Origin: Bacteroidales bacterium UBA4347 | Lineage (GTDB): Bacteria; Bacteroidota; Bacteroidia; Bacteroidales; P3 | Assembly: GCA_002394185.1 (NCBI GenBank) | Contig: DGTB01000085.1 | Location: forward strand, 1-45,730 | Length of the DNA: 45,730 bases | Reading direction: 5' to 3' | Part shown: positions 1 to 45,730 of the stretch, one piece after another | Numbering within the stretch: position 1 is the first letter of the stretch | Layout: every line of letters starts with the position of its first letter | The notes under the pieces: model-generated | What the model saw: the letters and a program-made list of their open reading frames with translations, nothing else | What the model was told of the DNA's origin: nothing | The model's database searches: none | Translations under genes and position numbers: made by a program

Positions 1-82
1 TATAAAAACAATATAAGATATGCCGTATTGAGTACCTATTATCCCCCTGTCGGGTGGGAGAGGGGGACTGTGGCAGAGGGAC

Positions 83-114
83 AAAAAAAATCCCCCGCCG
101 CTTGCGGCAGGGGA
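83..114 (-). terminator. Rho-independent terminator after the kal-like gene
   Basis: Minus strand: stem CCCCUGCCG/CGGCGGGGG (9 bp, one G-U), loop CAAG, then A plus U8. It lies about 35 nt past the stop of 149..541. Confidence 0.6.
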
Positions 115-148
115 CTCCAACAAAAAAATCAAATGAAAAGTTCTGTTT

Positions 149-541
149 TTACTTGTTGTAGCGCTGGCACTCCTTGGGGGTGACGCAGGTGCCGGTGGCG
201 CGGGCCACGAGGATGCGCTCCTCGAGCACCTCGGCGGCGCTGGCGCTGATTTCGGGCAGGGTGCGGATAACCTTGTAAGCCTCGAACTTCATCTTGCGGC
301 TGGTGTTGCCGACGTGGGTGATTTCGCCGTAGGCCTCGATGTAGTCGCCGGCGTAGACGGGGGCCTTGAACTCGACCATGTCGTAGGCGCAGAAGAGGCC
401 TTCGTCGCCGTCCTGCTTGATGAGGAGTTCGGTGGCGACATCGCCGAAGAGGTGGACCATGTGGGCGCCGTCGACGAGGTTGCCGCCGTAGTGGGCGTCC
501 TTGGCGCTCATGCGAACGCGGAGCATAGAAGTAACTGCCAT
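149..541 (-). CDS. kal: 3-aminobutyryl-CoA ammonia-lyase-like hot-dog fold protein (lysine fermentation)
   Basis: 130-aa [24 protein letters not shown]...[10 protein letters not shown]...[12 protein letters not shown]...GNTSRKM matches my recollection of Kal from lysine-to-butyrate clusters. Recalled similarity only, no search run. Confidence 0.7.
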
Positions 542-595
542 AATTTTTTCTGTTTTAATTGTTTATATATTTTTGTTTAATTACTGATTTCCAAT

Positions 596-630
596 CCATA
601 ACCCATAACCCATAACCCATAACCATTAAG
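596..630 (-). repeat. Heptamer array, 4x CCATAAC plus CATTAAG (minus strand GGTTATG)
   Basis: Direct reading: ccataac x4 then cattaag, 35 nt. Sits between the -7 box at 643..650 and the kal start at 541, so it is predicted to be in the 5' leader. Confidence 0.9.
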
Positions 631-642
631 GTTTCACGCTTG

Positions 643-650
643 CAAAGATA
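643..650 (-). promoter_or_regulatory. Bacteroidota -7 promoter box TAtcTTTG
   Basis: Reverse complement of caaagata is TATCTTTG, matching the TAnnTTTG consensus, about 100 nt upstream of the kal start. Confidence 0.45.
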
Positions 651-717
651 CACAAATCCAGCCATCTGGCCAAATCTTTTTTTTTACCCTGTCGCCAAAA
701 CGGCGTATCTGATGAAT

Positions 718-1416
718 CTATAGGACACCCATAAACTTGCGGTCGTAGGAGCGACGGGCGTGGGGATAGACTGATGTGTGGGTGCCGGTGTGGATGGTGT
801 CGTAGCCATGAGTGTCGAGGAAGGAGAAAAGTTCTTCGTGAGTAGCAAAACGGGCATCGAACCAACCGTCGAACCAATCACCAAAGGTGGTGTTTTCCTG
901 TATGGTGTCAGCCAGTATCTCCTTTGGTATGGTGATGTCATAGGTGCTACTGCCGTAGTCGTTCCCGTCCTTATAGTCGGACAGGCTGGTACCGCTGCGC
1001 ACAATGGCGAGTTCCGTATGATGGATGGTGTCGATGCTGATATAGCCCCAATCGCGCAGCTGCAAAAGGGCGGCGGCGCTGTTGGCCTCCCGGTCACTGC
1101 CGGGATGATGGATCATCTCGAGGCTGAGCACGTAGTCGCCTTTGAAGAGGGCTGGTTTATCCTTTTTGACCCAGCCTTCGGACATCATCTGCAGAAACAG
1201 AGCCAGACCCGTCACATCGCCGTACATGCGAACCGTGTCGCCGAGGGAGGTGTCTTTGTGGAAGGCATCGGCTTGCTGCTGGGAAACGAGGCGCTTGCCA
1301 TCGACGGTGAGGGTGTAGGCCTCGGTCTCCACATGGTAGTGGGTGGTCCTGTTCTCGCGAAAACAGGATGTAAGCAGCAACGCCATTGTACAAAGCATCA
1401 TCAGGGTCTTTGGCAT
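718..1416 (-). CDS. Lipoprotein of unknown function
   Basis: 232-aa ORF with signal peptide and lipobox (MALLLTSC). No recognisable domain. Confidence 0.7.
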   Translation of the reverse strand: MPKTLMMLCTMALLLTSCFRENRTTHYHVETEAYTLTVDGKRLVSQQQADAFHKDTSLGDTVRMYGDVTGLALFLQMMSEGWVKKDKPALFKGDYVLSLEMIHHPGSDREANSAAALLQLRDWGYISIDTIHHTELAIVRSGTSLSDYKDGNDYGSSTYDITIPKEILADTIQENTTFGDWFDGWFDARFATHEELFSFLDTHGYDTIHTGTHTSVYPHARRSYDRKFMGVL

Positions 1417-1430
1417 GATGTTTTTTTATT

Positions 1431-1474
1431 AAAAAAAAACGGGACTGCTACCAGCGTTTTGACAGCAATCCCGT
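1431..1474 (-). terminator. Rho-independent terminator after the CoA-transferase gene
   Basis: Minus strand: 11-bp stem ACGGGAUUGCU/AGCAGUCCCGU (one G-U) followed by U9. Confidence 0.6.
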
Positions 1475-1499
1475 TTTGACGCATTAACGCATTGGCGCG

Positions 1500-2147
1500 T
1501 TACTTCTTGATGATGTAGTCGACGAAGATGCCGGGGGTCTTGACGTTCTCCGGGGCGATGCTGCCGGTGGCAACGATCTCCTGGGGTTCGACGATGACGG
1601 TGTCGGCGGCGGTGGCCATCATGGGGCTGAAGTTCTGGCTGGTGCCCTTGTAGACCAGGTTGCCTTCCTCGTCGCTGATGTTGGCGCCAATGATGGCGAC
1701 GTCGGCACGGACGGGCTTCTCGAGGAGATACTCCTTGCCGTCGACGGTGATTTTCTGCTTGCCGTTCTCAACGACGGTGCCGAGACCCGTCTGGGTCAGC
1801 ACGCCACCGAGACCTGCGCCGGCGGCGCGGATCTGCTCGGCCAGGGTGCCCTGGGGCTGGAGAGTGACCTTCAGCTCGCCGGCGTTCATCTGGTCGATGG
1901 TGTTGTTGTTGGTGCCGATATGGGTGGCGATGAGGGCCTTCACCTGGTGGTTGGTGATGAGCTTGCCGACGCCCACTTCGGGATAGGCGGTATCGTTGCA
2001 GATGATGGTGAGGTCTTTCACATTGCGGGCAACGAGTTCGTCGATGAGGGCGATGGGGTTGCCTACGCCAAGAAATCCTCCGACCATTACGGTCATGCCG
2101 TCGTGAATTTTGTCGGCGGCCTCTTTGATAGTGACAAATTTGTTCAT
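1500..2147 (-). CDS. atoD: 3-oxoacid/acetoacetate CoA-transferase subunit A
   Basis: MNKFVTIKEAADKIHDGMTVMVGGFLGVGNP...LQPQGTLAEQIRAAGAGLGGVLT is typical of the alpha subunit. The tracked ORF (1500..2897) has a low-complexity N-terminal extension, so I start at the ATG at 2147. Confidence 0.85.
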   Translation of the reverse strand: MNKFVTIKEAADKIHDGMTVMVGGFLGVGNPIALIDELVARNVKDLTIICNDTAYPEVGVGKLITNHQVKALIATHIGTNNNTIDQMNAGELKVTLQPQGTLAEQIRAAGAGLGGVLTQTGLGTVVENGKQKITVDGKEYLLEKPVRADVAIIGANISDEEGNLVYKGTSQNFSPMMATAADTVIVEPQEIVATGSIAPENVKTPGIFVDYIIKK

Positions 2148-2192
2148 GATATATACTATTTTACTTATTGTTGCGTTATCTATTTCAAAATG

Positions 2193-2200
2193 CAAATATA
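2193..2200 (-). promoter_or_regulatory. -7 box TAtaTTTG for atoD
   Basis: Reverse complement of caaatata is TATATTTG, about 45 nt upstream of the ATG at 2147. Confidence 0.45.
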
Positions 2201-2253
2201 CTACATTTTTTGCAATCCGAAAAAAAAAATTTGCACGAATGCCGAAATATGAG

Positions 2254-2261
2254 TACTTTTG
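2254..2261 (+). promoter_or_regulatory. -7 box TActTTTG for the 2289 CDS
   Basis: TACTTTTG matches TAnnTTTG, 28 nt upstream of the ATG at 2289. Confidence 0.45.
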
Positions 2262-2288
2262 CACTTGAAAACTAACAAGAAAAAGAGA

Positions 2289-2924
2289 ATGAAAAAACTG
2301 ATTTTGGGGCTTGGTATAATGCTTTTTAGCACTGCCGCAATGGCCCAGGAATACATAGAACCGGTCGAAAAATGGAAAGTGGCCGAGGTGTGGGGCAACA
2401 ACTACCACGGGTGGTCGTTCCATCAGGACGTGGAGGTCGATTTCACCGTCGAAGGCCAGGATGGACGCTTCACTCCCACCGACGCCGAAATTGCCGATGC
2501 CGAGTACCTGGTGCAGAAGCGCATCGCCTACGAGAACCGCGACCACTACAACCAGGGCGGCATGTGCCCCATCATCGACGAGCACATGCGCAAGTACCGC
2601 CGCCAGTATGTGGGCTTCACCAACGACCGTGGCGACCACATCATCTGGCTCAGTGGCCTCTGGGACGAGAACATGACCGACGAGCAGCTGGCCTCCGACG
2701 TCATCCTCACCCGTGGCGGATGCGGCCGTTTCTGGCACATCAAGGTGAACCTCAACACCCGCAAGGTCTACGGCCTTGAGGTCAACGAGGACGGCGACGT
2801 GCAGATTGTCCCCCGTGTCAAGAAGCCGCAGCCCCGCATCAGCAAGTCCAAACCCCGCGACCGCAAGCAGAAGATCCGCAAGACCGGCATCATCCACTCC
2901 CCCGAAGAGAAAGTGTTCAACTAA
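2289..2924 (+). CDS. Secreted hypothetical protein with a basic C-terminal tail
   Basis: Signal peptide MKKLILGLGIMLFSTAAMAQ. C-terminus is K/R/P-rich (KKPQPRISKSKPRDRKQKIRK). An earlier ATG at 2259 is possible. Confidence 0.6.
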   Translation: MKKLILGLGIMLFSTAAMAQEYIEPVEKWKVAEVWGNNYHGWSFHQDVEVDFTVEGQDGRFTPTDAEIADAEYLVQKRIAYENRDHYNQGGMCPIIDEHMRKYRRQYVGFTNDRGDHIIWLSGLWDENMTDEQLASDVILTRGGCGRFWHIKVNLNTRKVYGLEVNEDGDVQIVPRVKKPQPRISKSKPRDRKQKIRKTGIIHSPEEKVFN

Positions 2925-3353
2925 ATGGAACTCAAGCCTCTCATCCTGAAATTCCTCAAGTTTGGCATTGTCGGCGCCAGCGGTGCCGTGGTCGACTTTG
3001 GCATCACGGCCCTCTGCAAGGGCATCCTCGGCATGCCGGACCTGCTGGCCAACGCCATCGGATTCACCCTCGCCGCCACCAGCAACTACTTCCTCAACCG
3101 TGTGTGGACCTGGAAGAGCACCTCCAAGGAGGTAGGCATCGAATACGCCAAATTCTTCGTTGTCTCCCTTATCGGTCTGGGGCTCAATTCACTCATCGTT
3201 TTCTTGCTGAAAGACATAAGCATTGTCCCGCGTTTTGTCGAAACCACCCTCGACTGGGACTTCTGGGTTGCCAAAATCATAGCCACAGCCGTCGTGATGG
3301 TGTGGAACTTCGTGGCCAACAACTTCTTCACCTTCCGGCAAAATAGAAAATAA
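2925..3353 (+). CDS. GtrA family membrane protein
   Basis: 142 aa with four hydrophobic segments. FLKFGIVGASGAVVDFG...NYFLNRVWTW is typical of GtrA-like proteins. The start abuts the previous stop. Confidence 0.75.
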   Translation: MELKPLILKFLKFGIVGASGAVVDFGITALCKGILGMPDLLANAIGFTLAATSNYFLNRVWTWKSTSKEVGIEYAKFFVVSLIGLGLNSLIVFLLKDISIVPRFVETTLDWDFWVAKIIATAVVMVWNFVANNFFTFRQNRK

Positions 3354-3376
3354 ACAATCAAAAACAATAAATCATC

Positions 3377-4579
3377 ATGGAAATCCTGTCGAATAGAATC
3401 CTCAATATGGCCGAGAGCGAGACTCTCGCCATGACCGCCAAGGCTCGCGAACTCAAGGCCCAGGGCAAAGACGTCATCAGCCTCTCCATTGGCGAACCCG
3501 ACTTCAACACCCCCGAAGTCGTCAAGGAAGCCGCCAAGAAAGCTATCGACGACAACTTCACCCATTATCCCCCCGTGCCCGGCTACCCCGACCTGCGCGA
3601 GGCCATCTGCACCAAGCTGCGTCGCGACAACGGCCTGGAGTACAAACCCGAGCAGATTGTCGTCAGCACCGGTGCCAAGCAGAGCCTGTTCCAGGTGGTC
3701 CAGTGCCTCATCAACCCCGGCGACGAGGTCATCATCCCCACCCCCTTCTGGGTCTCCTACAAGGAGTTCGTCCGCCTGGCCGAGGGCAAATGCGTCTTTG
3801 TGAAGACCAAACTCGAGAATGACTTCAAGGTGACGCCTGAGCAGCTCGAGGCCGCCATCACCCCCCGCACCAAGCTCATCATGTTCTCCTCGCCCAGCAA
3901 CCCCACCGGCATGCTCTACACCAAGGAAGAACTGAAAGGCATCGCCGACGTGGTGGCCAAGCACGAGAACCTCTTCGTCATGGCCGACGAAATCTACGAG
4001 CACATCAACTTCGTGGGCAAGCACGAGAGCATCGCCCAGTTCCCCGAGGTGAAGGAGCGCGTCATCACCGTCAACGGCGTTGCCAAGGGCTTCGCCATGA
4101 CCGGCTGGCGTATCGGCTTCATCGCCGCCCCCACGGTTATCGCCAAGGCCGCCAACAAACTCCAGGGCCAGGTGACCAGCGCCACCTGCTCCATCGCCCA
4201 GAAGGCCACCGTCTGCGCCATGCTCATGGACCCCAAGACCTCGAAGGACATCATCGACATGCGCAACATCTTCCAGCAGCGCCGCGACATGGTCTACAAG
4301 CTCCTCTGCGACATCCCCGGCCTCAAGGTTCGCCTGCCCCAGGGTGCTTTCTACTTCTTCCCCGACGTCAGCGCCTACTACGGCAAGTCGTTCAACGGCA
4401 AGAAGATTGAGAACAGCACCGACATGGCCTTCTACCTGCTCAACGAGGCCAACGTGGCCACCGTCATGGGCTCCGCCTTCGGCGACGACAGCTGCATCCG
4501 CCTCTCCTACGCCACCAGCGAGGACCTCCTGCGCGAAGCCCTCCGCCGCATCAAAGAGGCCCTGGCCAAGCTGCAATAG
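3377..4579 (+). CDS. aspC: Aspartate (class I PLP-dependent) aminotransferase
   Basis: 400 aa with SSPSNPTG and the PLP-lysine region NGVAKGFAMTGWRIGF. Confidence 0.85.
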   Translation: MEILSNRILNMAESETLAMTAKARELKAQGKDVISLSIGEPDFNTPEVVKEAAKKAIDDNFTHYPPVPGYPDLREAICTKLRRDNGLEYKPEQIVVSTGAKQSLFQVVQCLINPGDEVIIPTPFWVSYKEFVRLAEGKCVFVKTKLENDFKVTPEQLEAAITPRTKLIMFSSPSNPTGMLYTKEELKGIADVVAKHENLFVMADEIYEHINFVGKHESIAQFPEVKERVITVNGVAKGFAMTGWRIGFIAAPTVIAKAANKLQGQVTSATCSIAQKATVCAMLMDPKTSKDIIDMRNIFQQRRDMVYKLLCDIPGLKVRLPQGAFYFFPDVSAYYGKSFNGKKIENSTDMAFYLLNEANVATVMGSAFGDDSCIRLSYATSEDLLREALRRIKEALAKLQ

Positions 4580-4601
4580 TCCTCAGCAGTATTATACAAA
4601 C

Positions 4602-4638
4602 GGGGCTGCACAATCAACTGTGCAGCCCCGCTTTTTTG
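4602..4638 (+). terminator. Rho-independent terminator after aspC
   Basis: 10-bp stem GGGGCTGCAC/GTGCAGCCCC, 8-nt loop, then GCTTTTTT. Confidence 0.7.
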
Positions 4639-4654
4639 CTTTTAGTCGGTGGCG

Positions 4655-5089
4655 TCAACCATGGCGCGCCTGCTGCACCCGCTCGTACAGCTCGGGAAAA
4701 CGCTTCTCCAGCGACACTGGACGGCCCTGCTCAAGGAAGCAGTGGGTGCTGGTGGCGGTGCACACCGTGCGGCCGCCAACGATCATCGTGTAGGCAAAGG
4801 TAATCTTCAACGGTGTGGTTTCGGCCACTTTGACCACAATCTCGATTACGTCCTTGAAGGTCGACGGATGCTTGTAGCGGCAGTCGACGGCCACCACGGG
4901 CGACACCACGCCCTCGGCCTCCATGCGGTCGAACCCGTAGCCCAACTGGTCCATCCAGTCCACACGGGCCTCTTCCATGAAGCGGATGTAGTTGCTGTGA
5001 TGAGTGATGCCCATGCGGTCGCACTCATAGTATTTCACTTCGTGACGGTAAGGTTTCACTTCCATAACGTTACATTGTTGCTTTGACAA
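4655..5089 (-). CDS. Acyl-CoA thioesterase, 4HBT/YbgC-like hot-dog fold
   Basis: VKYYECDRMGITHHSNYIRFMEEARVDWMDQLG is typical of this family. An alternative start at 5065 (MEVKP) is possible. Confidence 0.75.
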   Translation of the reverse strand: MSKQQCNVMEVKPYRHEVKYYECDRMGITHHSNYIRFMEEARVDWMDQLGYGFDRMEAEGVVSPVVAVDCRYKHPSTFKDVIEIVVKVAETTPLKITFAYTMIVGGRTVCTATSTHCFLEQGRPVSLEKRFPELYERVQQARHG

Positions 5090-5148
5090 GGCAGAAGGCC
5101 GCGGCTTTCGCTGCGGCCCTGCTTGTATAACCCTTAATCAAACTTGGT

Positions 5149-6309
5149 TCAATCGGCCTCGTAGATGAGGAGCTGACCGTCGCTCCAGAGGAAGAGCAGG
5201 GGGTCTTTGTCGTGCTTCTTGCTGATCCAGCATCCGCCGCTCTCGGCATCGATGACGAGGTTGCAGTATTTGCGGTGGATCTTCTGCTCGGCAATGAGGT
5301 GGTCTTCCTTGTCGTAGACCTGCAGGTAGGTATCACCGCCGTCGCGGACGATGGCATACATGATGTCGCCGCTGATGCCGTAGGTAATCATATCGACATT
5401 GTAGGTATCCTGGACGTACTGGCGCACCACGACGACATCGGTGACATGGTAGTCATACCAGTAGCTGTTGCAGTAGAGCCAGAAGCCGGGCCAGTACCAA
5501 GGACGGGGAATCAGGGGTTCCCAGAAGATGGGGTGGCAGTGGACCACATAGCCGTGCCAGGGGTGATAGAAGTAGGGAGCGGGATGGATGGGACGGCTGC
5601 TGGGAGGCAGGGGGCCGGGATGGCCGGGGCGGGCATAGCCAGCGCTACGAGCACTGGGATTTCCACTGGGGCGCACATTGCCTGCAGGAGCGCCGCCGGG
5701 ACGAGCACTACCAACATGTGCACCAGAACGTGTAGCAGAAGCATCTCCACGGCCTACACCACCACGGGCGGAGGAAGGACGTCCGGAAGAAGTACGGGAA
5801 TTTGTACCTACACCACTACGTGAGCTCGAGGTTCTGTCGAAGGAACCGCGACCGGCAGGAGTGGCACCGCTACGGCTGGGGGTGGCGGAGCTACTGCGGC
5901 TTGGAGTGCCGTAAGACCCTCGCGAGGATCGGATATTGCTGCGCGTGGCCGAGCTACGACTCGGAGTCGAAGTGCTGCGACTTGGGCTGCTAAAAGAGCT
6001 TCGGCTGGAGCTACTGCTGCGACTCGGGCTGCTAAAAGAGCTTCGGCTGGAGCTACTGCTGCGACTCGGGCTACTGAAAGAGCTTCGGCTGGAACTGCTA
6101 CGACTGCTTCCGCTGAAAGAGCTGCGACTGCTCGAACCGCTGAAAGAGCTGCGACTACTTGAGCTGGGACTCGACGAGCGACTTACAGATGCTGAACTGT
6201 GGCCGCCACCACTGCGGCTACCACCGCCACCGCCTCTTTGGGCCATCGCCGGCGTGAAGCTCAGTGCTAAGCCTACCATTGCCAGTGCAATCAATTTCGT
6301 GGTTTTCAT
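5149..6309 (-). CDS. Secreted Ser/Arg/Gly-rich repeat protein with an aromatic-rich C-terminal domain
   Basis: Signal peptide MKTTKLIALAMVGLALSFTPAMAQ, then about 230 aa of S/R/G low complexity with SSRSSFS(S/G)PSRS repeats, then a W/Y/H/P-rich segment and a globular tail. Start chosen at the ATG at 6309. Confidence 0.7.
   Translation of the reverse strand: MKTTKLIALAMVGLALSFTPAMAQRGGGGGSRSGGGHSSASVSRSSSPSSSSRSSFSGSSSRSSFSGSSRSSSSRSSFSSPSRSSSSSRSSFSSPSRSSSSSRSSFSSPSRSTSTPSRSSATRSNIRSSRGSYGTPSRSSSATPSRSGATPAGRGSFDRTSSSRSGVGTNSRTSSGRPSSARGGVGRGDASATRSGAHVGSARPGGAPAGNVRPSGNPSARSAGYARPGHPGPLPPSSRPIHPAPYFYHPWHGYVVHCHPIFWEPLIPRPWYWPGFWLYCNSYWYDYHVTDVVVVRQYVQDTYNVDMITYGISGDIMYAIVRDGGDTYLQVYDKEDHLIAEQKIHRKYCNLVIDAESGGCWISKKHDKDPLLFLWSDGQLLIYEAD
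5984..6163. repeat. Tandem coding repeats: 3 x 42 bp then 2 x 27 bp
   Basis: Unit gggctgctaaaagagcttcggctggagctactgctgcgactc starts at 5984, 6026 and 6068 (third copy diverged). Unit ccgctgaaagagctgcgact... starts at 6110 and 6137. Confidence 0.85.
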
Positions 6310-6367
6310 ATTGATACTCCTTTCTTTGTTGGTTTTTTTCCTTGTTTGTTTCTGATGCAAAAATAGA

Positions 6368-6395
6368 TAAAAAAACCGAGGAAAATTCCTCGGTC
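6368..6395 (-). terminator. Rho-independent terminator after metG
   Basis: 8-bp stem ACCGAGGA/TCCTCGGT with a 4-nt loop, followed on the minus strand by a U run. Confidence 0.65.
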
Positions 6396-6423
6396 GTTAC
6401 ATATTTTTCCAAAAAAGGATTTA

Positions 6424-8484
6424 TCAGCCGACACTGCACCCGGGGGTGACGATGTCGCTGGGGGTGAGGAGCACCAGGCGGCCGTCCTTGTCCTCGGCGC
6501 TGAGAATCATGCCCTGGCTTTCGACGCCTTTGAGTTTGCGCGGAGGGAAGTTGGCGATGAAGCACACCTGCTTGCCAACCAGTTTCTCGGGCTCGGGGTA
6601 GAACTTGGCGATGCCGCTGACGATGGTGCGTGTGCCCATGCCGTCCTCGAGCTTGAACTGGAGGAGTTTGTCGGCCTTGGGTACCTTGGTACACTCGAGG
6701 ATGGTGCCTACGCGGATGTCCATGCGGCCGAAGTCGTCGATGGTGACGGCTGACTTGACCTCGGCGGGTTTCCATGCGTTGAGCTCGTTTTGGGCCTTGG
6801 TGGCTTGCAACTTATCGACTTGAGCCTGGATGGTCTCGTCGCCGATTTGCTCGAAGAGCAGCTCGGGCTGGTCAATCTGGTGGCCTTCCTGCAGCAGGTC
6901 GGCACGTCCGGCATCCTTCCATCCCATGGCGGGGAGGTTCATGATGCGGTGCATCTTGTCGGCCGTGAAGGGCAGGAAGGGGGCGCAGAGGATGGCCAGG
7001 TTGGCGCAGATTTGCAGCGAGAGGTTCATCACCGTGGCGGTGAGCTCGGGGTCGGTCTTGACGAGCTTCCACGGCTCGCGGTCGGTGAGGTACTTATTGC
7101 CCAGGCGTGCCAAGTTCATCATTTCGGCGAGGGCCTCGCGGAAGCGGTAGGTCTCGATGCTGCGGCCGATGCGCTCGGGGAAGGTAGCAAGTTCTTTGAC
7201 CACCTCTTCTTCCTGGGCCGACAATTTGCCCATGGCAGGCACCTTGCCGCCGTAGAACTTGTGTGTCAGCACGAGGGTGCGGTTGACGAAGTTGCCGAGG
7301 ATGGCCACCAACTCGGAGTTGTTCTTAAGCTGGAAGTCCTTCCAGGTGAAGTCGTTGTCCTTGGTCTCCGGGGCGTTGGAGCAGAGGGTGTAGCGGAGCA
7401 CGTCCTGCTTGCCGGGGAAGTCCTTCAGGTACTCGTGCAGCCAGACGGCCCAGTTGCGTGAGGTGCTGATTTTGTCGCCCTCGAGGTTGAGGAACTCGTT
7501 GGCGGGCACGTTGGCGGGCAGGATGTAGGATCCGTCGGCGTGGAGCATGGAGGGGAAGATGATGCAATGGAAGACGATGTTGTCCTTGCCGATGAAATGC
7601 ACCAGCTTGGTGTCCTTGTCTTTCCACCATTTCTCCCAGTCGTCGCCCTTGAGCTGCTTGGTGAAGGAGATGTAGCCGATGGGGGCGTCGAACCATACGT
7701 AGAGCACCTTGCCATCGGCACCCTCGACGGGCACCTTGACGCCCCAGTCGAGGTCGCGCGTGACGGCGCGGGGCTGCAATCCGGCGTCGATCCACGACTT
7801 GCATTGGCCGTAGACGTTGGTCTTCCAGTCGCCCTTATGGCCTTCGAGTATCCACTCGCGCAGCCAGGGTTCGTCCTGGTCCAGGGGGAGGAACCAATGC
7901 TTGGTGTCCTTCAGCACGGGTTTGGAGCCGCTGAGGGCGCTCTTGGGGTTGATGAGGTCGGTGGCGTTGAGGCTGGTGCCGCAGGCTTCGCACTGGTCGC
8001 CGTAGGCGTGCTCGTTGCCGCAATGGGGGCAGGTGCCGGTAATGTAGCGGTCGGCCAGGAACTGCTGGGCCTCTTCGTCGTAGTATTGCTTGGACACCTT
8101 CTCGACGAACTTGCCCTCTTCGTAGAGTTTCTTGAAGTAGGCGGCGGCGGTCTCGTGGTGCTCCTTGCTGGAGGTGCGGCTGTAGATGTCGAACGAGATG
8201 CCCAGTTCGGCGAAGCTGTCTTTGATAATCTTGTGGTAGCGGTCGACGATGTCCTGCGGCGTGACGCCCTCCTTGCGGGCCTTGATGGTGATGGGCACGC
8301 CGTGCTCGTCACTGCCGCCGATGAACATCACATCCTCGCCCTGGGCGCGGAGGTAGCGCACATAGACGTCGGCGGGCACGTAGACGCCGGCCAGGTGGCC
8401 GATGTGCACGGGACCGTTTGCGTAGGGCAGCGCCGAGGTAACGGTGTAGCGGCGGTATTGTTTGTCTTTGTCTGTGTAAACCAT
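6424..8484 (-). CDS. metG: Methionine--tRNA ligase
   Basis: 686 aa with the HIGH motif (PVHIGHLAG), zinc knuckle CPHCG...CEACG, KMSKS-like KISTSRNW, and a C-terminal tRNA-binding (EMAP-like) domain. Confidence 0.95.
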
Positions 8485-8491
8485 TCTGATT

Positions 8492-8567
8492 GTGTTAATG
8501 TGTTAATTCGTTAATGTGTTAGTGGCTTGCGCAAGCATCACTCACGCATTTACACATTTACGCATTC
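8492..8567. repeat. Imperfect long hairpin built from GTTAATG/GTTAGTG-type words
   Basis: gtgttaatgtgttaattcgttaatgtgttagtg, then the perfect palindrome GCTTGCGCAAGC (8525..8536), then atcactcacgcatttacacatttacgcattc. Lies between the stop of 8558..8977 and the metG start. Confidence 0.75.
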
Positions 8568-8977
8568 TCCTCTTTCTTCTCTTCCTCGTCGAGGGTTATT
8601 TTCCCGGCGTTGAGAAGGATGTTGTACCAAGCGAAGAGCTTCTTGGCGTCGGAGGCGTGGACGCGGTCGCGGTCGTAGTCGGGCAGCACGGCCTCGAGGA
8701 GGGCGAAGAGCTCCTTGCCGTCGGCCTTCTTGGGGTCGAAAGCGGTGGCCTTGCCGTCGAGGTGCTTGAAGATGGCCTGCATGACGTCCTCCAGGGGGCG
8801 CTCATCGGTGTCGGTGAAAATACGGATCTCGCCCAGCGAGCTGATGCGGTCGTTCTTGAAGACGGGGTACTTCTGACCCGTGACGAGGTTTTTAACGATG
8901 GCACCGCCTTTGGTCTGCGACACCAGTTCGCTCAGGTCCGGCTTGCCGGAAATCACTAAGATGCTTGTCAAATCCAT
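8558..8977 (-). CDS. Conserved Bacteroidota protein (DUF5606-like)
   Basis: 139 aa. MDLTSILVISGKPDL...LVTGQKYPVF...IFT matches my recollection of DUF5606. Acidic C-terminal tail. Confidence 0.55.
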   Translation of the reverse strand: MDLTSILVISGKPDLSELVSQTKGGAIVKNLVTGQKYPVFKNDRISSLGEIRIFTDTDERPLEDVMQAIFKHLDGKATAFDPKKADGKELFALLEAVLPDYDRDRVHASDAKKLFAWYNILLNAGKITLDEEEKKEENA

Positions 8978-9049
8978 TCTAGTATCTTTTATTTAGTTTG
9001 TTTGTCCCCCAAAAACGCGCTTTTGCGATTAATATTTTTCAGGGGGTTG

Positions 9050-9889
9050 TTAAATCTTCTTAATATGGTATTGGCGGAGGCCCTCGATGGGGTCGGCCAA
9101 CACCCCTTTGATTTCAAGGCCATGGTTCTTGGCGACAGGCTCAATGAGTGTTTTGATGCGCGCAGCAAACCCTCCAACAAGATAGAGCACCATGCAATGG
9201 GAAATCTTTAACAGATGATCCAACTGATAGTTATACCACTCTTCAAGACTGAAAAGAATCTCCGACGAGCAGTAGTCATCGTTAATATGTTCTACAGCAA
9301 ACCTCGCCAGCGACGCCAGGAACCGGTTGGCGTTGGGCTGATGGTAGACAGCGTCAAGAAATTCCTCCCTCGTCATTGGATAAGCATCATGGAATCTGGA
9401 AGATATATTCCTTGGCATACACCCCGAAAGGTAGTCTTGCAGCAGGCGACGACCTACATGGTTGGCCGACCCCTCATCGCCCAGAATGTATCCCGTGCTG
9501 GGCGCCTGATAGGCAATCTGGCGGCCGTCATAGTAGCAGGCGTTGCTGCCCGTGCCGAGGATGCCCACCAGGGCAGGCTGGTCGCCAGCGGTAGCACGGC
9601 AGGCGGCGAGCATGTCGGTCTCGACGTGTATATCGCTTGTTCCAAAGGCTTTAGTGAGCCATGCAGCCACCTTCCTGCGCTGGGCAGGAAGGCCGCAGCC
9701 GGCACCGTAGAAGTGAATTGAAAATTGAAAATTGAGAATTGGAAGTTGCTGGCGCACGGCGGCACAGGCGGCCATGAACTGCTCCTCGCTGGTGAAGTGG
9801 GGGTTCAAACCCTCGGTAACTATCATGTTGCCAGACTCCACCTCCATCCACGTGGTCTTGGTGCTACCGCTGTCGGCTATCAAGATCAT
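9050..9889 (-). CDS. BadF/BadG/BcrA/BcrD-type ATPase, N-acetylglucosamine kinase-like
   Basis: [12 protein letters not shown]...FYGAGC...GILGTGSN...GYILGDEGS motifs. The ATG at 9889 overlaps the pyrD stop (ATGA). The upstream R/H-rich extension in the track is rejected. Confidence 0.75.
9713..9747 (+). repeat. C-free heptamer array inside the nagK-like CDS
   Basis: gtgaatt gaaaatt gaaaatt gagaatt ggaagtt. The coding (minus) strand reads [11 protein letters not shown] just before the FYGAGC motif. Confidence 0.9.
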
Positions 9890-10794
9890 ATGATGCCAAT
9901 AATCTCGTTGATATCGTTGATTCCATGGTTCTTGCACCAAGCCTCCATGCCGTCGATAATCTTGACGGTGACGGCGGGGTCGATGAAGTTGGCGGTGCCC
10001 ACCTCGACGGCCGTGGCGCCGGCCATAAGGAACTCGATGGCGTCCTCGGCGGTGCAGATACCACCCAGGCCCACCACGGGAATCTTCACGGCATGAGCCA
10101 CTTGCCACACCATACGCACGGCCACGGGCTTTACGGCGGGGCCGCTCAGGCCGCCCGTGATGTTGGCCATGCAGGGGCGACGGCGCTCGATGTCGATGGC
10201 CATGCCCAGCAGGGTGTTGATGAGACTCACGCTGTCGGCACCCGCGCCCTCGACGGCTTTGGCTATCTCGGCGATGTTGGTGACATTGGGCGAAAGCTTT
10301 ACTATCAGCGTCTTATGGTACACCTTGCGTACTGCCTCCACCACCTCGGCCGCCATCTCCGGCTGGGTGCCGAAGCCCATGCCGCCGTGCTTGACGTTGG
10401 GACACGAGATGTTCAGTTCGATGGCGGGAATCTTCTCCAGCGCGTCGATCTGCTCGGCCACGGAGCAGTATTCCTCGATGGAGGAGCCGCTGACGTTGAC
10501 GATGATATTGGTGTCTAAATGCTTGATTCTATGATATACTTCGGAGCAGAACTTCTCCACGCCGCCGTTCTGCAGGCCAACGCTGTTGAGCATACCCGAG
10601 GGGGTCTCCACCATGCGGGGATAGGGGTTGCCCTCGCGATGGGTGCCCGTGGTGCCTTTCACCACGAAGCCTCCCAGGCGGTTGAGGTCGATGAAGTCGG
10701 CGAACTCCTCGCCGTAGCCGAAGGTGCCGCTGGCGGTCATCACCGGGTTCTTCAGCTTGAGATTGTGTATCTTGACGTTTAACATTGGTACCAT
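9886..10794 (-). CDS. pyrD: Dihydroorotate dehydrogenase, class 1B catalytic subunit
   Basis: [18 protein letters not shown]...LNISCPNV...LSPNV...GGI motifs. Overlaps the pyrK stop. Confidence 0.9.
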
Positions 10795-11558
10795 TTTTTC
10801 ATTGTGGAAATATCAAACACCGGACCGTCCTTGCAGACGCAGCGGTGCCCCTGGTCGGTGTCGGTCACGCAGCAGAGGCAGGCGCCGACGCCGCAGGCCA
10901 TCATGTTCTCCAGGCTCACCTCGCATCGCAGACCCCGCTCGGCGGCGCTGCGGGCCACGGCCTTCATCATCGGCGTGGGACCGCAGGTGTAGACCATGTC
11001 ATAGCTTTCGGCAAAGGCAGGATGCTGGGTAACAAGGCCTTTGTGGCCCAGCGAACCGTCGTCGGTGGCGATGCAGAGGCGACCGAAGGGTTCGAAAGCA
11101 TCGCGCACGGGAATAAGGTTCTCGTTGCGGCCACCGAGGATGATGGTGCAGTCCACACCCCTTGCTTTCAACACCTTGGCGAGGTGGAGCAACGGGGCTG
11201 TGCCGGCGCCGCCACCCACAAGGACAGCACGGCTGCCGGCGGCGAGGCCGGTGCTGAAACCATGACCCAGGGGGTAGACCACATTGAGGCTCTCACCCTC
11301 CTTCAGTTGGGCCAGACGACGGGTGCCGTTGCCGACAATCTGCACCAGAAGAGTCATCGTACCAGTCTTTTCGTCCACATCGTGTACCGAAATGGGGCGG
11401 CGCAGCATCACCTTGGGCTCTCCCTCCACCTGCACTTCCACAAACTGGCCGGGCGCCACAGGCTGCATGGTGCCGCCATGCCCCAGCACAAGCATGAAAT
11501 AACTCTCGCCCAGCTGGCGCCGATGAAGAATCTTGAAATCGTGTATCTCTTTCATCAA
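10779..11558 (-). CDS. pyrK: Dihydroorotate dehydrogenase electron-transfer subunit
   Basis: FAD/NAD-binding fold plus a C-terminal 2Fe-2S cluster motif [10 protein letters not shown]...C. Confidence 0.85.
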
Positions 11559-11680
11559 AATAAACTGTTTTTCCTATTGATAACGCTCCCCGGCAAAAAA
11601 TATTGTGGCGCTGGATTTTTTTAGGGACGATTTGACACTTTCACCTTTCCCACGGCCTTTCATCCCCCGTTTTTCGCCCT

Positions 11681-11752
11681 ATCATCTCCTACGATGGTAG
11701 GAGTTGGTAAGGAGTTGATAAGGACTTGGTAAGGGGTTGGTAAGGGGATAAT
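11681..11752 (+). repeat. Dispersed element, copy 1: 7-bp hairpin plus 11-mer tandem array
   Basis: atcatCTCCTACgatgGTAGGAGttg gtaaggagttg ataaggacttg gtaaggggttg gtaagggg. The core catctcctacRatggtaggagttgg recurs inverted at 19762..19843. Confidence 0.85.
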
Positions 11753-11866
11753 ACTTCGGATGGCATTGAAAAGCAGTTACTTATCGCCGAAAGGACGCAA
11801 ATCTGCCCCGTCAGCGGAAGGAAATATGACAAAAAGGCGGTTTTTTCCCGCTTCCCCAGACGTGGT

Positions 11867-13291
11867 TCACGTGCGGCGACGGAACAGGCGGCGGAAGAAT
11901 TTGCGCCACGAGGAACCGTCGAAGAAGGAAGAGTCTGTGGTGGCCTGGAGCGTCAGCACGATACCTATTGGCAGCATGACGAGCGACGAAATCCACATGC
12001 CTTCGGGGCCGATGGCGGACTCTCGGACGGCCTTCTCGGCTATCATGCCCACCACATAGTAGAGCACAAAGAAGCCCACCGACGCCACCAACGGCAGTCC
12101 CAAGCCTCCCTTGCGGACGATGGATCCGAAGGGGGCCCCGATGAGGAAAAGCAGCAGGCAGGCGATGGAGAGGGTGAACTTGCGGTGCCACTCGATGTAG
12201 TGGCGGTTGATGTATTCGCGGTCGCTTTCCACCATATCGGTATACAATTTGGCATCCTGCTGAGCACTGACGACGGCATTACGGGCATGCAGACGAGCCA
12301 TGCGACGCTCCTTGCCAGGTAGGCTATAGAGAAGGCTGTCGACAGACACTGTCTTGGCAGCATGCTGGACGGTATCAATGGTCTTGTACTGAGCCCAAGC
12401 ACGAAGGTTGCTGAGCATGTTAGTGTGGTACTGACCGATGCGTTCGCCAAGAGACTTCTCCAGTCCGACAATGGAAGTGTCCAACTGATTGATATTCATC
12501 ATTTGATAGCTGCCTTTGAAGTTCTCCTCCACACTCTTGTTGAAGGCAAAAGAGGAGATGTCGAAATTGAGCGACTGCTGGCGGAAGCCAATGGAGGTCA
12601 GCGGGCGGGTACGGAAGTTTTCTCCCGAAGTTTCCTCGGAATAGGAATAGCCATCATAGAGGGTAAACTTGAGGTACATGTTGTCGGGCGAAGGCTCCAT
12701 GATACCCCGTTTGGCGACAATAACGGTGGTTTCGGACATGCCGCGGGTGTGGTCATAGATAATGACATCTTGAAGTGTGCGTCCGTCATGACCTTTGGAG
12801 CCCACACGGATGACATAGCCTTCGAACTCCTTATAGTACTCGCCCGGACGGATATTGACAGCGGGCTTCTTGCGTGTGATGTCATAGAGCGTCATGCGGT
12901 ATTTGAGCATGGCGGTGGGCATGACATTGTTGGCGAAATAGAAGGCCATACCTGTAAGCAACAGTACCACAGCGGCCATAGGCATCATGGCGCGGCGCAC
13001 CGAAATGCCGCCAGCTTTCATGGCCACAAGCTCGTACTTCTCGCCGAAATTGCCCATGGTCATGATGGAGGCGAAGAGCACAGCAATAGGCAGTGCCATG
13101 GGGACAAAGGTAGCAGAAGCGTACATCAGCAGTTCGGCGATGACGCTGAACTCGAGTCCCTTGCCCACAAGATCGTCCACATACTTCCACACAAACTGCA
13201 TCAGCAGCACCAACACCGAGAGGGTGAAGGTGAGCACCAGAGGTCCAATGAAGGAGCGGAGTATAAGACGGTCTATTTTTTTCATTGCCAA
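11867..13291 (-). CDS. LptF/LptG family permease
   Basis: 474 aa. KKIDRLILRSFIGPLVLTFTLSVLVLLMQFVWKYVDDLVGKGL, multiple TM segments and a large periplasmic loop. Confidence 0.85.
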   Translation of the reverse strand: MAMKKIDRLILRSFIGPLVLTFTLSVLVLLMQFVWKYVDDLVGKGLEFSVIAELLMYASATFVPMALPIAVLFASIMTMGNFGEKYELVAMKAGGISVRRAMMPMAAVVLLLTGMAFYFANNVMPTAMLKYRMTLYDITRKKPAVNIRPGEYYKEFEGYVIRVGSKGHDGRTLQDVIIYDHTRGMSETTVIVAKRGIMEPSPDNMYLKFTLYDGYSYSEETSGENFRTRPLTSIGFRQQSLNFDISSFAFNKSVEENFKGSYQMMNINQLDTSIVGLEKSLGERIGQYHTNMLSNLRAWAQYKTIDTVQHAAKTVSVDSLLYSLPGKERRMARLHARNAVVSAQQDAKLYTDMVESDREYINRHYIEWHRKFTLSIACLLLFLIGAPFGSIVRKGGLGLPLVASVGFFVLYYVVGMIAEKAVRESAIGPEGMWISSLVMLPIGIVLTLQATTDSSFFDGSSWRKFFRRLFRRRT

Positions 13292-13294
13292 AGG

Positions 13295-14704
13295 TTAAAA
13301 TTTACCACTCAGCCACCGCCAGATGTCGTTGCCATTGGCAAAAATCATCAGCGCCAACAGCAGGAACATGCCGATGCTTTGGGCGTAAGAGAGGAAGTTG
13401 TCCGAGGGCTTGCGGCGCGTGATGATCTCCCACAGGGTGAAGAGAATATGTCCACCATCAAGTCCCGGAATAGGAATAACGTTCATGAAAGCCAGGATGA
13501 GGGCCAGGAGGGCCGTGAGGGTCCAGAAAGCCTGCCAGTCCCACTGGTCAGGGAAGAGGTCGGCCATGGCACCGAAGCCACCCAGATTCTGTGCTCCGCC
13601 GGGAGCAAAGAGCATCTTGAGGCCAGAGACATAGGTAACCAGCTGGTTCCATCCGTGGACAATGCCTGCCGGGATGGCCTCGAAGAGGTTGTAGTCGGTA
13701 TGGACAAGGAGCTTGGAGGAGAAAAGCTTGGACAGATCGTTCTCGCACTGCACGCCGAGTTTGCCCTTGCTGTTGACGGTGACAGGCAATGAGTCGAGCT
13801 GTCCCTGGCGGTAGAATCCCACCATCACCGTCTGGTCGGCCTTCTCGGCCAGGTAGGGGGTGATGTCCTGGAAGATGTGCATCGGCTGCCCGTCGAGGCT
13901 CACCACGCTGTCGCCAGCCATCATGCCGGCTTTCTCGGCAGGCGAACCCGAGACGAAGGACTTGACGACAAAGGGGGTGCGGAGAGTCATGAGCTGCTTG
14001 ACACGCTCCTGATTGACGCGCTCCGCCAGGTGGCCACTGAGGTTGAGGGTGACGGTAGAATCACCACGACGAACCGTGACCTGGCGAGCATCGCCCAAAA
14101 GGAGCATCTTGTTGGCCTCCGTGTAGTCGTCCACCACCGAGTCATCGATGGAGCATATAACGTCGCCGTTCTGGAAGCCCTCGTCGAGCATTACCTCGGC
14201 ATACTGGAAACCGTGGGTGGCGTTGTGCATCGGCAACTCGTCTTTGCCCCAGTGGGCGAAGATGATACCGTAGAGCAGCATGGCAGTGACGAAGTTGACC
14301 AACACACCGCCCGATATGATGCAGAGGCGCTGCCAGGCAGGTTTGGTACGGTACTCCCAGGGCTGGGGTTCGGCCGCAAGGTCTTCCTTGTCCTTAGTTT
14401 CGTCAATCATGCCCGCAATGTCGCAGTAGCCTCCGAGGGGTATCCATCCCAGGCCCCAGAGGGTGTTGTCCTGGTCCTCGGGACGCAAGTTCTTCTCGTC
14501 CCAGCTGTCGGGCGTGGTGGCGTTGAACCACAGGAAGTGCCATTTGCCATCGAACTTCTTGGCTTTGAGGATGGAGAACTTCCAATTAAAAAAGATATAG
14601 TACCTACGCACACGCGTATGGAACAGTTTAGCGAAAGCCAGATGTCCCAGTTCGTGGGTGGCCACGAGGATGGAGAGACTGAGGATAAGGGCTATCCAAT
14701 TCAT
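13295..14704 (-). CDS. rseP: RIP metalloprotease RseP (site-2 protease)
   Basis: HELGH near the N-terminus, PDZ-like middle and a C-terminal membrane domain. ATGA overlap with the dxr stop. Confidence 0.9.
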   Translation of the reverse strand: MNWIALILSLSILVATHELGHLAFAKLFHTRVRRYYIFFNWKFSILKAKKFDGKWHFLWFNATTPDSWDEKNLRPEDQDNTLWGLGWIPLGGYCDIAGMIDETKDKEDLAAEPQPWEYRTKPAWQRLCIISGGVLVNFVTAMLLYGIIFAHWGKDELPMHNATHGFQYAEVMLDEGFQNGDVICSIDDSVVDDYTEANKMLLLGDARQVTVRRGDSTVTLNLSGHLAERVNQERVKQLMTLRTPFVVKSFVSGSPAEKAGMMAGDSVVSLDGQPMHIFQDITPYLAEKADQTVMVGFYRQGQLDSLPVTVNSKGKLGVQCENDLSKLFSSKLLVHTDYNLFEAIPAGIVHGWNQLVTYVSGLKMLFAPGGAQNLGGFGAMADLFPDQWDWQAFWTLTALLALILAFMNVIPIPGLDGGHILFTLWEIITRRKPSDNFLSYAQSIGMFLLLALMIFANGNDIWRWLSGKF

Positions 14705-15834
14705 TGCATTCTGATGTTTTTATCGGTTAGGAAAAGGTCGTCGAGGGTGGGGTTGGCAATGAACGGGGCGCGCTGCATGGCCTCCTCTACCCTGTCGGCG
14801 ATGTCGAGGAAACGGATCTTCCCGTCGATGAACTGCTGCACCGCCACCTCGTTGGCAGCGTTCATTACACAGGGCATGTTGCCTCCGCGCCCGATGGCCT
14901 GGTAGGCCAGGTCCAGACAGCGGAAGGTCTTGCGGTCGGGCTTTTCGAAGGTGAGGTTGGGATACTGGGCGAAGTCGAGGCGCGGCAGGTGGCTCTCTAT
15001 GCGCTCGGGATAGGAGAAGGCAAACTGGATGGGGGTCTCCATGGAGGGGATGCCCAGCTGGGCCTTGATGCTGCCGTCGCAGAACTGCACCATGGAGTGC
15101 ACCACCGACTGCGGGTGCACTACCACCTCGATGTCCTCCGCGTCGACACCGAAGAGCCATTTGGCTTCAATTACCTCCAGGCCCTTGTTCATCAGCGAGG
15201 CGCTGTCGATGGTCACCTTGCGGCCCATCTTCCAGTTGGGGTGGTTCAGGGCCTGCTCCAGGGTGACGCCCTCCAGCTGTTCGCGTGTACGTCCACGGAA
15301 GGGGCCGCCAGAGGCTGTGAGGAGGATCTTGTCGATGGCACCCTCGCCGATGAGGCATTGGAAGATGGCCGAGTGCTCGCTATCCACAGGCAGTATGGGC
15401 ACATGGTGCTGCTGAGCGGCGGCAGTGACAATGCTGCCGGCCACCACCATGGTCTCCTTGTTGGCCAAAGCAATGGGTTTTCCATACTCGATGGCACGCA
15501 TCGTAGGCCGCACGCCAGCAAATCCCACGATGGCAGCCAACACAAGGTCGATGGTGCTCATCTCCATAAGGTCAGCAATGGCGACCTCGCCGGCAAAAAC
15601 TTTAATGCCATGGGGCTGCAAAGCCTCGCTAACCTGGGTATACTTACTTTCGTCAGCAATGGCCACGGCGTTGGGGTCGAACTCCAATGCCTGCTGGATA
15701 AGCAGGTCGGCATTGCTACCAGCGCACAGCACTTCGACGGCAAAGAGGTCGCGGTGGCGACGGATGACGTTGAGTGCCTGACTCCCAATAGAGCCCGTAG
15801 ATCCTAATATAGCTATTCTTTTCGTAGTACTTAT
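14701..15834 (-). CDS. dxr: 1-deoxy-D-xylulose-5-phosphate reductoisomerase
   Basis: The track starts at a GTG (15732), but the indispensable NADPH motif KRIAILGSTGSIGSQALNVIRRH is encoded in frame upstream. That frame opens after a TAA at 15838..15840 and holds no ATG/GTG/TTG. The 5' end is tentatively set at the ATA at 15834. Confidence 0.8.
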   Translation of the reverse strand: MSTTKRIAILGSTGSIGSQALNVIRRHRDLFAVEVLCAGSNADLLIQQALEFDPNAVAIADESKYTQVSEALQPHGIKVFAGEVAIADLMEMSTIDLVLAAIVGFAGVRPTMRAIEYGKPIALANKETMVVAGSIVTAAAQQHHVPILPVDSEHSAIFQCLIGEGAIDKILLTASGGPFRGRTREQLEGVTLEQALNHPNWKMGRKVTIDSASLMNKGLEVIEAKWLFGVDAEDIEVVVHPQSVVHSMVQFCDGSIKAQLGIPSMETPIQFAFSYPERIESHLPRLDFAQYPNLTFEKPDRKTFRCLDLAYQAIGRGGNMPCVMNAANEVAVQQFIDGKIRFLDIADRVEEAMQRAPFIANPTLDDLFLTDKNIRMQ

Positions 15835-15844
15835 TCCTTATTAT

Positions 15845-16753
15845 TTAGTTGAACGAGATGTATTCCTCTGGATTGACTGGCGACCCATTGACCCACATCT
15901 CGAAATGCAGATGAGGTCCTGGTTCGTGGCTACCCGAATTGCCCACATAGGCGATGGGCTCACCGGCTCTCACTGCGTCCCCCTGGTGTTTGAGGGGCAT
16001 ATTGGTGTTGCGATATACAGTGATGACATTTCCAGGGTGTTGTATAGAAATCACATATCCTGATTCGGCGGTAAACTGGGCCGAAACCACAGTGCCACCA
16101 TAGGCTGCGTAGACTGGCTGCCCTACCGCACCACTAATATCGATGCCCAAGTGGCGGCCCGCTGCATCGAAAAGATTGAGACGATTTCCCTTTAAGGGAG
16201 GGTAGAACAAATGGGAAAGGGCAGGCGAACTCTCGGCATTGGGCACCGAGACAGAAGCCGACTTCACCTGGTAGCGGTTATCCTCGCGTTCCACTTCTTG
16301 GCGGAGCAATGAGTCTTCGACAGAGCGTCGATAGACAGTAGCCAGCTGTTGCAACGTAGCAGTGGAATCGGTGGCAATACTTTGGACATCCTCACCCATC
16401 TCCTTGCCCGACAACACCGCCTGTATTGTGTTCACAAGCCACTCTTGTTCGGCGAGTTGAGTCTCCAAAGAGTCAATCTTTCGTGCATTGACGTATGTTT
16501 GCTCCACCATAGCATTGTCGGTGTAGCCCGGAATCAATTCTCGCAACGGTGTGAAAGCGATGAGAACCGTCGTAAGAACAATGAAGACGATGACAGTGAT
16601 ACCAATAGTGACAAAAAGATTGGTGCCCGACAGTTGGAAGGAAAACTTCTCCTTGAAAGTGTCGGTGTCCATCACCACGAAGCGGTGCTTGTGCTTGATG
16701 ACGTCGGCTACGGGTTTGCTCCGCAACCTATCCCACCATTCTTTTATCTTCAT
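15845..16753 (-). CDS. M23 family metallopeptidase (LytM domain)
   Basis: N-terminal TM segment, coiled region, and C-terminal HLGIDI...GNSG...GPHLHFE motifs. Confidence 0.85.
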   Translation of the reverse strand: MKIKEWWDRLRSKPVADVIKHKHRFVVMDTDTFKEKFSFQLSGTNLFVTIGITVIVFIVLTTVLIAFTPLRELIPGYTDNAMVEQTYVNARKIDSLETQLAEQEWLVNTIQAVLSGKEMGEDVQSIATDSTATLQQLATVYRRSVEDSLLRQEVEREDNRYQVKSASVSVPNAESSPALSHLFYPPLKGNRLNLFDAAGRHLGIDISGAVGQPVYAAYGGTVVSAQFTAESGYVISIQHPGNVITVYRNTNMPLKHQGDAVRAGEPIAYVGNSGSHEPGPHLHFEMWVNGSPVNPEEYISFN

Positions 16754-16767
16754 CGTTCATCTGCTGT

Positions 16768-16830
16768 GAAAATCGAAAGTGGAAAGTGGATGCCTTGCCT
16801 GAACGGCCAGCACTTCCACTTTCCACTTCC
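16768..16830. repeat. Hairpin built from GAAAGTG heptamers
   Basis: Perfect 14-bp stem AAGTGGAAAGTGGA (16777..16790) / TCCACTTTCCACTT (16815..16828) with a 24-nt loop, between the ppiD-like stop and the M23 start. Confidence 0.85.
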
Positions 16831-16852
16831 CATTGTCAACTATTCTTTCTGT

Positions 16853-18967
16853 TTAGAAGTGCTCGTTGCGGGTATCTTCAATCTTAGCCTTCTGACGAAG
16901 CACCTCGGTAATCTGACGCACTTTGTTGCGGTAGCCCTGCTCAAGCTGAGTCTTCATCAGGTTGGCATCCATGCCTTCGGCCTGGGCCTTGCCGTCAACC
17001 TGCACCATGTAGATACCGTTGGCGCCCTTGATGGGATTGGTCATACCGCTCTTGGTGGCAGCAATAACGGACTGGACCTTAGGCTCCATACCGAACTTGC
17101 CAAAGTAGTTGCCGCCGTAGGAGACACTGTCGAGAGTGTCGACGGTCATATTCACTTTGGTGGCGAAGGAGTTGATATCCTTGGCAACCTTGGCGGCCTC
17201 TTCGGCACGAGCCAACTGAAGCTCAGCCTTCTTTTCGCGGCGCACATCCTGCTCAATCATAGGACGAACCTGCTCGAGGGTAGCATAGCCTTTCTTATAG
17301 ATCTCTTTCAAGGCGGGGACAATATACATGCCGTCGCATTCGTAGACCTGATCGGCCACAGCACCCATCTGGGTTTCCTTGTTGAAAGCCCAGCGCACAA
17401 TCTCACGAGCGTTGTTCACACCAGGAAGGCCTTCCGACATCATAGCCACACGAGCATTGCGCACCTGCAAGTTCTCCTGCTGGGCACTGGCCTCGAACGA
17501 TTTAATGGTTCGGTTCTGGGAAGCGAACTTATGAGCGGCGGTGTAGACTGCATCATTGGTAGCCTTCGAGGGGACAATCTCACGAGTGATGAGAGCAACA
17601 CGGTATTTCTTGGTGGCGGGGGTCTTATCGGTGACCTTCACAATGAAGTAGCCGATACCATCAGGACGCTCATAGATGAAGTGTCCTCCAACAGGGGTGT
17701 TGACAATCTGCTCGTTGAGCACACCATAGTTGCCATCAAGCTGCCAATCCATGTCTCCCTTGGTCTCGCTCTTCTGAGGATCGTCGCTGAACTGCTCCAC
17801 GGCATCCTCAAAATTGATACGGTTGGCGTTGAGCATGGCAAGCACGCTGTCGGCCAAATGCTTGGCTTGTTCCTCACTGCGGGTGGTAATGTTGCCGCCC
17901 ACTTTGCTGTTGAAGATATAGATGACACTGGCGCGCAAGCTGTCGGGACGCACAGCGGTACCCATCACCTTGGCCATCATCCATTCATTACCCACAATGG
18001 CGGGCTCAATCATCGTACCAGCAGCGGCAGCCTCAATCTGGACATCCATAGGGGCGCGGAAACTACTGGCCTTGACGTAGCTGGAGTCGTAGCTGCGGCT
18101 CGACTCACCATTGACGAAATAAGGAATCTCCTCGTCTTCGATAGTCTGGAACTCTTCCCAAGTTTTCTTGACAGAGGCCTCGATGTCAGCCAAGTCTTGT
18201 GCGGTGGGGTTCACCGGATAGGCAATGAACTCCAGGTCACGCAGCTCATCAACCACGCGGAACTCATTCTTATGCTCGTCATAATATTTCTTGTAGTCAG
18301 CATCGGCAAGGGTCACCTCGTCGTCGCTCACACTCTGGAAGGGCAGAGCCACCACACGGACATTGGAGACCTCCTGGGTGTAGGCAGCCACCTTCTCGGC
18401 CAAGGTTTTAGGCATGTAGAAGCCGGAGAGAATCAGAGAGGCATACTTCTGCTGCATACGATCCTTCTTCACAGCCTTTTCCACCTCGACCCACTGCAGG
18501 CGCTGGGCAGTATCCATGGCGCTGAGGTTCTCGATGGTACGACGCACGCCGAGGGTGTCGTAAACACCTGTCTGGGGATTTGTAAAATACTGACGGAGTA
18601 AGGGGTGGATGAATTTACCAGTGTACATGTCGCCCATCTCATTGGAGGTCACCTGCAGACCCAGCATGCCAGCCTGCTCCTCGAAGAGAGTCTCTTCAAC
18701 GAACTCGGCCCACACGCTCTCGCGGATGCGGCTCTGCATCTCCGAAGGAATCTGGGCCACCTGCTGCTGCATCTTGTAGTTGGTCTCGGCACGCTCGACC
18801 AACTCGTCGAAACGCTGACGCGTCATCGTCTCGCCGTTCACAGAACCCATATCGGGTATACCACGATTGTTCTTGGTCAAGTCACCAAGGATGAACGCAA
18901 TAATAGCAATACCGACCAGCAGTACTGCCACCCACGAATGTTTTCTAATACTTCCAATAATTCCCAT
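16853..18967 (-). CDS. PpiD/SurA-like periplasmic peptidyl-prolyl isomerase/chaperone
   Basis: 704 aa with an N-terminal TM anchor (WVAVLLVGIAIIAFILG) and overall PpiD-like organisation. Confidence 0.75.
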   Translation of the reverse strand: MGIIGSIRKHSWVAVLLVGIAIIAFILGDLTKNNRGIPDMGSVNGETMTRQRFDELVERAETNYKMQQQVAQIPSEMQSRIRESVWAEFVEETLFEEQAGMLGLQVTSNEMGDMYTGKFIHPLLRQYFTNPQTGVYDTLGVRRTIENLSAMDTAQRLQWVEVEKAVKKDRMQQKYASLILSGFYMPKTLAEKVAAYTQEVSNVRVVALPFQSVSDDEVTLADADYKKYYDEHKNEFRVVDELRDLEFIAYPVNPTAQDLADIEASVKKTWEEFQTIEDEEIPYFVNGESSRSYDSSYVKASSFRAPMDVQIEAAAAGTMIEPAIVGNEWMMAKVMGTAVRPDSLRASVIYIFNSKVGGNITTRSEEQAKHLADSVLAMLNANRINFEDAVEQFSDDPQKSETKGDMDWQLDGNYGVLNEQIVNTPVGGHFIYERPDGIGYFIVKVTDKTPATKKYRVALITREIVPSKATNDAVYTAAHKFASQNRTIKSFEASAQQENLQVRNARVAMMSEGLPGVNNAREIVRWAFNKETQMGAVADQVYECDGMYIVPALKEIYKKGYATLEQVRPMIEQDVRREKKAELQLARAEEAAKVAKDINSFATKVNMTVDTLDSVSYGGNYFGKFGMEPKVQSVIAATKSGMTNPIKGANGIYMVQVDGKAQAEGMDANLMKTQLEQGYRNKVRQITEVLRQKAKIEDTRNEHF

Positions 18968-19046
18968 TTTGTTTAGTTTGTTTTTTAGCGCACTATGTGC
19001 TTTTTGTTATTATTTTTATTTATTTTTTTTCTTTAAATTAAGTTTG

Positions 19047-19054
19047 CAAAAGTA
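19047..19054 (-). promoter_or_regulatory. -7 box TActTTTG for the ppiD-like gene
   Basis: Reverse complement of caaaagta is TACTTTTG, in an AT-rich spacer about 80 nt upstream of the start at 18967. Confidence 0.4.
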
Positions 19055-19205
19055 CAAAGAATTATTTTTTTAGAAAAATTTTTTTTACTCCACACAATGG
19101 TTCAATTTTATAAAATACATAAAATCAGTAACGAAGAGAATGAATTTTTCTTCATCTGCAATGGATCTCCTACTGGCAAAAACAATCTACAGAACCCTCT
19201 GGCGT

Positions 19206-19676
19206 TCAAAAATCGAACGAAAAGGGCAACAGACTCGCCACACTTGGAAACACTCTCACGTATCCGTTCTTCAGGTAGCACAACACACGCAACGGATGCT
19301 TCTGACGTTGCTCGTATTCCATCAATACCTGACGGCAGGCGCCACAAGGCGATGCCTCACATAATTCTCCCTTTTCGTTCCTGCCCACAATAGCCAAAGT
19401 CTCATACACTTGCACATCTGGACGTTGAGCCGAAGCGGCAAAAACAGCCGTCCTCTCGGCGCAAAGACCAGACGGGTAGGCTGCATTCTCCTGATTGTTG
19501 CCACACACCACTGTGCCGTCAGCCAGCCGGAGTGCCGCCCCTACATGGAAGTGCGAATAGGGAGCGTATGCCCCGTCGGCAGCCTCGACGGCCTTCTGCA
19601 TCAACTCGCGGTCAGCTGCATCCGGCAAATTCGACAATTCAAACTCTTGATAATTGATAACCAATTCTTTATCCAT
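19206..19676 (-). CDS. cdd: Cytidine deaminase
   Basis: Zinc motifs CAERTA and PCGACRQVLMEY. Start chosen at MDKELV (19676); the track starts at 19721. Confidence 0.85.
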   Translation of the reverse strand: MDKELVINYQEFELSNLPDAADRELMQKAVEAADGAYAPYSHFHVGAALRLADGTVVCGNNQENAAYPSGLCAERTAVFAASAQRPDVQVYETLAIVGRNEKGELCEASPCGACRQVLMEYEQRQKHPLRVLCYLKNGYVRVFPSVASLLPFSFDF

Positions 19677-19761
19677 ATATTTCAAATTTTTTCTCATTGC
19701 AAAATTAATCAAAAAAAACAATCAAAGAAACCATTTTTTTAACTATCACATAATCAGCACT

Positions 19762-19843
19762 ATCTCCTTATCATCTCCTTACCAACTCCCACCCAACTCC
19801 TACCCAACTCCTACCATTGTAGGAGATGGTTGGTCGATGGTAA
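19762..19843 (-). repeat. Dispersed element, copy 2 (inverted relative to copy 1)
   Basis: 11-mers ccttaccaact cccacccaact cctacccaact, then the hairpin CTCCTAC catt GTAGGAG (19808..19825). Lies in the divergent cdd / Y-family polymerase spacer. Confidence 0.85.
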
Positions 19844-19933
19844 AGCCGTCGAAGGGTGAAAAAGTCATATACGTAGCACACAATATTCTGTCGAAAAATA
19901 CGTTTCTCGATAGCCAGTGTTTTACAACCACCC

Positions 19934-21430
19934 ATGCAGGCCAACCGCACATATATTGCCATCGACCTCAAGTCGTTCTACGCCTCGGTAGAGTGCGTGG
20001 AGCGGGGCCTCGACCCATTGACTACCAATCTGGTGGTGGCCGACGCCAGCCGAACGGAGAAAACCATCTGCCTGGCAGTAACGCCGTCGCTCAAGGCCTA
20101 TGGTATCGGCGGTCGTGCGCGGTTGTTCGAGGTAGTGCAGCGCGTGCGGCAGGTCAACGCCCAGCGGCGGCGCAATGCCCCTGGCTATCAGCTGCAGGGC
20201 GAGGCCACCGACAGTCGTGACCTGGCTGCGCACCCCGAAAAGGCCCTGGGCTATCTGGTGGCGCCGCCTCGCATGGCCTACTATATTGATTATAGCGCCC
20301 GTATCTACAGCATATACCTGAAATACATAGCCCCGGAGGACATCCATGTCTACTCGGTCGACGAGGTGTTCATGGACGTCACCAACTACCTGGGAACATA
20401 CAAGATAACGTCCCATGAACTGGCTCGTCGCATGATTGCTCATGTGCTGCGTGAAACCGGCATCACGGCTACCGCCGGCATCGGCACCAACCTCTACCTT
20501 TGCAAGGTAGCTATGGACATCGTTGCCAAGCATATACCCGCCGACAAAGACGGCGTGCGCATCGCCGAGCTGGACGAAATGAGCTACCGCCGTCTGCTGT
20601 GGAGCCACCGGCCGCTGACGGACTTCTGGCGTGTCGGTCACGGCATTGCGCACAAGCTTGAGGCATGCGGTATGCACACCATGGGCGACGTAGCCAGACA
20701 ATCTATTGATAACGAATCACTACTGTACAAACTCTTCGGTGTCAACGCCGAGCTTCTCATCGACCATGCCTGGGGTTGGGAGCCGTGCACCATGAAGGCC
20801 ATCAAAAGCTACCGTCCGCGCAGCAACTCCTTCAGTTCCGGCCAGGTGCTCTCCGAACCCTATACCTTCAAAAAAGCGCGCGTAGTAATGCGCGAAATGG
20901 CCGACGCCATGGCCCTCAAACTGGTGAGCCTCCGACTGGTGACCAACCAGATTGGCATCTACGTCAACTATGACGCAGAAAGCTTGAAACAAGGTACTTA
21001 CACCGGTGATATTGTGGACGACTACTATGGTCGCAACGTACCCAAACCAGCTCACGCCGGTGCCAACCTCCCCCACCCCACTTCCTCAGCGCGTATCCTC
21101 ACCGAGGTTGTAGTGCAACTCTTTGACCAGTGTGTCAATCCAAAGCTCCTTGTCCGTCGGCTTACCATCACTGTCAATCAAGTGATTGATGAAAACGACA
21201 GCAGTGTCACCCACCCGGTGACGCAACTCGACATGTTCACCGACTATGAACAATTGGAACGCGAGCAGAAGGCCGTGAAGTCCGCCCTCGACAAGGAGCG
21301 GCGCATGCAAGAGGCCGTGCTCAATATCAAGCGCAAGTTCAACAAGAACGCCATTTTCAAAGGCATGGACCTCGAGGAGGGGGCCACCGCCCGCGAGCGC
21401 AACAGCCAGATAGGAGGGCACAAGGCGTAG
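19934..21430 (+). CDS. Y-family DNA polymerase (UvrX/ImpB-like translesion polymerase)
   Basis: YIAIDLKSFYASVECVERGLDP...SVDEVFMDVT motifs; 498 aa. Confidence 0.8.
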   Translation: MQANRTYIAIDLKSFYASVECVERGLDPLTTNLVVADASRTEKTICLAVTPSLKAYGIGGRARLFEVVQRVRQVNAQRRRNAPGYQLQGEATDSRDLAAHPEKALGYLVAPPRMAYYIDYSARIYSIYLKYIAPEDIHVYSVDEVFMDVTNYLGTYKITSHELARRMIAHVLRETGITATAGIGTNLYLCKVAMDIVAKHIPADKDGVRIAELDEMSYRRLLWSHRPLTDFWRVGHGIAHKLEACGMHTMGDVARQSIDNESLLYKLFGVNAELLIDHAWGWEPCTMKAIKSYRPRSNSFSSGQVLSEPYTFKKARVVMREMADAMALKLVSLRLVTNQIGIYVNYDAESLKQGTYTGDIVDDYYGRNVPKPAHAGANLPHPTSSARILTEVVVQLFDQCVNPKLLVRRLTITVNQVIDENDSSVTHPVTQLDMFTDYEQLEREQKAVKSALDKERRMQEAVLNIKRKFNKNAIFKGMDLEEGATARERNSQIGGHKA

Positions 21431-21463
21431 TTAAGAGTTATGAATTAAGAGTTTAGAGTTATG
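21429..21463 (+). repeat. C-free heptamer array filling the polymerase/yolD-like spacer
   Basis: agttaag agttatg aattaag agtttag agttatg. The first unit overlaps the polymerase TAG stop and the last unit supplies the ATG at 21461. Confidence 0.9.
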
Positions 21464-21673
21464 GAATACGACGATATCATCAACCTTCCGCACCATGTGT
21501 CAACCCACTTTCCGCGCATGAGCCTGGAGAACCGCGCCGCGCAGTTTGCACCCTTCGCCGCACTGACGGGCCTCGAGGCCGCCATCCGTCGCGCGGCGCA
21601 GCACCCCGACGAACAGGTATATTTCGACGACGACATGATGCAAAGTCTTTACAATGAACCCCTTGACGAGTAG
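21461..21673 (+). CDS. YolD-like protein
   Basis: 70 aa. RAAQFAPFAALTGLEAAI is typical of YolD-like partners of Y-family polymerases. Confidence 0.7.
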   Translation: MEYDDIINLPHHVSTHFPRMSLENRAAQFAPFAALTGLEAAIRRAAQHPDEQVYFDDDMMQSLYNEPLDE

Positions 21674-21679
21674 CAAAAT

Positions 21680-22651
21680 ATGAACCACACCGACAATATT
21701 TCCCCCATCATAGGCCTCTCCCCCATGGACGACATCACCGACCTCCCCTTCCGCCAGCTGTGCAAGGAGATGGGGGCCAACCTGTTGATTACGGAGTTCA
21801 TAGCCTCCGAAGCCCTCAACCGCGACGCCGAGAAGAGCATGCGCAAGATGCGTTTCACTCCGGAGCAGCGGCCCATTGGCATTCAGGTGTTTGGCGCCAA
21901 CGAGGAGGAGCTGCTGCAATGCCTCGAGGTGGTGGAGCAGGCCGAGCCGGATTTCATCGACATCAACTGGGGATGCCCCGTGCGCAAGGTGGCCGGCAAG
22001 GGGGCCGGCTCCGGCATCCTGCAAGACATACCTAAAATGCTTAGAATCACCGCCGCTATGGTGCAGCGGGCGCACCTGCCGGTGACCGTCAAAACCCGCT
22101 TGGCGTACAATGCTGATTCCATGCCAGTTACCGATTTTGCCGAAGCGCTTCAGGACACAGGCATTGCGGCCCTCAGCATCCATGGACGCACTAAGACTCA
22201 GATGTATAGCGGCGTTGCCGACTGGACCATGATCGGGGAGGTGAAGCGGAACCCCCGCATCCACATCCCGATCTACGGCAACGGCGACATCACCTCGGCC
22301 ACGCAAACCGTTGATAACATGAGTCGTTACGGTGTCGACGGGGTACTTATCGGCCGTGGCGCCATCGGCAACCCTTGGATCTTTGAGCAATGCCAGCGTG
22401 CTCTGCAGGGACTGCCCGAGAGGGAGATCACCGTGGCCGAGCGCGTGGCCGTCTGCCGTCGCCATCTGCAGGCAGCCATCGACTTCAAGGGCGAACGCAC
22501 GGCCATCTTCGAAATGCGCAAGCACTATGGCAACTACTTCCGTGGACTCTTCAATTTCAAGCCGTTCCGCCTCGCCCTTGTCGCCACGCCCACAGCCGAG
22601 GCCACCTTCGAAGTCCTCGACCGCATTGCCGAACACTATGCCACACAATAA
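21680..22651 (+). CDS. dusB: tRNA-dihydrouridine synthase
   Basis: SPMDDITDLPFRQLC...DINWGCP...K...HGRT motifs of the Dus family. Confidence 0.85.
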   Translation: MNHTDNISPIIGLSPMDDITDLPFRQLCKEMGANLLITEFIASEALNRDAEKSMRKMRFTPEQRPIGIQVFGANEEELLQCLEVVEQAEPDFIDINWGCPVRKVAGKGAGSGILQDIPKMLRITAAMVQRAHLPVTVKTRLAYNADSMPVTDFAEALQDTGIAALSIHGRTKTQMYSGVADWTMIGEVKRNPRIHIPIYGNGDITSATQTVDNMSRYGVDGVLIGRGAIGNPWIFEQCQRALQGLPEREITVAERVAVCRRHLQAAIDFKGERTAIFEMRKHYGNYFRGLFNFKPFRLALVATPTAEATFEVLDRIAEHYATQ

Positions 22652-22681
22652 ATATTGCTTTTTGTCGTTACAAGGAACGTT

Positions 22682-23134
22682 ATGGAAGAAAAGAACATAA
22701 TAGAAATCAAGAATAAACGCGCCGCATACGAGTACTTCCTCATGGACGAGTACACGGCAGGTATCGTGCTGATGGGCAGCGAGATAAAGAGCATCCGCGA
22801 GGGCAAGGCCAACCTGAGCGACGCCTGGTGCACCTTCGTGGGCAACGAGCTGTTTGTGCGCGACATGCACATCTCCGAGTACAAGTTCGGCTCCTACTGG
22901 GGCCACCAGGCCAAGCGCGACCGCAAGCTGTTGCTCAACCGTCGCGAGCTGCGCAAGCTGCAGAACAAAATCAAGGAGCGCGGCTACACCATCGTGCCCG
23001 TGCTGCTTTTCGTCAACCCCCAGGGCTATGCCAAGCTCACCATCGCCCTCGCCAAGGGTAAACACCACTACGACAAGCGCGAAACCATCAAGGCCAAAGA
23101 CTCGCGTCGCGACATGGAAAGGGAGTTGGCATAG
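22682..23134 (+). CDS. smpB: SsrA-binding protein
   Basis: [11 protein letters not shown]...[20 protein letters not shown]...[13 protein letters not shown]. Confidence 0.9.
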
Positions 23135-23138
23135 CGGA

Positions 23139-23172
23139 GTAGTTAAGTAGACAGTAGTTAAGTAGTTAAGAG
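23139..23172 (+). repeat. GTAGTTAA-type tandem array upstream of aspartate kinase
   Basis: gtagttaa gtagaca gtagttaa gtagttaa gagag. One C in 34 nt. Ends 2 nt before the ATG at 23175. Confidence 0.85.
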
Positions 23173-23174
23173 AG

Positions 23175-24500
23175 ATGAAGGTTTTTAAGTTTGGAGGAGC
23201 ATCGGTCAATAGCGCCGACGCCGTGCGCAACATGGCGCATATCGTGCAAACACACTTGGAATCAGAACCTTTGGTGGTTGTGGTCTCCGCCATGGGCAAG
23301 ACCACCAACCTGCTGGAGAAACTCGTGCCCGGAAGTCCGGAGTGCGAAACGCAAGGCCAGGCCCTGCGCAAGCAGTTGGAGGACTACCACCTTGGCATTG
23401 CCAACGGACTGATTCCAAACGACAAAGAGCTCGTTGGCAAGATTCAGTCCCTGCTGCACGAACTGGACGAGACCATCGCGACGCTGCAGCCCCTGTCGGA
23501 ACATTACAACTACAACTACGACCAGGTTGTCTCCTTCGGCGAACTCATCTCCACCACCATCATCGCGCACTACCTTAACCACCATGGAATCAACACCCAA
23601 TGGGCCGATGCGCGCAAGCTTGTTGTCACCGACAACCACTTCCGCGAAGGGCGTGTGGATTGGACGGAGACGGCCGAGAGGTGGAGGGCGATGAGCGAGC
23701 AATGGAGTACGGAAGGCGGCGCACCGCAGGTGTTGCTGACGCAGGGCTTCATTGCCGGCGCCAAAGAGGAGGATGACAACCTGCAGTTCTCCATCTTCAA
23801 CCTCCAGTTCTCCACCACGACCCTGGGCCGCGAGGGCTCCGACTACAGCGCCGCCATCTTGGCCTACTGCCTTGGGGCCGAAAGCGTTACCATCTGGAAG
23901 GATGTGCCGGGTTTCCTCAATGCCGACCCCAAATTCTTCCCGGACACGGTCAAAATCAACGAGATACCCTACGACGAAGCCATCGAGCTGGCCTACTATG
24001 GCGCTTCGGTCATCCACCCCAAGACCGTCAAACCCCTCCAGAACATGGGCATTCCGCTCTACATCCGCTCTTTTATCCACCCTGAGGCCAAGGGCTCCGT
24101 TATCGGCAACTATCATATTATCAGCCCCGAAACACCGCTGTACATCTTCCGTAACAACCAGATACTGCTCTCCGTCTACCCCCGCGACTACTCCTTCATT
24201 GCCGAGGACAATCTGCAGGTCATCTTCGGCATTCTCAGCAAGATAGGTGTGCGCGTGAACCTGATGCAGAACTCTGCCTTGAGTTTCTCCATCTGCGTGG
24301 ACAACAACCCACAGCTCATCGGAAGGTTGATTGAGGAGTTAAAGAGCATGTTCCGTGTGCGTTACAACGAGAACCTGCAGCTTGTCACCATCCGTTACTA
24401 CACGCAGCAGGTCATCGACCGCATCGTTGCCGGCCGCCCCATCCTCTTGGAGCAGCGCAGCCGCCTCACCGAGCAGATTGTTGTCCCACTGGACAAATAA
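23175..24500 (+). CDS. lysC: Aspartate kinase
   Basis: KVFKFGGASV...VVVSAMGKTT...LGREGSDYSAA, with C-terminal ACT-like repeats. Confidence 0.85.
   Translation: MKVFKFGGASVNSADAVRNMAHIVQTHLESEPLVVVVSAMGKTTNLLEKLVPGSPECETQGQALRKQLEDYHLGIANGLIPNDKELVGKIQSLLHELDETIATLQPLSEHYNYNYDQVVSFGELISTTIIAHYLNHHGINTQWADARKLVVTDNHFREGRVDWTETAERWRAMSEQWSTEGGAPQVLLTQGFIAGAKEEDDNLQFSIFNLQFSTTTLGREGSDYSAAILAYCLGAESVTIWKDVPGFLNADPKFFPDTVKINEIPYDEAIELAYYGASVIHPKTVKPLQNMGIPLYIRSFIHPEAKGSVIGNYHIISPETPLYIFRNNQILLSVYPRDYSFIAEDNLQVIFGILSKIGVRVNLMQNSALSFSICVDNNPQLIGRLIEELKSMFRVRYNENLQLVTIRYYTQQVIDRIVAGRPILLEQRSRLTEQIVVPLDK
23778..23812 (-). repeat. Heptamer-type array inside aspartate kinase
   Basis: Coding strand aacctgc agttctc catcttc aacctcc agttctc encodes NLQFSIFNLQFS, just before the conserved TTLGREGSDYSAA. 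More diverged than the other arrays (3 C on the G-rich strand). Confidence 0.7.
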
Positions 24501-24509
24501 ACATATCCC

Positions 24510-25538
24510 ATGATGGAAACACACTTCAACAACCTGAAAGTATGCCGTTTGACCGACGGCAAGGGGTTCGACGTCGAGCTTACCAACATCGGTGCCCGCA
24601 TCATGCGCCTGAGGGTGGACGGCGTGGATGTCGTCCAGGGGTTCGAACGCCCCGAGGACTACCTGCCCGAAGCCCACCTGTCCGACTTCGGCGCCGTTGT
24701 GGGGCGCTATGCCAACCGCATCTGTGGCGGCCGCGTCGTCATCGGCGGCGAGGTCGTCCAGCTGCCGCAGAACAACGGCCCCAACTGCCTGCACGGCGGC
24801 CCCCGCGGATGGCAGTATTCTGTTTACCAGATTGTTGAAGCGGACGACCGTCATGTCGAGATGGTCCTTCGCAGTCCCGACGGCGACAACGGCTTCCCCG
24901 GCAATGTCGATGTCCGTGTGCGCTACACCCTCGCCGACGACCGCGCCCTGCGCATCGACTACCGTGCCGTCAGCGACAAGCCCACGGTGATCAACATGAC
25001 CAACCACAGCTATTTCAACCTCGACGGCACCACCGGCTGCACCGTCTGCCCTTCGGCCGAAGGACACACCCTGCGTATCGACGCCGACCGCTATATGCCT
25101 GTGGATGAGACCATGATACCGCTCCGCGATGCCGCCAGCGTCGACGGCAGTCCCTTCGATTTCCGCGAGGCTAAACCCATCGGGCGCGACATCGAGTGCG
25201 GCCATCCCCAGCTGGTCGTTGGCAGCGGCTACGACCAAAACTTCATCCTCAACCACCCGGGCCTCGATGTCCCCTCCGCCGTCCTGCAGGGGCAGCGCAG
25301 CGGCATCGTCATGGAGCTCTACACCACGGCCCCGGGCCTGCAGCTCTACACGGGCAACTTCCTCGACGGCGTTGCCGGTCGCGGCGGCACCCAGTACCCT
25401 CGTCGCAGCGCCGTATGCCTTGAGGCACAGCAGTATCCCGACTCGCCCAACCGCAGCTGGCCGGAGTCGACAGGCCGTCTGAATCCCGGCGAGATGTTCG
25501 AGAGCACAACCATCTTTAAATTCAAGAAATCCAGATAA
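24510..25538 (+). CDS. galM: Aldose 1-epimerase (galactose mutarotase)
   Basis: GRYANRI...NCLHGG...TNHSYFNL...EAQ..PDS motifs. Confidence 0.85.
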   Translation: MMETHFNNLKVCRLTDGKGFDVELTNIGARIMRLRVDGVDVVQGFERPEDYLPEAHLSDFGAVVGRYANRICGGRVVIGGEVVQLPQNNGPNCLHGGPRGWQYSVYQIVEADDRHVEMVLRSPDGDNGFPGNVDVRVRYTLADDRALRIDYRAVSDKPTVINMTNHSYFNLDGTTGCTVCPSAEGHTLRIDADRYMPVDETMIPLRDAASVDGSPFDFREAKPIGRDIECGHPQLVVGSGYDQNFILNHPGLDVPSAVLQGQRSGIVMELYTTAPGLQLYTGNFLDGVAGRGGTQYPRRSAVCLEAQQYPDSPNRSWPESTGRLNPGEMFESTTIFKFKKSR

Positions 25539-25540
25539 AT

Positions 25541-26677
25541 ATGATAGACATCGACAATCTGAAGAAAGAATTCGCCTCCCGTTTCGGTGGCGAAGGGACG
25601 GCCTACGGCGCTCCCGGGCGCATCAACCTCATCGGCGAGCATACCGACTACAACGGCGGCTTCGTCTTTCCCGGTGCTGTGGCACAGGGCATTACCGCCA
25701 TCGTCCGCCCCAATGGGACGGGCACCGTCAACGCCTATGCCGTCGACCTGCCGCTGGCTTTCAGCTTCCCCGTCGAGGGCGAGTGGCAAGGCCCTGTGGC
25801 GGCCATGTACCTCTACGGCGTGGTGAGCGAGATGCAGGCGGCGGGTGTGCAGGTGGCTGGCTTCGACGCCGTCTACGGCGGCGATGTGCCCCTCGGCGCG
25901 GGCATGAGCTCGTCGGCGGCGCTCGAGAGCTGCTTCGCCTTCGCCCTCAACGACCTCTACCACGGCGGCCTGGACCGCATGACGATGGCCCGCATCGGGC
26001 AGGCCACGGAACACAAATACGTGGGTGTGAAGTGCGGCATCATGGACCAGTTCGCCTCCATGCACGGCCGCAAGGGGAGCCTGGTGAGACTCGACTGCCG
26101 CAGCGGTGAATACCGTTATTTCCCCTGGAATCCTGACGGTTACAGCCTGCTGCTGGTCAACAGCTGCGTGAAGCACGAGCTGGTGGGCTCGCCCTACAAC
26201 GACCGCCGCGCCTCCTGCGAGCGTGTGGCTGCCGCCGCCGGCGTGGAGACGCTGCGCGACTGCTCCTGGGAACAGCTCGAAGCCCTGCGCCCCACGCTCT
26301 CCGACGAGGACTACCGCCGTGCCCGCTATGTGCTGGGCGAAGCCGACCGCGTGAAGGCCGTCGGCGAGGCCCTGGAGCGCAACGACTACGAGGCGGTAGG
26401 CCGCCAGATGTACCTTACCCACGAGGGGCTGAGCCGCGACTACGAGGTCAGCTGCCCCGAACTGGACTTCCTTGTCGACGAGGCCCGCCGCATGGGCGTC
26501 GCCGGCGCACGTCTGATGGGCGGAGGCTTCGGCGGATGTACCATCAACCTGATTGCCAACGACAAAGTTTCCCGGTTCACCCAGGAGGTTGGCCGCACCT
26601 ATGCCGACCTCTTCGGCGTGGACTGCAAAATCATCCCCGTAGAAATCGGCGACGGCGCCCGCCGCTTGGCACTATGA
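25541..26677 (+). CDS. galK: Galactokinase
   Basis: GRINLIGEHTDYNGG and the GHMP motif PLGAGMSSSAA. Confidence 0.92.
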   Translation: MIDIDNLKKEFASRFGGEGTAYGAPGRINLIGEHTDYNGGFVFPGAVAQGITAIVRPNGTGTVNAYAVDLPLAFSFPVEGEWQGPVAAMYLYGVVSEMQAAGVQVAGFDAVYGGDVPLGAGMSSSAALESCFAFALNDLYHGGLDRMTMARIGQATEHKYVGVKCGIMDQFASMHGRKGSLVRLDCRSGEYRYFPWNPDGYSLLLVNSCVKHELVGSPYNDRRASCERVAAAAGVETLRDCSWEQLEALRPTLSDEDYRRARYVLGEADRVKAVGEALERNDYEAVGRQMYLTHEGLSRDYEVSCPELDFLVDEARRMGVAGARLMGGGFGGCTINLIANDKVSRFTQEVGRTYADLFGVDCKIIPVEIGDGARRLAL

Positions 26678-26922
26678 CCACCCTCGACACCTCCCAGATG
26701 TGCTCGCATCTGCAGAAGAAGCTGTTCGATGCCGATGGCCTCTACCATGGTCTCTGGACAGCCCTGCAGGACGACCCTGAGCTGACGGCCGTGGTGCGCT
26801 CACGCCAGCTCCACATCTACCGCAACGGCAAGAAAGTGCTGGTGCTGGCCGGCAAATCTGCCCCGAAGATAATAAGAGAGGACCGCATCTGCAAGATGCT
26901 GCCCGCAAACATGAACAAATAA
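26674..26922 (+). CDS. Small hypothetical protein (82 aa)
   Basis: The ATG at 26674 overlaps the galK TGA (ATGA). Host-like composition and no recognisable domain. The track's longer 26536 start lies inside galK. Confidence 0.45.
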   Translation: MTTLDTSQMCSHLQKKLFDADGLYHGLWTALQDDPELTAVVRSRQLHIYRNGKKVLVLAGKSAPKIIREDRICKMLPANMNK

Positions 26923-26931
26923 CAACCACCT

Positions 26932-27423
26932 ATGGAACCCCGTTTCAACATCCGGCCCGCGAGGCCCGACGAGGCAGGACTCGTCCTGGAATTCATCAAG
27001 CGTTTGGCCGACTACGAGAAATGTGCCGACGAGGTCGTGGCCGACGAAGCCACCATCCGTCATTCGCTGTTCGTGGAGCACTCCGCCGAAGTGGTCTTCG
27101 CCGAGGAGGACGGCGTAGCGATAGGCTTCGCCCTCTTTTTCCACAACTTCTCCACCTTCGTGGGGCGGAAAGGCCTCTACCTCGAAGACCTGTTCATCAT
27201 CCCCGAAAAACGCGGCCGTGGCTACGGCAAAGCCCTGCTGAAATACCTGGCCCGTACGGCTGTGGAGCGCAACTGCGGCCGCATGGAATGGATCTGCCTC
27301 GACTGGAACCAGCCGGCATTGAACGTATACCGCTCCATCGGCGCCGTACCCATGGACGAGTGGACCGTCCAGAGACTGTCGGAGACAGCATTGAAACAAT
27401 TCGCAGACAACGAGATAAACTGA
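26932..27423 (+). CDS. GNAT N-acetyltransferase, diamine (spermidine/spermine) acetyltransferase-like
   Basis: IRPARPDEAGLVLEFIKRLADYEK...LYLEDLFIIPEKRGRGYGKALL...W...N..A...Y resembles SSAT-type GNATs. Confidence 0.75.
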   Translation: MEPRFNIRPARPDEAGLVLEFIKRLADYEKCADEVVADEATIRHSLFVEHSAEVVFAEEDGVAIGFALFFHNFSTFVGRKGLYLEDLFIIPEKRGRGYGKALLKYLARTAVERNCGRMEWICLDWNQPALNVYRSIGAVPMDEWTVQRLSETALKQFADNEIN

Positions 27424-27576
27424 CCATCGCCGTCTCCCCGACCCAGATACTGGCAAGTCGAACGAGGCGGAAAGTAGTTACGATAACTGATATTCTGGCT
27501 GCAAAAGTGGCCACTAAAAATGTATTCATAATGCACAAAGTGACTATGAAAAATGTTTTTTATTACATTTTTTTCA

Positions 27577-27584
27577 TATATTTG
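27577..27584 (+). promoter_or_regulatory. -7 box TAtaTTTG for the UDG-family gene
   Basis: TATATTTG lies 80 nt upstream of the ATG at 27664. Confidence 0.4.
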
Positions 27585-27663
27585 CATTTATTGACAAGCC
27601 CCACACACCTCAATAAAACCATAGGACAAACAATAAAAAGCACATTAATCCGACGACGAATAT

Positions 27664-28314
27664 ATGTCTGATTCGCAAACAAACAATATTGAGCGCCACC
27701 CCCTGCGGCCCTTCCTGCCGCCCAACGCGCGGCTGCTGATGCTCGGCAGCTTCCCGCCGCCGCGCAAGCGGTGGTGCATGGACTTTTTTTATCCCAACCG
27801 CACGAACATGATGTGGGAGATCTTCGGCGAGGTGTTCTTCGGCGACAGCCGGCGGCTGGTGGACGCCACAAACAAGACCTTCCGGCAGGCCGACATCGAA
27901 GCCCTGCTCCGCGAGCGCGGCATCGCCATCTACGACACCGCCACCGCCGTGCGCCGCCTCAGCGGCAACGCCTCCGACAAGGACCTGCAGATCGTCGAGA
28001 AGACCGACATCCCGCAGCTGCTGAGCCAGATACCCCTCTGCCACGACCTGGTGTGCACCGGCCAGAAGAGCTTCTCCGTCCTCACGGAGGACTACGGCGT
28101 GCCCGTTCCCGCCATGGGCGCAAGCAACGAATTCTCCATCCCCATTCCTCCCCTGTCGATGGGAGGTGCCCAACGGGCGGAGGGGTCCATCAAATCCTCC
28201 ACCAGAACCCTGCGCCTCTGGCGCATGCCCTCCTCCTCCAGGGCCTTCCCCATGAAGCTCGAAGAGAAAGCCTCCTACTACCGACGCCTGATGCAGGCGG
28301 TGGGCATCATTTAG
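27664..28314 (+). CDS. Uracil-DNA glycosylase superfamily protein (deoxyinosine/hypoxanthine glycosylase-like)
   Basis: LLMLGSFPPP...FFYPNRTNMMW resembles family-6-type UDGs. The specific assignment is from memory only. Confidence 0.55.
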   Translation: MSDSQTNNIERHPLRPFLPPNARLLMLGSFPPPRKRWCMDFFYPNRTNMMWEIFGEVFFGDSRRLVDATNKTFRQADIEALLRERGIAIYDTATAVRRLSGNASDKDLQIVEKTDIPQLLSQIPLCHDLVCTGQKSFSVLTEDYGVPVPAMGASNEFSIPIPPLSMGGAQRAEGSIKSSTRTLRLWRMPSSSRAFPMKLEEKASYYRRLMQAVGII

Positions 28315-29366
28315 CCTTTCGCAAGTTGTAGGAAGGCGTCGCGCACCTCGTTGTCAGACACCGTTATGTCGATGACCGCAGCGCCGGGCTCCTGCAGCAG
28401 CACACAGCGCAGCTCCCCGTCGGCGTTCTTCTTGTCCTGGTGCATCAGGGGAAGCATCTGTTCGATGTCCTTCAAATTGAAAGTGGGTAGTGGGTAGTGG
28501 GTAGTGAGTAGTTGCCCGTTAAGCCACTGGGAGTATGCATCATAGACCTCTTCGGCAAGGCCAAGTTTCTTCACCGAGAGGTACATCGCCACCCGCATGC
28601 CGATGCCTACTGCGATGCCGTGAGGCAGGTGGCGGTAGGCCTCGATGGCGTGGCCGAAGGTGTGGCCAAAATTGAGTATATGCCTGATTCCATGGTCGTA
28701 AGGGTCGTTCCTGACGATACGGTTCTTGATGCGGGCCACCTCCTTCAGTTGAGAATTGAAAACCGAAGATCGGGAATCGTCCACAAGCGTCTGATACAGA
28801 GCGGCATTTGTCACCGCCGCCGTCTTCACCATCTCCATCTGCCCGTTAACGAATTCCTCCCGCGGGAGCGTGTCCAGAAACCCTGGTTCTATGCATATTA
28901 GACTCGCCTGATGGAAGTGGCCTATGCTGTTCTTGATGCCGCCGAAATTGATGGCCGTCTTGCCGCCTATCGAGGCGTCTACCATCGCCAGCAGCGTCGT
29001 CGGCACGTTGATATGGCGGATGCCGCGCTTGAACCCCGCCGCCACATATCCGCCCAGGTCGCAGACACATCCGCCCCCGAGGTTGACGATGACGCTGCCC
29101 GTGTCGGCGCCGCTCTCCAGCAGCGTCTGCCATACCTGCGCCGCCACCTCCAGGCTCTTGCATTCCTCGCCCGCCGGCACCTCGATGAACTCGGCCTCTT
29201 CCAGCGGCCCCACGCTGGTCACCAGCATCGCAAGACATTGCTGGAACGTATTCTCGTCCAGCAGGATAAAGTATCTGGCATCGCGCCACTCCTCCTTGCC
29301 CAGCTCGTCACCGAGCGCCCGGAGGCCACCATAGAGTATTTTCCCATATCTTTCCATATCAGACAT
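28311..29366 (-). CDS. aroB: 3-dehydroquinate synthase
   Basis: GGGCVCDLGGYVAAGFKRGIRHINVPTTLLAMVDASIGGKT...NFGHTFGHAIE. Start at 29366 (MSDMERYG); 29357 is also possible. The longer tracked ORF is rejected. Confidence 0.85.
   Translation of the reverse strand: MSDMERYGKILYGGLRALGDELGKEEWRDARYFILLDENTFQQCLAMLVTSVGPLEEAEFIEVPAGEECKSLEVAAQVWQTLLESGADTGSVIVNLGGGCVCDLGGYVAAGFKRGIRHINVPTTLLAMVDASIGGKTAINFGGIKNSIGHFHQASLICIEPGFLDTLPREEFVNGQMEMVKTAAVTNAALYQTLVDDSRSSVFNSQLKEVARIKNRIVRNDPYDHGIRHILNFGHTFGHAIEAYRHLPHGIAVGIGMRVAMYLSVKKLGLAEEVYDAYSQWLNGQLLTTHYPLPTFNLKDIEQMLPLMHQDKKNADGELRCVLLQEPGAAVIDITVSDNEVRDAFLQLAKG
28479..28513 (+). repeat. C-free heptamer array inside aroB
   Basis: gaaagtg ggtagtg ggtagtg ggtagtg agtagtt. 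The coding (minus) strand reads QLLTTHYPLPTFN. Confidence 0.9.
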
Positions 29367-29423
29367 AAACGCGCAAAGGCTTTTTTTATTGCAATAAAAA
29401 CGAATCTTCTGCGTTATCCAAAC

Positions 29424-31262
29424 ATGAAACTCGAACTGCTCTCCCCCGCCAAGAACCTGGAGTTCGGCCGCGAGGCCGTCAACCACGGTACCGACGCCCT
29501 CTACATCGGCGCCCCCGCCTTCGGCGCCCGCCAGGCCGCCACCAACACCATCGAAGACATCGAAGCCCTCGTCCGCTACGCCCATCTCTATGGTTCCAAG
29601 GTCTTTGCCACCGTCAACACCCTCCTGTTCGACCACGAGTTCGCCGATGCCGAGCGGATGATCCGCCAGCTATACAACATCGGCGTCGACGCCCTCATCA
29701 TCCAGGACCTCGGCCTCCTGGAGTGCCCTCTGCCACCCATCGAGCTGCATGCCAGCACCCAATGCCACAACAGCACCCCCGAACGCGTAAAGTTCATGGA
29801 ACAAGCAGGTTTCAAACGCGTCATCCTGGCCCGCGAAACCTCTCTGAAGGAGATGAAAGCCATCCGCGACGTCACCCGCGTGGACCTCGAAGCCTTCGTG
29901 CACGGAGCCCTCTGCGTGAGCTACAGCGGCCAATGCTATATGAGCCAGTACCTCACCGGCCGCAGCGGCAACCGCGGATGCTGCTCGCAGCCCTGCCGCA
30001 GCACCTACGACCTCCTCGACGGCGACGGACGCCTGCTCGTCAAAGAGAAGCACCTCCTCTCGCTCCGCGACTTCAACGCCTCCCAACAGCTTCGTTCCAT
30101 GATAGATGCCGGCATCACGTCGTTCAAAATCGAAGGCCGCCTCAAGGACCTCAGCTACGTGAAAAACATCACCGCCTACTACCGTCAGCTGCTCGACAGC
30201 CTGATGGACGGCCACGAACCCGCCTCCTCGGGCCGCTGCTCCTTCTCCTTCACCCCCGACCCCGAGCGCACCTTCAACCGCGGCTACACGGACTACTTCC
30301 TGAAAGAGCGCAAACCCATGGCCTCCTTCGACACCCAGAAATCCATCGGCAAGCACATCGGCAAAGTCACCTCCATCGGCCGCTATACGCTGACCCTCAG
30401 CGGCAACGAACCCCTCGCCGCCGGCGACGGCCTCTGCTTCTTCGATGCCAACGGACGCCTGCAGGGCTTCAACGTCAACAAAGCCGACGGGCGCACCCTT
30501 ACCCCCAACGCCATGCCCGACATCGCCATCGGCACGGAAGTGTGGCGCAACAACGACCAAGCCTTCGAAAAACAGCTGCAGGGACGCTCCGCCGAACGCA
30601 AAATCGACGTGGACATGCTCTTCTGTGCCACCCGTCGGGGGTTCACCCTCGACCTCAAGGACCGGGACGGCGTCACCGCCACCGCCGGCCTCAAGGCCGA
30701 CCACGAACCCGCCCAGAGCCCCGTCAAGTCCACCAACCTGATAGTAAAACAACTCTCCAAACTCGGCAACACCCCCTTCACCCCCGTCAAAGTCGTCGAC
30801 GCCACCGAAGGGCAGTACTTCATCCCCGCCCTCGCCCTCAACGACCTGCGGCGCCGTGCCGTCGAACTGCTGCAGCAGCGCCGTGTGGAGCACTTCCACC
30901 CGGCCGACTCGCCCCTCGTGCCCCCTCTGGACATGGCCGAGGCCGCCGCCGTGCTGGACTACCGCGCCAACATCGTCAACCAGAAGTCCGAAGACTTCTA
31001 CAAACACCATGGAACAAAGACGTTAGAGCGCGGCCTGGAGCAAACCGCCGACTACGACGGCAAAGCCCTCATGACCACCAAATACTGCCTCCGCTACGAA
31101 CTCGGATGCTGCCTGCAGGGCAAGAACACCTTCGCCCCGAAGGCGGACATCCGCCCCTCCGACACACTCGTCCTCCGCAACAACGACCGCCGCTTCCGCC
31201 TCGAGTTCGACTGCAAGGAGTGCCTCATGCGCATCTACAAAAGCGCCCCTGCTGTCCGATAA
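29424..31262 (+). CDS. Peptidase U32 family protein
   Basis: MKLELLSPAKNLEFGREAVNHGTDALYIG...EAFVHGALCVSYSGQCYMS. The ATG at 29424 is used; the tracked 28911 start is antisense to aroB. Confidence 0.85.
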   Translation: MKLELLSPAKNLEFGREAVNHGTDALYIGAPAFGARQAATNTIEDIEALVRYAHLYGSKVFATVNTLLFDHEFADAERMIRQLYNIGVDALIIQDLGLLECPLPPIELHASTQCHNSTPERVKFMEQAGFKRVILARETSLKEMKAIRDVTRVDLEAFVHGALCVSYSGQCYMSQYLTGRSGNRGCCSQPCRSTYDLLDGDGRLLVKEKHLLSLRDFNASQQLRSMIDAGITSFKIEGRLKDLSYVKNITAYYRQLLDSLMDGHEPASSGRCSFSFTPDPERTFNRGYTDYFLKERKPMASFDTQKSIGKHIGKVTSIGRYTLTLSGNEPLAAGDGLCFFDANGRLQGFNVNKADGRTLTPNAMPDIAIGTEVWRNNDQAFEKQLQGRSAERKIDVDMLFCATRRGFTLDLKDRDGVTATAGLKADHEPAQSPVKSTNLIVKQLSKLGNTPFTPVKVVDATEGQYFIPALALNDLRRRAVELLQQRRVEHFHPADSPLVPPLDMAEAAAVLDYRANIVNQKSEDFYKHHGTKTLERGLEQTADYDGKALMTTKYCLRYELGCCLQGKNTFAPKADIRPSDTLVLRNNDRRFRLEFDCKECLMRIYKSAPAVR

Positions 31263-31275
31263 GAAGCATCATCAG

Positions 31276-32070
31276 CTATTCCCCCGTCAGCCCGCCGTAG
31301 CTCTTCGCGGCGGCCAGCAGGGCCTCCTCGGTGGTGTAGCGCTCGTAGTAGGTACAACGCGTGACGACACGCTGGTGCGAAGCCACCCCCTTCTCCACCC
31401 TCACCAGCCCGAAACCCAGCATCGGGTCGCCATAGCGGTCACCCACAAGGGCCAGCGTCCCGTGCACGTCCTTGTAGGGCGACGTAAGCGTCGACGGCAC
31501 CCTGACGAAATCCTCGGCCGTCAGCGGCTCCACCTTGATGCTCAGCTGGAACATCTCGGTGCCGTTCTGAAACACATACACCTGCTGCCTCAACACATAG
31601 AGCAGCAGCGTCATCCTGCCGGCCCTTGCCCTCGTCAGATCGGTGAGCAGCGCCGCCTGTCCGTCCACCTCCCCAAGCTGGTAGCTTATCGGCGCCAGTG
31701 GCCCGTCGCTGACCACCATCTCGGGCAGCAGCAGGGTGCTGCCGTAGTGGTGGCCCTTCTCCAGATACGGCACCGGCGAACAGGTATTGACCGACATAAA
31801 ACGATAGTACGGGGCCTTGTCGCCGTCGAAGTACACCCGTCCCGTCGCCCTCAGCGCACGCCAGAGGGCGTTGTTGTGACTCTGCCGCTCGCGCAGCAGC
31901 AACTGCTTGCGCGACAGCCGGCGCGGCTGGTGTATCTGCGTCTGACGCACATACGACTTCCCATCACGCTTGTAGACCGTGAGGCCACCCACGTGCCCCT
32001 CCACATTCTCCAACAATCCTGTTGCTCGTGCCATATCCTGTTGATTTATTGTGTTGTTGCGTTGTTTCAT
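31276..32070 (-). CDS. Hypothetical protein
   Basis: About 264 aa from the ATG at 32070 (alternative 32034). No motif I can assign. Confidence 0.55.
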   Translation of the reverse strand: MKQRNNTINQQDMARATGLLENVEGHVGGLTVYKRDGKSYVRQTQIHQPRRLSRKQLLLRERQSHNNALWRALRATGRVYFDGDKAPYYRFMSVNTCSPVPYLEKGHHYGSTLLLPEMVVSDGPLAPISYQLGEVDGQAALLTDLTRARAGRMTLLLYVLRQQVYVFQNGTEMFQLSIKVEPLTAEDFVRVPSTLTSPYKDVHGTLALVGDRYGDPMLGFGLVRVEKGVASHQRVVTRCTYYERYTTEEALLAAAKSYGGLTGE

Positions 32071-32176
32071 CACCCTCTCCCCGCGCCACCGCAGCCCTCG
32101 ACCCTTGCCGCCAACCCGATTCCGGCATACAAGTAGTACCCAACTCCGTGACAACGAGCAGATAACTCCCTTTGGG

Positions 32177-32209
32177 TTTCGGTTGAGTTTCGGTTCGGTT
32201 TCGGTCTCC
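32177..32209. repeat. 3 x 11-nt tandem repeat TTTCGGTnnnn
   Basis: tttcggttgag tttcggttcgg tttcggtctcc. Confidence 0.85.
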
Positions 32210-32263
32210 TTACAGTCCCCCTACAACCCAGTGGAACATCTGCCCCCCACACTCTTTCTGCTG

Positions 32264-32271
32264 CAAATATA
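32264..32271 (-). promoter_or_regulatory. -7 box TAtaTTTG (minus strand)
   Basis: Reverse complement of caaatata is TATATTTG. It would give the 31276..32070 gene a 5' leader of about 190 nt that contains the 11-mer repeat. Confidence 0.3.
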
Positions 32272-32470
32272 CATAAAAAAAGAGAATTCCAACACAAACA
32301 TATAAAAAATAATCATTCATCACTAATTGCCACCAACTTACCATTAACTCACCCAAAGATATTGATACTTTTTTCAAAAAAAACAAGTGTTAAAAAATCA
32401 TAAAAACACACCTCTCATGTCACCTTTGGGCATTTTGGTGGTTATTATATATATAGAGAAGCTGACCAAA

Positions 32471-32974
32471 ATGGACATAAAACGGGATCCTAAATATGAA
32501 CTGTTCGACGGCTTGCTCACGCGGCACAGGGGACTGATACGCACCCTCTGTTGGCGGCATTCGTCCTACAGCGACACCACCTGCCGCGAGCTGGTGCAGG
32601 ACTGCTATGTCGCCATTTGGTTCCACCTCTCCTCCCTGCGCGAGAACAGCAACATCTGGCAGCAAATGACATGGGTTGCGTGGCAATGCCAGAGCGTCTT
32701 CTCGCACCGCCTCCGGCACCGGTTCCACGACTGGCTGCCAATCGACGACCACCTGGCCGACACACTGGCCGACAGCGACGGGCTCAGCCAACGGGAACTG
32801 ATAGAGGAACTCGCCACAGACCTCAATCCAAGAGAGCGTAGCCTGCTCACCCTTTTCCTCGAAGGCTACCACCAGAACGAAATCGCCGAGAAACTGGAGA
32901 CGACACCGGCCGCAGTCAAAAAAATGAAACAACGCATCATATCGAAAATGGCAAACAACACAAGAACAACATGA
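32471..32974 (+). CDS. Sigma-70 family (ECF-like) RNA polymerase sigma factor
   Basis: Region 2-like ELVQDCYVAIWFHL and region 4 HTH LNPRERSLLTLFLEGYHQNEIAEKLETTPAAVKKMKQRIISKM. Confidence 0.75.
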   Translation: MDIKRDPKYELFDGLLTRHRGLIRTLCWRHSSYSDTTCRELVQDCYVAIWFHLSSLRENSNIWQQMTWVAWQCQSVFSHRLRHRFHDWLPIDDHLADTLADSDGLSQRELIEELATDLNPRERSLLTLFLEGYHQNEIAEKLETTPAAVKKMKQRIISKMANNTRTT

Positions 32975-33282
32975 AGACAGAACAGGAAATAGAAGAAATC
33001 ATCAACGCCGAGGCAGCACGCAACCGCCAGTTCCTTGACCAAATCCGTAACTTGGCCTTGGAACATAATGCCGACCTCGAGGAATGGTGTGCCCGGCGCC
33101 GGCGCCACAATGCCTTTGTCCGCACCGCCGTGGCCGCATGCCTCCTCGCCCTCTTCACCTTCGTCGCCGGCACCGCCTATGCTGCGGCACCCGCTCCCGA
33201 CTTCACAGCAGGAACCTCCCATGGCGACATCCTCCCCGCACAGGCCTTCGACACCGTAACCAGAATCCTCTGCCTGATATAA
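32971..33282 (+). CDS. Putative single-pass anti-sigma factor
   Basis: 103 aa, ATGA-coupled to the sigma gene, with one TM segment (AVAACLLALFTFVAGTAYAAA). Assigned by position and topology only. Confidence 0.45.
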   Translation: MKTEQEIEEIINAEAARNRQFLDQIRNLALEHNADLEEWCARRRRHNAFVRTAVAACLLALFTFVAGTAYAAAPAPDFTAGTSHGDILPAQAFDTVTRILCLI

Positions 33283-33317
33283 GACAATAACGACAACGAT
33301 GACAACCAAAACAACAG
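33283..33317. repeat. 9-nt periodic GACAAnnAn tract
   Basis: gacaataac gacaacgat gacaaccaa aacaacag, starting directly after the 33282 stop. Confidence 0.6.
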
Positions 33318-33396
33318 CTGCCGCACCCCTACTTCTTTCAAGCATACCCATTGTCCCCGATGTCTCTGTTGTCGTAGAAAAAGGAAGAGCCGAAAA

Positions 33397-33909
33397 ATGA
33401 ATACAAAAAAGAATATACGACGGTTTTGGTTGTGGGTAGGCATACTCTTGCTCGTCGACCTCGCGGTCATTACCCTTTGGAAGCGCTGGTACTGGTTCTT
33501 CCCCTCGCGCGAGGTCAGCGAAGTCTACACCCGCTATGCCGGCAACGAGGACTTCAACGTCGTCTTCCTCAAGGACTTCAAAATCAACGACACCGTCTTT
33601 GTCGACGTCACCCTCCTGGAAGCCAAAAACGACTCCTCCTGGGTCCGTATTAAAGACGATTTCAACATTACACCCATCCCCGACGAAATACTGTCTGTGG
33701 CCACAAATGATATCGTCAGTTTCTGGTATGCTCCCAAGAAAGACTACTCCCTCCCTATGGATTCATGTCTAACCAACAATGATATTATAGCAATCTCATA
33801 CCTGAAGAGAGAGATTGCTGTTTTCCACATTGAATCAGAAAAACAAATCAGACGCATTCTTGAATATCAAATATCAAATAACAAAAACCAAACAAATGGA
33901 AATGAATAA
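33397..33909 (+). CDS. Membrane-anchored hypothetical protein
   Basis: 170 aa with an N-terminal TM segment (FWLWVGILLLVDLAVITLW). Lower GC than the core genes. Confidence 0.6.
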   Translation: MNTKKNIRRFWLWVGILLLVDLAVITLWKRWYWFFPSREVSEVYTRYAGNEDFNVVFLKDFKINDTVFVDVTLLEAKNDSSWVRIKDDFNITPIPDEILSVATNDIVSFWYAPKKDYSLPMDSCLTNNDIIAISYLKREIAVFHIESEKQIRRILEYQISNNKNQTNGNE

Positions 33910-34318
33910 AAAAGTAATGAAAGCCGCACTCTTTGTAGTGTTGAGTTCGATGGCTGTCGGATGCCAAAAAGAGGATCTGCCGACCAACATCACCGAGATA
34001 ACAGGTGTTGCCAATCCCTCATGTACACTGGTTTACTCTATCAATGGCGTTGTGTTTACATCTACTTATGCAACCGAAGAAGAGTGCCATGCATTCATGC
34101 TGCACCTGATGGAGCTCTCTCGTGAAGGAAATGAGATAGTGGTATCGGCAAATGGTTATGGCTCAAATGTACTCGGAACTAAAGAAACCGTCACTTACAC
34201 TACACCGAGCAGCGACGATGCTGCGGCATGGTCGGAAAAAATGGTCAAAGATGGATACCGGGTTTACGTAACCTACGATTCCGTTAAAAAAGTCCATATT
34301 TGTGTTGCAGTAAAATAA
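33896..34318 (+). CDS. Small lipoprotein, unknown function
   Basis: Lipobox LSSMAVGC. Starts at 33896, 33902 or 33917 are all possible. Confidence 0.6.
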   Translation: MEMNKKVMKAALFVVLSSMAVGCQKEDLPTNITEITGVANPSCTLVYSINGVVFTSTYATEEECHAFMLHLMELSREGNEIVVSANGYGSNVLGTKETVTYTTPSSDDAAAWSEKMVKDGYRVYVTYDSVKKVHICVAVK

Positions 34319-34328
34319 GATTACCTAT

Positions 34329-34493
34329 AAAAAAGAGAGGGTGCTCCCGCAGCGAAGAATCCGAAACACTTGGAACCGTCGAAGATTCAACCCTGCTTTC
34401 CGCACCCCCGGGAATCATAGAGCCTTTCTGCCCTATGCATTGTCTGTAGCATCCTGCCGCCGACATCCCTATTAACGAGTACCCTCTCTTTTT
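34329..34493 (+). other. About 165-nt non-coding element closed by a 17-bp inverted repeat
   Basis: AAAAAGAGAGGGTGCTC (34330..34346) pairs with GAGTACCCTCTCTTTTT (34477..34493), 16 Watson-Crick pairs plus one G-U. No convincing ORF inside. Confidence 0.6.
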
Positions 34494-34594
34494 ATTGTCT
34501 GCACACTGTTTTTTTGGTCCTATGGTCATTGTGCCCATGCCGCCCGTTAGAACCATAAAACCACCGAGTCACACAATAGCAAAGAAACAAGGAT

Positions 34595-35908
34595 ATGAGA
34601 CATCTAAACAAACTTGCCCTCGCCGCCTGCCTCCTCTTGTCCTATGGCATCGCGCTGGGACAGACCGGGCAGGGACTGCCAAGTCCGGCATTCCATTGGA
34701 AGTGCCCGTCCGCCGATTCGGCGCTGAACTTCCATCCGGCGACCACCGCCCCACTCCTTTTCGACAGCATCCCCTATGCCGAAGACTACACCGTTGTGGT
34801 GGTCTATAAGCCCGTCGTGGACACCGAAGCCACTGTGTGGCAGCTCGTCTTCGCCGACAGCATTGGTCGTGGGCTGACCACCGAGCGTATCCTCTCCGAC
34901 AGCACAGCCATCCGCTTTGCTGAACATACCGACCGCAAACCGGTGATCCATACCTTGCGCCAGTCCGCCCCCGACTCCTCTTCTGCCTACGCCAGCCTGT
35001 CTGTCGGCGACGGAAACATCAAGGTCTCCGAGGTGCTGTACTTCAATCACCGTCTTGGCAACGCCGTCCTACGCAGGGTGCAGTCCATCCTGGCCATCCG
35101 TTATGGCATCACCCTCGGCCCTGTCGACTATATTGGAGTCAATGGCCACCGTGTATGGCAACATCGGCTCGACAGTGCCGTGTTCCACCACCGCATCACG
35201 GGTATTGGCAGCGACACCTCCCTCCATCAATTGTGCAGCCGCTCCGAAATGGACGGCTCCGTCGTCACCCTCTCTGCCGACAGCCTCCCGCAAGGGGCTT
35301 ACCTTCTCATTGGCGACAATGATGCACCTCTGACATTCCTGCAGGAGGCCTCTGACATTGAAACGCTCGCCCGCCAATGGCGCGTTCAGAGTTCAGGTAC
35401 AGAGGATGTCGCGTTTTCTCTTGCATTTGATACGCGGAGTATTCCCGTTCCCACCGACAGCCTTGTGCTGTTACTCGATGGTGGCATCATCCTCCCATCG
35501 GTTGTGACTGCCAACGAAGTACGTTTCAATAATCTATGGCTCTCGTCCGACACCTGTACCTTTACCCTCGCTCGCGGTGCCTTCTTGTGGCAGCTGGCGC
35601 AATCCGGCTCCAAGGGCGCCAAAGGTCACAGTGGCAAAGAGTATGACGAACATGAGAAAGTTTCAATTTTCAATTCTCAATTTTCACTTTATCCGAATCC
35701 CACCACTGGCCATTTCAACATCGAGGTGTCCGGTGCCCGTCAGGTACAGGTAACGATATATAACCTACAGGGTAAAGTAATCGCCACCTACGGCGACAAT
35801 AACCGTGACCACTATTGCTTCGAAGGTTCCCTGCCAACAGGCAATACCTACTTCGCCACCATCGCCACCGAGAGTGGCAGTCAGACCATAAAACTCATCG
35901 TAAAGTAA
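34595..35908 (+). CDS. Secreted protein with a T9SS C-terminal sorting domain
   Basis: Signal peptide. C-terminus LYPNPTTGHFNIEV...VTIYNLQGKVI...YFATIATESGSQTIKLIVK is a typical Por/T9SS CTD. The passenger domain is unassigned. Confidence 0.8.
   Translation: MRHLNKLALAACLLLSYGIALGQTGQGLPSPAFHWKCPSADSALNFHPATTAPLLFDSIPYAEDYTVVVVYKPVVDTEATVWQLVFADSIGRGLTTERILSDSTAIRFAEHTDRKPVIHTLRQSAPDSSSAYASLSVGDGNIKVSEVLYFNHRLGNAVLRRVQSILAIRYGITLGPVDYIGVNGHRVWQHRLDSAVFHHRITGIGSDTSLHQLCSRSEMDGSVVTLSADSLPQGAYLLIGDNDAPLTFLQEASDIETLARQWRVQSSGTEDVAFSLAFDTRSIPVPTDSLVLLLDGGIILPSVVTANEVRFNNLWLSSDTCTFTLARGAFLWQLAQSGSKGAKGHSGKEYDEHEKVSIFNSQFSLYPNPTTGHFNIEVSGARQVQVTIYNLQGKVIATYGDNNRDHYCFEGSLPTGNTYFATIATESGSQTIKLIVK
35658..35692 (-). 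repeat. Heptamer array in the passenger-CTD linker of the T9SS protein
   Basis: Coding strand aagtttc aattttc aattctc aattttc actttat encodes KVSIFNSQFSL. The reverse complement is gaaaatt/gagaatt, the same words as at 9713..9747. Confidence 0.9.
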
Positions 35909-35975
35909 TAAAAAAGAGGAATAGACAGATTGTATTCATCTGCTAGAGGATAAAACATAAAAAAACCTAACAACA

Positions 35976-36683
35976 ATGAAAAATCTCAGAAAAATGACCA
36001 TGCTACTCTTTGTGGCAGCCACAATGTTCACTTTCTCGTCCTGCAACAAGGACGATGACGACAATGGCATCAGCGAAACCAATCTTGTGGGCGAGTGGGG
36101 TTGGCCGAGCGACCATGCATTAAAATTTTCCAAATTAGTCATCAAAAACGACCATACGGCCACTTTCAATAGCCTGCCCTACACATGGACGCTGAAAGGA
36201 AACACTTTTAGCGGTACAGCTGGTAACGGCCATGAAATAAACTTTAAAATAAAGTCCCTGCGCGGTGAAAAAATGGTTATTGAGGGAGAGGAGCAACTGG
36301 TGAGCGATGTTTCTTCCATTACCCTCTCCGACCTTTCCGGCACCCTCATTAAGACCGTAACCACAACTTCGCCCACATTGACCGAGGAAATTATGGTCGG
36401 GACCTGGAAGTTCAAGGAGACTGGGCAATACAATCAGTACGACGTAATTATCAAGAGTGACCACACATTTGAATATCAGGTCTCCCACGATAAAGGCACT
36501 TGGGAAATTGAAGGTTCTAAATTTATTGGGATAGAAAAAGGAGGAAACTATGATGGCAGCGACCGCGAGTATTCTTTTACCGTAGAGTCCATGACAAGCT
36601 CCTCAACAGAAGTTGTACTGAAAGCAGTCGATGGCAAAGACGGCAATAAGACTTTCGTAGGCACATATACTAAAAACCTCTGA
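35976..36683 (+). CDS. Lipoprotein with two lipocalin-like halves
   Basis: Lipobox FTFSSC. LVGEWGW... and MVGTWKFKE... mark an internal duplication. Confidence 0.6.
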   Translation: MKNLRKMTMLLFVAATMFTFSSCNKDDDDNGISETNLVGEWGWPSDHALKFSKLVIKNDHTATFNSLPYTWTLKGNTFSGTAGNGHEINFKIKSLRGEKMVIEGEEQLVSDVSSITLSDLSGTLIKTVTTTSPTLTEEIMVGTWKFKETGQYNQYDVIIKSDHTFEYQVSHDKGTWEIEGSKFIGIEKGGNYDGSDREYSFTVESMTSSSTEVVLKAVDGKDGNKTFVGTYTKNL

Positions 36684-36704
36684 TTTTACTTTAAACCTTT
36701 AGCG

Positions 36705-37361
36705 ATGAAACAACATCTATTTACGATGGCGCTGGTAGTCGGAGGCATGGCGATAGCCATGTTCTCCGCTTGCCAACGTTCAAACAATAAGAATTCGGAA
36801 TTGGAAGCATCACCTTCCATAGTCCAAATTGATACAGAGGAAATACAACCTGAATGTCTGGGAAATACAGCAGACTTACACCGTGCAGATGCGAAGATAC
36901 ATGTCAGACGGGGCCAGATGCTCGCATTGCAGACAGTGGGCTTGACTCTTACCGCCATCGACGCTGCTGTGCAGCACGAAGCCGTCTATTCGGTTACGTC
37001 ACTTGCAACAGAAGAACTACCACCGCTACCACAAGGAATGATAAATATGACCGCTGCCACAGGAGGTTACCGCCTATTACCCGGAGGAGAACACTTCTCA
37101 CCGTATGCAGAGCTCCGCATCGCCTACGACCCCAAGCGTTTGCCCCAAGGCTATACGCCCGACGACATCTACACCTCCTTCTATGACACCTCAAGCCTGG
37201 CATGGGTACGCTTGGAACGAGTGGAAGTGGTCAGTCCGATGGATGGACTGACGATGATTCAACCACCTACGACTACGACAACCTCGGCCGACTCGTCCGG
37301 CGCATCCATCCCGATGCCGGCACGACAACGTTCACGTATGACCCCGCAGGCAACCTCATGA
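36705..37361 (+). pseudogene. Rhs N-terminal lipoprotein leader fragment, out of frame with the repeat shell
   Basis: Lipobox AMFSAC. YRLLPGGEHFSPYAELRIAYDPKRLPQGYTPDDIYTSFYDTSSLAWVRLERV resembles N-termini of long Bacteroidales Rhs/SpvB-type proteins. The frame then runs into a T/S/P-rich tail while the YD repeats continue in another frame. Confidence 0.55.
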
Positions 37362-39868
37362 AAGAAACCAACCCCTTGGGAGAAATTTTTTACAGCTACA
37401 CATACTACAGACCCAAGAAGAAACGTTATTCCTACATGACAGGCAACGACGTGACCTACGAATACGGCACCAGCGGCAACGACATCGGCCGCCCCGTCCG
37501 CATCACCGACGGCAGCGGCAGCTACGAATGCCACTATGACAAACTCGGCAATGTCACTGACGAGACACGCACCATCGCCCTGCCACAGCACGGCGAGGTG
37601 TACCAGTTCAGAATGCTTTACCAGTATGACAGCTGGGGTCGTATGCTCTCGATGACCTACCCCGACGGCGAGGAGATAACCTACACCTATCAGTGGGGCG
37701 GTGACCTCCTCTCCATGCACGGCAACAAAAACGGCAACGACCGCACCTACATCAGGGAGATACAATACAACTCTTTCGGACAGAAAGAAAACGTGAACTA
37801 TGGTAATGGCACCAGTGCTCACTATACTTACGACGCGCTGCATCGCCTCGTCAATCTCCAAAGCACTGATAGCCTAGGCAACTTAATGCAAAACATTGAC
37901 TATACTTTTGACAATGCAAGCAATGTTACGGGCATTGTCAACAATGCCGGTGTTGTGAACATGCTTGGAGGTGTATACGAAAATACCTATAAATACGATG
38001 CGCTGCACAGACTTGAAGAGTCGTATGGTGGAGGTGCCATAGGAAACTACAACACCTATCTTAATTATTCACCATCGGGCAGACTGATAGGGAAATTCCG
38101 CGACAACAACTCAGTCACACTGTCGGCCTCAGTCGATATGGCCTACGGCTACTGCAACGACTATCAGCCTCACGCCGTGAAGCGTATGTTCGACTACAAG
38201 AACGGAATGCTTTACGACATGCGCTGGGATGAAGCAGGCAACCTCGGTCAGGTGAGCATGGCCAGGCCGGGCGAAATGTTTGAGGCAGGACGTTTCCTCT
38301 TCTGGACCGAGGACAACCGTATGCACGCTGCCGTGGACGACAAACACTATAGCTACTATGCATACGATTACGGCGGGGAGCGCCGGTTGAAACTGGTGGG
38401 AGTCAACAGCTCAGTGGATGTCAATGCCGAATACATGACTGCTATCTCTACATTGAACGAGCCGACGCTCTATCCCTCTGCCTACATGGTGCTGACCAAC
38501 AAGGGCTACACCAAGCACTACTATGCCGGTACCGAGCGCGTGGCCGCACGTCTCGGCGGTGGCGGACTGGATGCCCTGTATCCTGTTATCGGTAACGAAG
38601 AAGAACTCCAGAAAAAAGCTGATATATTGTTTAAACAAAGCATCGAACAGGTGAACAGCCGTGTGCTTCATGAAAATGATCTCGACTGCATAATGAACAA
38701 TGAATTCACTAAGGAGGAGTTTGGCCACCCAATTGAAGGCATCCCCTACCAGATGAAGGCAGACGTTAAGTGTGACCACAGCCAGCTCAATGAAATGGTC
38801 AACTCAATGTTGACCGATTATCATAACGGAAAGGAGGATGAAGTGTACTTCTACCATTCCGACCACCTCGGCAGTGCCAGTTGGATAACTGACTTCGGCG
38901 GTGAGGCGGTACAGCATATCCAGTACCTGCCCTACGGCGAGCCGTATGTTAATCAGCATCCCGCCGGATACCAGGAACGTTTCACGTTCACCGGGAAAGA
39001 GAAGGACGAGGAAACCGGCTACGGCTATTTCGGTGCCAGGTACATGGACCACGAGCTGATGACCATGTGGCTCAGCGTCGACCCGATGGCCGACAAGTAC
39101 CCGAGTATTTCGCCGTATGCTTATTGTGCCTGGAACCCAGTGAAGCTGGTGGATCCGGATGGATGTGAAGTGGGAGACTATTATGATAGAAATGGGCGAT
39201 GGTTAGGTACGGACGGAAAAACTGACCACGTAGCATATGTTGCAAAATCAGTGACAAAAAATTCAAAAGGACTTGTAGTATCCGCTGATGGTGTACAAAA
39301 GTTGTCCATCACAAACGAAGAGCTACTTGACAGGGCAACATGGGTATGTGGGGAAAGTGGAGGAAGCGGGGAATACATTTCCGATAGAACTCAGAATGCT
39401 GGCGATGCAGCGTCCGTCGCAGATGCTCGTGTGGTGGATTATTATGCTTATGCAATTAATAATGCATCGACGACTGATGGCGGATTCTATAAAGCTGCTA
39501 AAAACAGGATGGGGAAAATAATAAATGGGGTTTATACCAAAACATATGATGGGTATTTCGAAGGACGGGGGTTGGGGGGCAACACAAATAGTAAGGCGTT
39601 CTCTAACGCCCGAAATTCCGATATGAGGGAAATCAATCAAAACTGCTGTTTTACCAACTCCATTTCTGCTGTTATCAAATCTGTGACAGATTCGAACGAC
39701 CCAACAGGTGGTTGTCGTGCGTGGCTCGGCGGTGACGATGCAAATACGTATGTAAGGAACGGCTCGGTGTCTGTCAAGCGAGAAGGTAGAATTACGACAA
39801 ATCAATTTAGCTTCAATTCCAATAACGGAAGAAGCCACCATAGTTTTTACATATTATCAGTAAAATGA
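37202..39868 (+). CDS. Rhs/YD-repeat protein with RHS core and a variable C-terminal toxin tail
   Basis: Many YD repeats (YDYDNLGRL, YTYDALHRL, YKYDALHRL). Core YFYHSDHLGSASWITD...LPYGEPY...FTGKEKDEETGYGYFGARYMD...DPMADKY...NPVKLVDPDG ends at 39163, followed by an AT-rich 234-aa tail. Confidence 0.9.
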   Translation: MGTLGTSGSGQSDGWTDDDSTTYDYDNLGRLVRRIHPDAGTTTFTYDPAGNLMKETNPLGEIFYSYTYYRPKKKRYSYMTGNDVTYEYGTSGNDIGRPVRITDGSGSYECHYDKLGNVTDETRTIALPQHGEVYQFRMLYQYDSWGRMLSMTYPDGEEITYTYQWGGDLLSMHGNKNGNDRTYIREIQYNSFGQKENVNYGNGTSAHYTYDALHRLVNLQSTDSLGNLMQNIDYTFDNASNVTGIVNNAGVVNMLGGVYENTYKYDALHRLEESYGGGAIGNYNTYLNYSPSGRLIGKFRDNNSVTLSASVDMAYGYCNDYQPHAVKRMFDYKNGMLYDMRWDEAGNLGQVSMARPGEMFEAGRFLFWTEDNRMHAAVDDKHYSYYAYDYGGERRLKLVGVNSSVDVNAEYMTAISTLNEPTLYPSAYMVLTNKGYTKHYYAGTERVAARLGGGGLDALYPVIGNEEELQKKADILFKQSIEQVNSRVLHENDLDCIMNNEFTKEEFGHPIEGIPYQMKADVKCDHSQLNEMVNSMLTDYHNGKEDEVYFYHSDHLGSASWITDFGGEAVQHIQYLPYGEPYVNQHPAGYQERFTFTGKEKDEETGYGYFGARYMDHELMTMWLSVDPMADKYPSISPYAYCAWNPVKLVDPDGCEVGDYYDRNGRWLGTDGKTDHVAYVAKSVTKNSKGLVVSADGVQKLSITNEELLDRATWVCGESGGSGEYISDRTQNAGDAASVADARVVDYYAYAINNASTTDGGFYKAAKNRMGKIINGVYTKTYDGYFEGRGLGGNTNSKAFSNARNSDMREINQNCCFTNSISAVIKSVTDSNDPTGGCRAWLGGDDANTYVRNGSVSVKREGRITTNQFSFNSNNGRSHHSFYILSVK
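38987..39163 (+). repeat. Rhs core-end homology block, copy A (177 nt)
   Basis: Encodes FTGKEKDEETGYGYFGARYMDHELMTMWLSVDPMADKYPSISPYAYCAWNPVKLVDPDG. Recurs at 40587 and 41965. Confidence 0.9.
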
Positions 39869-39881
39869 AATATCCCGCAAA

Positions 39882-40445
39882 ATGAAATACCTTGCAGTAT
39901 TACTAGTTCTTATGTTATTTACACAAGAATCTATTTCACAGACTCGTCTAAAAGATTTACCTTTCTCTAAAGAACTAAAAATTGTTCATGATGATAGTGT
40001 GAGTCGCACGATTTGTATTGATGACAAATCCAATACCTATTGGGTGGATTCCATTTATCCTTTGTTCTATGAATATGAATACCCTGAAAAGGGGGTAATT
40101 ACCCAGCGTAGTTTTTTGGTGTCTGGAACTAATAAATATCTGCTTGACTCTTTAATAATTAAAAACTATAATGACTATTGCCTTTCTTTGGATATAGCTA
40201 GGGTTAATATATTTAAACAAAAGGGGTCAGAATACTTGTTTATTGAGTGCTATAATATATTTCAATATGGAAGTGACTCCCAGCCTATATTTATATTATT
40301 AACAAAAGAAGGAAACAATTTTGCACATCCATCAGTCTATTTAATGGACATCTACTCTGAAAATGCATATGAGAATATCTATATTCTATATGAAAACGAC
40401 AAAATCGTAATGAAAGGAGAAGGTGTATCATTAATCTCGTTCTAA
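39882..40445 (+). CDS. Putative immunity protein for the resident Rhs tail (exported)
   Basis: 187 aa, AT-rich, signal peptide MKYLAVLLVLMLFTQESISQ, 14 nt downstream of the Rhs stop. Assigned by position. Confidence 0.6.
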   Translation: MKYLAVLLVLMLFTQESISQTRLKDLPFSKELKIVHDDSVSRTICIDDKSNTYWVDSIYPLFYEYEYPEKGVITQRSFLVSGTNKYLLDSLIIKNYNDYCLSLDIARVNIFKQKGSEYLFIECYNIFQYGSDSQPIFILLTKEGNNFAHPSVYLMDIYSENAYENIYILYENDKIVMKGEGVSLISF

Positions 40446-40565
40446 TAATGGCAACAACCAAAATGGCAAACAATTGTCTTTGCATAGGGTATTCTAACTA
40501 TCAGAATATTATAAACAATGCTCCATTCGGCACAAAAAACCAACACAAAAAACTGCACGCAAACC

Positions 40566-41369
40566 ATGCGGTTTCAACCTCCATCTTTCACCGGGAAAGA
40601 ACGCGACGAGGAAACGGGCTACGGCTACTTCGGAGCCCGCTATATGGACCATGAGCTGATGACGATGTGGCTCTCCGTCGACCCGATGGCCGACAAATAT
40701 CCCTCTATTAGTCCCTATGCCTATTGTGCATGGAATCCTGTCAAGCTGGTTGATCCGGATGGAAGAGATTGGGTTGTAATCTTTGACCATGAGAAAAAAA
40801 CGGTTACGGTCAATGCAAAATATGTAACCAAAGGTGATGAAGCATATGCGTCGGCGGAGAAAGCTATTAAGGCATGGAATAATTTATCGGGAAAATATAG
40901 CTTGATGGTTGGAGACGAAAAATATAGCGTTAATTTCAAGTTGTCTGTAATTGATAACTCAGAAGCAGTTCTCGGCGACCCAGAACTGAACGTCTACAAA
41001 TTAGTATCCGAACTAAGAAACAAAGACGGAGAGGTTGATGAAAATATTATGGGAGAAACAAACCGCAGAATAATAAACGTTCTTGAGTCAGAGAAAGACA
41101 ACTATGTAACTTCGTCACATGAAATAGGCCATAGTTTAGGTCTAGAGCATTTCATAAATGGGACGAAAGGTCTAATGGAAGAAGATGGTGGAAGATTAAG
41201 TTGCTGTCATGAAATAACCAAGTCCAATGTAGATAATATCTTGCATCTTGCTTTGCATCCTGAAGATCGCAATCCAAAAACCAAAAGTGGCGTAGGGTCA
41301 TATAAGGTAATTGGGAGCAGCAAAGTGGATATAAAAAATCGGTTTAATTTAAGATTACTCAAAAACTAA
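40566..41369 (+). CDS. Orphan Rhs C-terminal cassette with a metzincin-like zinc-protease tail
   Basis: Starts MRFQPPSFTGKERDEETG... with the core end to DPDG (40763). The tail contains HEIGHSLGLEH (HExxHxxGxxH). An earlier ATG at 40518 is possible. Confidence 0.75.
   Translation: MRFQPPSFTGKERDEETGYGYFGARYMDHELMTMWLSVDPMADKYPSISPYAYCAWNPVKLVDPDGRDWVVIFDHEKKTVTVNAKYVTKGDEAYASAEKAIKAWNNLSGKYSLMVGDEKYSVNFKLSVIDNSEAVLGDPELNVYKLVSELRNKDGEVDENIMGETNRRIINVLESEKDNYVTSSHEIGHSLGLEHFINGTKGLMEEDGGRLSCCHEITKSNVDNILHLALHPEDRNPKTKSGVGSYKVIGSSKVDIKNRFNLRLLKN
40587..40763 (+). repeat. Rhs core-end homology block, copy B
   Basis: By hand count, 30 mismatches in 177 nt versus copy A, nearly all synonymous (one K-to-R change). 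Confidence 0.9.
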
Positions 41370-41375
41370 AAAGTC

Positions 41376-41855
41376 ATGAAAACACATCTATGGTTAGTAA
41401 TTTTGCTAGTTTTTTTCTCATCCTGTGGGGTTAGCAAAACTTCCTCTAACATTGTTGATTATGATCGTCTTTTGTTTTCAAATGGAGAATACTCAACAGT
41501 TTTGGGTACATACATTTTGCATGACACAATTACTACTGACACAATGGAAAACGAACATTGTATACTTCTTGGTAATATTTTTGCAAGAAATCCATTACAG
41601 GAAATATATGGTGCGGAAAAATCCGAGAAATTCAGTCTATTTGATAATTGTTTAGAGTGGCCACACTTATTCATTCCTTCCCTAAACTTAGACATACAAA
41701 TGGTAGATGGTTCTTATCGTGTGGATATTCCTAGCGGATTATATGATGTTATTATTTTTGCCAGAGATTATGATCCAATTCACATTAGATGGAACTTTAT
41801 CAGTCACCATATTTATTCGATTGACTTTTATTTGGGCTGCACAGTCATTCACTGA
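41376..41855 (+). CDS. Putative immunity lipoprotein for the metzincin-like tail
   Basis: 159 aa, lipobox VFFSSC, 6 nt after the orphan stop. Confidence 0.6.
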   Translation: MKTHLWLVILLVFFSSCGVSKTSSNIVDYDRLLFSNGEYSTVLGTYILHDTITTDTMENEHCILLGNIFARNPLQEIYGAEKSEKFSLFDNCLEWPHLFIPSLNLDIQMVDGSYRVDIPSGLYDVIIFARDYDPIHIRWNFISHHIYSIDFYLGCTVIH

Positions 41856-41943
41856 TTATAACCTCTCCTAACAGAGAATACAAAGTTCACAAATAGTTGA
41901 ACACAGGAACTCATAAAATAGAATGGGTAAATCGATTAAAACC

Positions 41944-42204
41944 ATGCGTTTTCATCCCTTCGTTTTCACCGGCAAAGAGAAGGATGAGGAAACGGGCTAC
42001 GGCTACTTCGGAGCCCGCTATATGGACCACGAGCTGACGACCATGTGGTTGAGCGTTGACCCGATGGCAGACAAGTACCCATCTATTAGTCCCTATGCGT
42101 ATTGTGCGTGGAATCCTGTGAAGTTGGTTGACCCGGATGGACGTAAAATACATTTATATAATGATCTAACTGTAGAAAAAGTAAAAAAATACATGAGAGA
42201 ATAG
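41944..42204 (+). pseudogene. Vestigial orphan Rhs cassette (core end plus a 20-aa tail)
   Basis: MRFHPFVFTGKEKDEETG...DPDG, then only RKIHLYNDLTVEKVKKYMRE and a stop. Multiple stops follow in all frames. Confidence 0.7.
41965..42141 (+). repeat. Rhs core-end homology block, copy C
   Basis: By hand count, 23 mismatches in 177 nt versus copy B, with one M-to-T change. Confidence 0.9.
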
Positions 42205-42299
42205 AAACCTGCTAGGCAATGTGACTAGAGAAAGTGCGGGTATAGAAAAAGTGAAATATCAAAATATTGCTCAACGAATATTAAATAGAACAGAAAGAA

Positions 42300-42783
42300 A
42301 TGGAAACGACCACCAATATTAAAGCGCTTTTGATAATCTGCATGCTATTTGCAAGTGGATATGGTCATGGGCAAAACAGCGTTTCATTCGAATAATTGGG
42401 ATTTTGTATTTAAAAAAGGAGACTCGTATTGTTATAAAATGATAGACTATACAAAGAACTCTGACTCCAACGTTGATTCAATTAGAGTTTTATATTATTT
42501 TGATGGAGACAGTGTTGTGAGAGTAGACAATTATCAGTCTCGCACAACTTATTTGTACCACAATACAGCGAACTCCCAGTATGGTAATAATTGTACGATA
42601 ATTGAATGGAAAGATGGAGAATGTAATTATAAATTTAGTCTAGGGCATGAGAGAATAGAAAAGAGAATGATCTTTGCATTTATCGGAATGCATCCTACTG
42701 ACAATATGAAAGTTGAAGATGACTACAACAATTGCATTAAATCTTGTGTACAACACAAGGAGATGATAATATTCCATCAATAG
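42300..42783 (+). pseudogene. Frameshifted putative immunity gene of the vestigial cassette
   Basis: The ATG at 42300 encodes a signal peptide (METTTNIKALLIICMLFASGYGHGQ) that hits TAA at 42393. The body (…NNWDFVFKKGDSYCY… to 42783) is open in another frame from 42349. Confidence 0.55.
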
Positions 42784-42970
42784 ACAAAGAAAAAAGAGAC
42801 AAAAAAACGCATTAAACTGGGGCGGAGAACTGGCACCAGTCACAACGGAAAAGAATAGATAAAACAAGGCTATTCCGTTATTGTTTAAAAATACAAAGGC
42901 GAACAGCGACTGACGAAACCAAAAATCGCAATACACTGCAATTTTATTTTGCCATTATCAAAAAAAAATG

Positions 42971-42978
42971 TATTTTTG
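42971..42978 (+). promoter_or_regulatory. -7 box TAttTTTG for the hipBST-like operon
   Basis: TATTTTTG lies 28 nt upstream of the ATG at 43006. Confidence 0.5.
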
Positions 42979-43005
42979 CATCGAAAATCGCAACATGTTG
43001 AGACT

Positions 43006-43227
43006 ATGGATCTGAAAGAAATTGGACAGGCTATCAAGTCACGACGGGCATCGCTCGGTGTGAACCAACGCACGGTGGCGGAACTCTCTGGAGTCGCCGT
43101 AAACACACTTGTCGCCATCGAACGTGGCGAAGGTAACCCACAAATAACCACCCTGATGGATATTCTCAACACCATCGGTCTCCAGGTTGAGGTGAAACCC
43201 AAAATAATGGAGTATGAGACAATGTAA
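43006..43227 (+). CDS. hipB: XRE-family HTH protein, HipB-like
   Basis: MDLKEIGQAIKSRRASLGVNQRTVAELSGVAVNTLVAIERGEGNP is a classic Cro/C1 HTH. Overlaps the next gene by 14 nt. Confidence 0.8.
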   Translation: MDLKEIGQAIKSRRASLGVNQRTVAELSGVAVNTLVAIERGEGNPQITTLMDILNTIGLQVEVKPKIMEYETM

Positions 43228-43525
43228 GGTGTATGTGAATGACTTGGAAGCCGGTTTGTTGACAGAAGAAGACAGCGGACGGTATAATTTCTCCTATTCA
43301 GTCGGTTATACCGGTAAAGCCGTCTGTCTGTCCATGCCAGTGAGGAACGAGGCATACACCTCGGACCATCTGTTTCCATTTTTTTTCAACATGCTCTCAG
43401 AGGGCGCGAACCGCAAGATACAGTCGCAGCTGTTACATATCGACGAAAATGACGACTTCGGCATCCTGCTGGCCACCGCTCAAACAGACACCATCGGAAC
43501 GGTAACAATCAAACCAGTGCAATGA
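43214..43525 (+). CDS. hipS: HipA N-terminal subdomain as a stand-alone protein, HipS-like
   Basis: 103 aa. VYVNDLEAGLL...LSMPV...FPFFFNMLSEG...DTIGTVTIKP parallels the HipA N-terminal domain (VG.L...LSLSLP...FF.NLLP...D.VGA.T). Confidence 0.75.
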   Translation: MRQCKVYVNDLEAGLLTEEDSGRYNFSYSVGYTGKAVCLSMPVRNEAYTSDHLFPFFFNMLSEGANRKIQSQLLHIDENDDFGILLATAQTDTIGTVTIKPVQ

Positions 43526-44529
43526 TGGAAGAATTGAGATTTTGCCCTTCGACACTGAAAGAAGGTTTTAATACATATTCTCCCGAGGCCTGCCGCAGTC
43601 TGTTCGGCGGGAAGCAAGTGTCGCATATACTGAATTTTGACAGCCCTAACAACGCCAATGCCGACTCGACCGACTATGCAACCCATATTGGACGCATCTC
43701 GCTTTCCGGTGTTCAGCCCAAGGGGGCGCTTGTGTTGCGAAACAGAGTGCTGTCGAAACCAGAAAAAGGAGAACGGGGACGGTATATTTTGAAACCTGCA
43801 CCGGTATCCTATGCATTGCTGGAGCGCAAGTATTGTCCCGCCAACGAACACCTTACCATGCAGATGGCTTCACAAGCCTACGGCATAGAGACCGCCCGCA
43901 ATGCGCTCTGCTTTTTTCGCGATGGAGAGGCCGCGTATCTCACCAAACGGTTTGATGTGGCTCCCGATGGAACAAAATATCCGCAGGAAGACTTCGCTTC
44001 TTTGGCCGGATTGACCAGGGCCAATGGAGGAAGTGACTACAAATACAACATATTGAGCTACGAAGATTGTGCCGATATCATTCGTCGCTATGTTCGTGCT
44101 GCACAGGTGGACCTGCTGCGATTCTTCCGGGTGGTGCTGTTCAACTACATCACACTGAATGATGATGCCCACCTGAAAAACTTCTCCCTCATCGACCGTG
44201 GAGATGGAGACTACCGTCTCGCTCCAGCCTACGACCTCATCAATACAAGCCTGCATCTGCACCGACCTCACATCTTCGCGTTGGAAAAGGGCCTTTTCAA
44301 AGAAGGGATGCGCATGTCCGACACCCATACCGTGGACAGGGGCGACTTCGAAGAATTCGGACATAGAATCGGTTTGCCCAACCGGACCATCAACCGTGAA
44401 CTCGACACTTTCGCAAAGGAATCTCCTCTCGCCTTGAAGTTGATAGCGCATTCATTCTTGTCGGAGAAACTGAAGAAAGACTACCGGTTGTCGTATCAGT
44501 ATCGATGCTTCACATTATCATCCCATTAA
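43522..44529 (+). CDS. hipT: HipA-family Ser/Thr kinase lacking the N-terminal subdomain, HipT-like toxin
   Basis: 335 aa with Gly-rich loop ISLSGVQPK, catalytic NDDAHLKNFSL and APAYDLINT. ATGA overlap with the hipS-like gene. Confidence 0.8.
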   Translation: MMEELRFCPSTLKEGFNTYSPEACRSLFGGKQVSHILNFDSPNNANADSTDYATHIGRISLSGVQPKGALVLRNRVLSKPEKGERGRYILKPAPVSYALLERKYCPANEHLTMQMASQAYGIETARNALCFFRDGEAAYLTKRFDVAPDGTKYPQEDFASLAGLTRANGGSDYKYNILSYEDCADIIRRYVRAAQVDLLRFFRVVLFNYITLNDDAHLKNFSLIDRGDGDYRLAPAYDLINTSLHLHRPHIFALEKGLFKEGMRMSDTHTVDRGDFEEFGHRIGLPNRTINRELDTFAKESPLALKLIAHSFLSEKLKKDYRLSYQYRCFTLSSH

Positions 44530-44924
44530 CATAATAACATTAACGAGAATCTACCTACCACAATGAAGAAATAATGGAACAGCTGGCGTACTTAAATTGG
44601 CCAATGACAATAAACTTGAAGAATTGTTTATATGATGACACATATGAAATGGACCCTAAATACTTACTGACGTGACAAAACGGGAAATATGGGTTCACAG
44701 ATTTCAGAGTAAAACGATTTTTTCATGGAATGAAGACTATAAGATTATTTATTGCGTTTTTTGTCCAACAAATGAAGATGTAGAAGAGGTTTATTTTATT
44801 CCTCAGTTTGAGTCTGTGATATAAAATTTGAAACAGTGGGAGATGGCAGGGCGTTCGTCGGGATGAAAAACGCCGATTTTACGTTTATTAGGAAAACAGG
44901 GGCGGCATTACAGGCAGAAGCCGG

Positions 44925-45509
44925 TCAGCCTGCATTCACCACGGCGGCGATGGCGGTGACGATAAGGATCAGGGCCGAAGCCACCATCCAGCGGCGGGGG
45001 CGTAGCTTGACATGCTGGCGGCCGTACATGATGCCGAGATAGGAGAGCAGGAATACCGCCACCAGCATGGGCCACAGGGCGCCGTGCAGATGAGCGGCCA
45101 ACGAAGCCACGAAACCGGCTCCCAGGCCCAGCAAAAAGCCGTTGATGCCCGCGGCCACGGTGAAGAGCAGCACCCGCAGCGTGCCGGCATTGAGGTCGAA
45201 GGAGGCGGGCTTGGTCTTGCGGCCCATATAAGGCCACAGCATCTTGGCGGCCACGAAGAGGGACATTCCCAGGAAGATAAAGGCATTGGGGCGTGCAAAA
45301 GCCTCGGGGTCGCCGGGCAACTCGAAACGGAGCATATTGCCCAGCGAGATGCCCACACAGAACAGGGCCGCCTGGACAACGGCCATAGTGAGCGAGATGA
45401 GGAGTCCCGACGACAGCGGCACAGGGGCGGCGTCGGCACAACGTTGCATCAGCAGCATGAAGCTGATTCCAAAGGCAATGGCGATTACGATGAAGGATAC
45501 TATGGACAT
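44925..45509 (-). CDS. mntP: Manganese efflux pump MntP family
   Basis: 194 aa, six hydrophobic segments and two-fold internal symmetry typical of MntP/DUF204. Confidence 0.75.
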   Translation of the reverse strand: MSIVSFIVIAIAFGISFMLLMQRCADAAPVPLSSGLLISLTMAVVQAALFCVGISLGNMLRFELPGDPEAFARPNAFIFLGMSLFVAAKMLWPYMGRKTKPASFDLNAGTLRVLLFTVAAGINGFLLGLGAGFVASLAAHLHGALWPMLVAVFLLSYLGIMYGRQHVKLRPRRWMVASALILIVTAIAAVVNAG

Positions 45510-45517
45510 TTTTGGAA

Positions 45518-45552
45518 GGGTTATGGGTTATGGGTTATAGGTTATAGGTTAA
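45518..45552 (+). repeat. C-free heptamer array GGGTTAT x3 plus AGGTTAT plus AGGTTAA
   Basis: Direct reading. Begins 9 nt upstream of the mntP start and uses the same word as 596..630, but in the opposite orientation relative to the adjacent gene. Confidence 0.9.
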
Positions 45553-45730
45553 AGTAAAATTAGTTTAATTAGTTTAATTCGTAGTCCTCTTAGTTCTGAA
45601 AGTCCTAAGAGCGTATTTCGTAGTTTATTATATATGTAATGACGAAAGAGATGTTTTTGTTCCATAATTCAAGGAAAAACAGAACACATTCTTGGTAGTT
45701 TCACGAAAAAGAAGTATCTTCGCAACATCT

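Follow-up and report, generated by a model that had tools for sequence, protein, structure and literature searches.

Heptamer-type simple-sequence repeats have been described in several bacterial lineages. They include the LSSR5-11 repeats (Mrazek 2007, summarised in PMC4679880), the GGGNATC repeats of Xanthomonas and Nostoc (PMC4692102), the TAACTGA repeats of Beggiatoaceae (PMC4679880) and the TTTTGAA repeats of Nostoc (bioRxiv 10.1101/2022.06.06.494920). In the account of Mrazek 2007 that is given in PMC4679880, heptamers are the commonest long simple-sequence repeat and polymerase slippage is the idea advanced for them.

We analysed a stretch of 45,730 nucleotides (the window) from Bacteroidales bacterium UBA4347, in which the original prediction had seen eight heptamer arrays, taken as one family of about 35-nt modules and assigned to no named repeat class. 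All eight coordinates hold the sequence described, and their placement upstream of starts, between genes and inside coding sequences was upheld. TRF recovers tandem arrays at seven of the eight loci, at 596-624 (period 7, CCATAAC x4.1, 100% matches), 9716-9741 (x3.7), 21429-21461 (x4.7), 28482-28512 (x4.4), 35661-35690 (x4.3), 45518-45551 (x4.9) and 23138-23170 (x4.2), the last with a period of 8 rather than 7, while the eighth, at 23778, is a 21-nt coding repeat. Arrays of like kind, including 8-nt and 11-nt units, that the original prediction had overlooked lie at 8491, 8547, 11695, 16775/16814, 19762/19782, 32172, 33863 and 45558. Rather than one family, the arrays form a class with many unit types and favoured periods of 7, 8 and 11. 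They match the described heptamer-type simple-sequence repeats (PMC4679880, PMC4692102, bioRxiv 10.1101/2022.06.06.494920), most likely made by slippage, and are, as predicted, neither CRISPR nor REP/BIME-type palindromes.

Similar counts in shuffled sequence had been named as a possible refutation. Counting arrays of period 5-13, not divisible by 3 and with at least 2.9 copies, we found 14 in the window against a mean of 0.54 and a maximum of 3 in 100 dinucleotide shuffles within 300-nt blocks; at a TRF score of at least 44, 12 arrays were observed against 0.09. An assembly artefact, the other doubt raised, is ruled out by the recurrence of identical arrays in independent ENA, NCBI, JGI and Logan assemblies. 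The predicted C counts on the G-rich strand (0 at four loci, 1 at three, 3 at one) were close to our recount of 0 at five, 1 at two and 3 at 23778. Their C-freeness is far less improbable than it had seemed, because a single C-free 7-nt unit suffices for 35 nt. In clade sequence 37% of random intergenic and 20% of random coding 7-mers lack G or C, compared with 12/18 intergenic and 6/7 coding array units, these being small counts of independent loci with crude gene calls outside the window. The bias to G- or C-free units is real, but only about 2-4 fold over chance.

Head-to-tail arrays with units of 7, 8 or 11 nt, usually in 4-5 copies, are numerous in the host lineage, an uncultured Bacteroidales clade of rumen and gut. 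Arrays of period 7 number 117 per Mb in clade loci versus 17 in other Bacteroidota (7-fold), those of period 8 62 versus 16, and those of period 11 57 versus 0.8 (70-fold); clade loci hold no array of period 10, and periods 5 and 6 are never favoured either. The unit vocabulary is limited and recurrent, and pyrimidine-rich on the G-free strand. Arrays evolve in concert and change copy number between strains in whole units, a polymorphism that the original prediction had proposed looking for. One such series comes from the leader between KsgA and a 194-aa gene (45518..45551, minus strand), where (GGGTTAT)x4.9 on the plus strand, (ATAACCC)n when read as mRNA, stops 8 nt short of the ATG (45509). 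There are 5 copies in the window, 7 in L127, 8 in L128 and 32 in L126/L090, all adjoining an identical protein; in other strains the entire spacer is taken up by the array, beginning with the TAA of KsgA, and two contigs break inside the array. Nearby, (AATTAGTTT)x2.4 (45558..45579, strand not assigned) lies in the 179-nt tail of the window, a segment missing from contig NODE_248, which is identical in all other respects.

The arrays occupy four contexts, namely intercistronic spacers, leaders before starts, both arms of hairpins and tolerant loops of housekeeping proteins. A perfect, C-free (mRNA sense) (GGTTATG)x4.1 (596..624, minus strand) lies in the spacer between the stop of a 232-aa gene (718) and the start of a 4HBT-like gene (541), 55 nt upstream of the latter. 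On the plus strand, (AGTTAAG/AGTTATG)x4.7 (21429..21461) constitutes the whole 30-nt spacer from the DinB TAG (21428-21430) to the ATG of a 70-aa gene (21461) and places stops in all three frames; its orthologue in L010 is (GGTTATG)x4.9. Also on the plus strand, an 11-mer array, TTGGGTTTCGG x3.1 (32172..32205), lies in the divergent intergenic region upstream of an ECF sigma factor gene, and (AATATCA)x3.3 (33863..33885), G-free in its sense strand, is found at the 3' end of a 170-aa gene just upstream of the next ATG (33896). Where an array abuts or overlaps an upstream stop codon, the unit contains a stop in 7/8 cases, and for pyrK, DUF5606 and KsgA alike the stop is part of the opening unit of the array. 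Array leaders that directly precede a start codon mostly lack G in the mRNA. The predicted MFE is 0 in 8/11 arrays, compared with -6 to -12 kcal/mol for length-matched genome windows; for the region -40..+20 it is -3.7 and -6.4 in the two G-rich array leaders, against a median of -4.65.

The spacer between SmpB and aspartate kinase (23132..23174, plus strand) is phased on the SmpB stop codon and reads TAGCGGAG TAGTTAAG TAGACAG TAGTTAAG TAGTTAAG AGAG. L004, L005 and L010 keep this module, irregular unit included, and L007 has a looser version of it. The TAGTTAAG module also occurs at the pyrK-pyrD junction in L094, L095, L105 and L106, and TAGTTAAG TAGACAG TAGTTAAG TAGTTAAG ACAA is nearly identical at the two unrelated junctions, in species with about 72% identity between their aspartate kinases. 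The 8,8,7,8 pattern is also retained in L113, where the bases have changed in concert. At pyrK-pyrD, 12 loci have an empty junction, and the others together hold at least 5 different modules or hairpins.

Hairpins with periodic arms are common across the clade. One of them (8485..8575, minus strand) is the whole spacer between DUF5606 and MetRS, and both of its arms are 8-mer arrays (TGTGTTAA x3.9 at 8491-8521 and CATTTACA x2.5 at 8547-8566). Read as mRNA, the first arm begins at the DUF5606 stop (AAT GCG TAA ATGTG TAA...) and the second, (TTAACACA)n, stops 6 nt short of the MetRS ATG; here there is a one-unit difference between strains (+8/+9 nt at 8557). The long hairpin between a SurA-like and an M23 gene (16775..16832, minus strand) has heptamer arms, GAAAGTG / CACTTTC, with an MFE of -41 kcal/mol over 16754-16852, and at the same position L004 and L005 have an ordinary hairpin without periodicity. 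An 11-mer array, TGGTAAGGAGT x4.7 on the plus strand (11680..11745, minus-strand feature), ends in a short hairpin (CTCCTAC-GATG-GTAGGAG) and is homologous, in opposite orientation, to 19762..19830 (plus strand) in the divergent cdd/dinB region. There, ATCTCCTTACC x2.5 and CCAACTCCTAC x3.1 are accompanied by the terminal hairpin CTCCTACCATTGTAGGAG; the region holds different arrays in L005 (CTATATAAGAA x5 and AGGTGGG x4.9) and none in L004.

Arrays inside coding sequences overlay pre-existing loops and leave length unchanged, and the PDB homologues place those of two proteins, a kinase-like protein and 3-dehydroquinate synthase, in ordinary loops. The MurNAc/GlcNAc-kinase-like (BadF-type ATPase) gene holds a 4-unit array (9713..9747, minus strand; sense CTTCCAA TTCTCAA TTTTCAA TTTTCAA TTCAC) that encodes the 13 residues directly preceding the FYGAGCG motif. 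Four units stand at the same codons in 21 orthologues, all of identical length, and the units differ between them. Unit identity is 0.80 within an array, 0.61 between orthologues at the same position and 0.74 in the flanks, a within-array value reached in 0/2000 permutations, so the units have evolved in concert within this coding sequence. Outgroup genes have no array, and in L093 and L110 a GC-rich palindromic element is inserted in frame. In 3-dehydroquinate synthase (28479..28512, minus strand) (GGGTAGT)x4.4 on the plus strand encodes LLTTHYPLPTF. At the same codons and length L004 and L005 have a perfect (AAATTGA)x4.3, in which TTTCAAT x4 (sense) extends out of a 3'-edge seed; in L010 the stretch is 7-periodic but degenerate, and in the window it is a homogenised CACTACC array. 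A (TTTCAAT)x4.3 array (35658..35690, plus strand) encodes KVSIFNSQFSL at the start of the Por_Secre_tail domain of a DUF8202/T9SS-sorting-domain protein. The 21-nt repeat in the aspartate kinase gene (23778..23819, plus strand; NLQFSIF NLQFSTT) is not a 7-nt array in its DNA. It belongs to a 13-aa insertion (..NLQFSIFNLQFS..) that the window shares with L004 and L005 alone. Since (TTTCAAT)n encodes exactly the peptide of this repeat, in which third positions have become G/C, the repeat is probably the relic of an in-frame array expansion whose codons have since drifted.

The arrays may be likened to the cyanobacterial STRR heptamers alongside the LSSR5-11 repeats. As reported in PMC4679880, the latter (Mrazek, Guo and Shah 2007) show lineage-specific over-representation with heptamers commonest, occur in non-pathogens and are ascribed to a tendency to slippage expansion by polymerase rather than to a specific function, as we suggest here; in what we found of these surveys there is no account of the present clade, stop-codon phasing, periodic-arm hairpins or family-level concerted evolution of an in-frame array. 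With the GGGAATC / GGGGAYT repeats of Xanthomonas and Nostoc (Rehm et al. 2015, PMC4692102) the arrays share a 7-nt unit with a G-rich, C-poor strand, a tendency towards some four units per array and, rarely, long alleles (reaching 26 units in that system and 32 in ours), a strong bias to non-coding DNA between co-oriented ORFs, inverted pairs, no link to surface genes or mobile elements and no assigned function. In both, the G-rich strand is the non-coding one just upstream of ORFs, or the coding one at or overlapping stops. The Rehm repeats have one dominant unit per genome, whereas the present clade has dozens of units in three periods (7, 8, 11) and its arrays also persist inside conserved coding sequences. 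The TAACTGA repeats of marine Beggiatoaceae, some cyanobacteria and five Bacteroidetes (MacGregor 2015, PMC4679880) are likewise heptamer arrays, of 2-6 copies and occasionally very long (43 there), mostly immediately upstream of start codons and in Shine-Dalgarno-poor contexts. They too carry stop codons that close all frames in forward orientation, have no predicted RNA structure and, within ORFs, are confined to the orientation that lacks stops. Essentially a single motif makes up that system, unlike the diverse vocabulary seen here, and TAACTGA itself occurs in the window as 2 singletons with no tandem copy.

We consider it moderately probable that the arrays are heptamer-class simple-sequence repeats that arose by slipped-strand duplication and conversion and were filtered by context; they are neither a mobile element nor a single dedicated motif. 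Arrays would be both created and kept homogeneous when the nascent strand realigns out of register in replication or repair, through slipped-strand duplication or deletion and conversion between neighbouring units. Loci sharing a unit probably also convert one another, since 30 nt of shared array is enough homology. Selection would then set the sites and orientations in which arrays survive. At the end of a gene, the upstream protein would be unaffected by a duplication that takes in the stop codon, and this would explain why intercistronic arrays begin at the stop and carry one in every unit (TAG-TTAAG, TAA-ATGCG, A-TAA-CCC); because 7 and 8 are not multiples of 3, stops would fall in all three frames and the next start would be pushed away. 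Before start codons, the arrays that persist would mostly be G-free in the mRNA and without predicted structure, which fits translation in Bacteroidota because it proceeds without Shine-Dalgarno pairing. Within genes, arrays would survive only in tolerant loops, mostly with a G-free sense strand that avoids stop codons and with the unit number fixed by the reading frame, and in hairpins both arms would become periodic. Of the roles first suggested, replication-slippage products and structure-free RNA spacers are the two favoured by the evidence. Slippage alone does not explain the near-identical irregular TAGTTAAG module at SmpB-aspartate kinase and pyrK-pyrD across species, nor the 8,8,7,8 pattern that L113 keeps through concerted base changes, and a generic slippage model does not predict the period spectrum or the recurrent units. 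Not all array-bearing leaders are less structured than other leaders, and the proposed mechanism would require an array within an essential-looking gene to be homogenised without a frameshifted intermediate.

The arrays could instead be mRNA cis-elements, multimeric sites for a single-strand-binding protein (S1 or cold-shock-domain, with a footprint of about 7 nt per domain) that recruits or positions ribosomes on Shine-Dalgarno-less messages, slippage being the route by which sites are gained. Cold-shock domains have a 6-7-nt binding site. The exact filling of stop-to-start spacers, the limited pyrimidine-rich vocabulary, the three-letter composition with its predicted unstructured RNA and the strong conservation of the irregular TAGTTAAG module across species and at unrelated junctions are consistent with this reading, as are the like proposals for TAACTGA repeats (PMC4679880) and for Nostoc heptamers near start codons (bioRxiv 10.1101/2022.06.06.494920), and the dependence of Bacteroidetes, which do not use Shine-Dalgarno sequences, on unstructured leaders (PMC3155529, PMC6847099). 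We nevertheless regard it as rather unlikely, as units vary widely between arrays and orthologous spacers (AGTTAAG vs GGTTATG behind DinB), both strand orientations occur upstream of starts, 5 to 32 copies are tolerated after KsgA, close relatives manage without any spacer at many junctions, and the same arrays sit in coding sequences, in hairpin arms and at places far from any start. An origin as parts of small non-autonomous mobile or copy-paste elements inserting at gene junctions seems improbable. Like REP/BIME, REPIN, BOX and MITE repeats, the arrays are short, dispersed, intergenic, often hairpin-forming and variably present at junctions such as pyrK-pyrD; the same composite modules recur at non-orthologous junctions, twice within 3 kb in L099/L100, and the palindromic element in the kinase-like gene of L093 and L110 is an in-frame insertion. 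Unlike such elements, they are simple tandem repeats inside, whose units change gradually, in concert and in place. Filled and empty junctions, when compared, showed no target-site duplication and no conserved termini, and the arrays in coding sequences substitute sequence without adding length, so the footprints of an unknown insertion process first suggested are not supported. No transposase was found near arrays within the window, and Rehm et al. found no mobile-element association either (PMC4692102).

A G-quadruplex or i-motif element, comparable to the GGGNATC repeats, is very improbable. Units such as GGGTTAT, GGGTAGT and AGGTGGG do exist, the 32-unit allele would hold many G3 tracts, and in favouring about four units, as in strand and location, the arrays resemble those of PMC4692102. 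A regex scan, however, found no canonical G4 motif at any window array and none with four G3 tracts, and most units (GAAAATT, AGTTAAG, GTAGTTAA, TGTGTTAA, TTTCAAT) have no G run; as a general explanation the idea is excluded by these non-GGG arrays. There is hardly more to be said for phase-variation (contingency) switches acting through 7-nt frameshifts or changes in promoter spacing. Heptamer repeats control the hmw adhesin genes of Haemophilus, units of 7 or 8 nt in coding sequences would shift the frame upon slippage, and copy number does vary in the KsgA-194-aa gene leader. Against this, the genes concerned are housekeeping ones (dehydroquinate synthase, aspartate kinase, MetRS, sugar kinase), all 21 equal-length kinase-like arrays are in frame with constant unit number, and no frameshifted allele was found in any assembly; PMC4692102 concluded likewise for other heptamer repeats.

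Collectively, slippage and conversion under a context filter offer the best explanation of most arrays in this clade as filler from mutational bias, with a minority apparently conserved. Given the few conserved modules that recur at unrelated junctions, some cis function in translation is conceivable, and the TAGTTAAG module, judged by its sequence conservation, has probably been co-opted as an intercistronic translation spacer.

The window (45,730 bp, 54% G+C) comes from an uncultured Bacteroidales recorded solely from rumen and gut metagenome assemblies, and the nearest genome records, RUG and UBA MAGs, carry the title 'uncultured Bacteroidales bacterium'. Across it, Tandem Repeats Finder (TRF) reported head-to-tail arrays of periods 7, 8 and 11 with 3-5 copies. 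The original prediction had listed heptamer arrays at 596, 9713, 21429, 23139, 23778, 28479, 35658 and 45518. The content described was present in the window sequence at all eight loci, and seven were reported by TRF, with 3.7-4.9 copies per array, whereas 23778 gave no TRF array; six of the seven have period 7, but the array at 23138 has period 8. TRF also reported unlisted 8-mer arrays at 8491 and 8547, heptamer arrays at 16775/16814 and 33863, 11-mer arrays at 11695, 19762/19782 and 32172, and a 9-mer array at 45558. We counted 14 arrays whose period lies between 5 and 13 and is not a multiple of three; dinucleotide shuffles inside 300-nt blocks of the window averaged 0.54 such arrays and never exceeded 3. 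For stronger arrays the count was 12, compared with 0.09; shuffled sequence thus contains far fewer arrays, as had been anticipated. Contigs identical or nearly identical to the window are present in ENA, NCBI and Logan assemblies, and an assembly artefact is ruled out because independent assemblies hold the same arrays in common. Over the whole window, Rfam at gathering thresholds gave 0 matches and a tRNA/tmRNA scan found none.

Earlier reports of heptamer repeats come from cyanobacteria, xanthomonads, Burkholderia and Beggiatoaceae, with neither origin nor function agreed. Long simple-sequence repeats (SSRs) with 5-11-nt units (LSSR5-11) are abundant in scattered lineages, heptamers being commonest, and polymerase slippage has been proposed for them, according to the summary that PMC4679880 gives of work by Mrazek and colleagues. 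The GGGNATC heptamers that Rehm et al. found in Xanthomonas and Nostoc prefer four units and lie between co-oriented ORFs; these differ among close relatives and are without known function (PMC4692102). TTTTGAA heptamers lie close to start codons in Nostoc (bioRxiv 10.1101/2022.06.06.494920), and MacGregor found TAACTGA arrays directly 5' of start codons, with stops in all frames, no predicted structure and occasionally very great length, in a few Bacteroidetes among others (PMC4679880). The literature we searched yielded no description of such arrays in Bacteroidales.

Loci from relatives (598 kb, selected on one or other of two marker proteins at 57-99% identity) were compared with 1.18 Mb of other Bacteroidota. 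Period 7 occurred at 117 per Mb in the clade and 17 per Mb in other Bacteroidota, period 8 at 62 and 16 per Mb, and period 11 at 57 and 0.8 per Mb, a 70-fold clade enrichment. Period 10 (0 per Mb in the clade) and periods 5, 6, 12 and 13 showed no enrichment in this comparison, and period 7 outnumbered periods 8, 11 and 9 in the clade loci. Over-representation in one lineage with heptamers commonest is characteristic of LSSR5-11, as is a change in copy number by whole units between close strains, which we also observed. The KsgA spacer (45518-45551) has 5, 7, 8 or 32 ATAACCC units by strain, with an identical downstream protein, and two contigs terminate within its array; the array at 8557 differs by +8/+9 nt, i.e. 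one unit. The spacer after DinB (21429-21461) has AGTTAAG-type units in the window and GGTTATG-type units in the related locus L010, and arrays have been gained or lost outright at 16775 and 19762 between the window and loci L004 and L005. Collectively, the arrays show the syndrome of described heptamer-type SSRs, a class that the original prediction had not recognised.

Other identities fit less well. The distinction from CRISPR stands, since the units are 7-11 nt, contiguous and without spacers (CRISPR has ~24-48-nt repeats with unique spacers of similar length). G-quadruplexes fail as a general explanation: GGG is missing from most units, and 0 window arrays match (G3+ N1-7)x4. The motif of at least four G3 tracts would be matched only by the 32-unit allele of L090. 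TAACTGA was also rejected, with two singletons and 0 tandem copies in the window.

The last 179 nt of the window (45552-45730), right after the GGGTTAT array, have no match in contig NODE_248, which is elsewhere 100% identical and runs on into KsgA at this point; the tail reflects a rearrangement or insertion at the array, or else a chimeric join that the assembler made through the repeat.

Spacers that are wholly array separate DUF5606 from MetRS (8485-8575), DinB from a 70-aa gene (21429-21461), SmpB from aspartate kinase (23132-23174) and KsgA from a 194-aa gene (45518-45551, and its alleles). Arrays that abut an upstream gene start at its stop codon and repeat it in each unit: GCG TAG-TTAAG AGTTATG... 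after DinB, TAG-CGGAG TAG-TTAAG TAG-ACAG TAG-TTAAG TAG-TTAAG after SmpB, AAT GCG TAA-ATGTG TAA-ATGCG after DUF5606 and AAA TAA-CCCA TAA-CCC... after KsgA. The unit contains a stop codon in 7 of the 8 arrays abutting or overlapping a stop. Tandem duplication that includes the stop keeps the upstream protein unchanged and hence offers a simple neutral route to stop-phased arrays, and with period 7 or 8 the repeated stop lands in all three frames. Further arrays lie in longer intergenic regions (596, 11695, 19762 and 32172), and both arms of the hairpins at 16754-16852 (MFE -41 kcal/mol) and in the MetRS leader are arrays. Relatives have many more such hairpins, some with T and A runs alongside, like bidirectional terminators. 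A scan of the window for sigma-70 promoters and intrinsic terminators gave nothing specific to arrays; its rules for loop and tail exclude the periodic hairpins, and ordinary GC-rich terminators are found elsewhere in the window.

Near starts the G-rich strand is non-coding in 3 of 4 arrays, and near stops only it is coding in 2 of 2; both counts point the same way as the strand rule of Rehm et al., which accompanies a bias towards non-coding DNA close to ORF ends, on few arrays and with crude gene calls outside the window. The gene caller used there recovered 40 of 47 stops and just 27 exact starts, and because starts were poorly recovered we limited its use to the coding/intergenic split and orientation, excluding start distances. 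Across the window no simple rule relates array strand to gene or replication direction, since gene orientation switches near 19.8 kb and the G-rich strands are on the + strand to either side of that point.

The near-absence of C on one strand, central to the original prediction, is partly explained by the stop codons, since TAA, TAG and TGA contain no C. Furthermore, because an array is a repeated unit, 35 nt without C needs merely 7 nt without C. Among random 7-mers of the clade, 37% of intergenic and 20% of coding ones lack G or lack C; the corresponding figures for period-7 arrays, with one array per independent locus, are 12/18 and 6/7, and for period-11 arrays 7/15 as against 17.5% expected. 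The bias is therefore present, but its size is 2-4 fold rather than astronomical. Arrays holding both G and C are largely members of inverted pairs.

Coding arrays occur in a MurNAc/GlcNAc-kinase-like BadF-type ATPase (9713), 3-dehydroquinate synthase (28479), a T9SS-sorted protein (35658) and the 3' end of a 170-aa gene (33863); the sense strand is G-free in all, and that strand avoids TAG and TGA. In the kinase-like gene a 4-unit array lies immediately 5' of a FYGAGCG motif, both in the window and in ~25 orthologues from metagenomes, with protein identity as low as 57%; 21 of these orthologues show no length difference. The array is absent from outgroups at ≤49% identity. Its unit varies by species (TTTTCAA, TTCACAA, CTTTCCA, TTCTCAA, CTTTCAC, CTTCCAA and others). 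Identity is 0.80 among units within an array, compared with 0.61 for same-position units between orthologues and 0.74 for flanking codons, and the within-array value was reached in 0 of 2000 permutations. At this site an ordinary loop of equal length is seen in the Bacteroides thetaiotaomicron homologue, whose structure is known. Because coding-sequence arrays overlay existing loops without adding length, the earlier idea of insertion footprints was discarded. Phase-variable contingency loci were likewise rejected, the coding arrays lying in housekeeping genes, in frame and with fixed unit number in the 21 equal-length orthologues.

Dehydroquinate synthase shows three states at the same codons, at constant length: a degenerate 7-periodic stretch in L010 (CCACTGC TTACTAT CCACTAC CCACTTT), a homogenised CACTACC array in the window, and a perfect (TTTCAAT)x4 in L004 and L005. 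The flanks of these two share 96% identity with the window, and their array extends from a TTTCAATTTG seed at its 3' edge. Aspartate kinase carries a 13-aa insertion, NLQFSIFNLQFS, in the window, L004 and L005 only. It matches the translation of (TTTCAAT)n with third positions shifted to G/C, so that this locus, the 'most diverged' of those first listed, is probably an old in-frame array expansion.

Several relatives differ locally in the kinase-like gene. In L104 a 24-nt in-frame duplication (FQFSIYFY) spans the array end, which shows that arrays can seed small protein insertions. L003 shares ~99% identity with the window as a whole, yet over a short stretch that includes the array (window 9650-9800) it diverges strongly and resembles L112-type alleles, which suggests recombination between lineages rather than local hypermutation. 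An in-frame GC-rich palindrome of ~57 nt (GCCTCACCCCTGCCCCTCTCC...GGAGAGGGGCAGGGGTGAGGC) replaces or interrupts the array in L093 (~8840-8900) and L110 and looks like a separate repeat family of MITE-like character; a comparable GC-rich palindrome is found where the window starts (40-118).

Other parts of the window also vary or stand out. An 876-nt 'intergenic' gap in the gene calls (5548-6423) lies within a 403-aa ORF (5149-6360, minus strand) and contains repeats of 42 nt (x2.9) and 24 nt (x3.2); the GC-rich sequence resembles that of a low-complexity secreted protein, and strain L001 lacks 42 nt (3 + 39) here. L085 has an additional 1.3-kb AAA_14 / DUF4143 ATPase gene (14444-15742) between the GNAT and 216-aa genes, absent from the window (27589/27590). 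At 37202-44529 small genes of unknown function come after an RHS-repeat protein, together with a HipB/HipA toxin-antitoxin module; the intergenic regions around them are long and AT-rich, and the stretch is possibly a polymorphic-toxin island.

Some arrays recur as composite modules. The module TAGTTAAG TAGACAG TAGTTAAG TAGTTAAG ACAA, irregular unit included, is near-identical at the SmpB-aspartate kinase junction in several species (the window, L004, L005 and L010 among them), and also at the pyrK-pyrD junction in four other loci. L113 keeps the 8,8,7,8 pattern with concerted base changes (AAGGAGAT) and forms one hairpin arm from it, and the MetRS-type hairpin occurs twice inside 3 kb in L099 and L100. 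The window 11-mer elements at 11680-11745 and 19762-19830 are homologous, with a terminal hairpin in common. Their family (CCAACTCCTAC / CTCCTTACCAA, also in L006, L091 and L107) terminates in the hairpin CTCCTACCATYGTAGGAG, and its unit is similar to the anti-Shine-Dalgarno region (CTCCTTA); TATA-rich units occur in other 11-mer hairpins (L005, L091, L093 and L110). The pyrK and pyrD genes overlap (ATGTTAA) in the window (10779-10785) and nine other loci and nearly abut (-1 nt) in two more; elsewhere they are separated by a 14-nt spacer, the TAGTTAAG module, the MetRS-type hairpin, 8-mer-arm hairpins or larger palindromes. This junction is a hot spot, of 0, 14, 40-47, 89, 103, 128-130 or 160-174 nt in loci L092-L118, filled in different relatives by unrelated arrays, hairpins and palindromes.

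Like mobile elements, the TAGTTAAG module and the MetRS-type hairpin occur as dispersed copies with conserved sequence. Nevertheless, across 26 loci at the pyrK-pyrD junction there was no target-site duplication and there were no defined termini, and in these two respects the arrays differ from mobile intergenic elements of REP, REPIN or MITE type, in line with the earlier contrast to REP/BIME-type palindromes. The pyrK-pyrD modules begin at the stop codon itself, and no transposase (RAYT or IS) is present among the called genes of the window. Simple slippage fits the recurring modules poorly; they call for selection acting on the exact sequence or else for copying from locus to locus, for which we infer ectopic conversion via ~30 nt of shared array. 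As the most likely explanation we lean towards a lineage-specific process of slipped-strand duplication plus conversion, whose products are then sorted by selection according to context. Duplication and conversion would generate the arrays, and selection would keep spacers phased on stop codons, leaders free of G, protein-loop strands free of stops, and hairpin arms that pair.

The main rival explanation gives the arrays, or a conserved subset of them, a role in translation as sites recognised by a single-strand-binding protein. Written as RNA, 8 of 11 arrays are predicted to have an MFE of 0, compared with averages of -6 to -12 kcal/mol for equal-length genome windows. Bacteroidetes start translation without Shine-Dalgarno pairing and rely on weak structure near the start (PMC3155529, PMC6847099), so an unstructured array is a permissive leader and not necessarily a required one. 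The initiation region is predicted to be essentially unfolded in the G-free leaders of MetRS (-0.6) and the 194-aa gene (0.0); two G-rich array leaders gave -3.7 and -6.4 against a median of -4.65, and array leaders are thus not uniformly less structured than others by predicted MFE. We consider it quite improbable that a dedicated templated process overwrites ~30 nt with tandem copies of a 7-8-nt seed at unchanged length and copies composite modules between unrelated junctions, the stop-phased three-letter arrays being specific landing or termination-reinitiation sites for an OB-fold RNA-binding protein that organises operons without Shine-Dalgarno sequences. If that were true, the arrays would be a genome-wide cis-regulatory code and not slippage debris.

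Whichever explanation applies, the arrays have practical effects, with assemblies broken at arrays, spacers that vary by strain and small insertions in housekeeping proteins. The clade also supplies comparative material that earlier heptamer cases lacked, namely an in-frame array at the same codons in >20 species with its unit changing in concert, unit replacement at constant length, arrays starting at stops and hairpins periodic in both arms, and with it the choice between mutational bias and function becomes testable.

Follow-up and report, generated by a model that had tools for sequence, protein, structure and literature searches.

Background

When a bacterial gene contains a non-triplet tandem repeat, the usual interpretation is a phase-variation switch or damage. 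The locus described here raises the question of how else such a repeat may come to stand, and to persist, within a coding sequence (CDS). In a stretch of 45,730 nt from Bacteroidales bacterium UBA4347 (GCA_002394185.1 DGTB01000085.1:1-45730), hereafter the window, a tandem array of heptanucleotides is translated in frame within a sugar kinase gene, so that a process acting at the DNA level may dictate about 12 residues of a conserved enzyme. Heptanucleotide repeats are over-represented in bacteria, and polymerase slippage has been proposed as their cause (Mrazek et al. 2007, as summarised in PMC4679880 and PMC4692102).

The host gene and the position of the array

The host CDS (Table 1) is the ATG-started part of an open reading frame that spans 9050-10108, and its ATG overlaps the stop codon of an upstream pyrD-like gene (ATGA). 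The gene order pyrK-pyrD-kinase-DUF5606-metG is kept in relatives. The closest genome match is an uncultured rumen Bacteroidetes/Bacteroidales MAG with 90% protein identity, and 23 sequencing runs, mostly bovine gut metagenomes, hold the sequence.

Table 1. Features of the window, and units of the arrays at the same site of the kinase gene in orthologous loci
Feature	Position or locus	Strand	Description
Host CDS, 279 aa	9050-9889	minus	BadF/BadG-type ASKHA sugar kinase, MurK/K1058 group, by similarity to solved members
Heptanucleotide tandem array, 5 units	9713-9747	minus	translated in frame, residues 48-59
C-free run, 42 nt	9707-9748	plus (strand without C)	mRNA without G; predicted unpaired in transcript
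Sister coding array, (ACTACCC)n, 4.4 copies	28474-28514	minus	QLLTTHYPLPT in aroB C-terminal domain
Sister coding array, TTTCAAT TTTCAAT TCTCAAT TTTCACT	35661-35694	plus	VSIFNSQFSLY
Orthologous array	L163		TTCACAA x4, perfect; protein 86% identical
Orthologous array	L162		TTCAAAA x4, perfect
Orthologous array	L084, L085		TTCTCAA x3-4
Orthologous array	L083		TTTTCAA
Orthologous array	L082		TTTCCAC / TTTCCTC
Orthologous array	L086		TTTCACC
Orthologous array	L014		TTTTCAC
Orthologous array	L002		TTTCAAC / TTTCCGC
Orthologous array	L007		YYTTCAA

Over residues 1-276 the kinase is matched by the solved structures 1zxo (B. thetaiotaomicron Q8A1P1; E = 7.5e-49), 8oqw and 8ow9 (MurK of Tannerella forsythia; ~1e-47), 8oqk and 8ow7 (K1058 of the same species; ~1e-44) and 1zbs (P. 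gingivalis PG1100; 2e-43). The score against Pfam PF01869 (BadF/BadG) is 28.9 bits, for a cut-off of 31.5, and that against the NCBIfam equivalog NagK_SO3507 is 33 bits, for a cut-off of 370. The term 'nagK-like', used in a first-pass annotation of the window, is thus fair as an approximate label, but the NagK score does not bear it out as an assignment. As judged from its sequence, the host is closest to the group formed by MurK, K1058, PG1100 and Q8A1P1, a placement that does not decide between GlcNAc, MurNAc and another compound as the substrate. MurK and K1058 differ in the sugar site at residues 69 and 132-134, and these residues, as named in the available part of PMC10465942, fall outside the array segment.

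The AlphaFold2 model of the kinase has a mean pLDDT of 94 and a pTM of 0.90. In this model helix 1 comprises residues 35-48, a loop residues 49-56, and strand 4 residues 57-62. On this model, the array codes for the loop that joins helix 1 to strand 4 and for the first residues of this strand, which runs on into the glycine motif FYGAGC; this answers the question, left by the first-pass annotation, of whether the segment belongs to a loop or to the core. The array-coded residues are directly followed by FYGAGC, with H and F separating 'FSI' from 'YGAGC'.

The array as a heptanucleotide repeat

On the plus strand the array reads GTGAATT GAAAATT GAAAATT GAGAATT GGAAGTT, and on the sense strand AACTTCC AATTCTC AATTTTC AATTTTC AATTCAC. 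The 35 nt of the plus strand contain 15 A, 11 T, 9 G and 0 C, as the first-pass annotation had stated, and the C-free run in which they lie is longer than was noted there; it is the tied fourth-longest in the window. The earlier description of the array as translated in frame from the minus-strand gene, just before FYGAGC, is borne out by the sequence. The same is true of the claim that only this orientation can be coding: the plus-strand 35-mer contains TGA at offsets 1, 6, 13 and 20, so that all three frames are hit and the array is codable on the minus strand only.

Tandem Repeats Finder (TRF) reports 9716-9741 as an array of period 7 with 3.7 copies and 94% matches. At the same threshold the window holds six arrays of period 7, two of period 8 and three of period 11, and 100 dinucleotide-preserving shuffles of the whole window hold no tandem array of any period. 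Within the gene, the best 35-nt segment shows lag-7 identity at 22 of 28 positions, and this value is reached in none of 5000 codon shuffles of the gene (mean 13.1, maximum 18). The array is thus a head-to-tail repetition, in at least three copies and beyond chance, of a unit within the 5-11-nt range of simple sequence repeats (SSRs); it belongs to the heptanucleotide SSRs and is not a new system.

The array region is predicted to be unfolded in the mRNA, the 141-nt context having a z score of -0.85, and a scan of the whole window at the Rfam gathering thresholds revealed no known RNA family. A role as a rare-codon pause site was considered and rejected: the array segments are low in codon adaptation (ranking 9th of 268, 4th of 349 and 10th of 426), none of them is the minimum, and their low values are attributable to AT-richness.

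Persistence at one site with changing units

A metagenome scan yielded at least about 12 close relatives among the matches listed, and further orthologue DNA was fetched protein by protein. An array is present at the kinase site in 16 orthologous DNA loci. In 14 of these, the window included, it consists of four units and a partial unit, and these arrays start and end at the same codons across loci. The units themselves differ from locus to locus (Table 1). They have in common a G-free, T/C-rich sense strand and a conserved CA(A/C), with the core xTxYCAA / TTYYCAM.

The peptides at the site follow the units. FSILNSQFSI, FKIQNSKFKI, FTIHNSQFTI, FPLPTSHFPL, FSLLTSRFSL and HYPLPTTHYPL each correspond exactly to what a perfect array of one heptamer, different in every case, yields when read through its three frames. 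Decoding of the peptides of the 120 best orthologues (60-96% identity) points to 15 distinct units: in 72 orthologues at least 9 of the 11 residues agree with a perfect heptamer, and in 14 all 11 do. For 11-residue windows drawn at random from the same proteins, agreement at 9 residues or more is seen in 0.6% of trials. Chance, or selection at the protein level for the peptide FSILNSQFSI, is effectively refuted by these data. It is true that SIH belongs to the conserved strand 4, where the family favours a hydrophobic-x-hydrophobic pattern. However, neither the periodicity seen against the codon shuffles nor the succession of peptides from different perfect heptamers is accounted for in this way, and the peptides of array-less orthologues are unrelated. 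The first-pass annotation had named orthologues that share the peptide without any DNA repeat as the observation that would turn the segment into ordinary conserved sequence; what is found is that similar peptides carry a DNA repeat and that repeat-less ones are unrelated.

The mean identity of units within one array is 0.85, while between orthologues it is 0.62 for units at the same position and 0.61 for units at different positions. Units are therefore more alike within an array than between orthologous arrays, which is the mark of concerted evolution. In L082 and L002 two unit variants alternate in an ABAB pattern, and this suggests register shifts of two units (14 nt).

The only change by whole heptamer units among the array-bearing orthologous loci is one of three additional units, in L161, which has about 7 units and gains 7 aa in frame. 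In L015 and L016, from distant environmental Bacteroidota (38% identity), an (ATCTCAC)n array with up to 6.4 copies (L016) is found at the kinase site; it is either ancient or independent. Copy-number variation thus exists, and it is limited to steps that preserve the frame. Loci L005, L089 and L090 have a related peptide (FAIPNSHLSI) over degenerate DNA and read as decayed arrays. In Bacteroides and in more distant orthologues the peptides at the site are unrelated and their length is identical. Since array-less orthologues have a loop of equal length, the array is not an insertion, a possibility that the first-pass annotation had proposed to check.

These data bear directly on the conventional reading of such a repeat, that is, a phase-variation (contingency) switch in which the kinase would be silenced reversibly by a frame shift whenever one unit is gained or lost. 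The layout is the classic one for a contingency locus, with a 7-nt unit that is not a multiple of three placed early in the CDS (codons 48-59), and homogenised arrays imply that register shifts do happen. However, frameshifts are absent from all 16 array-bearing loci, and the only change by whole units is the one of three units described above. The host is a cytoplasmic enzyme of housekeeping type in the pyrK-metG cluster rather than a gene of the surface, restriction-modification or virulence class; aroB has the same kind of array (Table 1), and on/off switching makes little sense there; and four units are few for efficient switching. Moreover, the kinase gene shows no indel in the assembled Logan contigs from four metagenomes, a weak test given that contigs hide rare variants. 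The switch is therefore considered very improbable.

Strain-level variation and a palindromic allele

No other part of the family varies as much as the kinase site. When relatives of at least 92% identity are compared in pairs, amino-acid divergence amounts to 33% in residues 47-59, more than in any other 13-residue window, and to 5% elsewhere, in agreement with the statement in the first-pass annotation that the segment varies in homologues. The 90%-identity cluster that includes the window protein has the array in at least eight full-length members among those listed. Such loops mimic hypervariable or positively selected regions, and they call for caution in annotation, in alignment and in selection scans.

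Close strains also differ in kind. In P0125, P0131 and P0133 (298 aa, from several independent contigs) a different segment of 36 residues replaces residues 43-59, and the flanking protein segments are 92-100% identical. The DNA of this allele (L164), whose flanking coding sequence is closely similar to that of the window, has between Cys42 and FYGAGC a perfect in-frame palindrome with a 36-bp stem, for which a fold of -93.7 kcal/mol (z = -11) is predicted. The left arm of the palindrome encodes KQVWASPLPLS, and the near-identical KQVLASPLPLS occurs as a plain short loop, without the palindrome, in L165/P0097. The core motif of the palindrome is absent elsewhere in the 165 loci and in the window, on which ground a dispersed element was rejected as its source. 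Since the left arm is local and the motif is found nowhere else, the palindrome was made in place by inverted duplication rather than imported, which in turn shows that template switching acts on this stretch. At the same codon address, an unpaired island free of G and a hairpin of extreme stability are thus both tolerated.

A related possibility is that the array itself derives from a short mobile or selfish repeat whose copies enter genes in the manner of the Rickettsia palindromic elements. Dispersed families do exist: an array of 11-mers with a terminal hairpin is found at 11695-11745, at 19758-19818 and in L003, near-identical inverted-array elements occur at two sites in one Bacteroides oxidase gene, and the TTYTCAA unit is present in two genes of the window. 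Against this, the segment is no insertion when compared with array-less orthologues; conserved flanks and target duplications are lacking, and other copies stand in unrelated sequence; the units of orthologues change by single-base steps spread within the array; and the palindromic allele is built from local sequence. A mobile origin is therefore regarded as improbable.

A proposed explanation

The explanation that is considered probable, with some reserve, is that the segment is a self-homogenising heptanucleotide microsatellite embedded in coding sequence and tolerated in a permissive loop. According to this explanation, the array is one of a large population of 7-nt (and fewer 8-, 9- and 11-nt) arrays that would pervade the spacers and protein loops of Bacteroidota. 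It would have been kept at one site through the radiation of a rumen Bacteroidales clade, evolving in concert as pairing out of register by 7 or 14 nt copied changes from unit to unit, either through slipped-strand mispairing or through a transient misalignment that was then realigned and repaired. Only length-neutral unit conversion, or the rare change by 21 nt (three units, 7 aa), would pass selection for reading frame and loop length. The same tendency to template switching would also have produced the inverted duplication, and hence the in-frame palindrome, in close strains. The misalignment is an inference, as are neutrality for the enzyme and the reason for a unit of 7 nt.

The protein would tolerate any stop-free heptamer that is currently read, and most likely the array contributes nothing specific to the enzyme. 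Such neutrality is supported by the loop position, the diversity of peptides, the series of decayed arrays and the tolerance of the palindrome. Because coding arrays are limited to the stop-free orientation and to units that give tolerable residues in three frames, G-free, T/C-rich units and their recurrence are to be expected. The kinase segment would thus be shaped by slips in DNA copying rather than by protein function, and it offers a clean natural setting in which to measure mutagenesis by misalignment and template switching where the frame must be kept.

Some features of the data sit less easily with this explanation. Slippage and unit conversion are deduced from assembled contigs, in which rare variants are hidden, and slippage rates are expected to be low with four or five units. 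Because single-unit slips destroy the frame, homogenisation as efficient as that indicated by perfect x4 arrays in lineages about 14% diverged in protein is surprising. The units are non-random and recur in unrelated genes and genomes, and they could reflect selection acting on the sequence as such, beyond mere filters for stop codons and amino acids. In addition, both the persistence of the array across orthologues down to 60% identity and the separate (ATCTCAC)n at the same site in L015 and L016 exceed what simple neutral birth and death would predict.

Relation to known repeat systems

The array resembles the long SSRs surveyed by Mrazek, Guo and Shah (2007), as far as their work is summarised, in being made of a few head-to-tail copies of a 7-nt unit, 7 being the commonest length, in varying in sequence and length among close relatives, and in having slippage as the proposed cause. 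The surveys, to the same extent, stress an intergenic location and, within genes, units whose length is three or divisible by three, whereas the present arrays are non-triplet, in frame and located in housekeeping enzymes. Also unlike those SSRs, the kinase array keeps to four units and to a single orthologous site, where its units change in concert.

Among the systems described so far, the nearest are the TAACTGA repeats of Beggiatoaceae, Cyanobacteria and some Bacteroidetes (PMC4679880) and the G-rich heptamers of Xanthomonas and Nostoc. The TAACTGA repeats consist of two to six heptamers. Their forward strand has stops in all frames and their reverse strand is translatable (LSVISYQ), as is the case for the kinase array. 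A few lie in open reading frames, and others just upstream of start codons, as do several of the arrays encountered here. However, TAACTGA is a single unit, suspected of horizontal origin and proposed to act in translation, whereas many different units occur at the one site of the kinase gene.

The heptamers of Xanthomonas and Nostoc, GGGAATC / GGGGA(T/C)T, and the cyanobacterial heptanucleotides (PMC4692102) form genome-wide tandem families, sometimes in inverted pairs able to form stem-loops, and vary among strains in both length and sequence at the same intergenic position. They are G-rich, quadruplex-prone and intergenic, in contrast to the kinase array, which is coding and G-free on the sense strand. 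Within the window, arrays of G-run type are found only at 596-624 and 45518-45551, with the unit GGGTTAT. The cyanobacterial heptanucleotide family goes by the name of STRR.

What the array has in common with the contingency loci of Haemophilus influenzae (PMC2651432) is its non-triplet tandem unit and its place close to the 5' end of a CDS. It differs from them in showing no frame-shifting copy-number variation, in having four or five copies, and in its housekeeping hosts; at most, it works as a latent switch.

Rickettsia palindromic elements are a dispersed family of 100-150 bp, which Ogata and colleagues reportedly found in 2000 to be inserted in frame in protein-coding genes. The likeness is that conserved proteins accept repetitive sequence in frame within their surface loops, and it extends to the long in-frame palindrome that the L164 allele has at the kinase site. 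In contrast to these elements, the array of the window is a direct repeat, is not an insertion, and has no dispersed family of that size.

A literature search for heptamer arrays in Bacteroides found, in the library covered, no report on them, only general reports and reports from other phyla. Four aspects of the system appear to be undescribed: that housekeeping enzymes stably translate a non-triplet array in frame; that the array stays at one orthologous codon address while its unit is rewritten in concert; a length held at four units with an exception of three additional ones; and the replacement of the array, at the strain level, by an in-frame palindrome generated in place.

Other arrays in the window and in Bacteroidota

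Besides that of the kinase gene there are five period-7 arrays in the window, and two of them are coding (Table 1). One lies in aroB, which codes for 3-dehydroquinate synthase. At the same site of aroB orthologues the heptamer-coded peptides differ (QLSTFNFQLST, QLSTINCQLST, QLVSINSHLLS, RLSHFTFHLSP and others), and some orthologues are 5 residues shorter there. The other, at 35661-35694, has units of the same family as the kinase array and adjoins the LYPNP start of a type IX secretion C-terminal sorting domain.

Similar coding arrays exist in cultivable Bacteroides, in which two proteins have them at fixed sites with species-specific units (CAATTCT, CAATTGT and AACTCTC). One protein is of 646 aa and, by eye, resembles the beta-lactamase family or SGNH hydrolases; the other, of about 1000 aa, resembles an FAD/Fe-S oxidase by eye and also has in-frame inverted array pairs. 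Such genomes provide a way into the old question of why 7 nt is the prevailing unit of tandem repeats in bacteria. In the 1.96 Mb of Bacteroidota loci analysed, the numbers of arrays with at least three copies are 93 for period 7, 31 for period 8, 19 for period 11, 16 for period 9 and one for period 6. In many Bacteroidota genomes arrays fill operon spacers or directly precede start codons.

This wider distribution raises the alternative that the array is a selected cis-acting element which coding loops merely accommodate. Such an element might present single-stranded RNA or DNA sites spaced by 7 nt, about one heptamer for each protein domain (cold-shock, S1-type or RRM), or it might be a deliberately unstructured, G-free island of the mRNA. 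Consistent with either form are the persistence of the site under changing units, the conserved core and G-free sense strand, the predicted lack of pairing, the location of arrays upstream of start codons or in operon spacers, and the recurrence of the same units in other genes and genomes, including the rumen contigs described below. Moreover, binding of S1, Csp or Csr has been proposed for the TAACTGA repeats, with one CspB per heptamer cited (PMC4679880). On the other hand, close strains have an extremely stable hairpin where the array would be, many orthologues have a decayed array or none, the intergenic arrays do not keep to one orientation with respect to transcription, units differ widely even inside one genome, avoidance of stop codons accounts for the G-freeness of the coding arrays, and there is no match to an Rfam family. 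A selected cis-element is, on balance, held to be unlikely.

A broader form of the same idea is that Bacteroidota maintain heptamer arrays through a dedicated process, or through a protein that binds single-stranded DNA or RNA in a 7-nt register, with re-homogenisation at fixed addresses, be they operon spacers, 5' leaders or permissive protein loops. The coding arrays of the kinase gene, of aroB and of many Bacteroides genes would then act as cis-elements, or would mark the work of a homogenising mechanism that is new, and would not be neutral microsatellites. This is considered a little more doubtful still; if true, maintenance by selection or by a dedicated mechanism would be of high interest.

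The recurrence of units across genomes is also seen in metagenome contigs. Each of four rumen runs includes a few further contigs with a near-identical (AATTGAA)n within unrelated flanks. Up to eight of these contigs share one variant, and the local word depth is raised 20-40-fold.

Variants of the kinase gene

In the locus of a palindromic strain allele of the kinase gene (L164; 298-aa proteins P0125, P0131, and P0133), the place taken by the heptamer array in the window is occupied by a palindrome that is perfect, has a 36-bp stem (-93.7 kcal/mol), and is read in frame. The flanks in the strains bearing it closely resemble the window, and the flanking protein segments are 92-100% identical. 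The left arm of the palindrome is the local loop sequence, and the same loop sequence is present without a palindrome in L165, the locus of the relative P0097.

Three relatives, P0073, P0082, and P0097, share 81-93% identity with the window protein (CDS 9050-9889) over residues 1-118, but only 51-52% over residues 119-279. In the ordinary orthologues, by contrast, divergence is even along the protein. The three relatives are mosaics, which suggests that recombination took place inside the gene, close to the ILGTGSNAC motif.

Within the kinase CDS, 18 nt downstream (sense strand) of the heptamer array, there is also a 9-bp inverted repeat (CCTTCCTGC ... GCAGGAAGG) that is not conserved in the comparison locus L001. 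As in the intergenic spacers of the window, arrays are present in relatives in the spacer that follows the kinase gene, with different units and periods.

Coordinates of repeat and composition features (window positions unless prefixed by a Bacteroidota comparison locus)
Feature	Position	Strand	Gene or context
Palindrome, in frame	L164:3120-3240		kinase gene
9-bp inverted repeat	9672-9694		kinase CDS
(ACTACCC)n, in frame	28474-28514	minus	3-dehydroquinate synthase (aroB)
(TTTCAAT)n, in frame	35661-35694	+	437-aa protein, 34595-35908
In-frame heptamer arrays/inverted array pairs	L055:6532-6620, 7346-7379; L136:1254-1323, 1854-1917; L114:6514-6546; L118:6491-6524; L134:6473-6504		Bacteroides
Heptamer-armed hairpin (GAAAGTG GAAAGTG ... 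CACTTCC ACTTTCC)	16775-16832		between M23 peptidase and SurA-like genes
Inverted array pair	L056:13571-13667		
11-nt arrays, unit TGGTAAGGAGT, sense ACTCCTTACCA	11695-11745; 19758-19818; L003:15720-15757		
CCATAAC, 4.1 copies	596-624		intergenic
CCATAAC, 4.9 copies	45518-45551	opposite to 596-624	intergenic
Intergenic arrays of period 7, 8, or 11 nt	21429-21461		dinB-like/dus spacer
	23138-23170		smpB/amino-acid kinase gene spacer
	8491-8521		DUF5606/metG spacer
	32172-32205		upstream of gene 31276-32154
Tandem repeats	5973-6160	minus	ORF 5149-6360
Low-GC stretch	about 39860-43400		

Other in-frame arrays

At the site of the (ACTACCC)n array, aroB orthologues have different heptamer-coded peptides, and in some of them the site is 5 residues shorter. 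The (TTTCAAT)n array belongs to the same unit family as the array in the kinase gene; a type IX secretion C-terminal sorting domain, starting with LYPNP, follows it directly.

In Bacteroides, coding arrays and inverted pairs occupy fixed sites in two proteins, and their units are species-specific. Identified by eye only, one protein resembles an FAD/Fe-S oxidase and the second a beta-lactamase-family/SGNH hydrolase. The putative oxidase gene has two sites with near-identical inverted-array elements.

Intergenic arrays and hairpins

Inverted array pairs similar to the heptamer-armed hairpin of the window are present in many Bacteroidota loci, for example L056. The 11-nt arrays of unit TGGTAAGGAGT, which includes TAAGGAG on one strand, constitute a dispersed array-plus-hairpin family; both window members terminate in a small hairpin, CTCCTACCAT(C/T)GTAGGAG, and lie about 115-140 nt upstream of gene starts (pyrK, dinB-like).

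The two CCATAAC arrays are placed close to opposite ends of the window, the one with more copies ~10 nt ahead of the start codon of gene 44925-45509, which is on the minus strand. CCATAAC is the reverse complement of a rotation of GGGTTAT, and the G-run strand of these arrays could form a quadruplex.

Composition of the window

The 403-aa ORF 5149-6360, for which no Pfam match was found, contains tandem repeats with units of 42 nt (2.9 copies, 96%) and of 24 nt, and its base composition by codon position is unusual. In the low-GC stretch, the third-position GC of the ORFs is 0.29-0.43, versus 0.7-0.9 in the surrounding genes; this stretch was probably acquired horizontally.

What the first reader, a model, noticed from the sequence alone, without database searches (positions are those of the whole stretch)
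23778..23812. Aspartate kinase carries the same FSIFNxQFS-type peptide from a heptamer or 21-nt periodic tract
Seen: NLQFSIFNLQFS is encoded just upstream of TTLGREGSDYSAA. The DNA is cagttctccatcttcaacctc followed by cagttctcc, a 21-nt period. The peptide is in register with ILNFQFSI (nagK-like) and SIFNSQFS (T9SS protein), three unrelated proteins. This copy is more GC-adapted, with 3 C on the G-rich strand, which may mean it is older and ameliorated.
Basis: seen in the sequence. Interest (0 to 1): 0.65.

Follow-up and report, generated by a model that had tools for sequence, protein, structure and literature searches.

The report
Fossil heptamer repeat inside aspartate kinase
A 12-residue stretch in the aspartate kinase of a rumen Bacteroidales bacterium is the decayed, codon-adapted remnant of a 7-base tandem DNA repeat that landed in frame in a protein loop, in a lineage where such repeats still expand, shrink and replace one another inside ordinary genes.

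Summary
Window 23778-23813 encodes NLQFSIFNLQFS directly before the conserved TTTLGREGSD motif of a 441-aa aspartate kinase (AK). It matches the translation of (AATTTTC)n in 10 of 12 residues. The DNA keeps a 21-nt period (14/15) but no 7-nt period (11/29).

A related AK (P0027) has a perfect (AATTCTC)5+A, 36 nt, at the same position and phase, encoding NSQFSILNSQFS. Two other relatives carry (CACTCTC)5 and (CACTTCC)n there. About 101 of the 120 closest homologues, and all solved AK structures, have only a 4-5-residue loop.

The window copy uses only genome-preferred codons. Its core, QFSIF, shows no amino-acid change in 10 of 15 pairs despite heavy synonymous change.

"Older" is not shown. 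The live tract in the NagK-like gene persists in orthologues down to 55-62% identity. The AK copy has stopped being a repeat; it is not demonstrably older.

Context: heptamer repeats are the dominant non-triplet repeat class in this lineage. Indels between close strains come in 7-, 21- and 63-nt steps. A conspecific contig carries an insert-less AK allele inside a recombination-like patch.

Best reading: slippage-born repeat, frame-filtered and loop-tolerated, then fossilised. It is a new variant of the known heptanucleotide repeat phenomenon.

The parts
23175..24500 (+). Aspartate kinase gene, 441 aa, intact ORF
   Evidence: Pfam AA_kinase 2.3e-40. Homologous to solved AKs 2cdq, 3c1m and 2j0w. 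A metatranscriptome contig covers 23500-23849 with 1 mismatch.
23778..23813 (+). Fossil heptamer tract, 36 nt, encoding NLQFSIFNLQFS. It has the same position, length and phase as the live (AATTCTC)5+A in P0027.
   Evidence: It matches (AATTYTC)n at 25/36 in phase 0. Lag-21 identity is 14/15. All codons are genome-preferred. The core QFSIF has pN=0 in 10 of 15 pairs.
23760..23777 (+). Acidic leader AKEEDD. It is also extra relative to short-loop AKs and is shared as AKE/AKG.. by the six other insert-bearing AK proteins (P0001, P0003, P0004, P0005, P0006, P0008).
   Evidence: Alignments. Its origin is not resolved.
23814..23855 (+). Conserved motif TTTLGREGSDYSAA that anchors the insertion site
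   Evidence: Invariant in 50 homologues. Aligned to TTLGRGGSD of the solved AKs.
23450..24150 (+). Divergent patch (cassette) around the insert. A conspecific contig, L246, is 97-100% identical on both sides. Inside the patch it falls to 48/80 and 44/61, and it lacks the insert.
9716..9741 (-). Live (AATTYTC)3.7 tract encoding [11 protein letters not shown] in a BadF/NagK-like ATPase gene
   Evidence: Orthologues carry (TTTTCAA)4, (TTTCAAC)4 or (ATTCAAC)3-4 at the same site with the same length.
35661..35690 (+). Live (TTTCAAT)4.3 tract encoding VSIFNSQFS, in the linker before the T9SS C-terminal sorting domain
28746..28766 (-). Decayed tract of the same family, TCG GTT TTC AAT TCT CAA CTG = SVFNSQL, in aroB (3-dehydroquinate synthase), hot spot A
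   Evidence: L087 and L238 have a (CCACTYT)n tract encoding STLHFPLST at the homologous site.
28482..28512 (-). Live (ACTACCC)4.4 tract encoding LLTTHYPLPT in aroB, hot spot B. Sister genomes L001 and L002 have (TTTCAAT)4, encoding [11 protein letters not shown], at the same length.
23138..23170 (+). Intergenic (AGTAGTTA)4 tract ending 4 nt before the AK start codon
   Evidence: The equivalent tract differs by a 7-nt indel between L087 and L238.

Best explanation
The segment is the fossil of an in-frame heptanucleotide simple-sequence repeat of the (AATTYTC)n family, 36 nt long (5 units plus 1 nt). It sits in the hairpin loop between the GFIxG strand and the TTTLGREGSD motif of aspartate kinase.

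Proposed life cycle (marked 'shown' or 'inferred'):
1. This rumen Bacteroidales lineage generates and resizes 7-nt tandem repeats at a high rate. The mechanism is most simply replication slippage in 7-nt steps. The unit-step indels are shown; slippage as their cause is inferred.
2. Inside genes, only the G-free sense orientation survives, because it creates no TGA or TAG stop codons. Length changes must also restore the frame, in 21-nt steps or compensated pairs. Because 7 and 3 share no factor, the tract is read in all three frames in turn and gives a 7-residue periodic peptide (QFSIFNF). Shown from sequence.
3. Tracts persist only where the protein tolerates extra residues, in loops and linkers. 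Their units turn over while length is held. Shown at four sites.
4. In the window's AK lineage, point substitutions moved every codon to the genome-preferred synonym and changed two F to L. This destroyed the 7-nt periodicity and so ended slippage. Shown.
5. The core QFSIF then came under purifying selection as part of the protein. Weakly shown, on 5 codons only.
6. The insert-bearing segment moves between related lineages by homologous recombination, so alleles with and without the insert coexist in one species. Shown as a mosaic pattern; recombination is inferred.
For: Same site, length and phase. L085/L086 carry ACC (AATTCTC)5 A ACT ACT ACC. L087 carries (CACTCTC)5 C. L090 carries ATCTCTA (CACTTCC)3 CACTTTC C. 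All three are exactly 36 nt before the TTT codons. The window segment matches at 25/36 in that same phase.

It is an insertion. Searches show its absence elsewhere.

Codon adaptation..

Selection. The core has pN=0 while pS is 0.4-1.2. The rest of the tract has pN 0.3-0.4. The rest of the gene has pN 0.10-0.15.

A lineage-wide heptamer process. The window has 6 period-7 tracts and essentially none of period 5, 6, 8 or 9. L053 has 8, L061 has 9, and L087 and L090 have 4 each. Most other Bacteroidota AK loci have about 0.

Unit-step indels between strains about 98% identical (L087 versus L238). Intergenic indels are +7 and +7. A tract inside a U32 peptidase gene is 75 nt in one strain and 138 nt in the other, which is +63 nt, or 9 units, or 21 codons.

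Unit turnover at fixed length. This is seen in the NagK-like gene and at aroB site B between genomes 96-97% identical. Both aroB alleles occur in one rumen sample.

Mosaic AK allele..

Prior knowledge. Heptanucleotide repeats are the most abundant long simple-sequence-repeat class in many bacteria, and slippage has been proposed as the cause (Mrazek 2007, as summarised in PMC4679880 and PMC4692102). A heptamer repeat translates to a 7-residue repeat only in its stop-free orientation (PMC4679880).
Against: The window's AK DNA is no longer a heptamer repeat, so its derivation is inferred from homologous sites and is not read directly.

The NJ tree scatters insert-bearing AKs across three places. 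A single origin therefore requires recombination or poor tree resolution.

Three different heptamers of identical length and phase at one site are not a simple prediction of random slippage.

The two parallel F-to-L changes and the 14/15 identity at lag 21 suggest a late 21-nt duplication. Independent decay of each unit would not be expected to give that pattern.

No length polymorphism was seen at the AK site itself, and only assembled contigs were available, not raw reads.

The AF2 model gives no confident structure for the insert: pLDDT is below 50 for residues 195-215. A structural role for QFSIF is therefore unsupported by modelling.
Confidence: 0.8

Rival explanations
1. A dedicated writing process installs or overwrites heptamer arrays at particular sites. 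Candidates are a templated polymerase or reverse-transcriptase-like activity, or a tiny mobile element. Under this reading the AK segment is one decayed product of that process, not of plain slippage.
For: A small repertoire of units recurs at many loci and in many genomes: GARAATT, GRRAGTG, GGGTAGT, GGGTTAT and GGKTTMA.

Thirteen of 15 short-period tracts in the window essentially lack G or C on one strand, including the intergenic ones.

Different units occupy the same site at identical length and phase.

One heptamer array is replaced wholesale by another between genomes 96-97% identical.

Depth at the tract spikes 20- to 60-fold in rumen metagenomes.
Against: There are no terminal inverted repeats, target-site duplications or conserved flanks.

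The indels between close strains are plain unit-step changes.

The aroB replacement is mostly explained by a 21-nt contraction of one tract plus a 21-nt expansion of a TTTCAAT seed already present in the flank. That accounts for 15 of the 19 differences.

No candidate enzyme was identified, but none was searched for.

The (AATTYTC)4 tract also occurs in cyanobacteria, Acidobacteria and Patescibacteria.
Confidence: 0.1
2. Convergent selection for a functional peptide motif, QFSIFN. Under this reading the three proteins acquired the same peptide because it does something, such as targeting or binding, and the DNA repeats are incidental.
For: The core QFSIF is conserved at the amino-acid level across six AK lineages despite synonymous change.
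Against: The three proteins show different registers of the same periodic string.

The live copies are plain DNA repeats built from rare codons.

Unrelated peptides (HSPLSTL, LPTSHFP) from other heptamers occupy the same AK loop.

The same peptide family appears in cytoplasmic enzymes, in a secreted T9SS protein linker and upstream of start codons.
Confidence: 0.03
3. Chance resemblance. A simple 21-nt duplication of ordinary coding sequence in AK happens to look like the heptamer peptide.
For: The DNA shows only a 21-nt period and no 7-nt period.
Against: The segment matches the periodic peptide at 10 of 12 residues, and only three loci in the window reach 8 of 12.

It matches in one phase, and that is the phase of the live tract in P0027.

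Degenerate intermediates occur in P0003, P0005, P0006 and P0008.
Confidence: 0.03

Closest known systems
Long simple sequence repeats with heptanucleotide units (Mrazek, Guo & Shah 2007, as summarised in PMC4679880 and PMC4692102); cyanobacterial STRR heptamers
   Same: Tandem 7-nt units form the dominant long-repeat class in particular bacterial lineages. Copy number varies between relatives. Some occur as inverted pairs. Slippage is the proposed cause.
   Different: Those repeats are described as mainly intergenic, and repeats whose unit length is a multiple of three are the class expected in genes. Here heptamers sit in frame inside housekeeping enzymes (AK, aroB, Dus, a U32 peptidase, a NagK-like gene), turn over at fixed length, and in AK have fossilised into ordinary coding sequence. 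The four literature searches made here found no description of this in rumen Bacteroidales.
TAACTGA direct repeats of Beggiatoaceae, Cyanobacteria and a few Bacteroidetes (MacGregor 2015, PMC4679880)
   Same: Heptamer direct repeats often lie just upstream of start codons. That paper makes the explicit point that one orientation gives stop codons and the other a 7-residue repeat (LSVISYQ). The window's tract 23138-23170 ends 4 nt before the AK start codon.
   Different: The units differ, and here there are many units where that system has one favoured unit. That work proposes a regulatory role and horizontal spread. It does not describe decay into, or selection on, protein sequence.
Rickettsia palindromic elements and similar small repeats inserted in frame in protein genes (recalled from memory, not checked here)
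   Same: Short repeated DNA is tolerated in frame inside conserved proteins, at surface positions, and persists as extra peptide segments.
   Different: Those are 100-150-bp palindromic mobile elements with a defined sequence. Here the DNA is a tandem 7-nt array with no palindrome or element ends.
Phase-variable contingency loci (coding simple sequence repeats that switch genes on and off)
   Same: Slippage-prone repeats lie inside ORFs.
   Different: No frame-shifting length variants were seen in contigs from several samples. The affected genes are housekeeping, and the observed changes are in frame.

Membership tests
Aspartate kinase (amino acid kinase family, PF00696) | AA_kinase domain above Pfam's gathering score | tested here: met
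   139.3 bits against a cut-off of 24.9, over residues 2-299.
Aspartate kinase (amino acid kinase family, PF00696) | Conserved TTLGR(G/E)GSD motif and full-length homology to solved aspartate kinases | tested here: met
   The motif lies at 23814-23843. phmmer gives E about 1e-41 to 2cdq, 3c1m and 2j0w, covering residues 3-387/406.
Aspartate kinase (amino acid kinase family, PF00696) | Catalytic activity and allosteric regulation | not testable with these tools
   Indirect evidence only: an intact ORF, pN/pS of about 0.2 outside the insert and a metatranscriptome contig.
Heptanucleotide simple sequence repeat | Three or more head-to-tail copies of a 7-nt unit at the DNA level | tested here: not met
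   At AK 23778-23813, lag-7 identity is 11/29 and TRF is silent. The feature is met at the homologous site in L085, L087 and L090 and at window 9716-9741, 35661-35690 and 28482-28512. The AK segment is therefore a derivative of such a repeat and not a member.
Heptanucleotide simple sequence repeat | Copy-number change in unit steps between close relatives | tested here: inconclusive
   Met for other tracts in L087 versus L238: +7, +7 and +63 nt. Not observed at the AK site, and only contigs were available.
Phase-variable contingency locus | Frame-shifting repeat-length variants that switch the gene off | tested here: not met
   No indels at the tracts in own-gene contigs from 4 + 4 + 4 runs. 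Raw reads were not available, so rare variants cannot be excluded.
In-frame palindromic or MITE-like insertion element | Terminal inverted repeats or hairpin, and conserved element ends | tested here: not met
   Only weak inverted matches of 72-80% were found, and no element ends. By contrast, L214 does carry a true palindromic insertion at the NagK-like tract site.

The most novel reading that the evidence does not exclude
Rumen Bacteroidales may have an active, lineage-specific process that writes and rewrites three-letter (G-free or C-free) heptamer arrays at fixed length in loop-coding segments of ordinary genes. This would be a natural generator of protein-loop variation. Its products are sometimes captured and fixed, as in this aspartate kinase. 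Plain polymerase slippage would not then be the whole story.
Probability: 0.1. Interest if true: 0.85.

Novelty: new variant of a known kind. Interest (0 to 1): 0.55.

Why it matters
The case shows, stage by stage and at homologous sites, how a non-triplet DNA repeat can become permanent protein sequence in an essential enzyme:
- a live repeat in P0027;
- degenerate intermediates in P0003, P0005, P0006 and P0008;
- a codon-adapted fossil with a conserved core in the window.

This is a concrete route for the birth of loop insertions in bacterial proteins.

It also flags a set of uncultured rumen Bacteroidales in which 7-nt repeats are unusually active inside genes. Alleles with different repeat units, or with no insert at all, coexist in one population.

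Two practical consequences follow. These tracts break metagenome assemblies, because contigs end at them. They also create mosaic genes that can mislead gene trees.

The natural allele pair, window versus L246, has identical flanks and differs by the insert-bearing patch. It is a ready-made experiment on what such an insertion does to an allosteric enzyme.

Tried and rejected
- Profile search with loop-containing AK segments (A2). It returned only short AK fragments, all with the short loop. This confirms the short loop as the norm but gave no new long loops.
- DNA pattern for a 12-codon loop between GGT ACN and TTTLGREG. It found 0 hits in GTDB species representatives (the pattern was verified on local loci). 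It found 1 hit in JGI metagenomes. That hit, L238, is the same lineage as L087, so it adds no new unit types at the AK site.
- AlphaFold2 on a 50-sequence alignment. Mean pLDDT was 71 and the insert scored below 50, so there is no structural conclusion. No fold search was run on it.
- NJ tree of 121 AKs. Deep branches are short and the insert is patchily distributed. The tree cannot by itself separate one origin plus recombination from several origins.
- Read-level population analysis. All matching runs are held as contigs only, so slippage frequencies cannot be measured.
- Literature. Nothing was found on coding heptamer repeats in Bacteroidales. Lin & Kussell 2012 (PMC3315296) does not mention heptamers.
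- Rejected: chance low-complexity match.
- Rejected: MITE-like element.
- Rejected: assembly artefact. The same tracts occur in independent MAGs and Logan contigs.
- Considered and left open: whether the acidic leader AKEEDD is a decayed inverted copy of the tract. The only support is a palindrome of 72% complementarity over 18 nt.

Full report
**1. What is at the coordinates**

Window 23778-23813 reads AAC CTG CAG TTC TCC ATC TTC AAC CTC CAG TTC TCC and encodes NLQFSIFNLQFS. It lies in ORF 23175-24500 (+), 441 aa. This ORF is an aspartate kinase (AK): Pfam AA_kinase scores 139 bits, and phmmer gives E about 1e-41 to the solved AKs 2cdq, 3c1m and 2j0w. The peptide directly abuts the invariant TTTLGREGSDYSAA motif.

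The DNA has two 17-nt copies at spacing 21, 94% identical. Self-identity is 14/15 at lag 21 but only 11/29 at lag 7, and TRF reports nothing here.

The window comes from an uncultured rumen or gut Bacteroidales bacterium. Its closest MAGs are CALGCG01 and CAMOOR01, and it occurs in bovine gut and rumen metagenomes.

**2. The link to the other two proteins is real**

(CAATTTT)3 translates as QFSIFNF. Seven and three share no factor, so a heptamer array is read in all three frames in turn and produces a 7-residue period.

Two true AT-rich arrays of this family lie inside ORFs:
- 9716-9741 on the - strand, [11 protein letters not shown], in a BadF/NagK-like ATPase (Pfam 27.8 bits, below the cut-off of 31.5);
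- 35661-35690 on the + strand, VSIFNSQFS, in the linker just before a T9SS C-terminal sorting domain.

Among about 91,000 six-frame 12-mers, a match of 8/12 or better to the periodic peptide occurs only at these three loci. The AK copy scores 10/12. At the DNA level the AK segment matches (AATTYTC)n at 25/36 in one phase and at 16 or fewer in the other six.

**3. It is an insertion derived from a heptamer array**

Among the 120 closest AK homologues, about 101 have a 4-5-residue loop (T-SD-LK-TTT). Seven carry QFSIF-like inserts. Twelve carry other long loops. GTDB relatives L003-L009, 66 AK fragments from other Bacteroidota and all solved AKs have the short loop.

DNA fetched for the long-loop homologues is decisive. 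Each of the following has exactly 36 nt before the TTT codons, with units in the same phase:
- P0027: ACC (AATTCTC)5 A ACT ACT ACC, encoding NSQFSILNSQFS;
- P0101: (CACTCTC)5 C, encoding HSPLSTLHSPLS;
- P0072: ATCTCTA (CACTTCC)3 CACTTTC C.

The window's 36 nt occupy the same position and phase. Members of the window's group (P0003, P0004, P0005, P0006, P0008) show progressively degenerate versions written in GC-rich codons.

**4. Amelioration and selection**

Genes in the window prefer CAG (78%), TTC (83%), ATC (61%), AAC (71%), and TCC over TCA (24% against 6%). The AK segment uses only preferred codons. The live tracts use the rare ones. GC is 0.50 in the AK segment against 0.19-0.20 in the live tracts.

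Across six insert-bearing AKs, the 5-codon core QFSIF has pN=0 in 10 of 15 pairs while pS is 0.4-1.2. The rest of the tract evolves fast (pN 0.3-0.4), compared with 0.10-0.15 for the rest of the gene. This is weak evidence, on five codons, that the core has been co-opted.

AlphaFold2 gives no confident structure for residues 195-215 (pLDDT below 50). A metatranscriptome contig covers the insert with one mismatch.

**5. 'Older' is not established**

In the NagK-like gene, the 30 nt before FYGAGCG form a heptamer array in orthologues from 95% down to 55-62% identity. Length is the same in all, but the units differ:
- (TTYTCAA)4 in the window, L211 and L212;
- (TTTTCAA)4 in L220;
- (TTTCAAC)4 in L213;
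- (ATTCAAC)3-4 in L218.

L216 and L217 are non-repetitive there. That site is therefore at least as old as the AK insert and is still a clean repeat.

The T9SS tract is shared down to 80% identity.

The distinction is between a live tract, kept uniform, and a fossil that has lost periodicity. It is not a distinction between young and old.

**6. The wider process**

Period-7 tracts dominate the non-triplet repeats in the window: 6 tracts of three or more copies, against about 0 for periods 5, 6, 8 and 9. The same holds in some other rumen Bacteroidales loci. L053 has 8, L061 has 9, and L087 and L090 have 4 each. Most other Bacteroidota AK loci have almost none.

Many tracts lie inside genes, including aroB, a U32 peptidase, GH97 and a second site in AK that encodes EIENLKLKIEN from (GAAAATT)n. 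In that second site one G-to-T change removes a TGA stop codon.

L087 and L238 are about 98% identical. Their indels are largely unit steps: +7 and +7 in intergenic tracts. The U32 coding tract is 75 nt in one and 138 nt in the other, a difference of 63 nt, or 9 units, or 21 codons.

In aroB, the window and L001/L002 are 96-97% identical, yet one 60-nt block falls to 41/60. There (ACTACCC)3 in the window is replaced by (TTTCAAT)4 in the others at equal length. A 21-nt contraction, plus a 21-nt expansion of the TTTCAAT seed already present in the flank, explains 15 of the 19 differences. Both alleles occur in one rumen sample.

Thirteen of 15 short-period tracts in the window essentially lack G or C on one strand. 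In genes this is explained by stop-codon avoidance. In intergenic DNA it is unexplained.

(AATTYTC)4 occurs in more than 120 GTDB contigs. Of the 80 rows displayed, about half are rumen or gut Bacteroidales, and cyanobacteria, Acidobacteria and Patescibacteria are also represented.

**7. The cassette**

P0002 is identical to the window's AK except for residues of about 150-225. There it is 42-45% identical to the window, resembles P0007 and lacks the insert.

Its contig, L246, is collinear with the window over 6.8 kb at 97-100% nucleotide identity. The exception is 23450-24150, where identity falls in a gradient to 48/80 and 44/61. This is the signature of homologous recombination importing, or removing, the insert-bearing segment within one species.

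The segment upstream of the insert (xRWxAxxExW..G.PQV) is shared by the insert-bearing AKs at 57-65% identity, against 27-47% for the rest. This explains why the gene tree scatters them.

**8. Comparison with what is known**

Heptanucleotide long repeats and their proposed origin by slippage are established (Mrazek 2007, via PMC4679880 and PMC4692102). The 7-residue translation in the stop-free orientation has also been noted (PMC4679880).

I found no earlier description of three things:
- frequent in-frame residence of heptamer arrays in housekeeping enzymes of rumen Bacteroidales;
- unit turnover at fixed length and phase;
- a documented series from live repeat to fossil.

The AK segment fails the test for being a repeat today. 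It passes as a derivative of one.

**9. Verdict**

The segment is a fossil heptamer repeat in a loop of a functional-looking aspartate kinase.

Confidence is 0.8. Interest is moderate (0.55). Novelty: a new variant of a known kind.

The main open point is why different heptamers occupy one site at identical length and phase. A dedicated writing process is not excluded (about 0.1).

Noticed in passing
window 28482-28512 (-), aroB; L001 and L002 at the homologous site: Genomes 96-97% identical across aroB carry different heptamer arrays of equal length at one site. The window has (ACTACCC)3, encoding LLTTHYPLPT. L001 and L002 have (TTTCAAT)4, encoding [11 protein letters not shown]. Both alleles are present in one rumen run, X24.
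   Followed up: yes
window 28746-28766 (-), aroB: A fourth member of the QFSIFN family in the window: SVFNSQL, from TCG GTT TTC AAT TCT CAA CTG. L087 and L238 have STLHFPLST from (CCACTYT)n at the homologous site.
   Followed up: partly
window 596-624, 8491-8521, 11695-11745, 16775-16832, 19762-19815, 21429-21461, 23138-23170, 32172-32205, 33863-33885, 45518-45579: There are many intergenic short-period tracts (periods 7, 8 and 11). Thirteen of 15 have 0-1 G or C on one strand. Some units recur in opposite orientation: ATAACCC at 596 and GGGTTAT at 45518, and 11-mers at 11695 and 19762.
   Followed up: partly
window 16775-16790 and 16814-16832: (GAAAGTG)2 and (CACTTYC)3 form an inverted pair around a 23-nt spacer, between the M23 peptidase and SurA-like genes. 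It is a hairpin built from heptamer repeats and could be a terminator. Similar inverted pairs occur in L061 at 1354-1416 and 7710-7772.
   Followed up: no
window 23138-23170: An (AGTAGTTA)4 tract ends 4 nt before the AK start codon. The equivalent tract differs by a 7-nt indel (AGTAGAC) between L087 and L238. This recalls the start-codon-proximal TAACTGA repeats of PMC4679880.
   Followed up: partly
L087 14533-14607 versus L238 243-380: The coding (TCATCAC)n tract in a U32 peptidase is 75 nt in one strain and 138 nt in a strain about 95-97% identical over this gene. The difference is 21 codons, and TCCCCAC variant units are interspersed.
   Followed up: yes
L214 (CAMOOR010000063.1), NagK-like gene at the tract site: A perfect palindrome is inserted in frame where the heptamer tract sits (CACCCCTGCCCCTCTCCCAAGGAGAGGGG...CCCCTCTCCTTGGGAGAGGGGCAGGGGTG). 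It looks like a small hairpin element of a different kind.
   Followed up: no
L246, near window 21701 (N-terminus of Dus): A conspecific contig has 66 extra in-frame nucleotides in the tRNA-dihydrouridine synthase gene. They include a period-10 tract, (CCYTTCACKC)n.
   Followed up: no
window 5973-6093: A 42-nt-period tandem repeat with 2.9 copies and 96% matches (TRF score 221), flanked by 12- and 24-nt periodic sequence, inside a long - strand ORF (5149-6360). It was not examined.
   Followed up: no
L087 10501-10521 and L090 1011-1045 (AK gene): A second heptamer tract lies in the same variable AK segment: (GAAAATT)n in the stop-prone orientation. One G-to-T change removes the TGA, and the tract encodes EIENLKLKIEN.
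   Followed up: partly
window 9050-10108 (-): The listed ORF starts at a GTG 73 codons upstream of [12 protein letters not shown]. Orthologue matches mostly begin near residue 73, so the real start is probably the later Met.
   Followed up: no

Follow-up and report, generated by a model that had tools for sequence, protein, structure and literature searches.

The window, a 45,730-nt stretch of DNA from a rumen-type Bacteroidales bacterium, carries a degraded member of the Bacteroidales Rhs polymorphic-toxin family, with the following features at the locus:

34595–35908, +: gene for a T9SS cargo protein with DUF8202 and a C-terminal sorting domain (Pfam Por_Secre_tail, E 3.4e-10)
35976–36683, +: gene for a lipocalin-like lipoprotein, flanked by the T9SS cargo gene and rhs (Pfam Lipocalin_4, E 8.3e-6)
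36705–37229, +: 5' remnant of rhs, encoding a lipoprotein signal peptide (…AMFSAC) and aa 1–189 of the full-length protein, beyond which the ORF runs on out of frame and ends with a stop at 37361
37229–37283, +: deletion junction, VRLERVEV joined to GQSDGWTDDDSTTYDYDNLGRL, at which the reading frame changes (tblastn against full-length relatives)
37202–39163, +: TcC-like Rhs shell fragment with YD repeats and an Rhs core bearing an aspartyl autoprotease motif (RHS_repeat, TIGR01643, TIGR03696)
38961–39163, +: core-end repeat copy 1, ending at DPDG (repeat search, DNA alignment)
39164–39868, +: tail 1 toxin domain, 234 aa, of a family without a Pfam or NCBIfam model and with an invariant E64
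39882–40445, +: Imm1, 187 aa with a type-I signal peptide, candidate cognate immunity for tail 1
40561–40763, +: core-end repeat copy 2, in orphan 1 (ORF open from 40518; gene caller's start MRF at 40566)
40764–41369, +: tail 2, 201 aa, predicted metzincin-type zinc metallopeptidase (HEIGHSLGLEH … GLMEEDGGR)
41376–41855, +: Imm2, 159-aa lipoprotein with lipobox FFSSC, candidate cognate immunity for tail 2
41939–42141, +: core-end repeat copy 3, in orphan 2 (TIGR03696, E 4.7e-15 on ORF 41923–42204)
42142–42204, +: tail 3 stump, 20 codons past DPDG and then a stop, the toxin domain deleted
42300–42783, +: Imm3 pseudogene, its signal-peptide piece out of frame with the remainder

In this Rhs family the T9SS cargo gene is a conserved neighbour on the upstream side: of the related loci that have upstream DNA, 10/10 carry a homolog directly before the Rhs N-terminus. 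The lipocalin-like gene is found at the same position in the related loci L006 and L014, and only some relatives have one.

A repeat search returned a single direct-repeat family composed of the three 203-nt copies (pairwise identities 155/203, 157/203, and 172/203), all of which encode the end of the Rhs core, …NPVKLVDPDG, and in the DNA alignment identity collapses directly 3' of GATCCGGATGGA (DPDG) in every copy. The 59-aa core end was mapped by tblastn to 38987–39163, 40587–40763, and 41965–42141, the latter two being the recurrences already reported at 40587 and 41965 in the preliminary description of the locus, and it aligns by profile to the autoprotease region of TccC3/YenC2, including KE(K/R)D and SVDP. 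The core ends of orphans bear coding-type constraint (codon-position entropy 0.37/0.32/1.16). The AT-rich turn that had been described past DPDG is pronounced in the immunity genes and orphans (GC of 0.31 in Imm1, 0.37 in tail 2, 0.34 in Imm2, and 0.32 in the remainder of orphan 2, compared with 0.57 in the core end), but tail 1 is shifted just moderately (0.43). With variable tails past DPDG, exported downstream partners, and orphan modules, the locus has a genuine Rhs C-terminal-displacement architecture, as had been proposed from the threefold core end, the divergence of the tails, and the exported downstream ORFs; loci of this kind are known, and some of the parts here are new.

The ORF at 37202–39868 encodes 888 aa and carries the YD repeats and RHS core previously ascribed to it: Pfam RHS_repeat was matched at E 4.5e-20, TIGR01643 was also matched, and the Rhs-associated core TIGR03696 occupies aa 575–654, ending with DPDG at nt 39163. 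The ORF is uninterrupted and its ATG is conserved in L006, and some expression may be possible. The N-terminus of rhs was matched in 12 loci, and in tblastn with five relatives of ~3,000 aa, aa 1–189 matched 36693/36705–37229 of the window in frame 3; the shell fragment is open from an internal ATG at 37202, with homology to the full-length relatives (2,969–3,064 aa) beginning at 37283. The ORFs 36705–37361 and 37202–39868 lie in different frames and correspond to aa 1–189 and aa ~2150/2240–2780/2870 of these relatives; beyond the N-terminal segment, the window retains tail 1 and the final ~650 aa of the shell, both read in a different frame. About 1,960–2,050 codons (~6 kb) are missing at the junction, a portion whose domain content, as read from the relatives, is TcB-like SpvB, FG-GAP, the TcdB middle (TcdB_mid/TcdB_toxin_midN), and DUF6443, and whose homology to TcdB2, TcdB1, and YenB begins at residue ~3 of those proteins. 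The resident gene is an ancestral out-of-frame deletion derivative with the signal peptide uncoupled from the shell, and what remains is effectively a long orphan made up of the 650-aa shell, tail 1, and Imm1.

Since the window is a metagenome contig, Rhs loci are repeat-rich, and metagenome assemblers collapse repeats, we considered whether the deletion and the broken orphan 2 are assembly or sequencing artefacts from collapse across repeated Rhs sequence, the real rhs being an intact gene of ~9 kb. The junction is not a repeat collapse, because the points that it joins (aa 189 and aa ~2150) are non-homologous. Its sequence and the frame change are identical in L006 (RUG12038), an independently assembled MAG from another project that is 7–20% different elsewhere in the region, and the exact 888-aa product was found on three contigs. 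The deletion in orphan 2 is likewise bracketed by 97–98% identical sequence in the related locus L060, whose own tail deletion differs. An artefact is extremely improbable on these grounds.

We also consider it unlikely that the locus is a working weapon in which the 888-aa ORF, or a fusion of the N-terminus to the shell by ribosomal frameshifting, acts as a functional mini-Rhs delivering tail 1, with the orphans as spare tips. The ORF is intact, L006 conserves the ATG and the residues that follow it, and its size and layout are like those of a stand-alone TcC (YenC2, 970 aa; TccC2, 664-aa body), but its product has neither a signal peptide nor a TcB-like half, no TcB-like gene lies nearby, and ~2,000 further residues complete the shell in all full-length relatives. 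Inspection of the sequence revealed no slippery heptamer in the 160-nt overlap, and the stretch by which the N-terminal ORF runs on out of frame lacks conservation, with an earlier stop in L006. L002 and L005 also have long C-terminal fragments, whose starts lie within ~25 aa of that of the ORF. The ω of the ORF against L006 is 0.19 over 616 codons, which resembles purifying selection and which we tentatively attribute to conversion by intact paralogs. In the same comparison the dS of the rhs body (0.80) is far above that of the flanking gene (0.12), as expected if sequence is being exchanged with paralogs rather than constrained where it lies. The L006 copy also carries an additional 26-nt deletion and has a frameshift ~110 aa before DPDG.

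Tail 1 belongs to a family of 187 representative clusters, in which E64 is 100% conserved in 133 sequences and Pfam annotation of the tail region is absent in all 52 homologs considered; relatives are fused to PAAR-like DUF4280, Hcp, Rhs, and Peptidase_M23 modules. Fold searches with its predicted structure (AF2 pLDDT 95) gave no significant match in the PDB, solved SleB structures included, whereas ~10 of the top 35 matches in BFVD were phage SleB-type cell-wall hydrolases (E 0.04–3.5, TM 0.33–0.49), an enrichment among the best matches. By eye, the order of motifs is collinear with that of SleB/CwlJ (Pfam Hydrolase_2; LLxR…E, xxNN, FxNSIxxVI, GG…W, HxF), and both have a single invariant Glu; tail 1 differs in having no Pfam match, a ~60-residue insertion, an extra N-terminal β-subdomain, and an hhalign probability of <3% against genuine Hydrolase_2 proteins, so that SleB homology is not demonstrated. 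An exported immunity partner adjoins tail 1 in four loci; in L079, L080, and L081 an Imm1 homolog (blastp E 1e-8 to 1e-14) directly follows the homolog of tail 1.

Orphan 1 is an intact short orphan combining the metzincin-type tail 2 with the lipoprotein Imm2, a pair that is also adjacent in L002 (57% and 40% identity). The metzincin motif is invariant in 20 homologs of tail 2, and a Foldseek search of the PDB with the predicted structure (AF2 pLDDT 94.7) matched MMP-12, profragilysin-3, ADAMTS, and ulilysin at probability 1.0, with E down to 1.3e-4 and TM up to 0.58 normalised to the target. Tail 2 shares with metzincins (MMPs, fragilysin, ADAMTS, ulilysin) the HExxHxxGxxH zinc site and a conserved downstream Met, but identity is just 13–17%, all Pfam zincin matches fall below gathering scores, and tail 2 comes as the delivered tail of an Rhs protein, paired with an immunity lipoprotein. 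The effector chemistry, left open in the preliminary description, is settled for tail 2, by motif and predicted fold, as that of a metzincin peptidase, and it is narrowed for tail 1, which is probably a periplasm-acting cell-wall hydrolase and a candidate peptidoglycan-degrading enzyme; most likely, tail 1 would be a peptidoglycan glycosidase or lytic transglycosylase using the invariant Glu64.

Orphan 2 is a dead cassette, with its toxin domain deleted and Imm3 lacking 266 nt. Tails in 185 cassettes have a median length of 205 aa (typically 129–220 aa), and L060 has a still larger deletion at the same place as the tail 3 stump. The signal-peptide piece of Imm3 (ATG 42300, stop 42395) is out of frame with the ORF at 42349–42783; near-identical L060 (97–98% nt identity) retains an intact Imm3 gene of ~250 aa with 266 extra nt. 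The initial inventory of one resident tail and two orphan tail-plus-immunity cassettes, each tail followed by a small ORF with a signal peptide or lipobox, is thus accurate for the repeats, orphan 1, Imm1, and Imm2, but not for the resident gene, which has lost ~6 kb, nor for orphan 2, which has no toxin domain and a broken gene downstream.

Across 77 related loci, 192 core ends were found, and 172 tails grouped into 67 families; by a crude signal-peptide heuristic, 132 of the 157 downstream ORFs (about 84%) look exported. This cross-genome comparison, which had been suggested earlier, demonstrates that the tails are not invariant, the tail sets of the window and the syntenic L006 being wholly different despite the similarity of the flanks, with five different downstream tails in L006. 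A Tc-toxin-like family aimed at eukaryotes, whether insecticidal or host-directed, would accord with the TcB–TcC cocoon of insecticidal Tc toxins in the full-length relatives and with the targeting of host proteins by metzincins such as fragilysin (match 7pol_A). It is nonetheless very unlikely: a small family-specific ORF, mostly exported, after every tail is a self-protection signature against an antibacterial toxin; fusions join the tail-1 family to PAAR-like, Hcp, and M23 peptidoglycan peptidase modules; neither the surroundings of the window nor three checked loci yielded a TcA-like gene; and orphan arrays are a usual feature of antibacterial Rhs and CDI systems.

Alignment to the full-length relatives shows the ancestral gene as encoding a predicted lipoprotein of ~3,000 aa with a fused TcB-like and TcC-like Tc-toxin cocoon, ordered as an N-terminal extension of ~190–217 aa; the SpvB domain, FG-GAP propeller, and TcdB middle region; the Rhs shell, terminating in the aspartyl autoprotease motif and DPDG; and a toxin tail of ~200 aa. 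As in Tc/Rhs structures, the shell would enclose the tail, cleavage past DPDG would release it, and the exported immunity protein encoded downstream would protect kin, while short orphan modules (core end, tail, and immunity gene) may be recombination substrates that replace the resident tail. Both intact toxins would probably act in the target periplasm, tail 2 as a zinc endopeptidase. The window locus would be unable to deliver a toxin alone; Imm1 and Imm2 may shield against neighbours firing tail-1-type or tail-2-type toxins, and the locus may be a tail archive for recombination into an intact rhs paralog, presupposed elsewhere in the genome, of which the window is the part seen. The interbacterial antagonism originally proposed is supported for the Rhs family; for the window copy, the evidence favours immunity plus archive over active delivery because the resident gene has a large internal deletion and the second orphan is broken. 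Taken as a whole, the locus is likely a decayed Rhs array with an internally deleted main gene and this immunity-and-archive role.

C-terminal displacement is known from enterobacterial Rhs (Koskiniemi et al. 2013 PNAS, as cited in PMC7073777), and Rhs effectors are exchangeable (PMC10539506). Like the orphan rhs-CT/rhsI loci of E. coli, Salmonella, Dickeya, and Serratia, the window has a YD-repeat shell ending in a PxxxxDPxG-type motif, unrelated AT-richer tails past the motif, each with an immunity gene directly downstream, and downstream orphan modules that keep the core end alone and are able to recombine with the main gene. The enterobacterial proteins are PAAR/VgrG-linked T6SS effectors of ~1,400 aa, whereas here the parent is a lipoprotein of ~3,000 aa into which a TcB-like half is fused, T6SS genes are not nearby, the immunity proteins are mostly exported, and the main gene is itself a deletion remnant. 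With the Tc toxin BC cocoon (TcdB2–TccC3, YenB–YenC2; PDB 4o9x, 6h6e, 4igl) the relatives share the SpvB-type N-terminal domain, FG-GAP propeller, TcdB middle region, Rhs shell, and C-terminal aspartyl autoprotease region, the last aligning residue for residue with TccC3; they differ in their fusion into a single polypeptide, in its lipoprotein signal and N-terminal extension of ~200 aa, in the absence of a TcA gene near the window and in three checked loci, in tails that look antibacterial and come with immunity genes and orphan arrays, and in having a T9SS cargo gene as the conserved neighbour. The TANFOR-domain toxins (PMC7073777) are likewise Bacteroidetes-specific polymorphic toxins with variable C-terminal toxins, downstream immunity genes, and neighbourhoods containing T9SS substrates, a shared setting that suggests, by analogy, a T9SS-linked route; here the delivery module is instead the Rhs/TcBC cocoon, and there is no TANFOR domain, NCBIfam and Pfam searches of the rhs N-terminus having returned no match. 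Finally, the orphan immunity islands of gut Bacteroidales (PMC10470768, PMC12247911) resemble the window in holding immunity genes without a functional cognate effector, presumed to shield against the toxins of neighbours, but the islands protect from T6SS effectors and are frequently borne by mobile elements, whereas the immunity genes of the window belong to an Rhs array in decay and have kept their toxin tails.

The locus is of the Rhs polymorphic toxin kind with C-terminal displacement, as the preliminary description stated, but it lacks an intact main gene. Swapping of cassettes is the textbook architecture of Rhs systems, and each of its elements, namely the repeats, a DPxG core, differing tails with their own downstream genes, and orphan modules, was found here, laid out as follows (forward-strand coordinates).

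37202-39868, main ("resident") rhs ORF of 888 aa, ending in tail 1
38961-39163, core-end copy 1, the last part of the Rhs core, within the main ORF
39882-40445, Imm1, candidate immunity ORF
40561-40763, core-end copy 2, beginning orphan 1
40764-41369, tail 2
41376-41855, Imm2, candidate immunity ORF
41939-42141, core-end copy 3, beginning orphan 2 and followed by a stump of tail 3
42300-42783, Imm3 pseudogene

RHS/YD repeats were recovered in the main ORF by Pfam RHS_repeat (four stretches, E 4.5e-20) and TIGR01643 (E 4.2e-16), and the Rhs-associated core TIGR03696, which was also detected in orphan 2, occupies aa 575-654 of the 888-aa product and thus ends at nt 39163 with NPVKLVDPDG. A repeat search of the window returned one direct-repeat family, the three 203-nt core-end copies, with pairwise identities of 155/203, 157/203, and 172/203; tblastn with the 59-aa core end placed its matches at 38987, 40587, and 41965, the latter two being the recurrences already reported from the DNA alone. 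The similarity break reported after DPDG was likewise recovered: conservation in the three-way DNA alignment ends at the codon after GATCCGGATGGA, and GC is 0.57 in the core end but only 0.43 in tail 1, 0.31 in Imm1, 0.37 in tail 2, 0.34 in Imm2, and 0.32 in the remainder of orphan 2, which together with the repeat makes the original observation real and far beyond chance. GC across the first 32 kb of the window is 0.57; the host backbone (1-32000) has a GC content of ~57-65% vs 31-37% in the immunity genes and orphan tails (39800-42900). The cassettes probably came from Bacteroidales of much lower GC. The longest exact matches within the locus are 16-21 nt between resident and orphans and 44 nt between the orphans. 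Both autoprotease Asp residues, which we take to be D651/D674 in TccC3 numbering, are kept in all three core-end copies, and the KE(K/R)D … SVDP … DPDG pattern aligns with the TccC3/YenC2 cleavage region in a profile alignment. By analogy with Tc and Rhs structures, the Rhs shell would encapsulate the tail, and the two Asp (of KE[K/R]D and SVDP) would cut it off after DPDG.

The main gene is a deletion remnant. When complete relatives of 2,969-3,064 aa (from the related loci L005, L008, L016, and L036; the L004 copy is cut at a length of at least 3,004 aa) were searched against the window with tblastn, their residues 1-189 matched 36693/36705-37229 in frame 3, and residues ~2150/2240 to ~2780/2870 matched 37283-39163 onward in frame 2. 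Around 2,000 codons are absent, and the frame switches at 37229-37283, where the junction reads VRLERVEV followed by GQSDGWTDDDSTTYDYDNLGRL; the lipoprotein ORF that begins at 36705 (…AMFSAC) continues out of frame and ends at 37361, where it meets a stop, and in the window no main gene links a delivery N-terminus, in one frame, to a complete shell. Judged from the full-length relatives L036 and L016, the absent ~2,000 residues comprise an SpvB domain, FG-GAP repeats, a TcdB_toxin_midN region, and DUF6443. Because this part is homologous to TcdB2, TcdB1, and YenB from about residue 3 of these proteins, the parent protein is a lipoprotein-anchored fusion of TcB-like and TcC-like halves, of which the window keeps the TcC-like half only.

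An assembly artefact was considered as the cause of the deletion and rejected: the junction joins non-homologous points, an identical 888-aa product lies on three contigs, and L006, a syntenic and independent MAG (RUG12038; 80-93% nucleotide identity), has the same junction and frame change. The L006 copy carries an extra deletion of 26 nt, which lies ~110 codons 5′ of DPDG. Compared between the window and L006, the rhs body shows a dS of 0.80 and an ω of 0.19, against a dS of 0.12 for the neighboring T9SS-cargo gene. Purifying selection on the truncated body, which the ω value would suggest, is uninformative here, as a dS exceeding that of the flanking gene 6-7-fold means that the divergence is not vertical; a body dS so far above the flank dS indicates that, after the deletion had occurred, the 3′ part of the locus went on swapping sequence with other rhs copies. 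ORFs of ~650 shell residues plus a tail, or long orphans, were observed at 9875-12556 of L002, at 9953-12418 of L005 (its second ORF), and at 37202-39868 of the window, starting within ~25 residues of each other at the TcB-like/TcC-like boundary. The shared start may mark a breakpoint that is used repeatedly, or a module that is exchanged as a unit. For the window's "resident", the most fitting description is a long orphan that directly adjoins what is left of the original gene at its 5′ end.

The arrangement first described as one resident tail plus two orphan cassettes stands in its three core ends and in orphan 1, which is intact; it does not stand for the resident, a remnant, or for orphan 2, which is dead. 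The two orphans have 75-83 in-frame codons 5′ of the tail. Orphan 1 runs through 83 of these, DPDG included, into a 201-aa tail and, after a 6-nt gap, a 159-aa lipoprotein ORF. Orphan 2 reaches a stop 20 codons past DPDG (RKIHLYNDLTVEKVKKYMRE); the median tail length in 185 complete cassettes is 205 aa, and 16 of the 185 tails are shorter than 60 aa. Further 3′, the ATG at 42300 starts a signal peptide (METTTNIKALLIICMLFASGYGHGQ…) that meets a stop at 42395, and the remainder of the Imm3 protein lies in a different frame as ORF 42349-42783. The same DNA is present in the related locus L060 at 97-98% identity, with 266 extra nt and an intact gene of ~250 aa; the L060 cassette has lost its entire tail and the end of the core, and it and orphan 2 are decaying independently of each other.

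Bacteroidales MAGs from rumen and gut, in which the parent family is common, were the source of the 77 related loci (L002-L078) that we compared. Window and related loci together contain 192 core ends (1-7 per locus), and 67 families are represented among their 172 tails of 60 aa or longer; since L006, the closest relative, has no tail in common with the window, tails are neither invariant nor syntenic across relatives, and the cassette swapping expected from the preliminary description is borne out. Fewer than 150 codons lie 5′ of the tail in 123 of 165 cases in the related loci. Among 157 ORFs located no more than 200 nt downstream of a tail of 100 aa or longer (window and L002-L078), a crude heuristic assigned a signal-peptide-like N-terminus to 132 (~84%) and a lipobox to 38 (24%). 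This dominance of exported immunity partners, with the same caveat as to the heuristic, suggests that the Rhs family may mainly deliver periplasm-acting toxins, by a route that ends in the target periplasm.

Variability (entropy) by codon position in the orphan core ends is 0.37/0.32/1.16, a strong third-position bias of the kind expected if, once recombined, these core ends have to yield a functional autoprotease. A conserved leader of ~70 nt was observed directly 5′ of the core end in 42 of 119 short orphans of L002-L078; read in frame it gives LNQPAHKTEGVNRTQTMRFYPFV, in many cases with TAA TTG ahead of it, and degenerate copies are present in the window at 40500-40586 and 41897-41964. Independent translation of short orphans, by way of this leader and a conserved MRF start, was rejected on the flat entropy of the leader (1.00/1.03/1.04), which signals no coding constraint. 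Because the three codon positions vary equally, the leader behaves as a non-coding element; it may be a promoter, a recombination site, or a relic.

Profile and structure searches assigned one tail. Tail 2 matches Pfam and NCBIfam zincin models only below their cut-offs; HEIGHSLGLxH and GLME(E/x)DGG(R/K) are kept in 20 of 20 homologs, and the AlphaFold model (pLDDT 94.7) matches MMP-12, profragilysin-3, ADAMTS-4/5, and ulilysin with a Foldseek probability of 1.0 and E down to 1.3e-4. Its HExxHxxGxxH motif, downstream Met, and modeled metzincin fold identify tail 2 as a metzincin-type zinc peptidase. Adjacency of tail and partner recurs in L002, where a tail 57% identical to tail 2 is followed by an Imm2 homolog 40% identical.

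For tail 1, the same searches yielded new family members and a confident model (AlphaFold pLDDT 95.2) but no assignment in Pfam, NCBIfam, or PDB. It has 52 homologs at 48-97% identity, all with tails lacking Pfam annotation; no Pfam or NCBIfam model recognizes tail 1, and Pfam was also blank for 30 homologs. A tail-1 profile searched against 1.84 billion representative proteins returned 187 clusters at E ≤ 1e-3, and 116 of them cover 170 or more of the profile's 228 positions; the family comprises at least 116 clusters at 50% identity. Throughout an alignment of 133 tail-1 sequences Glu64 is invariant, and Trp187, Gly189, Gly183, Asp179, Ala95, and Asn100 are 89-98% conserved. The domain occurs behind the PAAR-like DUF4280 (relatives P0090 and P0092), behind Hcp (P0099), behind Peptidase_M23 (P0076, E 7e-69), and on Rhs proteins, including the 2,962-aa P0104.

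Foldseek of the tail 1 model against PDB gave no significant match (best E 0.49), and a PDB profile search matched the Rhs core end only. Against predicted viral structures (BFVD) the matches were weak (E 0.04-3.5, TM 0.33-0.49), ~10 of the best 35 being phage "cell wall hydrolase SleB" proteins. Homology to SleB/CwlJ (PF07486 Hydrolase_2), to which these matches point, was not demonstrated and is kept as a lead: Pfam gave no match, hhalign probabilities stayed below 3% (0.9% for tail 1 against eight bona fide members of Hydrolase_2 taken from phage records; 1.4-2.6% with the 133-sequence alignment), and tblastn of tail 1 against 50,697 phage genomes returned nothing. Designed armadillo proteins in a PDB sequence search (E down to 5.6e-7) were rejected as a 27-residue chance match summed over repeats, with no single stretch significant. 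A cell-wall target for tail 1 is supported by the invariant Glu, the M23 fusion, the T6SS-type carriers, the weak fold matches, and the exported partner. Imm1 homologs lie directly 3′ of tail-1 homologs in three further loci, L079, L080, and L081 (blastp E 1e-8 to 1e-14), those of L079 and L080 with a signal peptide. L081, a non-Rhs locus (JGI 3300036962 contig Ga0377220_0000270), carries at 3745-7724 a putative polymorphic toxin pair with a common N-terminus (…RFQNPWGK.GEYYNQSAVGG…) and differing C-termini, one of them the tail-1 domain followed by the Imm1 homolog. An SLT lytic-transglycosylase domain considered for a neighboring L081 protein was dropped for want of Pfam support. Imm1, Imm2, Imm3, and the N-terminal 189 aa matched nothing in Pfam or NCBIfam. 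With no solved relative, a single invariant Glu, and an exported partner that is conserved, tail 1 is an easy target for biochemistry.

Immediately 5′ of the Rhs N-terminus, a gene for a T9SS cargo with DUF8202 and Por_Secre_tail (window 34595-35908) was present in 10 of 10 checkable loci (L005, L006, L008, L010, L011, L014, L016, L021, L036, and L049). This conserved placement suggests that the DUF8202 protein, for which a PDB search returned nothing, may be a functional partner of the giant Rhs lipoprotein. No TcA-like gene was found in the contig gene table or among large ORFs within ±10 kb in L005, L014, and L016, and no PAAR, VgrG, or EagR Pfam families were found in the 22-kb neighborhood or in full-length relatives. 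An ECF-type sigma factor gene (Sigma70_r4_2) followed by small ORFs lies 5′ of the T9SS-cargo/Rhs block at 32387-34318, and the small ORFs 33397-33909 and 33896-34318 are kept in L006 and L010; the sigma factor could be a regulator of the block. Directly 3′ of the Rhs array, at 42949-44529, three overlapping or adjacent ORFs encode a 92-aa HTH_3 protein, a stand-alone HipA N-terminal domain (Couple_hipA, 103 aa), and a 335-aa HipA_C kinase, an arrangement that matches the tripartite HipB/HipS/HipT toxin-antitoxin system.

The window copy would be unable to deliver a toxin because it has no in-frame signal peptide and half of its cocoon is gone. Imm1 and Imm2, both intact and predicted to be exported, may protect against neighbors that use tail-1 and tail-2 toxins, and, should there be an intact paralog, the three core ends would permit recombination with it. 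From the sequence alone this decayed locus would be counted among the weapons; a set of immunity genes and an archive of toxin tips is the better reading, and such decay bears on any tally of toxin arsenals made from metagenomes. By-products of the analysis are a toxin domain family for which neither Pfam nor NCBIfam has a model and a possibly T9SS-linked delivery family. The parent family is unusual in its fused Tc-toxin-type cocoon, lipoprotein anchor, and obligatory T9SS-cargo neighbor. There is a bolder reading that we regard as doubtful in its entirety: the ~3,000-aa lipoprotein TcB-TcC fusion would be a T6SS-independent, surface-displayed, contact-dependent weapon of Bacteroidales, specialized in periplasm-acting toxins because 84% of partner ORFs look exported, with the T9SS-sorted DUF8202 partner replacing TcA as adhesin or translocator and tail 1 founding a new peptidoglycan-hydrolase fold shared with PAAR-, Hcp-, and M23-linked effectors.

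We found no description of a Bacteroidales TcBC-type lipoprotein Rhs family in the open-access literature, which does not in itself prove novelty. Unlike T6SS Rhs effectors, the window locus has no PAAR, VgrG, or EagR, and its N-terminus is a lipoprotein signal. The Tc-toxin BC cocoon is matched by the SpvB, FG-GAP, and TcdB middle regions of the full-length relatives L036 and L016, but these are deleted in the window copy. The TANFOR toxins of Bacteroidetes differ in their TANFOR domain, which the window locus does not contain; they nevertheless form the closest Bacteroidetes parallel in the literature searched, the likeness lying in their neighborhoods, which are enriched in T9SS substrates (PMC7073777).

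Follow-up and report, generated by a model that had tools for sequence, protein, structure and literature searches.

A predicted tripartite hipB-hipS-hipT operon of the Legionella-like HipBST subclade in an uncultured rumen Bacteroidales genome

Gene layout and protein identity

The window, by which we mean the whole 45,730-nucleotide stretch of DNA analysed here, belongs to an uncultured rumen Bacteroidales genome and contains three plus-strand genes, each overlapping the next, in the order hipB, hipS, hipT. The genes and the kinase motifs of HipT are as follows:

43006..43227, plus strand: hipB, encoding a 73-aa XRE-type HTH protein, from an ATG
43214..43525, plus strand: hipS, encoding 103 aa, a homologue of HipA N-subdomain 1 and the predicted antitoxin
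43522..44529, plus strand: hipT, encoding a 335-aa HipA-family Ser/Thr kinase core without N-subdomain 1, the predicted toxin
43696..43722, plus strand: Gly-rich (P) loop ISLSGVQPK, HipT residues 59-67, with S60/S62 on S57/S59 of E. coli O127 HipT (alignment to 7ab3/7ab4)
44158..44190, plus strand: catalytic motif NDDAHLKNFSL, HipT residues 213-223, with D215 on O127 D210
44221..44247, plus strand: Mg-binding motif APAYDLINT, HipT residues 234-242, with D238 on O127 D233

The overlap between hipB and hipS is 14 nt, and that between hipS and hipT is a 4-nt ATGA. An initial annotation had described three overlapping genes for products of 73, 103 and 335 aa, and all three ORFs were recovered on the plus strand, as were the three kinase motifs it had named, at the HipT residues listed above. 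The start that it gave, 42949, corresponds to the TTG of the longest hipB ORF (92 aa), whereas the hipB ATG lies at 43006. No plus-strand terminator was found downstream of hipT in a terminator scan. A perfect TTGACA-18-TATAAT sequence inside hipS (43259-43288) resembles an internal sigma-70 promoter, but was treated as a chance occurrence because it is conserved only within the same species and because the housekeeping promoters of Bacteroidetes are unlike the TTGACA/TATAAT type.

Profile searches of the kind that the initial annotation proposed agreed with its reading of the two larger proteins. HipT matches the HipA C-terminal model HipA_C at 6.8e-43 over residues 59-299 with no match to Couple_hipA, i.e., no N-terminal HipA domain, and the 103-aa ORF is indeed HipA-N-like, matching Pfam Couple_hipA at 1.9e-17 and TIGR03071 at 2.1e-23. 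At 335 aa, HipT falls within the HipT size range of 291-346 aa (PMC8262856), and at least 7987 database proteins are similar to it at E<=1e-5 (among 8000 candidates scored). Against the PDB, HipT matched HipT(Lp) from Legionella at 1.3e-27 (100 bits) and HipT of O127 at 1.2e-13 (54 bits), with full-length HipA far behind at approximately 7e-4 to 1e-3; the alignment covers HipT(Lp) residues 34-313, but only residues 251-337 of HipA. An AlphaFold2 model of HipT, produced from a 22-sequence alignment in which every member was at least 75% identical, reached a mean pLDDT of 40 and a pTM of 0.37. Because this model is too poor for a fold check, the argument is based on how HipT and HipS match their solved counterparts in sequence.

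HipS behaved similarly in PDB searches, retrieving HipS(Lp) at 4.1e-16 (62.6 bits), HipS of O127 at 2.2e-12 (50.7 bits), and HipA residues 6-105 at 6e-4. In O127, Trp65 of HipS inserts into the Gly-rich-loop pocket of HipT and is essential (PMC10627512). The residues E63-G64-A65 of the present HipS align with O127 E63-G64-W65, so that the tryptophan of the O127 subclade is replaced by Ala65, and the clade as a whole has A, S or E at this position. The Trp-wedge mechanism of E. coli therefore cannot apply here.

HipB matches Pfam HTH_3 at 2.3e-10 and TIGR03070 (couple_hipB) at 1.8e-14, although the 53.4 bits of the latter match are under the curated NCBIfam cut-off of 71.65. Its PDB matches include HipB(Lp) (8ezt, 4e-5), Shewanella HipB (4pu3, 2.7e-5) and other small XRE regulators, and the match to Legionella HipB is weaker than those of HipT and HipS to their Legionella counterparts. 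Taken as a whole, the gene order, protein sizes, domain content and catalytic motifs are those of the HipBST family, as had been claimed from the sequence, and the nearest solved HipT and HipS structures come from the two characterised HipBST systems.

Promoter and putative operators

Upstream of hipB, a putative Bacteroidetes -33/-7 promoter is flanked on both sides by the palindrome AATCRCAAyatrTTGnGATT, the two copies of which lie 60-62 bp from each other:

42924..42943, plus strand: distal putative HipB operator, an imperfect palindrome, AATCGCAATACACTGCAATT, directly upstream of the -33 TTTG, with 2 mismatches to AATCRCAAYNNRTTGNGATT
42947..42950, plus strand: putative -33 element TTTG, read from the sequence, 20 nt upstream of the -7 box
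42971..42978, plus strand: putative -7 box TATTTTTG (TAnnTTTG), 28 nt before the hipB ATG
42986..43005, plus strand: proximal putative HipB operator, AATCGCAACATGTTGAGACT, with 1 mismatch to the consensus, abutting the hipB ATG

The -7 box had already been noticed in the initial annotation and is present at these positions. Of the 67 related upstream regions with two sites, 64 have an equivalent TAnnTTTG box between the putative operators, ending 5-7 nt before the proximal one. The 20-nt spacing between TTTG and the -7 box would fit the Bacteroides promoter consensus, and the proximal operator takes in the 5' UTR and the point at which transcription is predicted to start.

Searching the whole 45.7-kb window with the operator pattern AATCRCAAYNNRTTGNGATT retrieved these two sites only (42924-42943 and 42986-43005). 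This count was reached by 4 of 100 shuffles and so exceeds chance only marginally when the window is taken by itself; both operators found here are also more degenerate than the clade consensus. Among related upstream regions, both palindromes occur at fixed positions around TAnnTTTG in 67 of 73, with the sites 60-62 bp apart, and the proximal site ends exactly at the ATG in 51 of the 73. Where the half-sites change from CGC/GCG to CAC/GTG, the change hits both operators of the same locus. In a locus with the alternative order hipS-hipT-hipB (L089), hipB has moved downstream and the operator pair stays in front of hipS. When the window is compared with modules of other species, homology begins at 42918-42921. 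On these comparisons the two palindromes are probably a HipB operator pair, and they offer a concrete candidate DNA target for HipB in Bacteroidetes.

Conservation, natural variants and genomic setting

The order hipB-hipS-hipT is found in approximately 73 of 79 related species-level loci, including those of the cultured Prevotella dentasini and Xylanibacter ruminicola, and a B. thetaiotaomicron plasmid carries the triplet too. Purifying selection on each of the three genes is strong, with dN/dS values of 0.03-0.13 overall (hipB, 0.06-0.13 versus orthologues; hipS, 0.07-0.09; hipT, 0.03-0.07). Given these low values and the conservation of the triplet, the three ORFs are not a product of chance. 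The kinase motifs are similarly well kept: RISLSGVQPK is identical in 72 of the 79 related loci and NDDAHLKNFSL in 76, and the Y-D pair of APAYDLINT is retained in all loci covering that region. The initial annotation had equated the S-L-S of the loop with the S-I-S of O127, and the alignment, which sets S60/S62 on S57/S59, bears this out; the dual-serine S-psi-S loop is kept in at least 75 of the 79 loci.

Several related loci depart from the usual arrangement. In one (L022), a deletion has left some 15 codons of hipB as a mini-ORF, hipS and hipT are at full length, and the substitutions S62A and V64F in the HipT loop may attenuate the kinase. In two others, hipT is interrupted by an IS21-like element (L087) or frameshifted (L085), and tandem duplicated modules also occur. 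Wherever upstream sequence exists, hipS is present beside hipT. These natural variants are consistent with a toxic HipT for which HipS is the antitoxin, and the hipB deletion, the altered order, the IS-disrupted hipT and the tandem modules provide ready comparisons for studies of the family.

The module had been placed at the edge of an island, which is broadly right, as both a drop in GC content and a comparison of contigs agree. GC content falls from 0.57 (positions 1-32000) through 0.50 to 0.385 across 32-43 kb, and conspecific contigs diverge upstream of 42200 and are collinear from 42200 through hipBST to 45552. The module adjoins a strain-variable Rhs toxin/immunity array. Rhs-core fragments lie beside hipT in two related loci as well (L013 and L053), but most related loci have no Rhs neighbour, and species differ in the genomic context around the module. 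No tRNA, a possible integration site, was found anywhere in the window. A phage collection yielded no close homologue, its best entry being a 25% fragment with 56% identity on an unannotated faecal contig; HipA-like kinases have been described in 'Gratiaviridae' gut phages, in an unrelated context (PMC8008677).

Interpretation and comparison with known systems

We consider the operon to be an intact, self-contained tripartite HipBST system of the Legionella-like subclade operating by the mechanism proposed below, and would put the probability of this reading at roughly 0.85. By analogy with characterised systems, we infer that HipT is toxic and that HipS is its antitoxin, and HipB is predicted to act as autorepressor and complex scaffold. 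HipS would bind HipT beside the Gly-rich loop and keep that loop ejected and thereby unable to bind ATP; as position 65 is Ala, it would block the loop without a Trp wedge. With about six turns of the helix between them, the two palindromes would be occupied by a HipB dimer that covers both the -33 side and the start of transcription; this would repress the operon and tether HipS-HipT. Both the binding of HipS and the activity of the kinase are probably tuned by autophosphorylation of S60/S62. The module would be a mobile addiction or stress cassette lodged between conserved core genes and the strain-variable Rhs toxin/immunity island.

It is quite unlikely, in our view, that the module follows a classical HipBA logic, with HipB as the real antitoxin and HipS as a detached structural lid of the kinase that neutralises nothing. 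HipB does resemble HipB antitoxins of bipartite systems (e.g., Shewanella 4pu3, 2.7e-5), and HipS here lacks Trp65, a residue essential to the HipS of E. coli. Nevertheless, the antitoxin is HipS in each of the two HipBST systems that have been characterised, with HipB serving as a DNA-binding autoregulator (PMC10627512, PMC10653801, PMC9325769), and Legionella HipS functions without Trp65 (PMC10653801). Among the related loci, hipS is never lost beside hipT, whereas L022 has lost hipB and kept hipS and hipT at full length; we would like to note that the loop changes of L022 make this a weaker indication that HipB is dispensable. The collinearity of HipS and HipT with HipA (residues 6-105 and 251-337) also brings to mind a decayed full-length hipA, of which hipS and hipT would be the halves of a frameshifted pseudogene. 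The probability of this is negligible: the split, with overlap or close abutment, is conserved in approximately 73 species-level loci, each half has a dN/dS below 0.1, and each aligns end to end with a chain, HipS or HipT, that was crystallised as a separate protein, so that conservation and dN/dS rule the pseudogene out.

An inert module, whose kinase would be a non-toxic regulator or permanently switched off by autophosphorylation, is very unlikely. E. coli HipA loses its activity when the loop serine is autophosphorylated (PMC10627512), and two loop serines are present here, but loop phosphorylation in Legionella leaves toxicity in place (PMC10653801), the strong purifying selection extends to all three genes, the catalytic motifs are invariant, and in some genomes inactivation by IS insertion or frameshift strikes hipT specifically. 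With the same molecular mechanism as in the preferred HipBST reading, the module might instead serve chiefly to defend against phages by abortive infection, or to protect the adjacent Rhs island, and not for persistence or plain addiction; we regard this as unlikely. The location at the edge of the strain-variable Rhs array, the Rhs-core fragments at L013 and L053, the varied contexts between species, and weak partial matches of the PADLOC candidate system PDC-M03B/A to HipS/HipT (6.4e-6 and 1.7e-5) lean towards such a role. However, the PADLOC matches span only about 40-50 residues, far from a family-level PDC-M03A/B match for either protein, the Rhs neighbour is absent at most related loci, the phage collection held no close homologue, and no defence phenotype is reported in the HipBST studies cited. 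It is likewise doubtful, if somewhat less so, that the rumen and gut Bacteroidales clade represents a third functional flavour of HipBST, combining a dual-serine loop like that of E. coli with a Trp-less HipS (Ala/Ser/Glu 65), with a substrate other than TrpS, GltX and LysS and a role in abortive-infection defence or Rhs-island stabilisation and not in persistence.

HipBST is already known in Bacteroidales. Lin et al. (2023) find the Legionella-type subclade widespread in Bacteroidota, and their Table S6 lists it in Bacteroides, Parabacteroides, Phocaeicola and Prevotella ruminicola (PMC10653801); the portion covered of the supplement of Gerdes et al. (2021) has no Bacteroid or Prevotella entries, which is not proof of absence. 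As Legionella-type systems are already listed in Bacteroidales by Lin et al., the present module is a further copy of a known system and opens no long-standing question. Its main value is correct annotation, in that the homologues that RefSeq calls 'HipA domain-containing protein' become HipT and those that it calls 'HipA N-terminal domain-containing protein' become HipS. Rumen and gut Bacteroidales carry this clade very commonly (79 species-level genomes), and its function, whether growth arrest, persistence or the maintenance of a plasmid or island, matters for a dominant group of gut commensals.

Classical HipBA shares with the module the kinase superfamily, an HTH partner and, in HipA N-subdomain 1 (residues 6-105), a counterpart of HipS; its palindromic operators have a putative equivalent here. 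Its kinase, however, is made as one chain of about 440 aa, HipB is the antitoxin, and its similarity to the present HipT is around 1e-3; here HipS and HipT are encoded by separate genes with a stop/start overlap, and the split holds clade-wide. The hipJS/hipIN modules (PMC8262856) and PDC-M03 likewise pair a short HipA-core kinase with a separate HipS-like-domain protein, but these begin with the kinase gene and lack an HTH gene, and their HipS-like protein may bear a HIRAN domain.

The HipBST system of enteropathogenic E. coli O127:H6 (7ab3-7ab5) has the same tripartite architecture and is more distant than that of Legionella. The S-psi-S loop is common to both (S57-I-S59 in O127, S60-L-S62 here), the catalytic and Mg-binding Asp residues align, and E63-G64 of HipS is conserved; in contrast, the Trp65 essential in O127 is Ala here, and the O127 target, TrpS, cannot be assumed for the present HipT. 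Gammaproteobacteria account for essentially all of the E. coli subclade (PMC10653801).

The HipBST system of Legionella pneumophila (Lpg2368-2370; 7vkb, 7wcf, 8ezr, 8ezt) has the same gene order, with PDB chains of 76 (HipB), 102 (HipS) and 312-320 aa (HipT), and provides the best PDB matches for both HipT and HipS. Judged by pairwise scores, the module is much closer to HipBST(Lp) than to HipBST(Ec), which would place it in the Legionella-type subclade. Neither TrpS nor GltX gives rescue from HipT(Lp), and the target in the Legionella subclade is not TrpS (PMC10653801). Legionella HipS is likewise without Trp65, and inverted-repeat operators are regularly spaced near the hipB start, an arrangement that the putative operators here resemble. 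The two systems differ in that the Gly-rich loop reads S-L-S here and S-V-Q in Legionella, giving the present kinase a second phosphorylatable serine, in that HipS has A65-N66 in place of I65-M66, and in that two putative operators lie 62 bp apart around a Bacteroidetes promoter, in contrast to three with 53-bp gaps in Legionella.

Genes of the module and their nearest relatives

Three forward-strand ORFs were found at the positions where the initial annotation had proposed a HipBST module. The annotated start at 42949 is a TTG, the one at which the longest possible reading frame would begin, and was not retained; the proposed length of 73 aa for the HTH gene holds from the ATG at 43006. The three peptide motifs quoted for the kinase were located at HipT residues 59-67, 213-223, and 234-242.

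43006-43227, + strand: hipB, XRE HTH gene, 73 aa from ATG 43006
43214-43525, + strand: hipS, HipA N-subdomain 1 gene, 103 aa, 14-nt overlap with hipB
43522-44529, + strand: hipT, HipA-core kinase gene, 335 aa, overlapping hipS by the 4-nt ATGA

The Nei-Gojobori dN/dS ratios across seven orthologous modules, with dS saturated in the more distant pairs, were 0.06-0.13 for hipB, 0.07-0.09 for hipS, and 0.03-0.07 for hipT, and all three are real genes under selection. A tblastn search with the three window proteins recovered the order hipB-hipS-hipT in about 73 of 79 loci, where neighbouring genes likewise overlap or closely adjoin; contig ends truncate three of the loci that lack the full triplet order. 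The possibility that the hipS/hipT split arose by frameshift is ruled out by the dN/dS ratios together with this conserved three-gene order, and the two genes were already separate in the ancestor of the clade.

In profile searches, the hipB product matched Pfam HTH_3 (2.3e-10) and, below the model cut-off, NCBIfam 'couple_hipB' (1.8e-14). The hipS product matched Pfam Couple_hipA, the HipA N-terminal domain (1.9e-17), and NCBIfam TIGR03071 (2.1e-23), while the sole Pfam match of the hipT product was HipA_C (6.8e-43, residues 59-299). Among sequences of solved structures, HipT retrieved the Legionella pneumophila HipBST structures 7vkb/8ezr/7wcf (1.3e-27) and the E. coli O127 structures 7ab3-5 (1.2e-13), with a match to E. 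coli K-12 HipA of about 7e-4 that was confined to residues 251-337. HipS matched Legionella (4.1e-16), E. coli O127 (2.2e-12), Haemophilus HI_0666 (2.1e-10), and E. coli K-12 HipA (6e-4, residues 6-105). HipB matched Shewanella HipB (4pu3; 2.7e-5) and Legionella 8ezt (4e-5), with no E. coli O127 match listed among the solved-structure sequences. These matches bear out the proposal of a HipA-N-like 103-aa protein beside a kinase without that subdomain, and place the two characterised HipBST systems nearest. The observation of a HipBST module is confirmed, and its interpretation as HipBST is supported.

The window HipT is 100% identical to a protein from two rumen metagenome-assembled Bacteroidales genomes, and the Logan and ENA contigs carrying it are likewise metagenomic. 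A word-indexed protein search with HipT returned at least 7987 proteins with E<=1e-5 among 8000 candidates scored; each of the best 120 shares at least 75% identity, and where these have a name, which few do, it is 'HipA domain-containing protein [Bacteroidales bacterium]' or 'serine/threonine-protein kinase HipA'. The 79 loci, found by a GTDB species scan (50-100% identity), come mostly from rumen Bacteroidales or Prevotellaceae and include cultured Prevotella dentasini JCM 15908, Xylanibacter ruminicola KHT3, and Prevotella spp. A hipBST triplet with generic PGAP annotation is also found on a B. thetaiotaomicron plasmid (HipT 61.7% identical).

Promoter and putative operators

The -7 box of the initial annotation was recovered upstream of hipB, and further putative elements were read from the sequence around it.

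42924-42943, + strand: distal putative operator, 2 mismatches to the consensus
42947-42950, + strand: TTTG, putative -33 element, 20 nt upstream of TATTTTTG
42971-42978, + strand: TATTTTTG, putative -7 box
42986-43005, + strand: proximal putative operator, 1 mismatch to the consensus
43259-43288, + strand: sigma-70 consensus TTGACA-18 nt-TATAAT, 12/12, inside hipS

Alignment of the 140 nt 5' of hipB from 73 distinct loci revealed three conserved islands amid divergent DNA, namely a distal palindrome, a TAnnTTTG box, and a proximal palindrome that terminates at the hipB ATG in 51 of the 73. The palindromes share the consensus AAATC(G/A)CAAyatrTTG(n)GATT. A pair of sites occurs in 67/73 upstream regions, with a start-to-start spacing of 60-62 bp in 66 of those 67, and the proximal site lies 5-7 nt from the end of the -7 box in the 64 regions having such a box. 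Where CAC/GTG replaces CGC/GCG, the change occurs in both sites of a locus (e.g., the related loci L030 and L086), as expected of a cognate repressor and its operators. The window's own two sites are the only matches to the pattern in 45.7 kb; since the motif count in the window alone is only marginally above that of shuffles, it is the conservation across species that provides the real evidence for the palindromes.

Legionella HipB binds 18-nt inverted repeats near the hipB start that are repeated at regular intervals (PMC10653801). By analogy, both palindromes are predicted HipB sites, which would flank the -33/-7 promoter on both sides and include the transcription start. The sigma-70 consensus inside hipS is not kept in orthologues outside the same species, and is probably a chance occurrence and probably irrelevant in a Bacteroidetes host.

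Module boundaries, genomic context, and natural variants

The placement of the module at an island edge is fair, as GC falls from about 32.2 kb and collinearity with conspecific contigs begins at 42200.

1-32000: ordinary housekeeping genes, 57% GC (e.g., Y-family polymerase, amino-acid kinase family protein (Pfam AA_kinase), galactose genes, peptidase U32)
after about 32.2 kb: sigma-70-r4/LuxR-type regulator, small unknowns, T9SS-sorted protein, lipocalin-like protein
37202-39868, + strand: RHS-repeat protein (Pfam RHS_repeat 4.5e-20)
39882-42783, 3' of the RHS-repeat gene: low-GC (35-44%) cassettes
41923-42204, one of these cassettes: orphan 93-aa Rhs-core C-terminal fragment (…YGARYMD…DPDGR)

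A GC dip to 0.43 was also seen at 19001-20000, just upstream of the Y-family (impB/mucB) polymerase gene (19934-21430). Collinearity of conspecific contigs with the window extends from 42200 across hipBST to 45552; upstream of 42200 the contigs differ, and one of them, L002, has an integrase there. In L002, the left low-GC part (32382-34172), with the sigma-70-r4/LuxR-type gene, is inverted and adjoins the tyrosine integrase gene, whereas in the window it leads to the Rhs locus (window 32387-34318 compared with L002 1-2866). Compared with the conspecific contigs L001-L006, 267 bp are missing from the window at 42394; a 12-bp repeat (42383-42394) flanks this deletion, which shortens a 253-aa ORF of other strains to 144 aa (42349-42783, + strand). 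The Rhs gene and cassettes resemble an array of polymorphic toxin and immunity genes that varies between strains. Two related loci, L013 (1968-2045) and L053 (4464-4676), likewise have Rhs-core C-terminal fragments immediately 3' of hipT; the hipBST-Rhs array association may be recurrent, or may be coincidence.

Homology to the modules of other species (84-86% nucleotide identity) runs from 42918-42921, at the distal operator, as far as 44513-44529, at the hipT stop. The conserved MntP-like membrane protein gene downstream of hipT is common only to the same species and one related genome (L013). From these limits, sequence comparison delimits a transferable unit of 42921-44529 (49% GC).

HipS is encoded beside HipT in every locus with upstream sequence available. 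In the related locus L022 (1641-3058), a deletion has left about 15 codons of hipB, which lie between hipS and an intact promoter/operator region, with HipS and HipT full length and a HipT loop reading S-L-A-G-F (S62A, V64F). In L089 (2597-4160) the order is hipS-hipT-hipB, the HTH gene overlapping the hipT stop and the operator pair and -7 box lying directly upstream of hipS. Two further loci retain both hipB and hipS with a disrupted hipT, which is frameshifted in L085 (3001-3970) and split in L087 (3001-6654) by a ~2.6-kb insertion encoding IS21-like IstA (535 aa) and IstB (244 aa). Some rumen Bacteroidales carry tandem pairs of complete modules (L016 724-3996, also L007-L010), the two HipTs sharing only 44% identity. 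Circumstantially, the pattern fits a HipT that is toxic, a HipS that is indispensable as its partner, and a HipB regulator that can be lost. HipT toxicity, the identity of the antitoxin, DNA binding by HipB, the target, and the physiological role are matters that we infer.

Key residues and comparison with known HipBST systems

HMMER alignment places HipT S60-L61-S62 on O127 S57-I58-S59, in agreement with the two loop serines (S-L-S) proposed initially, D215 on the catalytic D210, and D238 on the Mg-binding D233. By its sequence, the loop falls in the 'S-psi-S' class, the largest HipT group of Baerentsen et al. (PMC10627512), whereas Legionella HipT has S-V-Q in its place. HipS E63-G64-A65 aligns to O127 E63-G64-W65, and position 65 is A, S, or E across the clade. 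Neutralisation by E. coli HipS requires Trp65 (PMC10627512), while Legionella HipS, without Trp (I65/M66), still ejects the P-loop (PMC10653801; PMC9325769). For the window HipS, which unlike that of E. coli lacks Trp65, the specific Trp wedge is not plausible; the general mechanism is plausible by analogy, in which HipS would keep the Gly-rich loop out and so block ATP binding. The E. coli HipBST target is TrpS, which is probably not the target here.

HipBST was defined in E. coli O127 (PMC6581861), forms clade III of Hip kinases (PMC8262856), and has solved E. coli structures (PMC10627512), and a second, divergent subclade has been characterised in Legionella (PMC9325769, PMC10653801). According to Lin et al., Legionella-type homologues are widespread in the Fibrobacterota-Chlorobiota-Bacteroidota superphylum, and their table of this type includes B. 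fragilis, B. thetaiotaomicron, Phocaeicola vulgatus, Parabacteroides distasonis, and Prevotella ruminicola, among others (PMC10653801). The bit scores of the window module against the Legionella proteins are about twice those against the E. coli proteins, so the module belongs in this catalogued group. HipBST is already recorded in Bacteroidales and the window module adds another member, with modest additions in the Bacteroidales operator/promoter architecture, the S-L-S loop with HipS A65, the limits of the module, and the naturally occurring variants.
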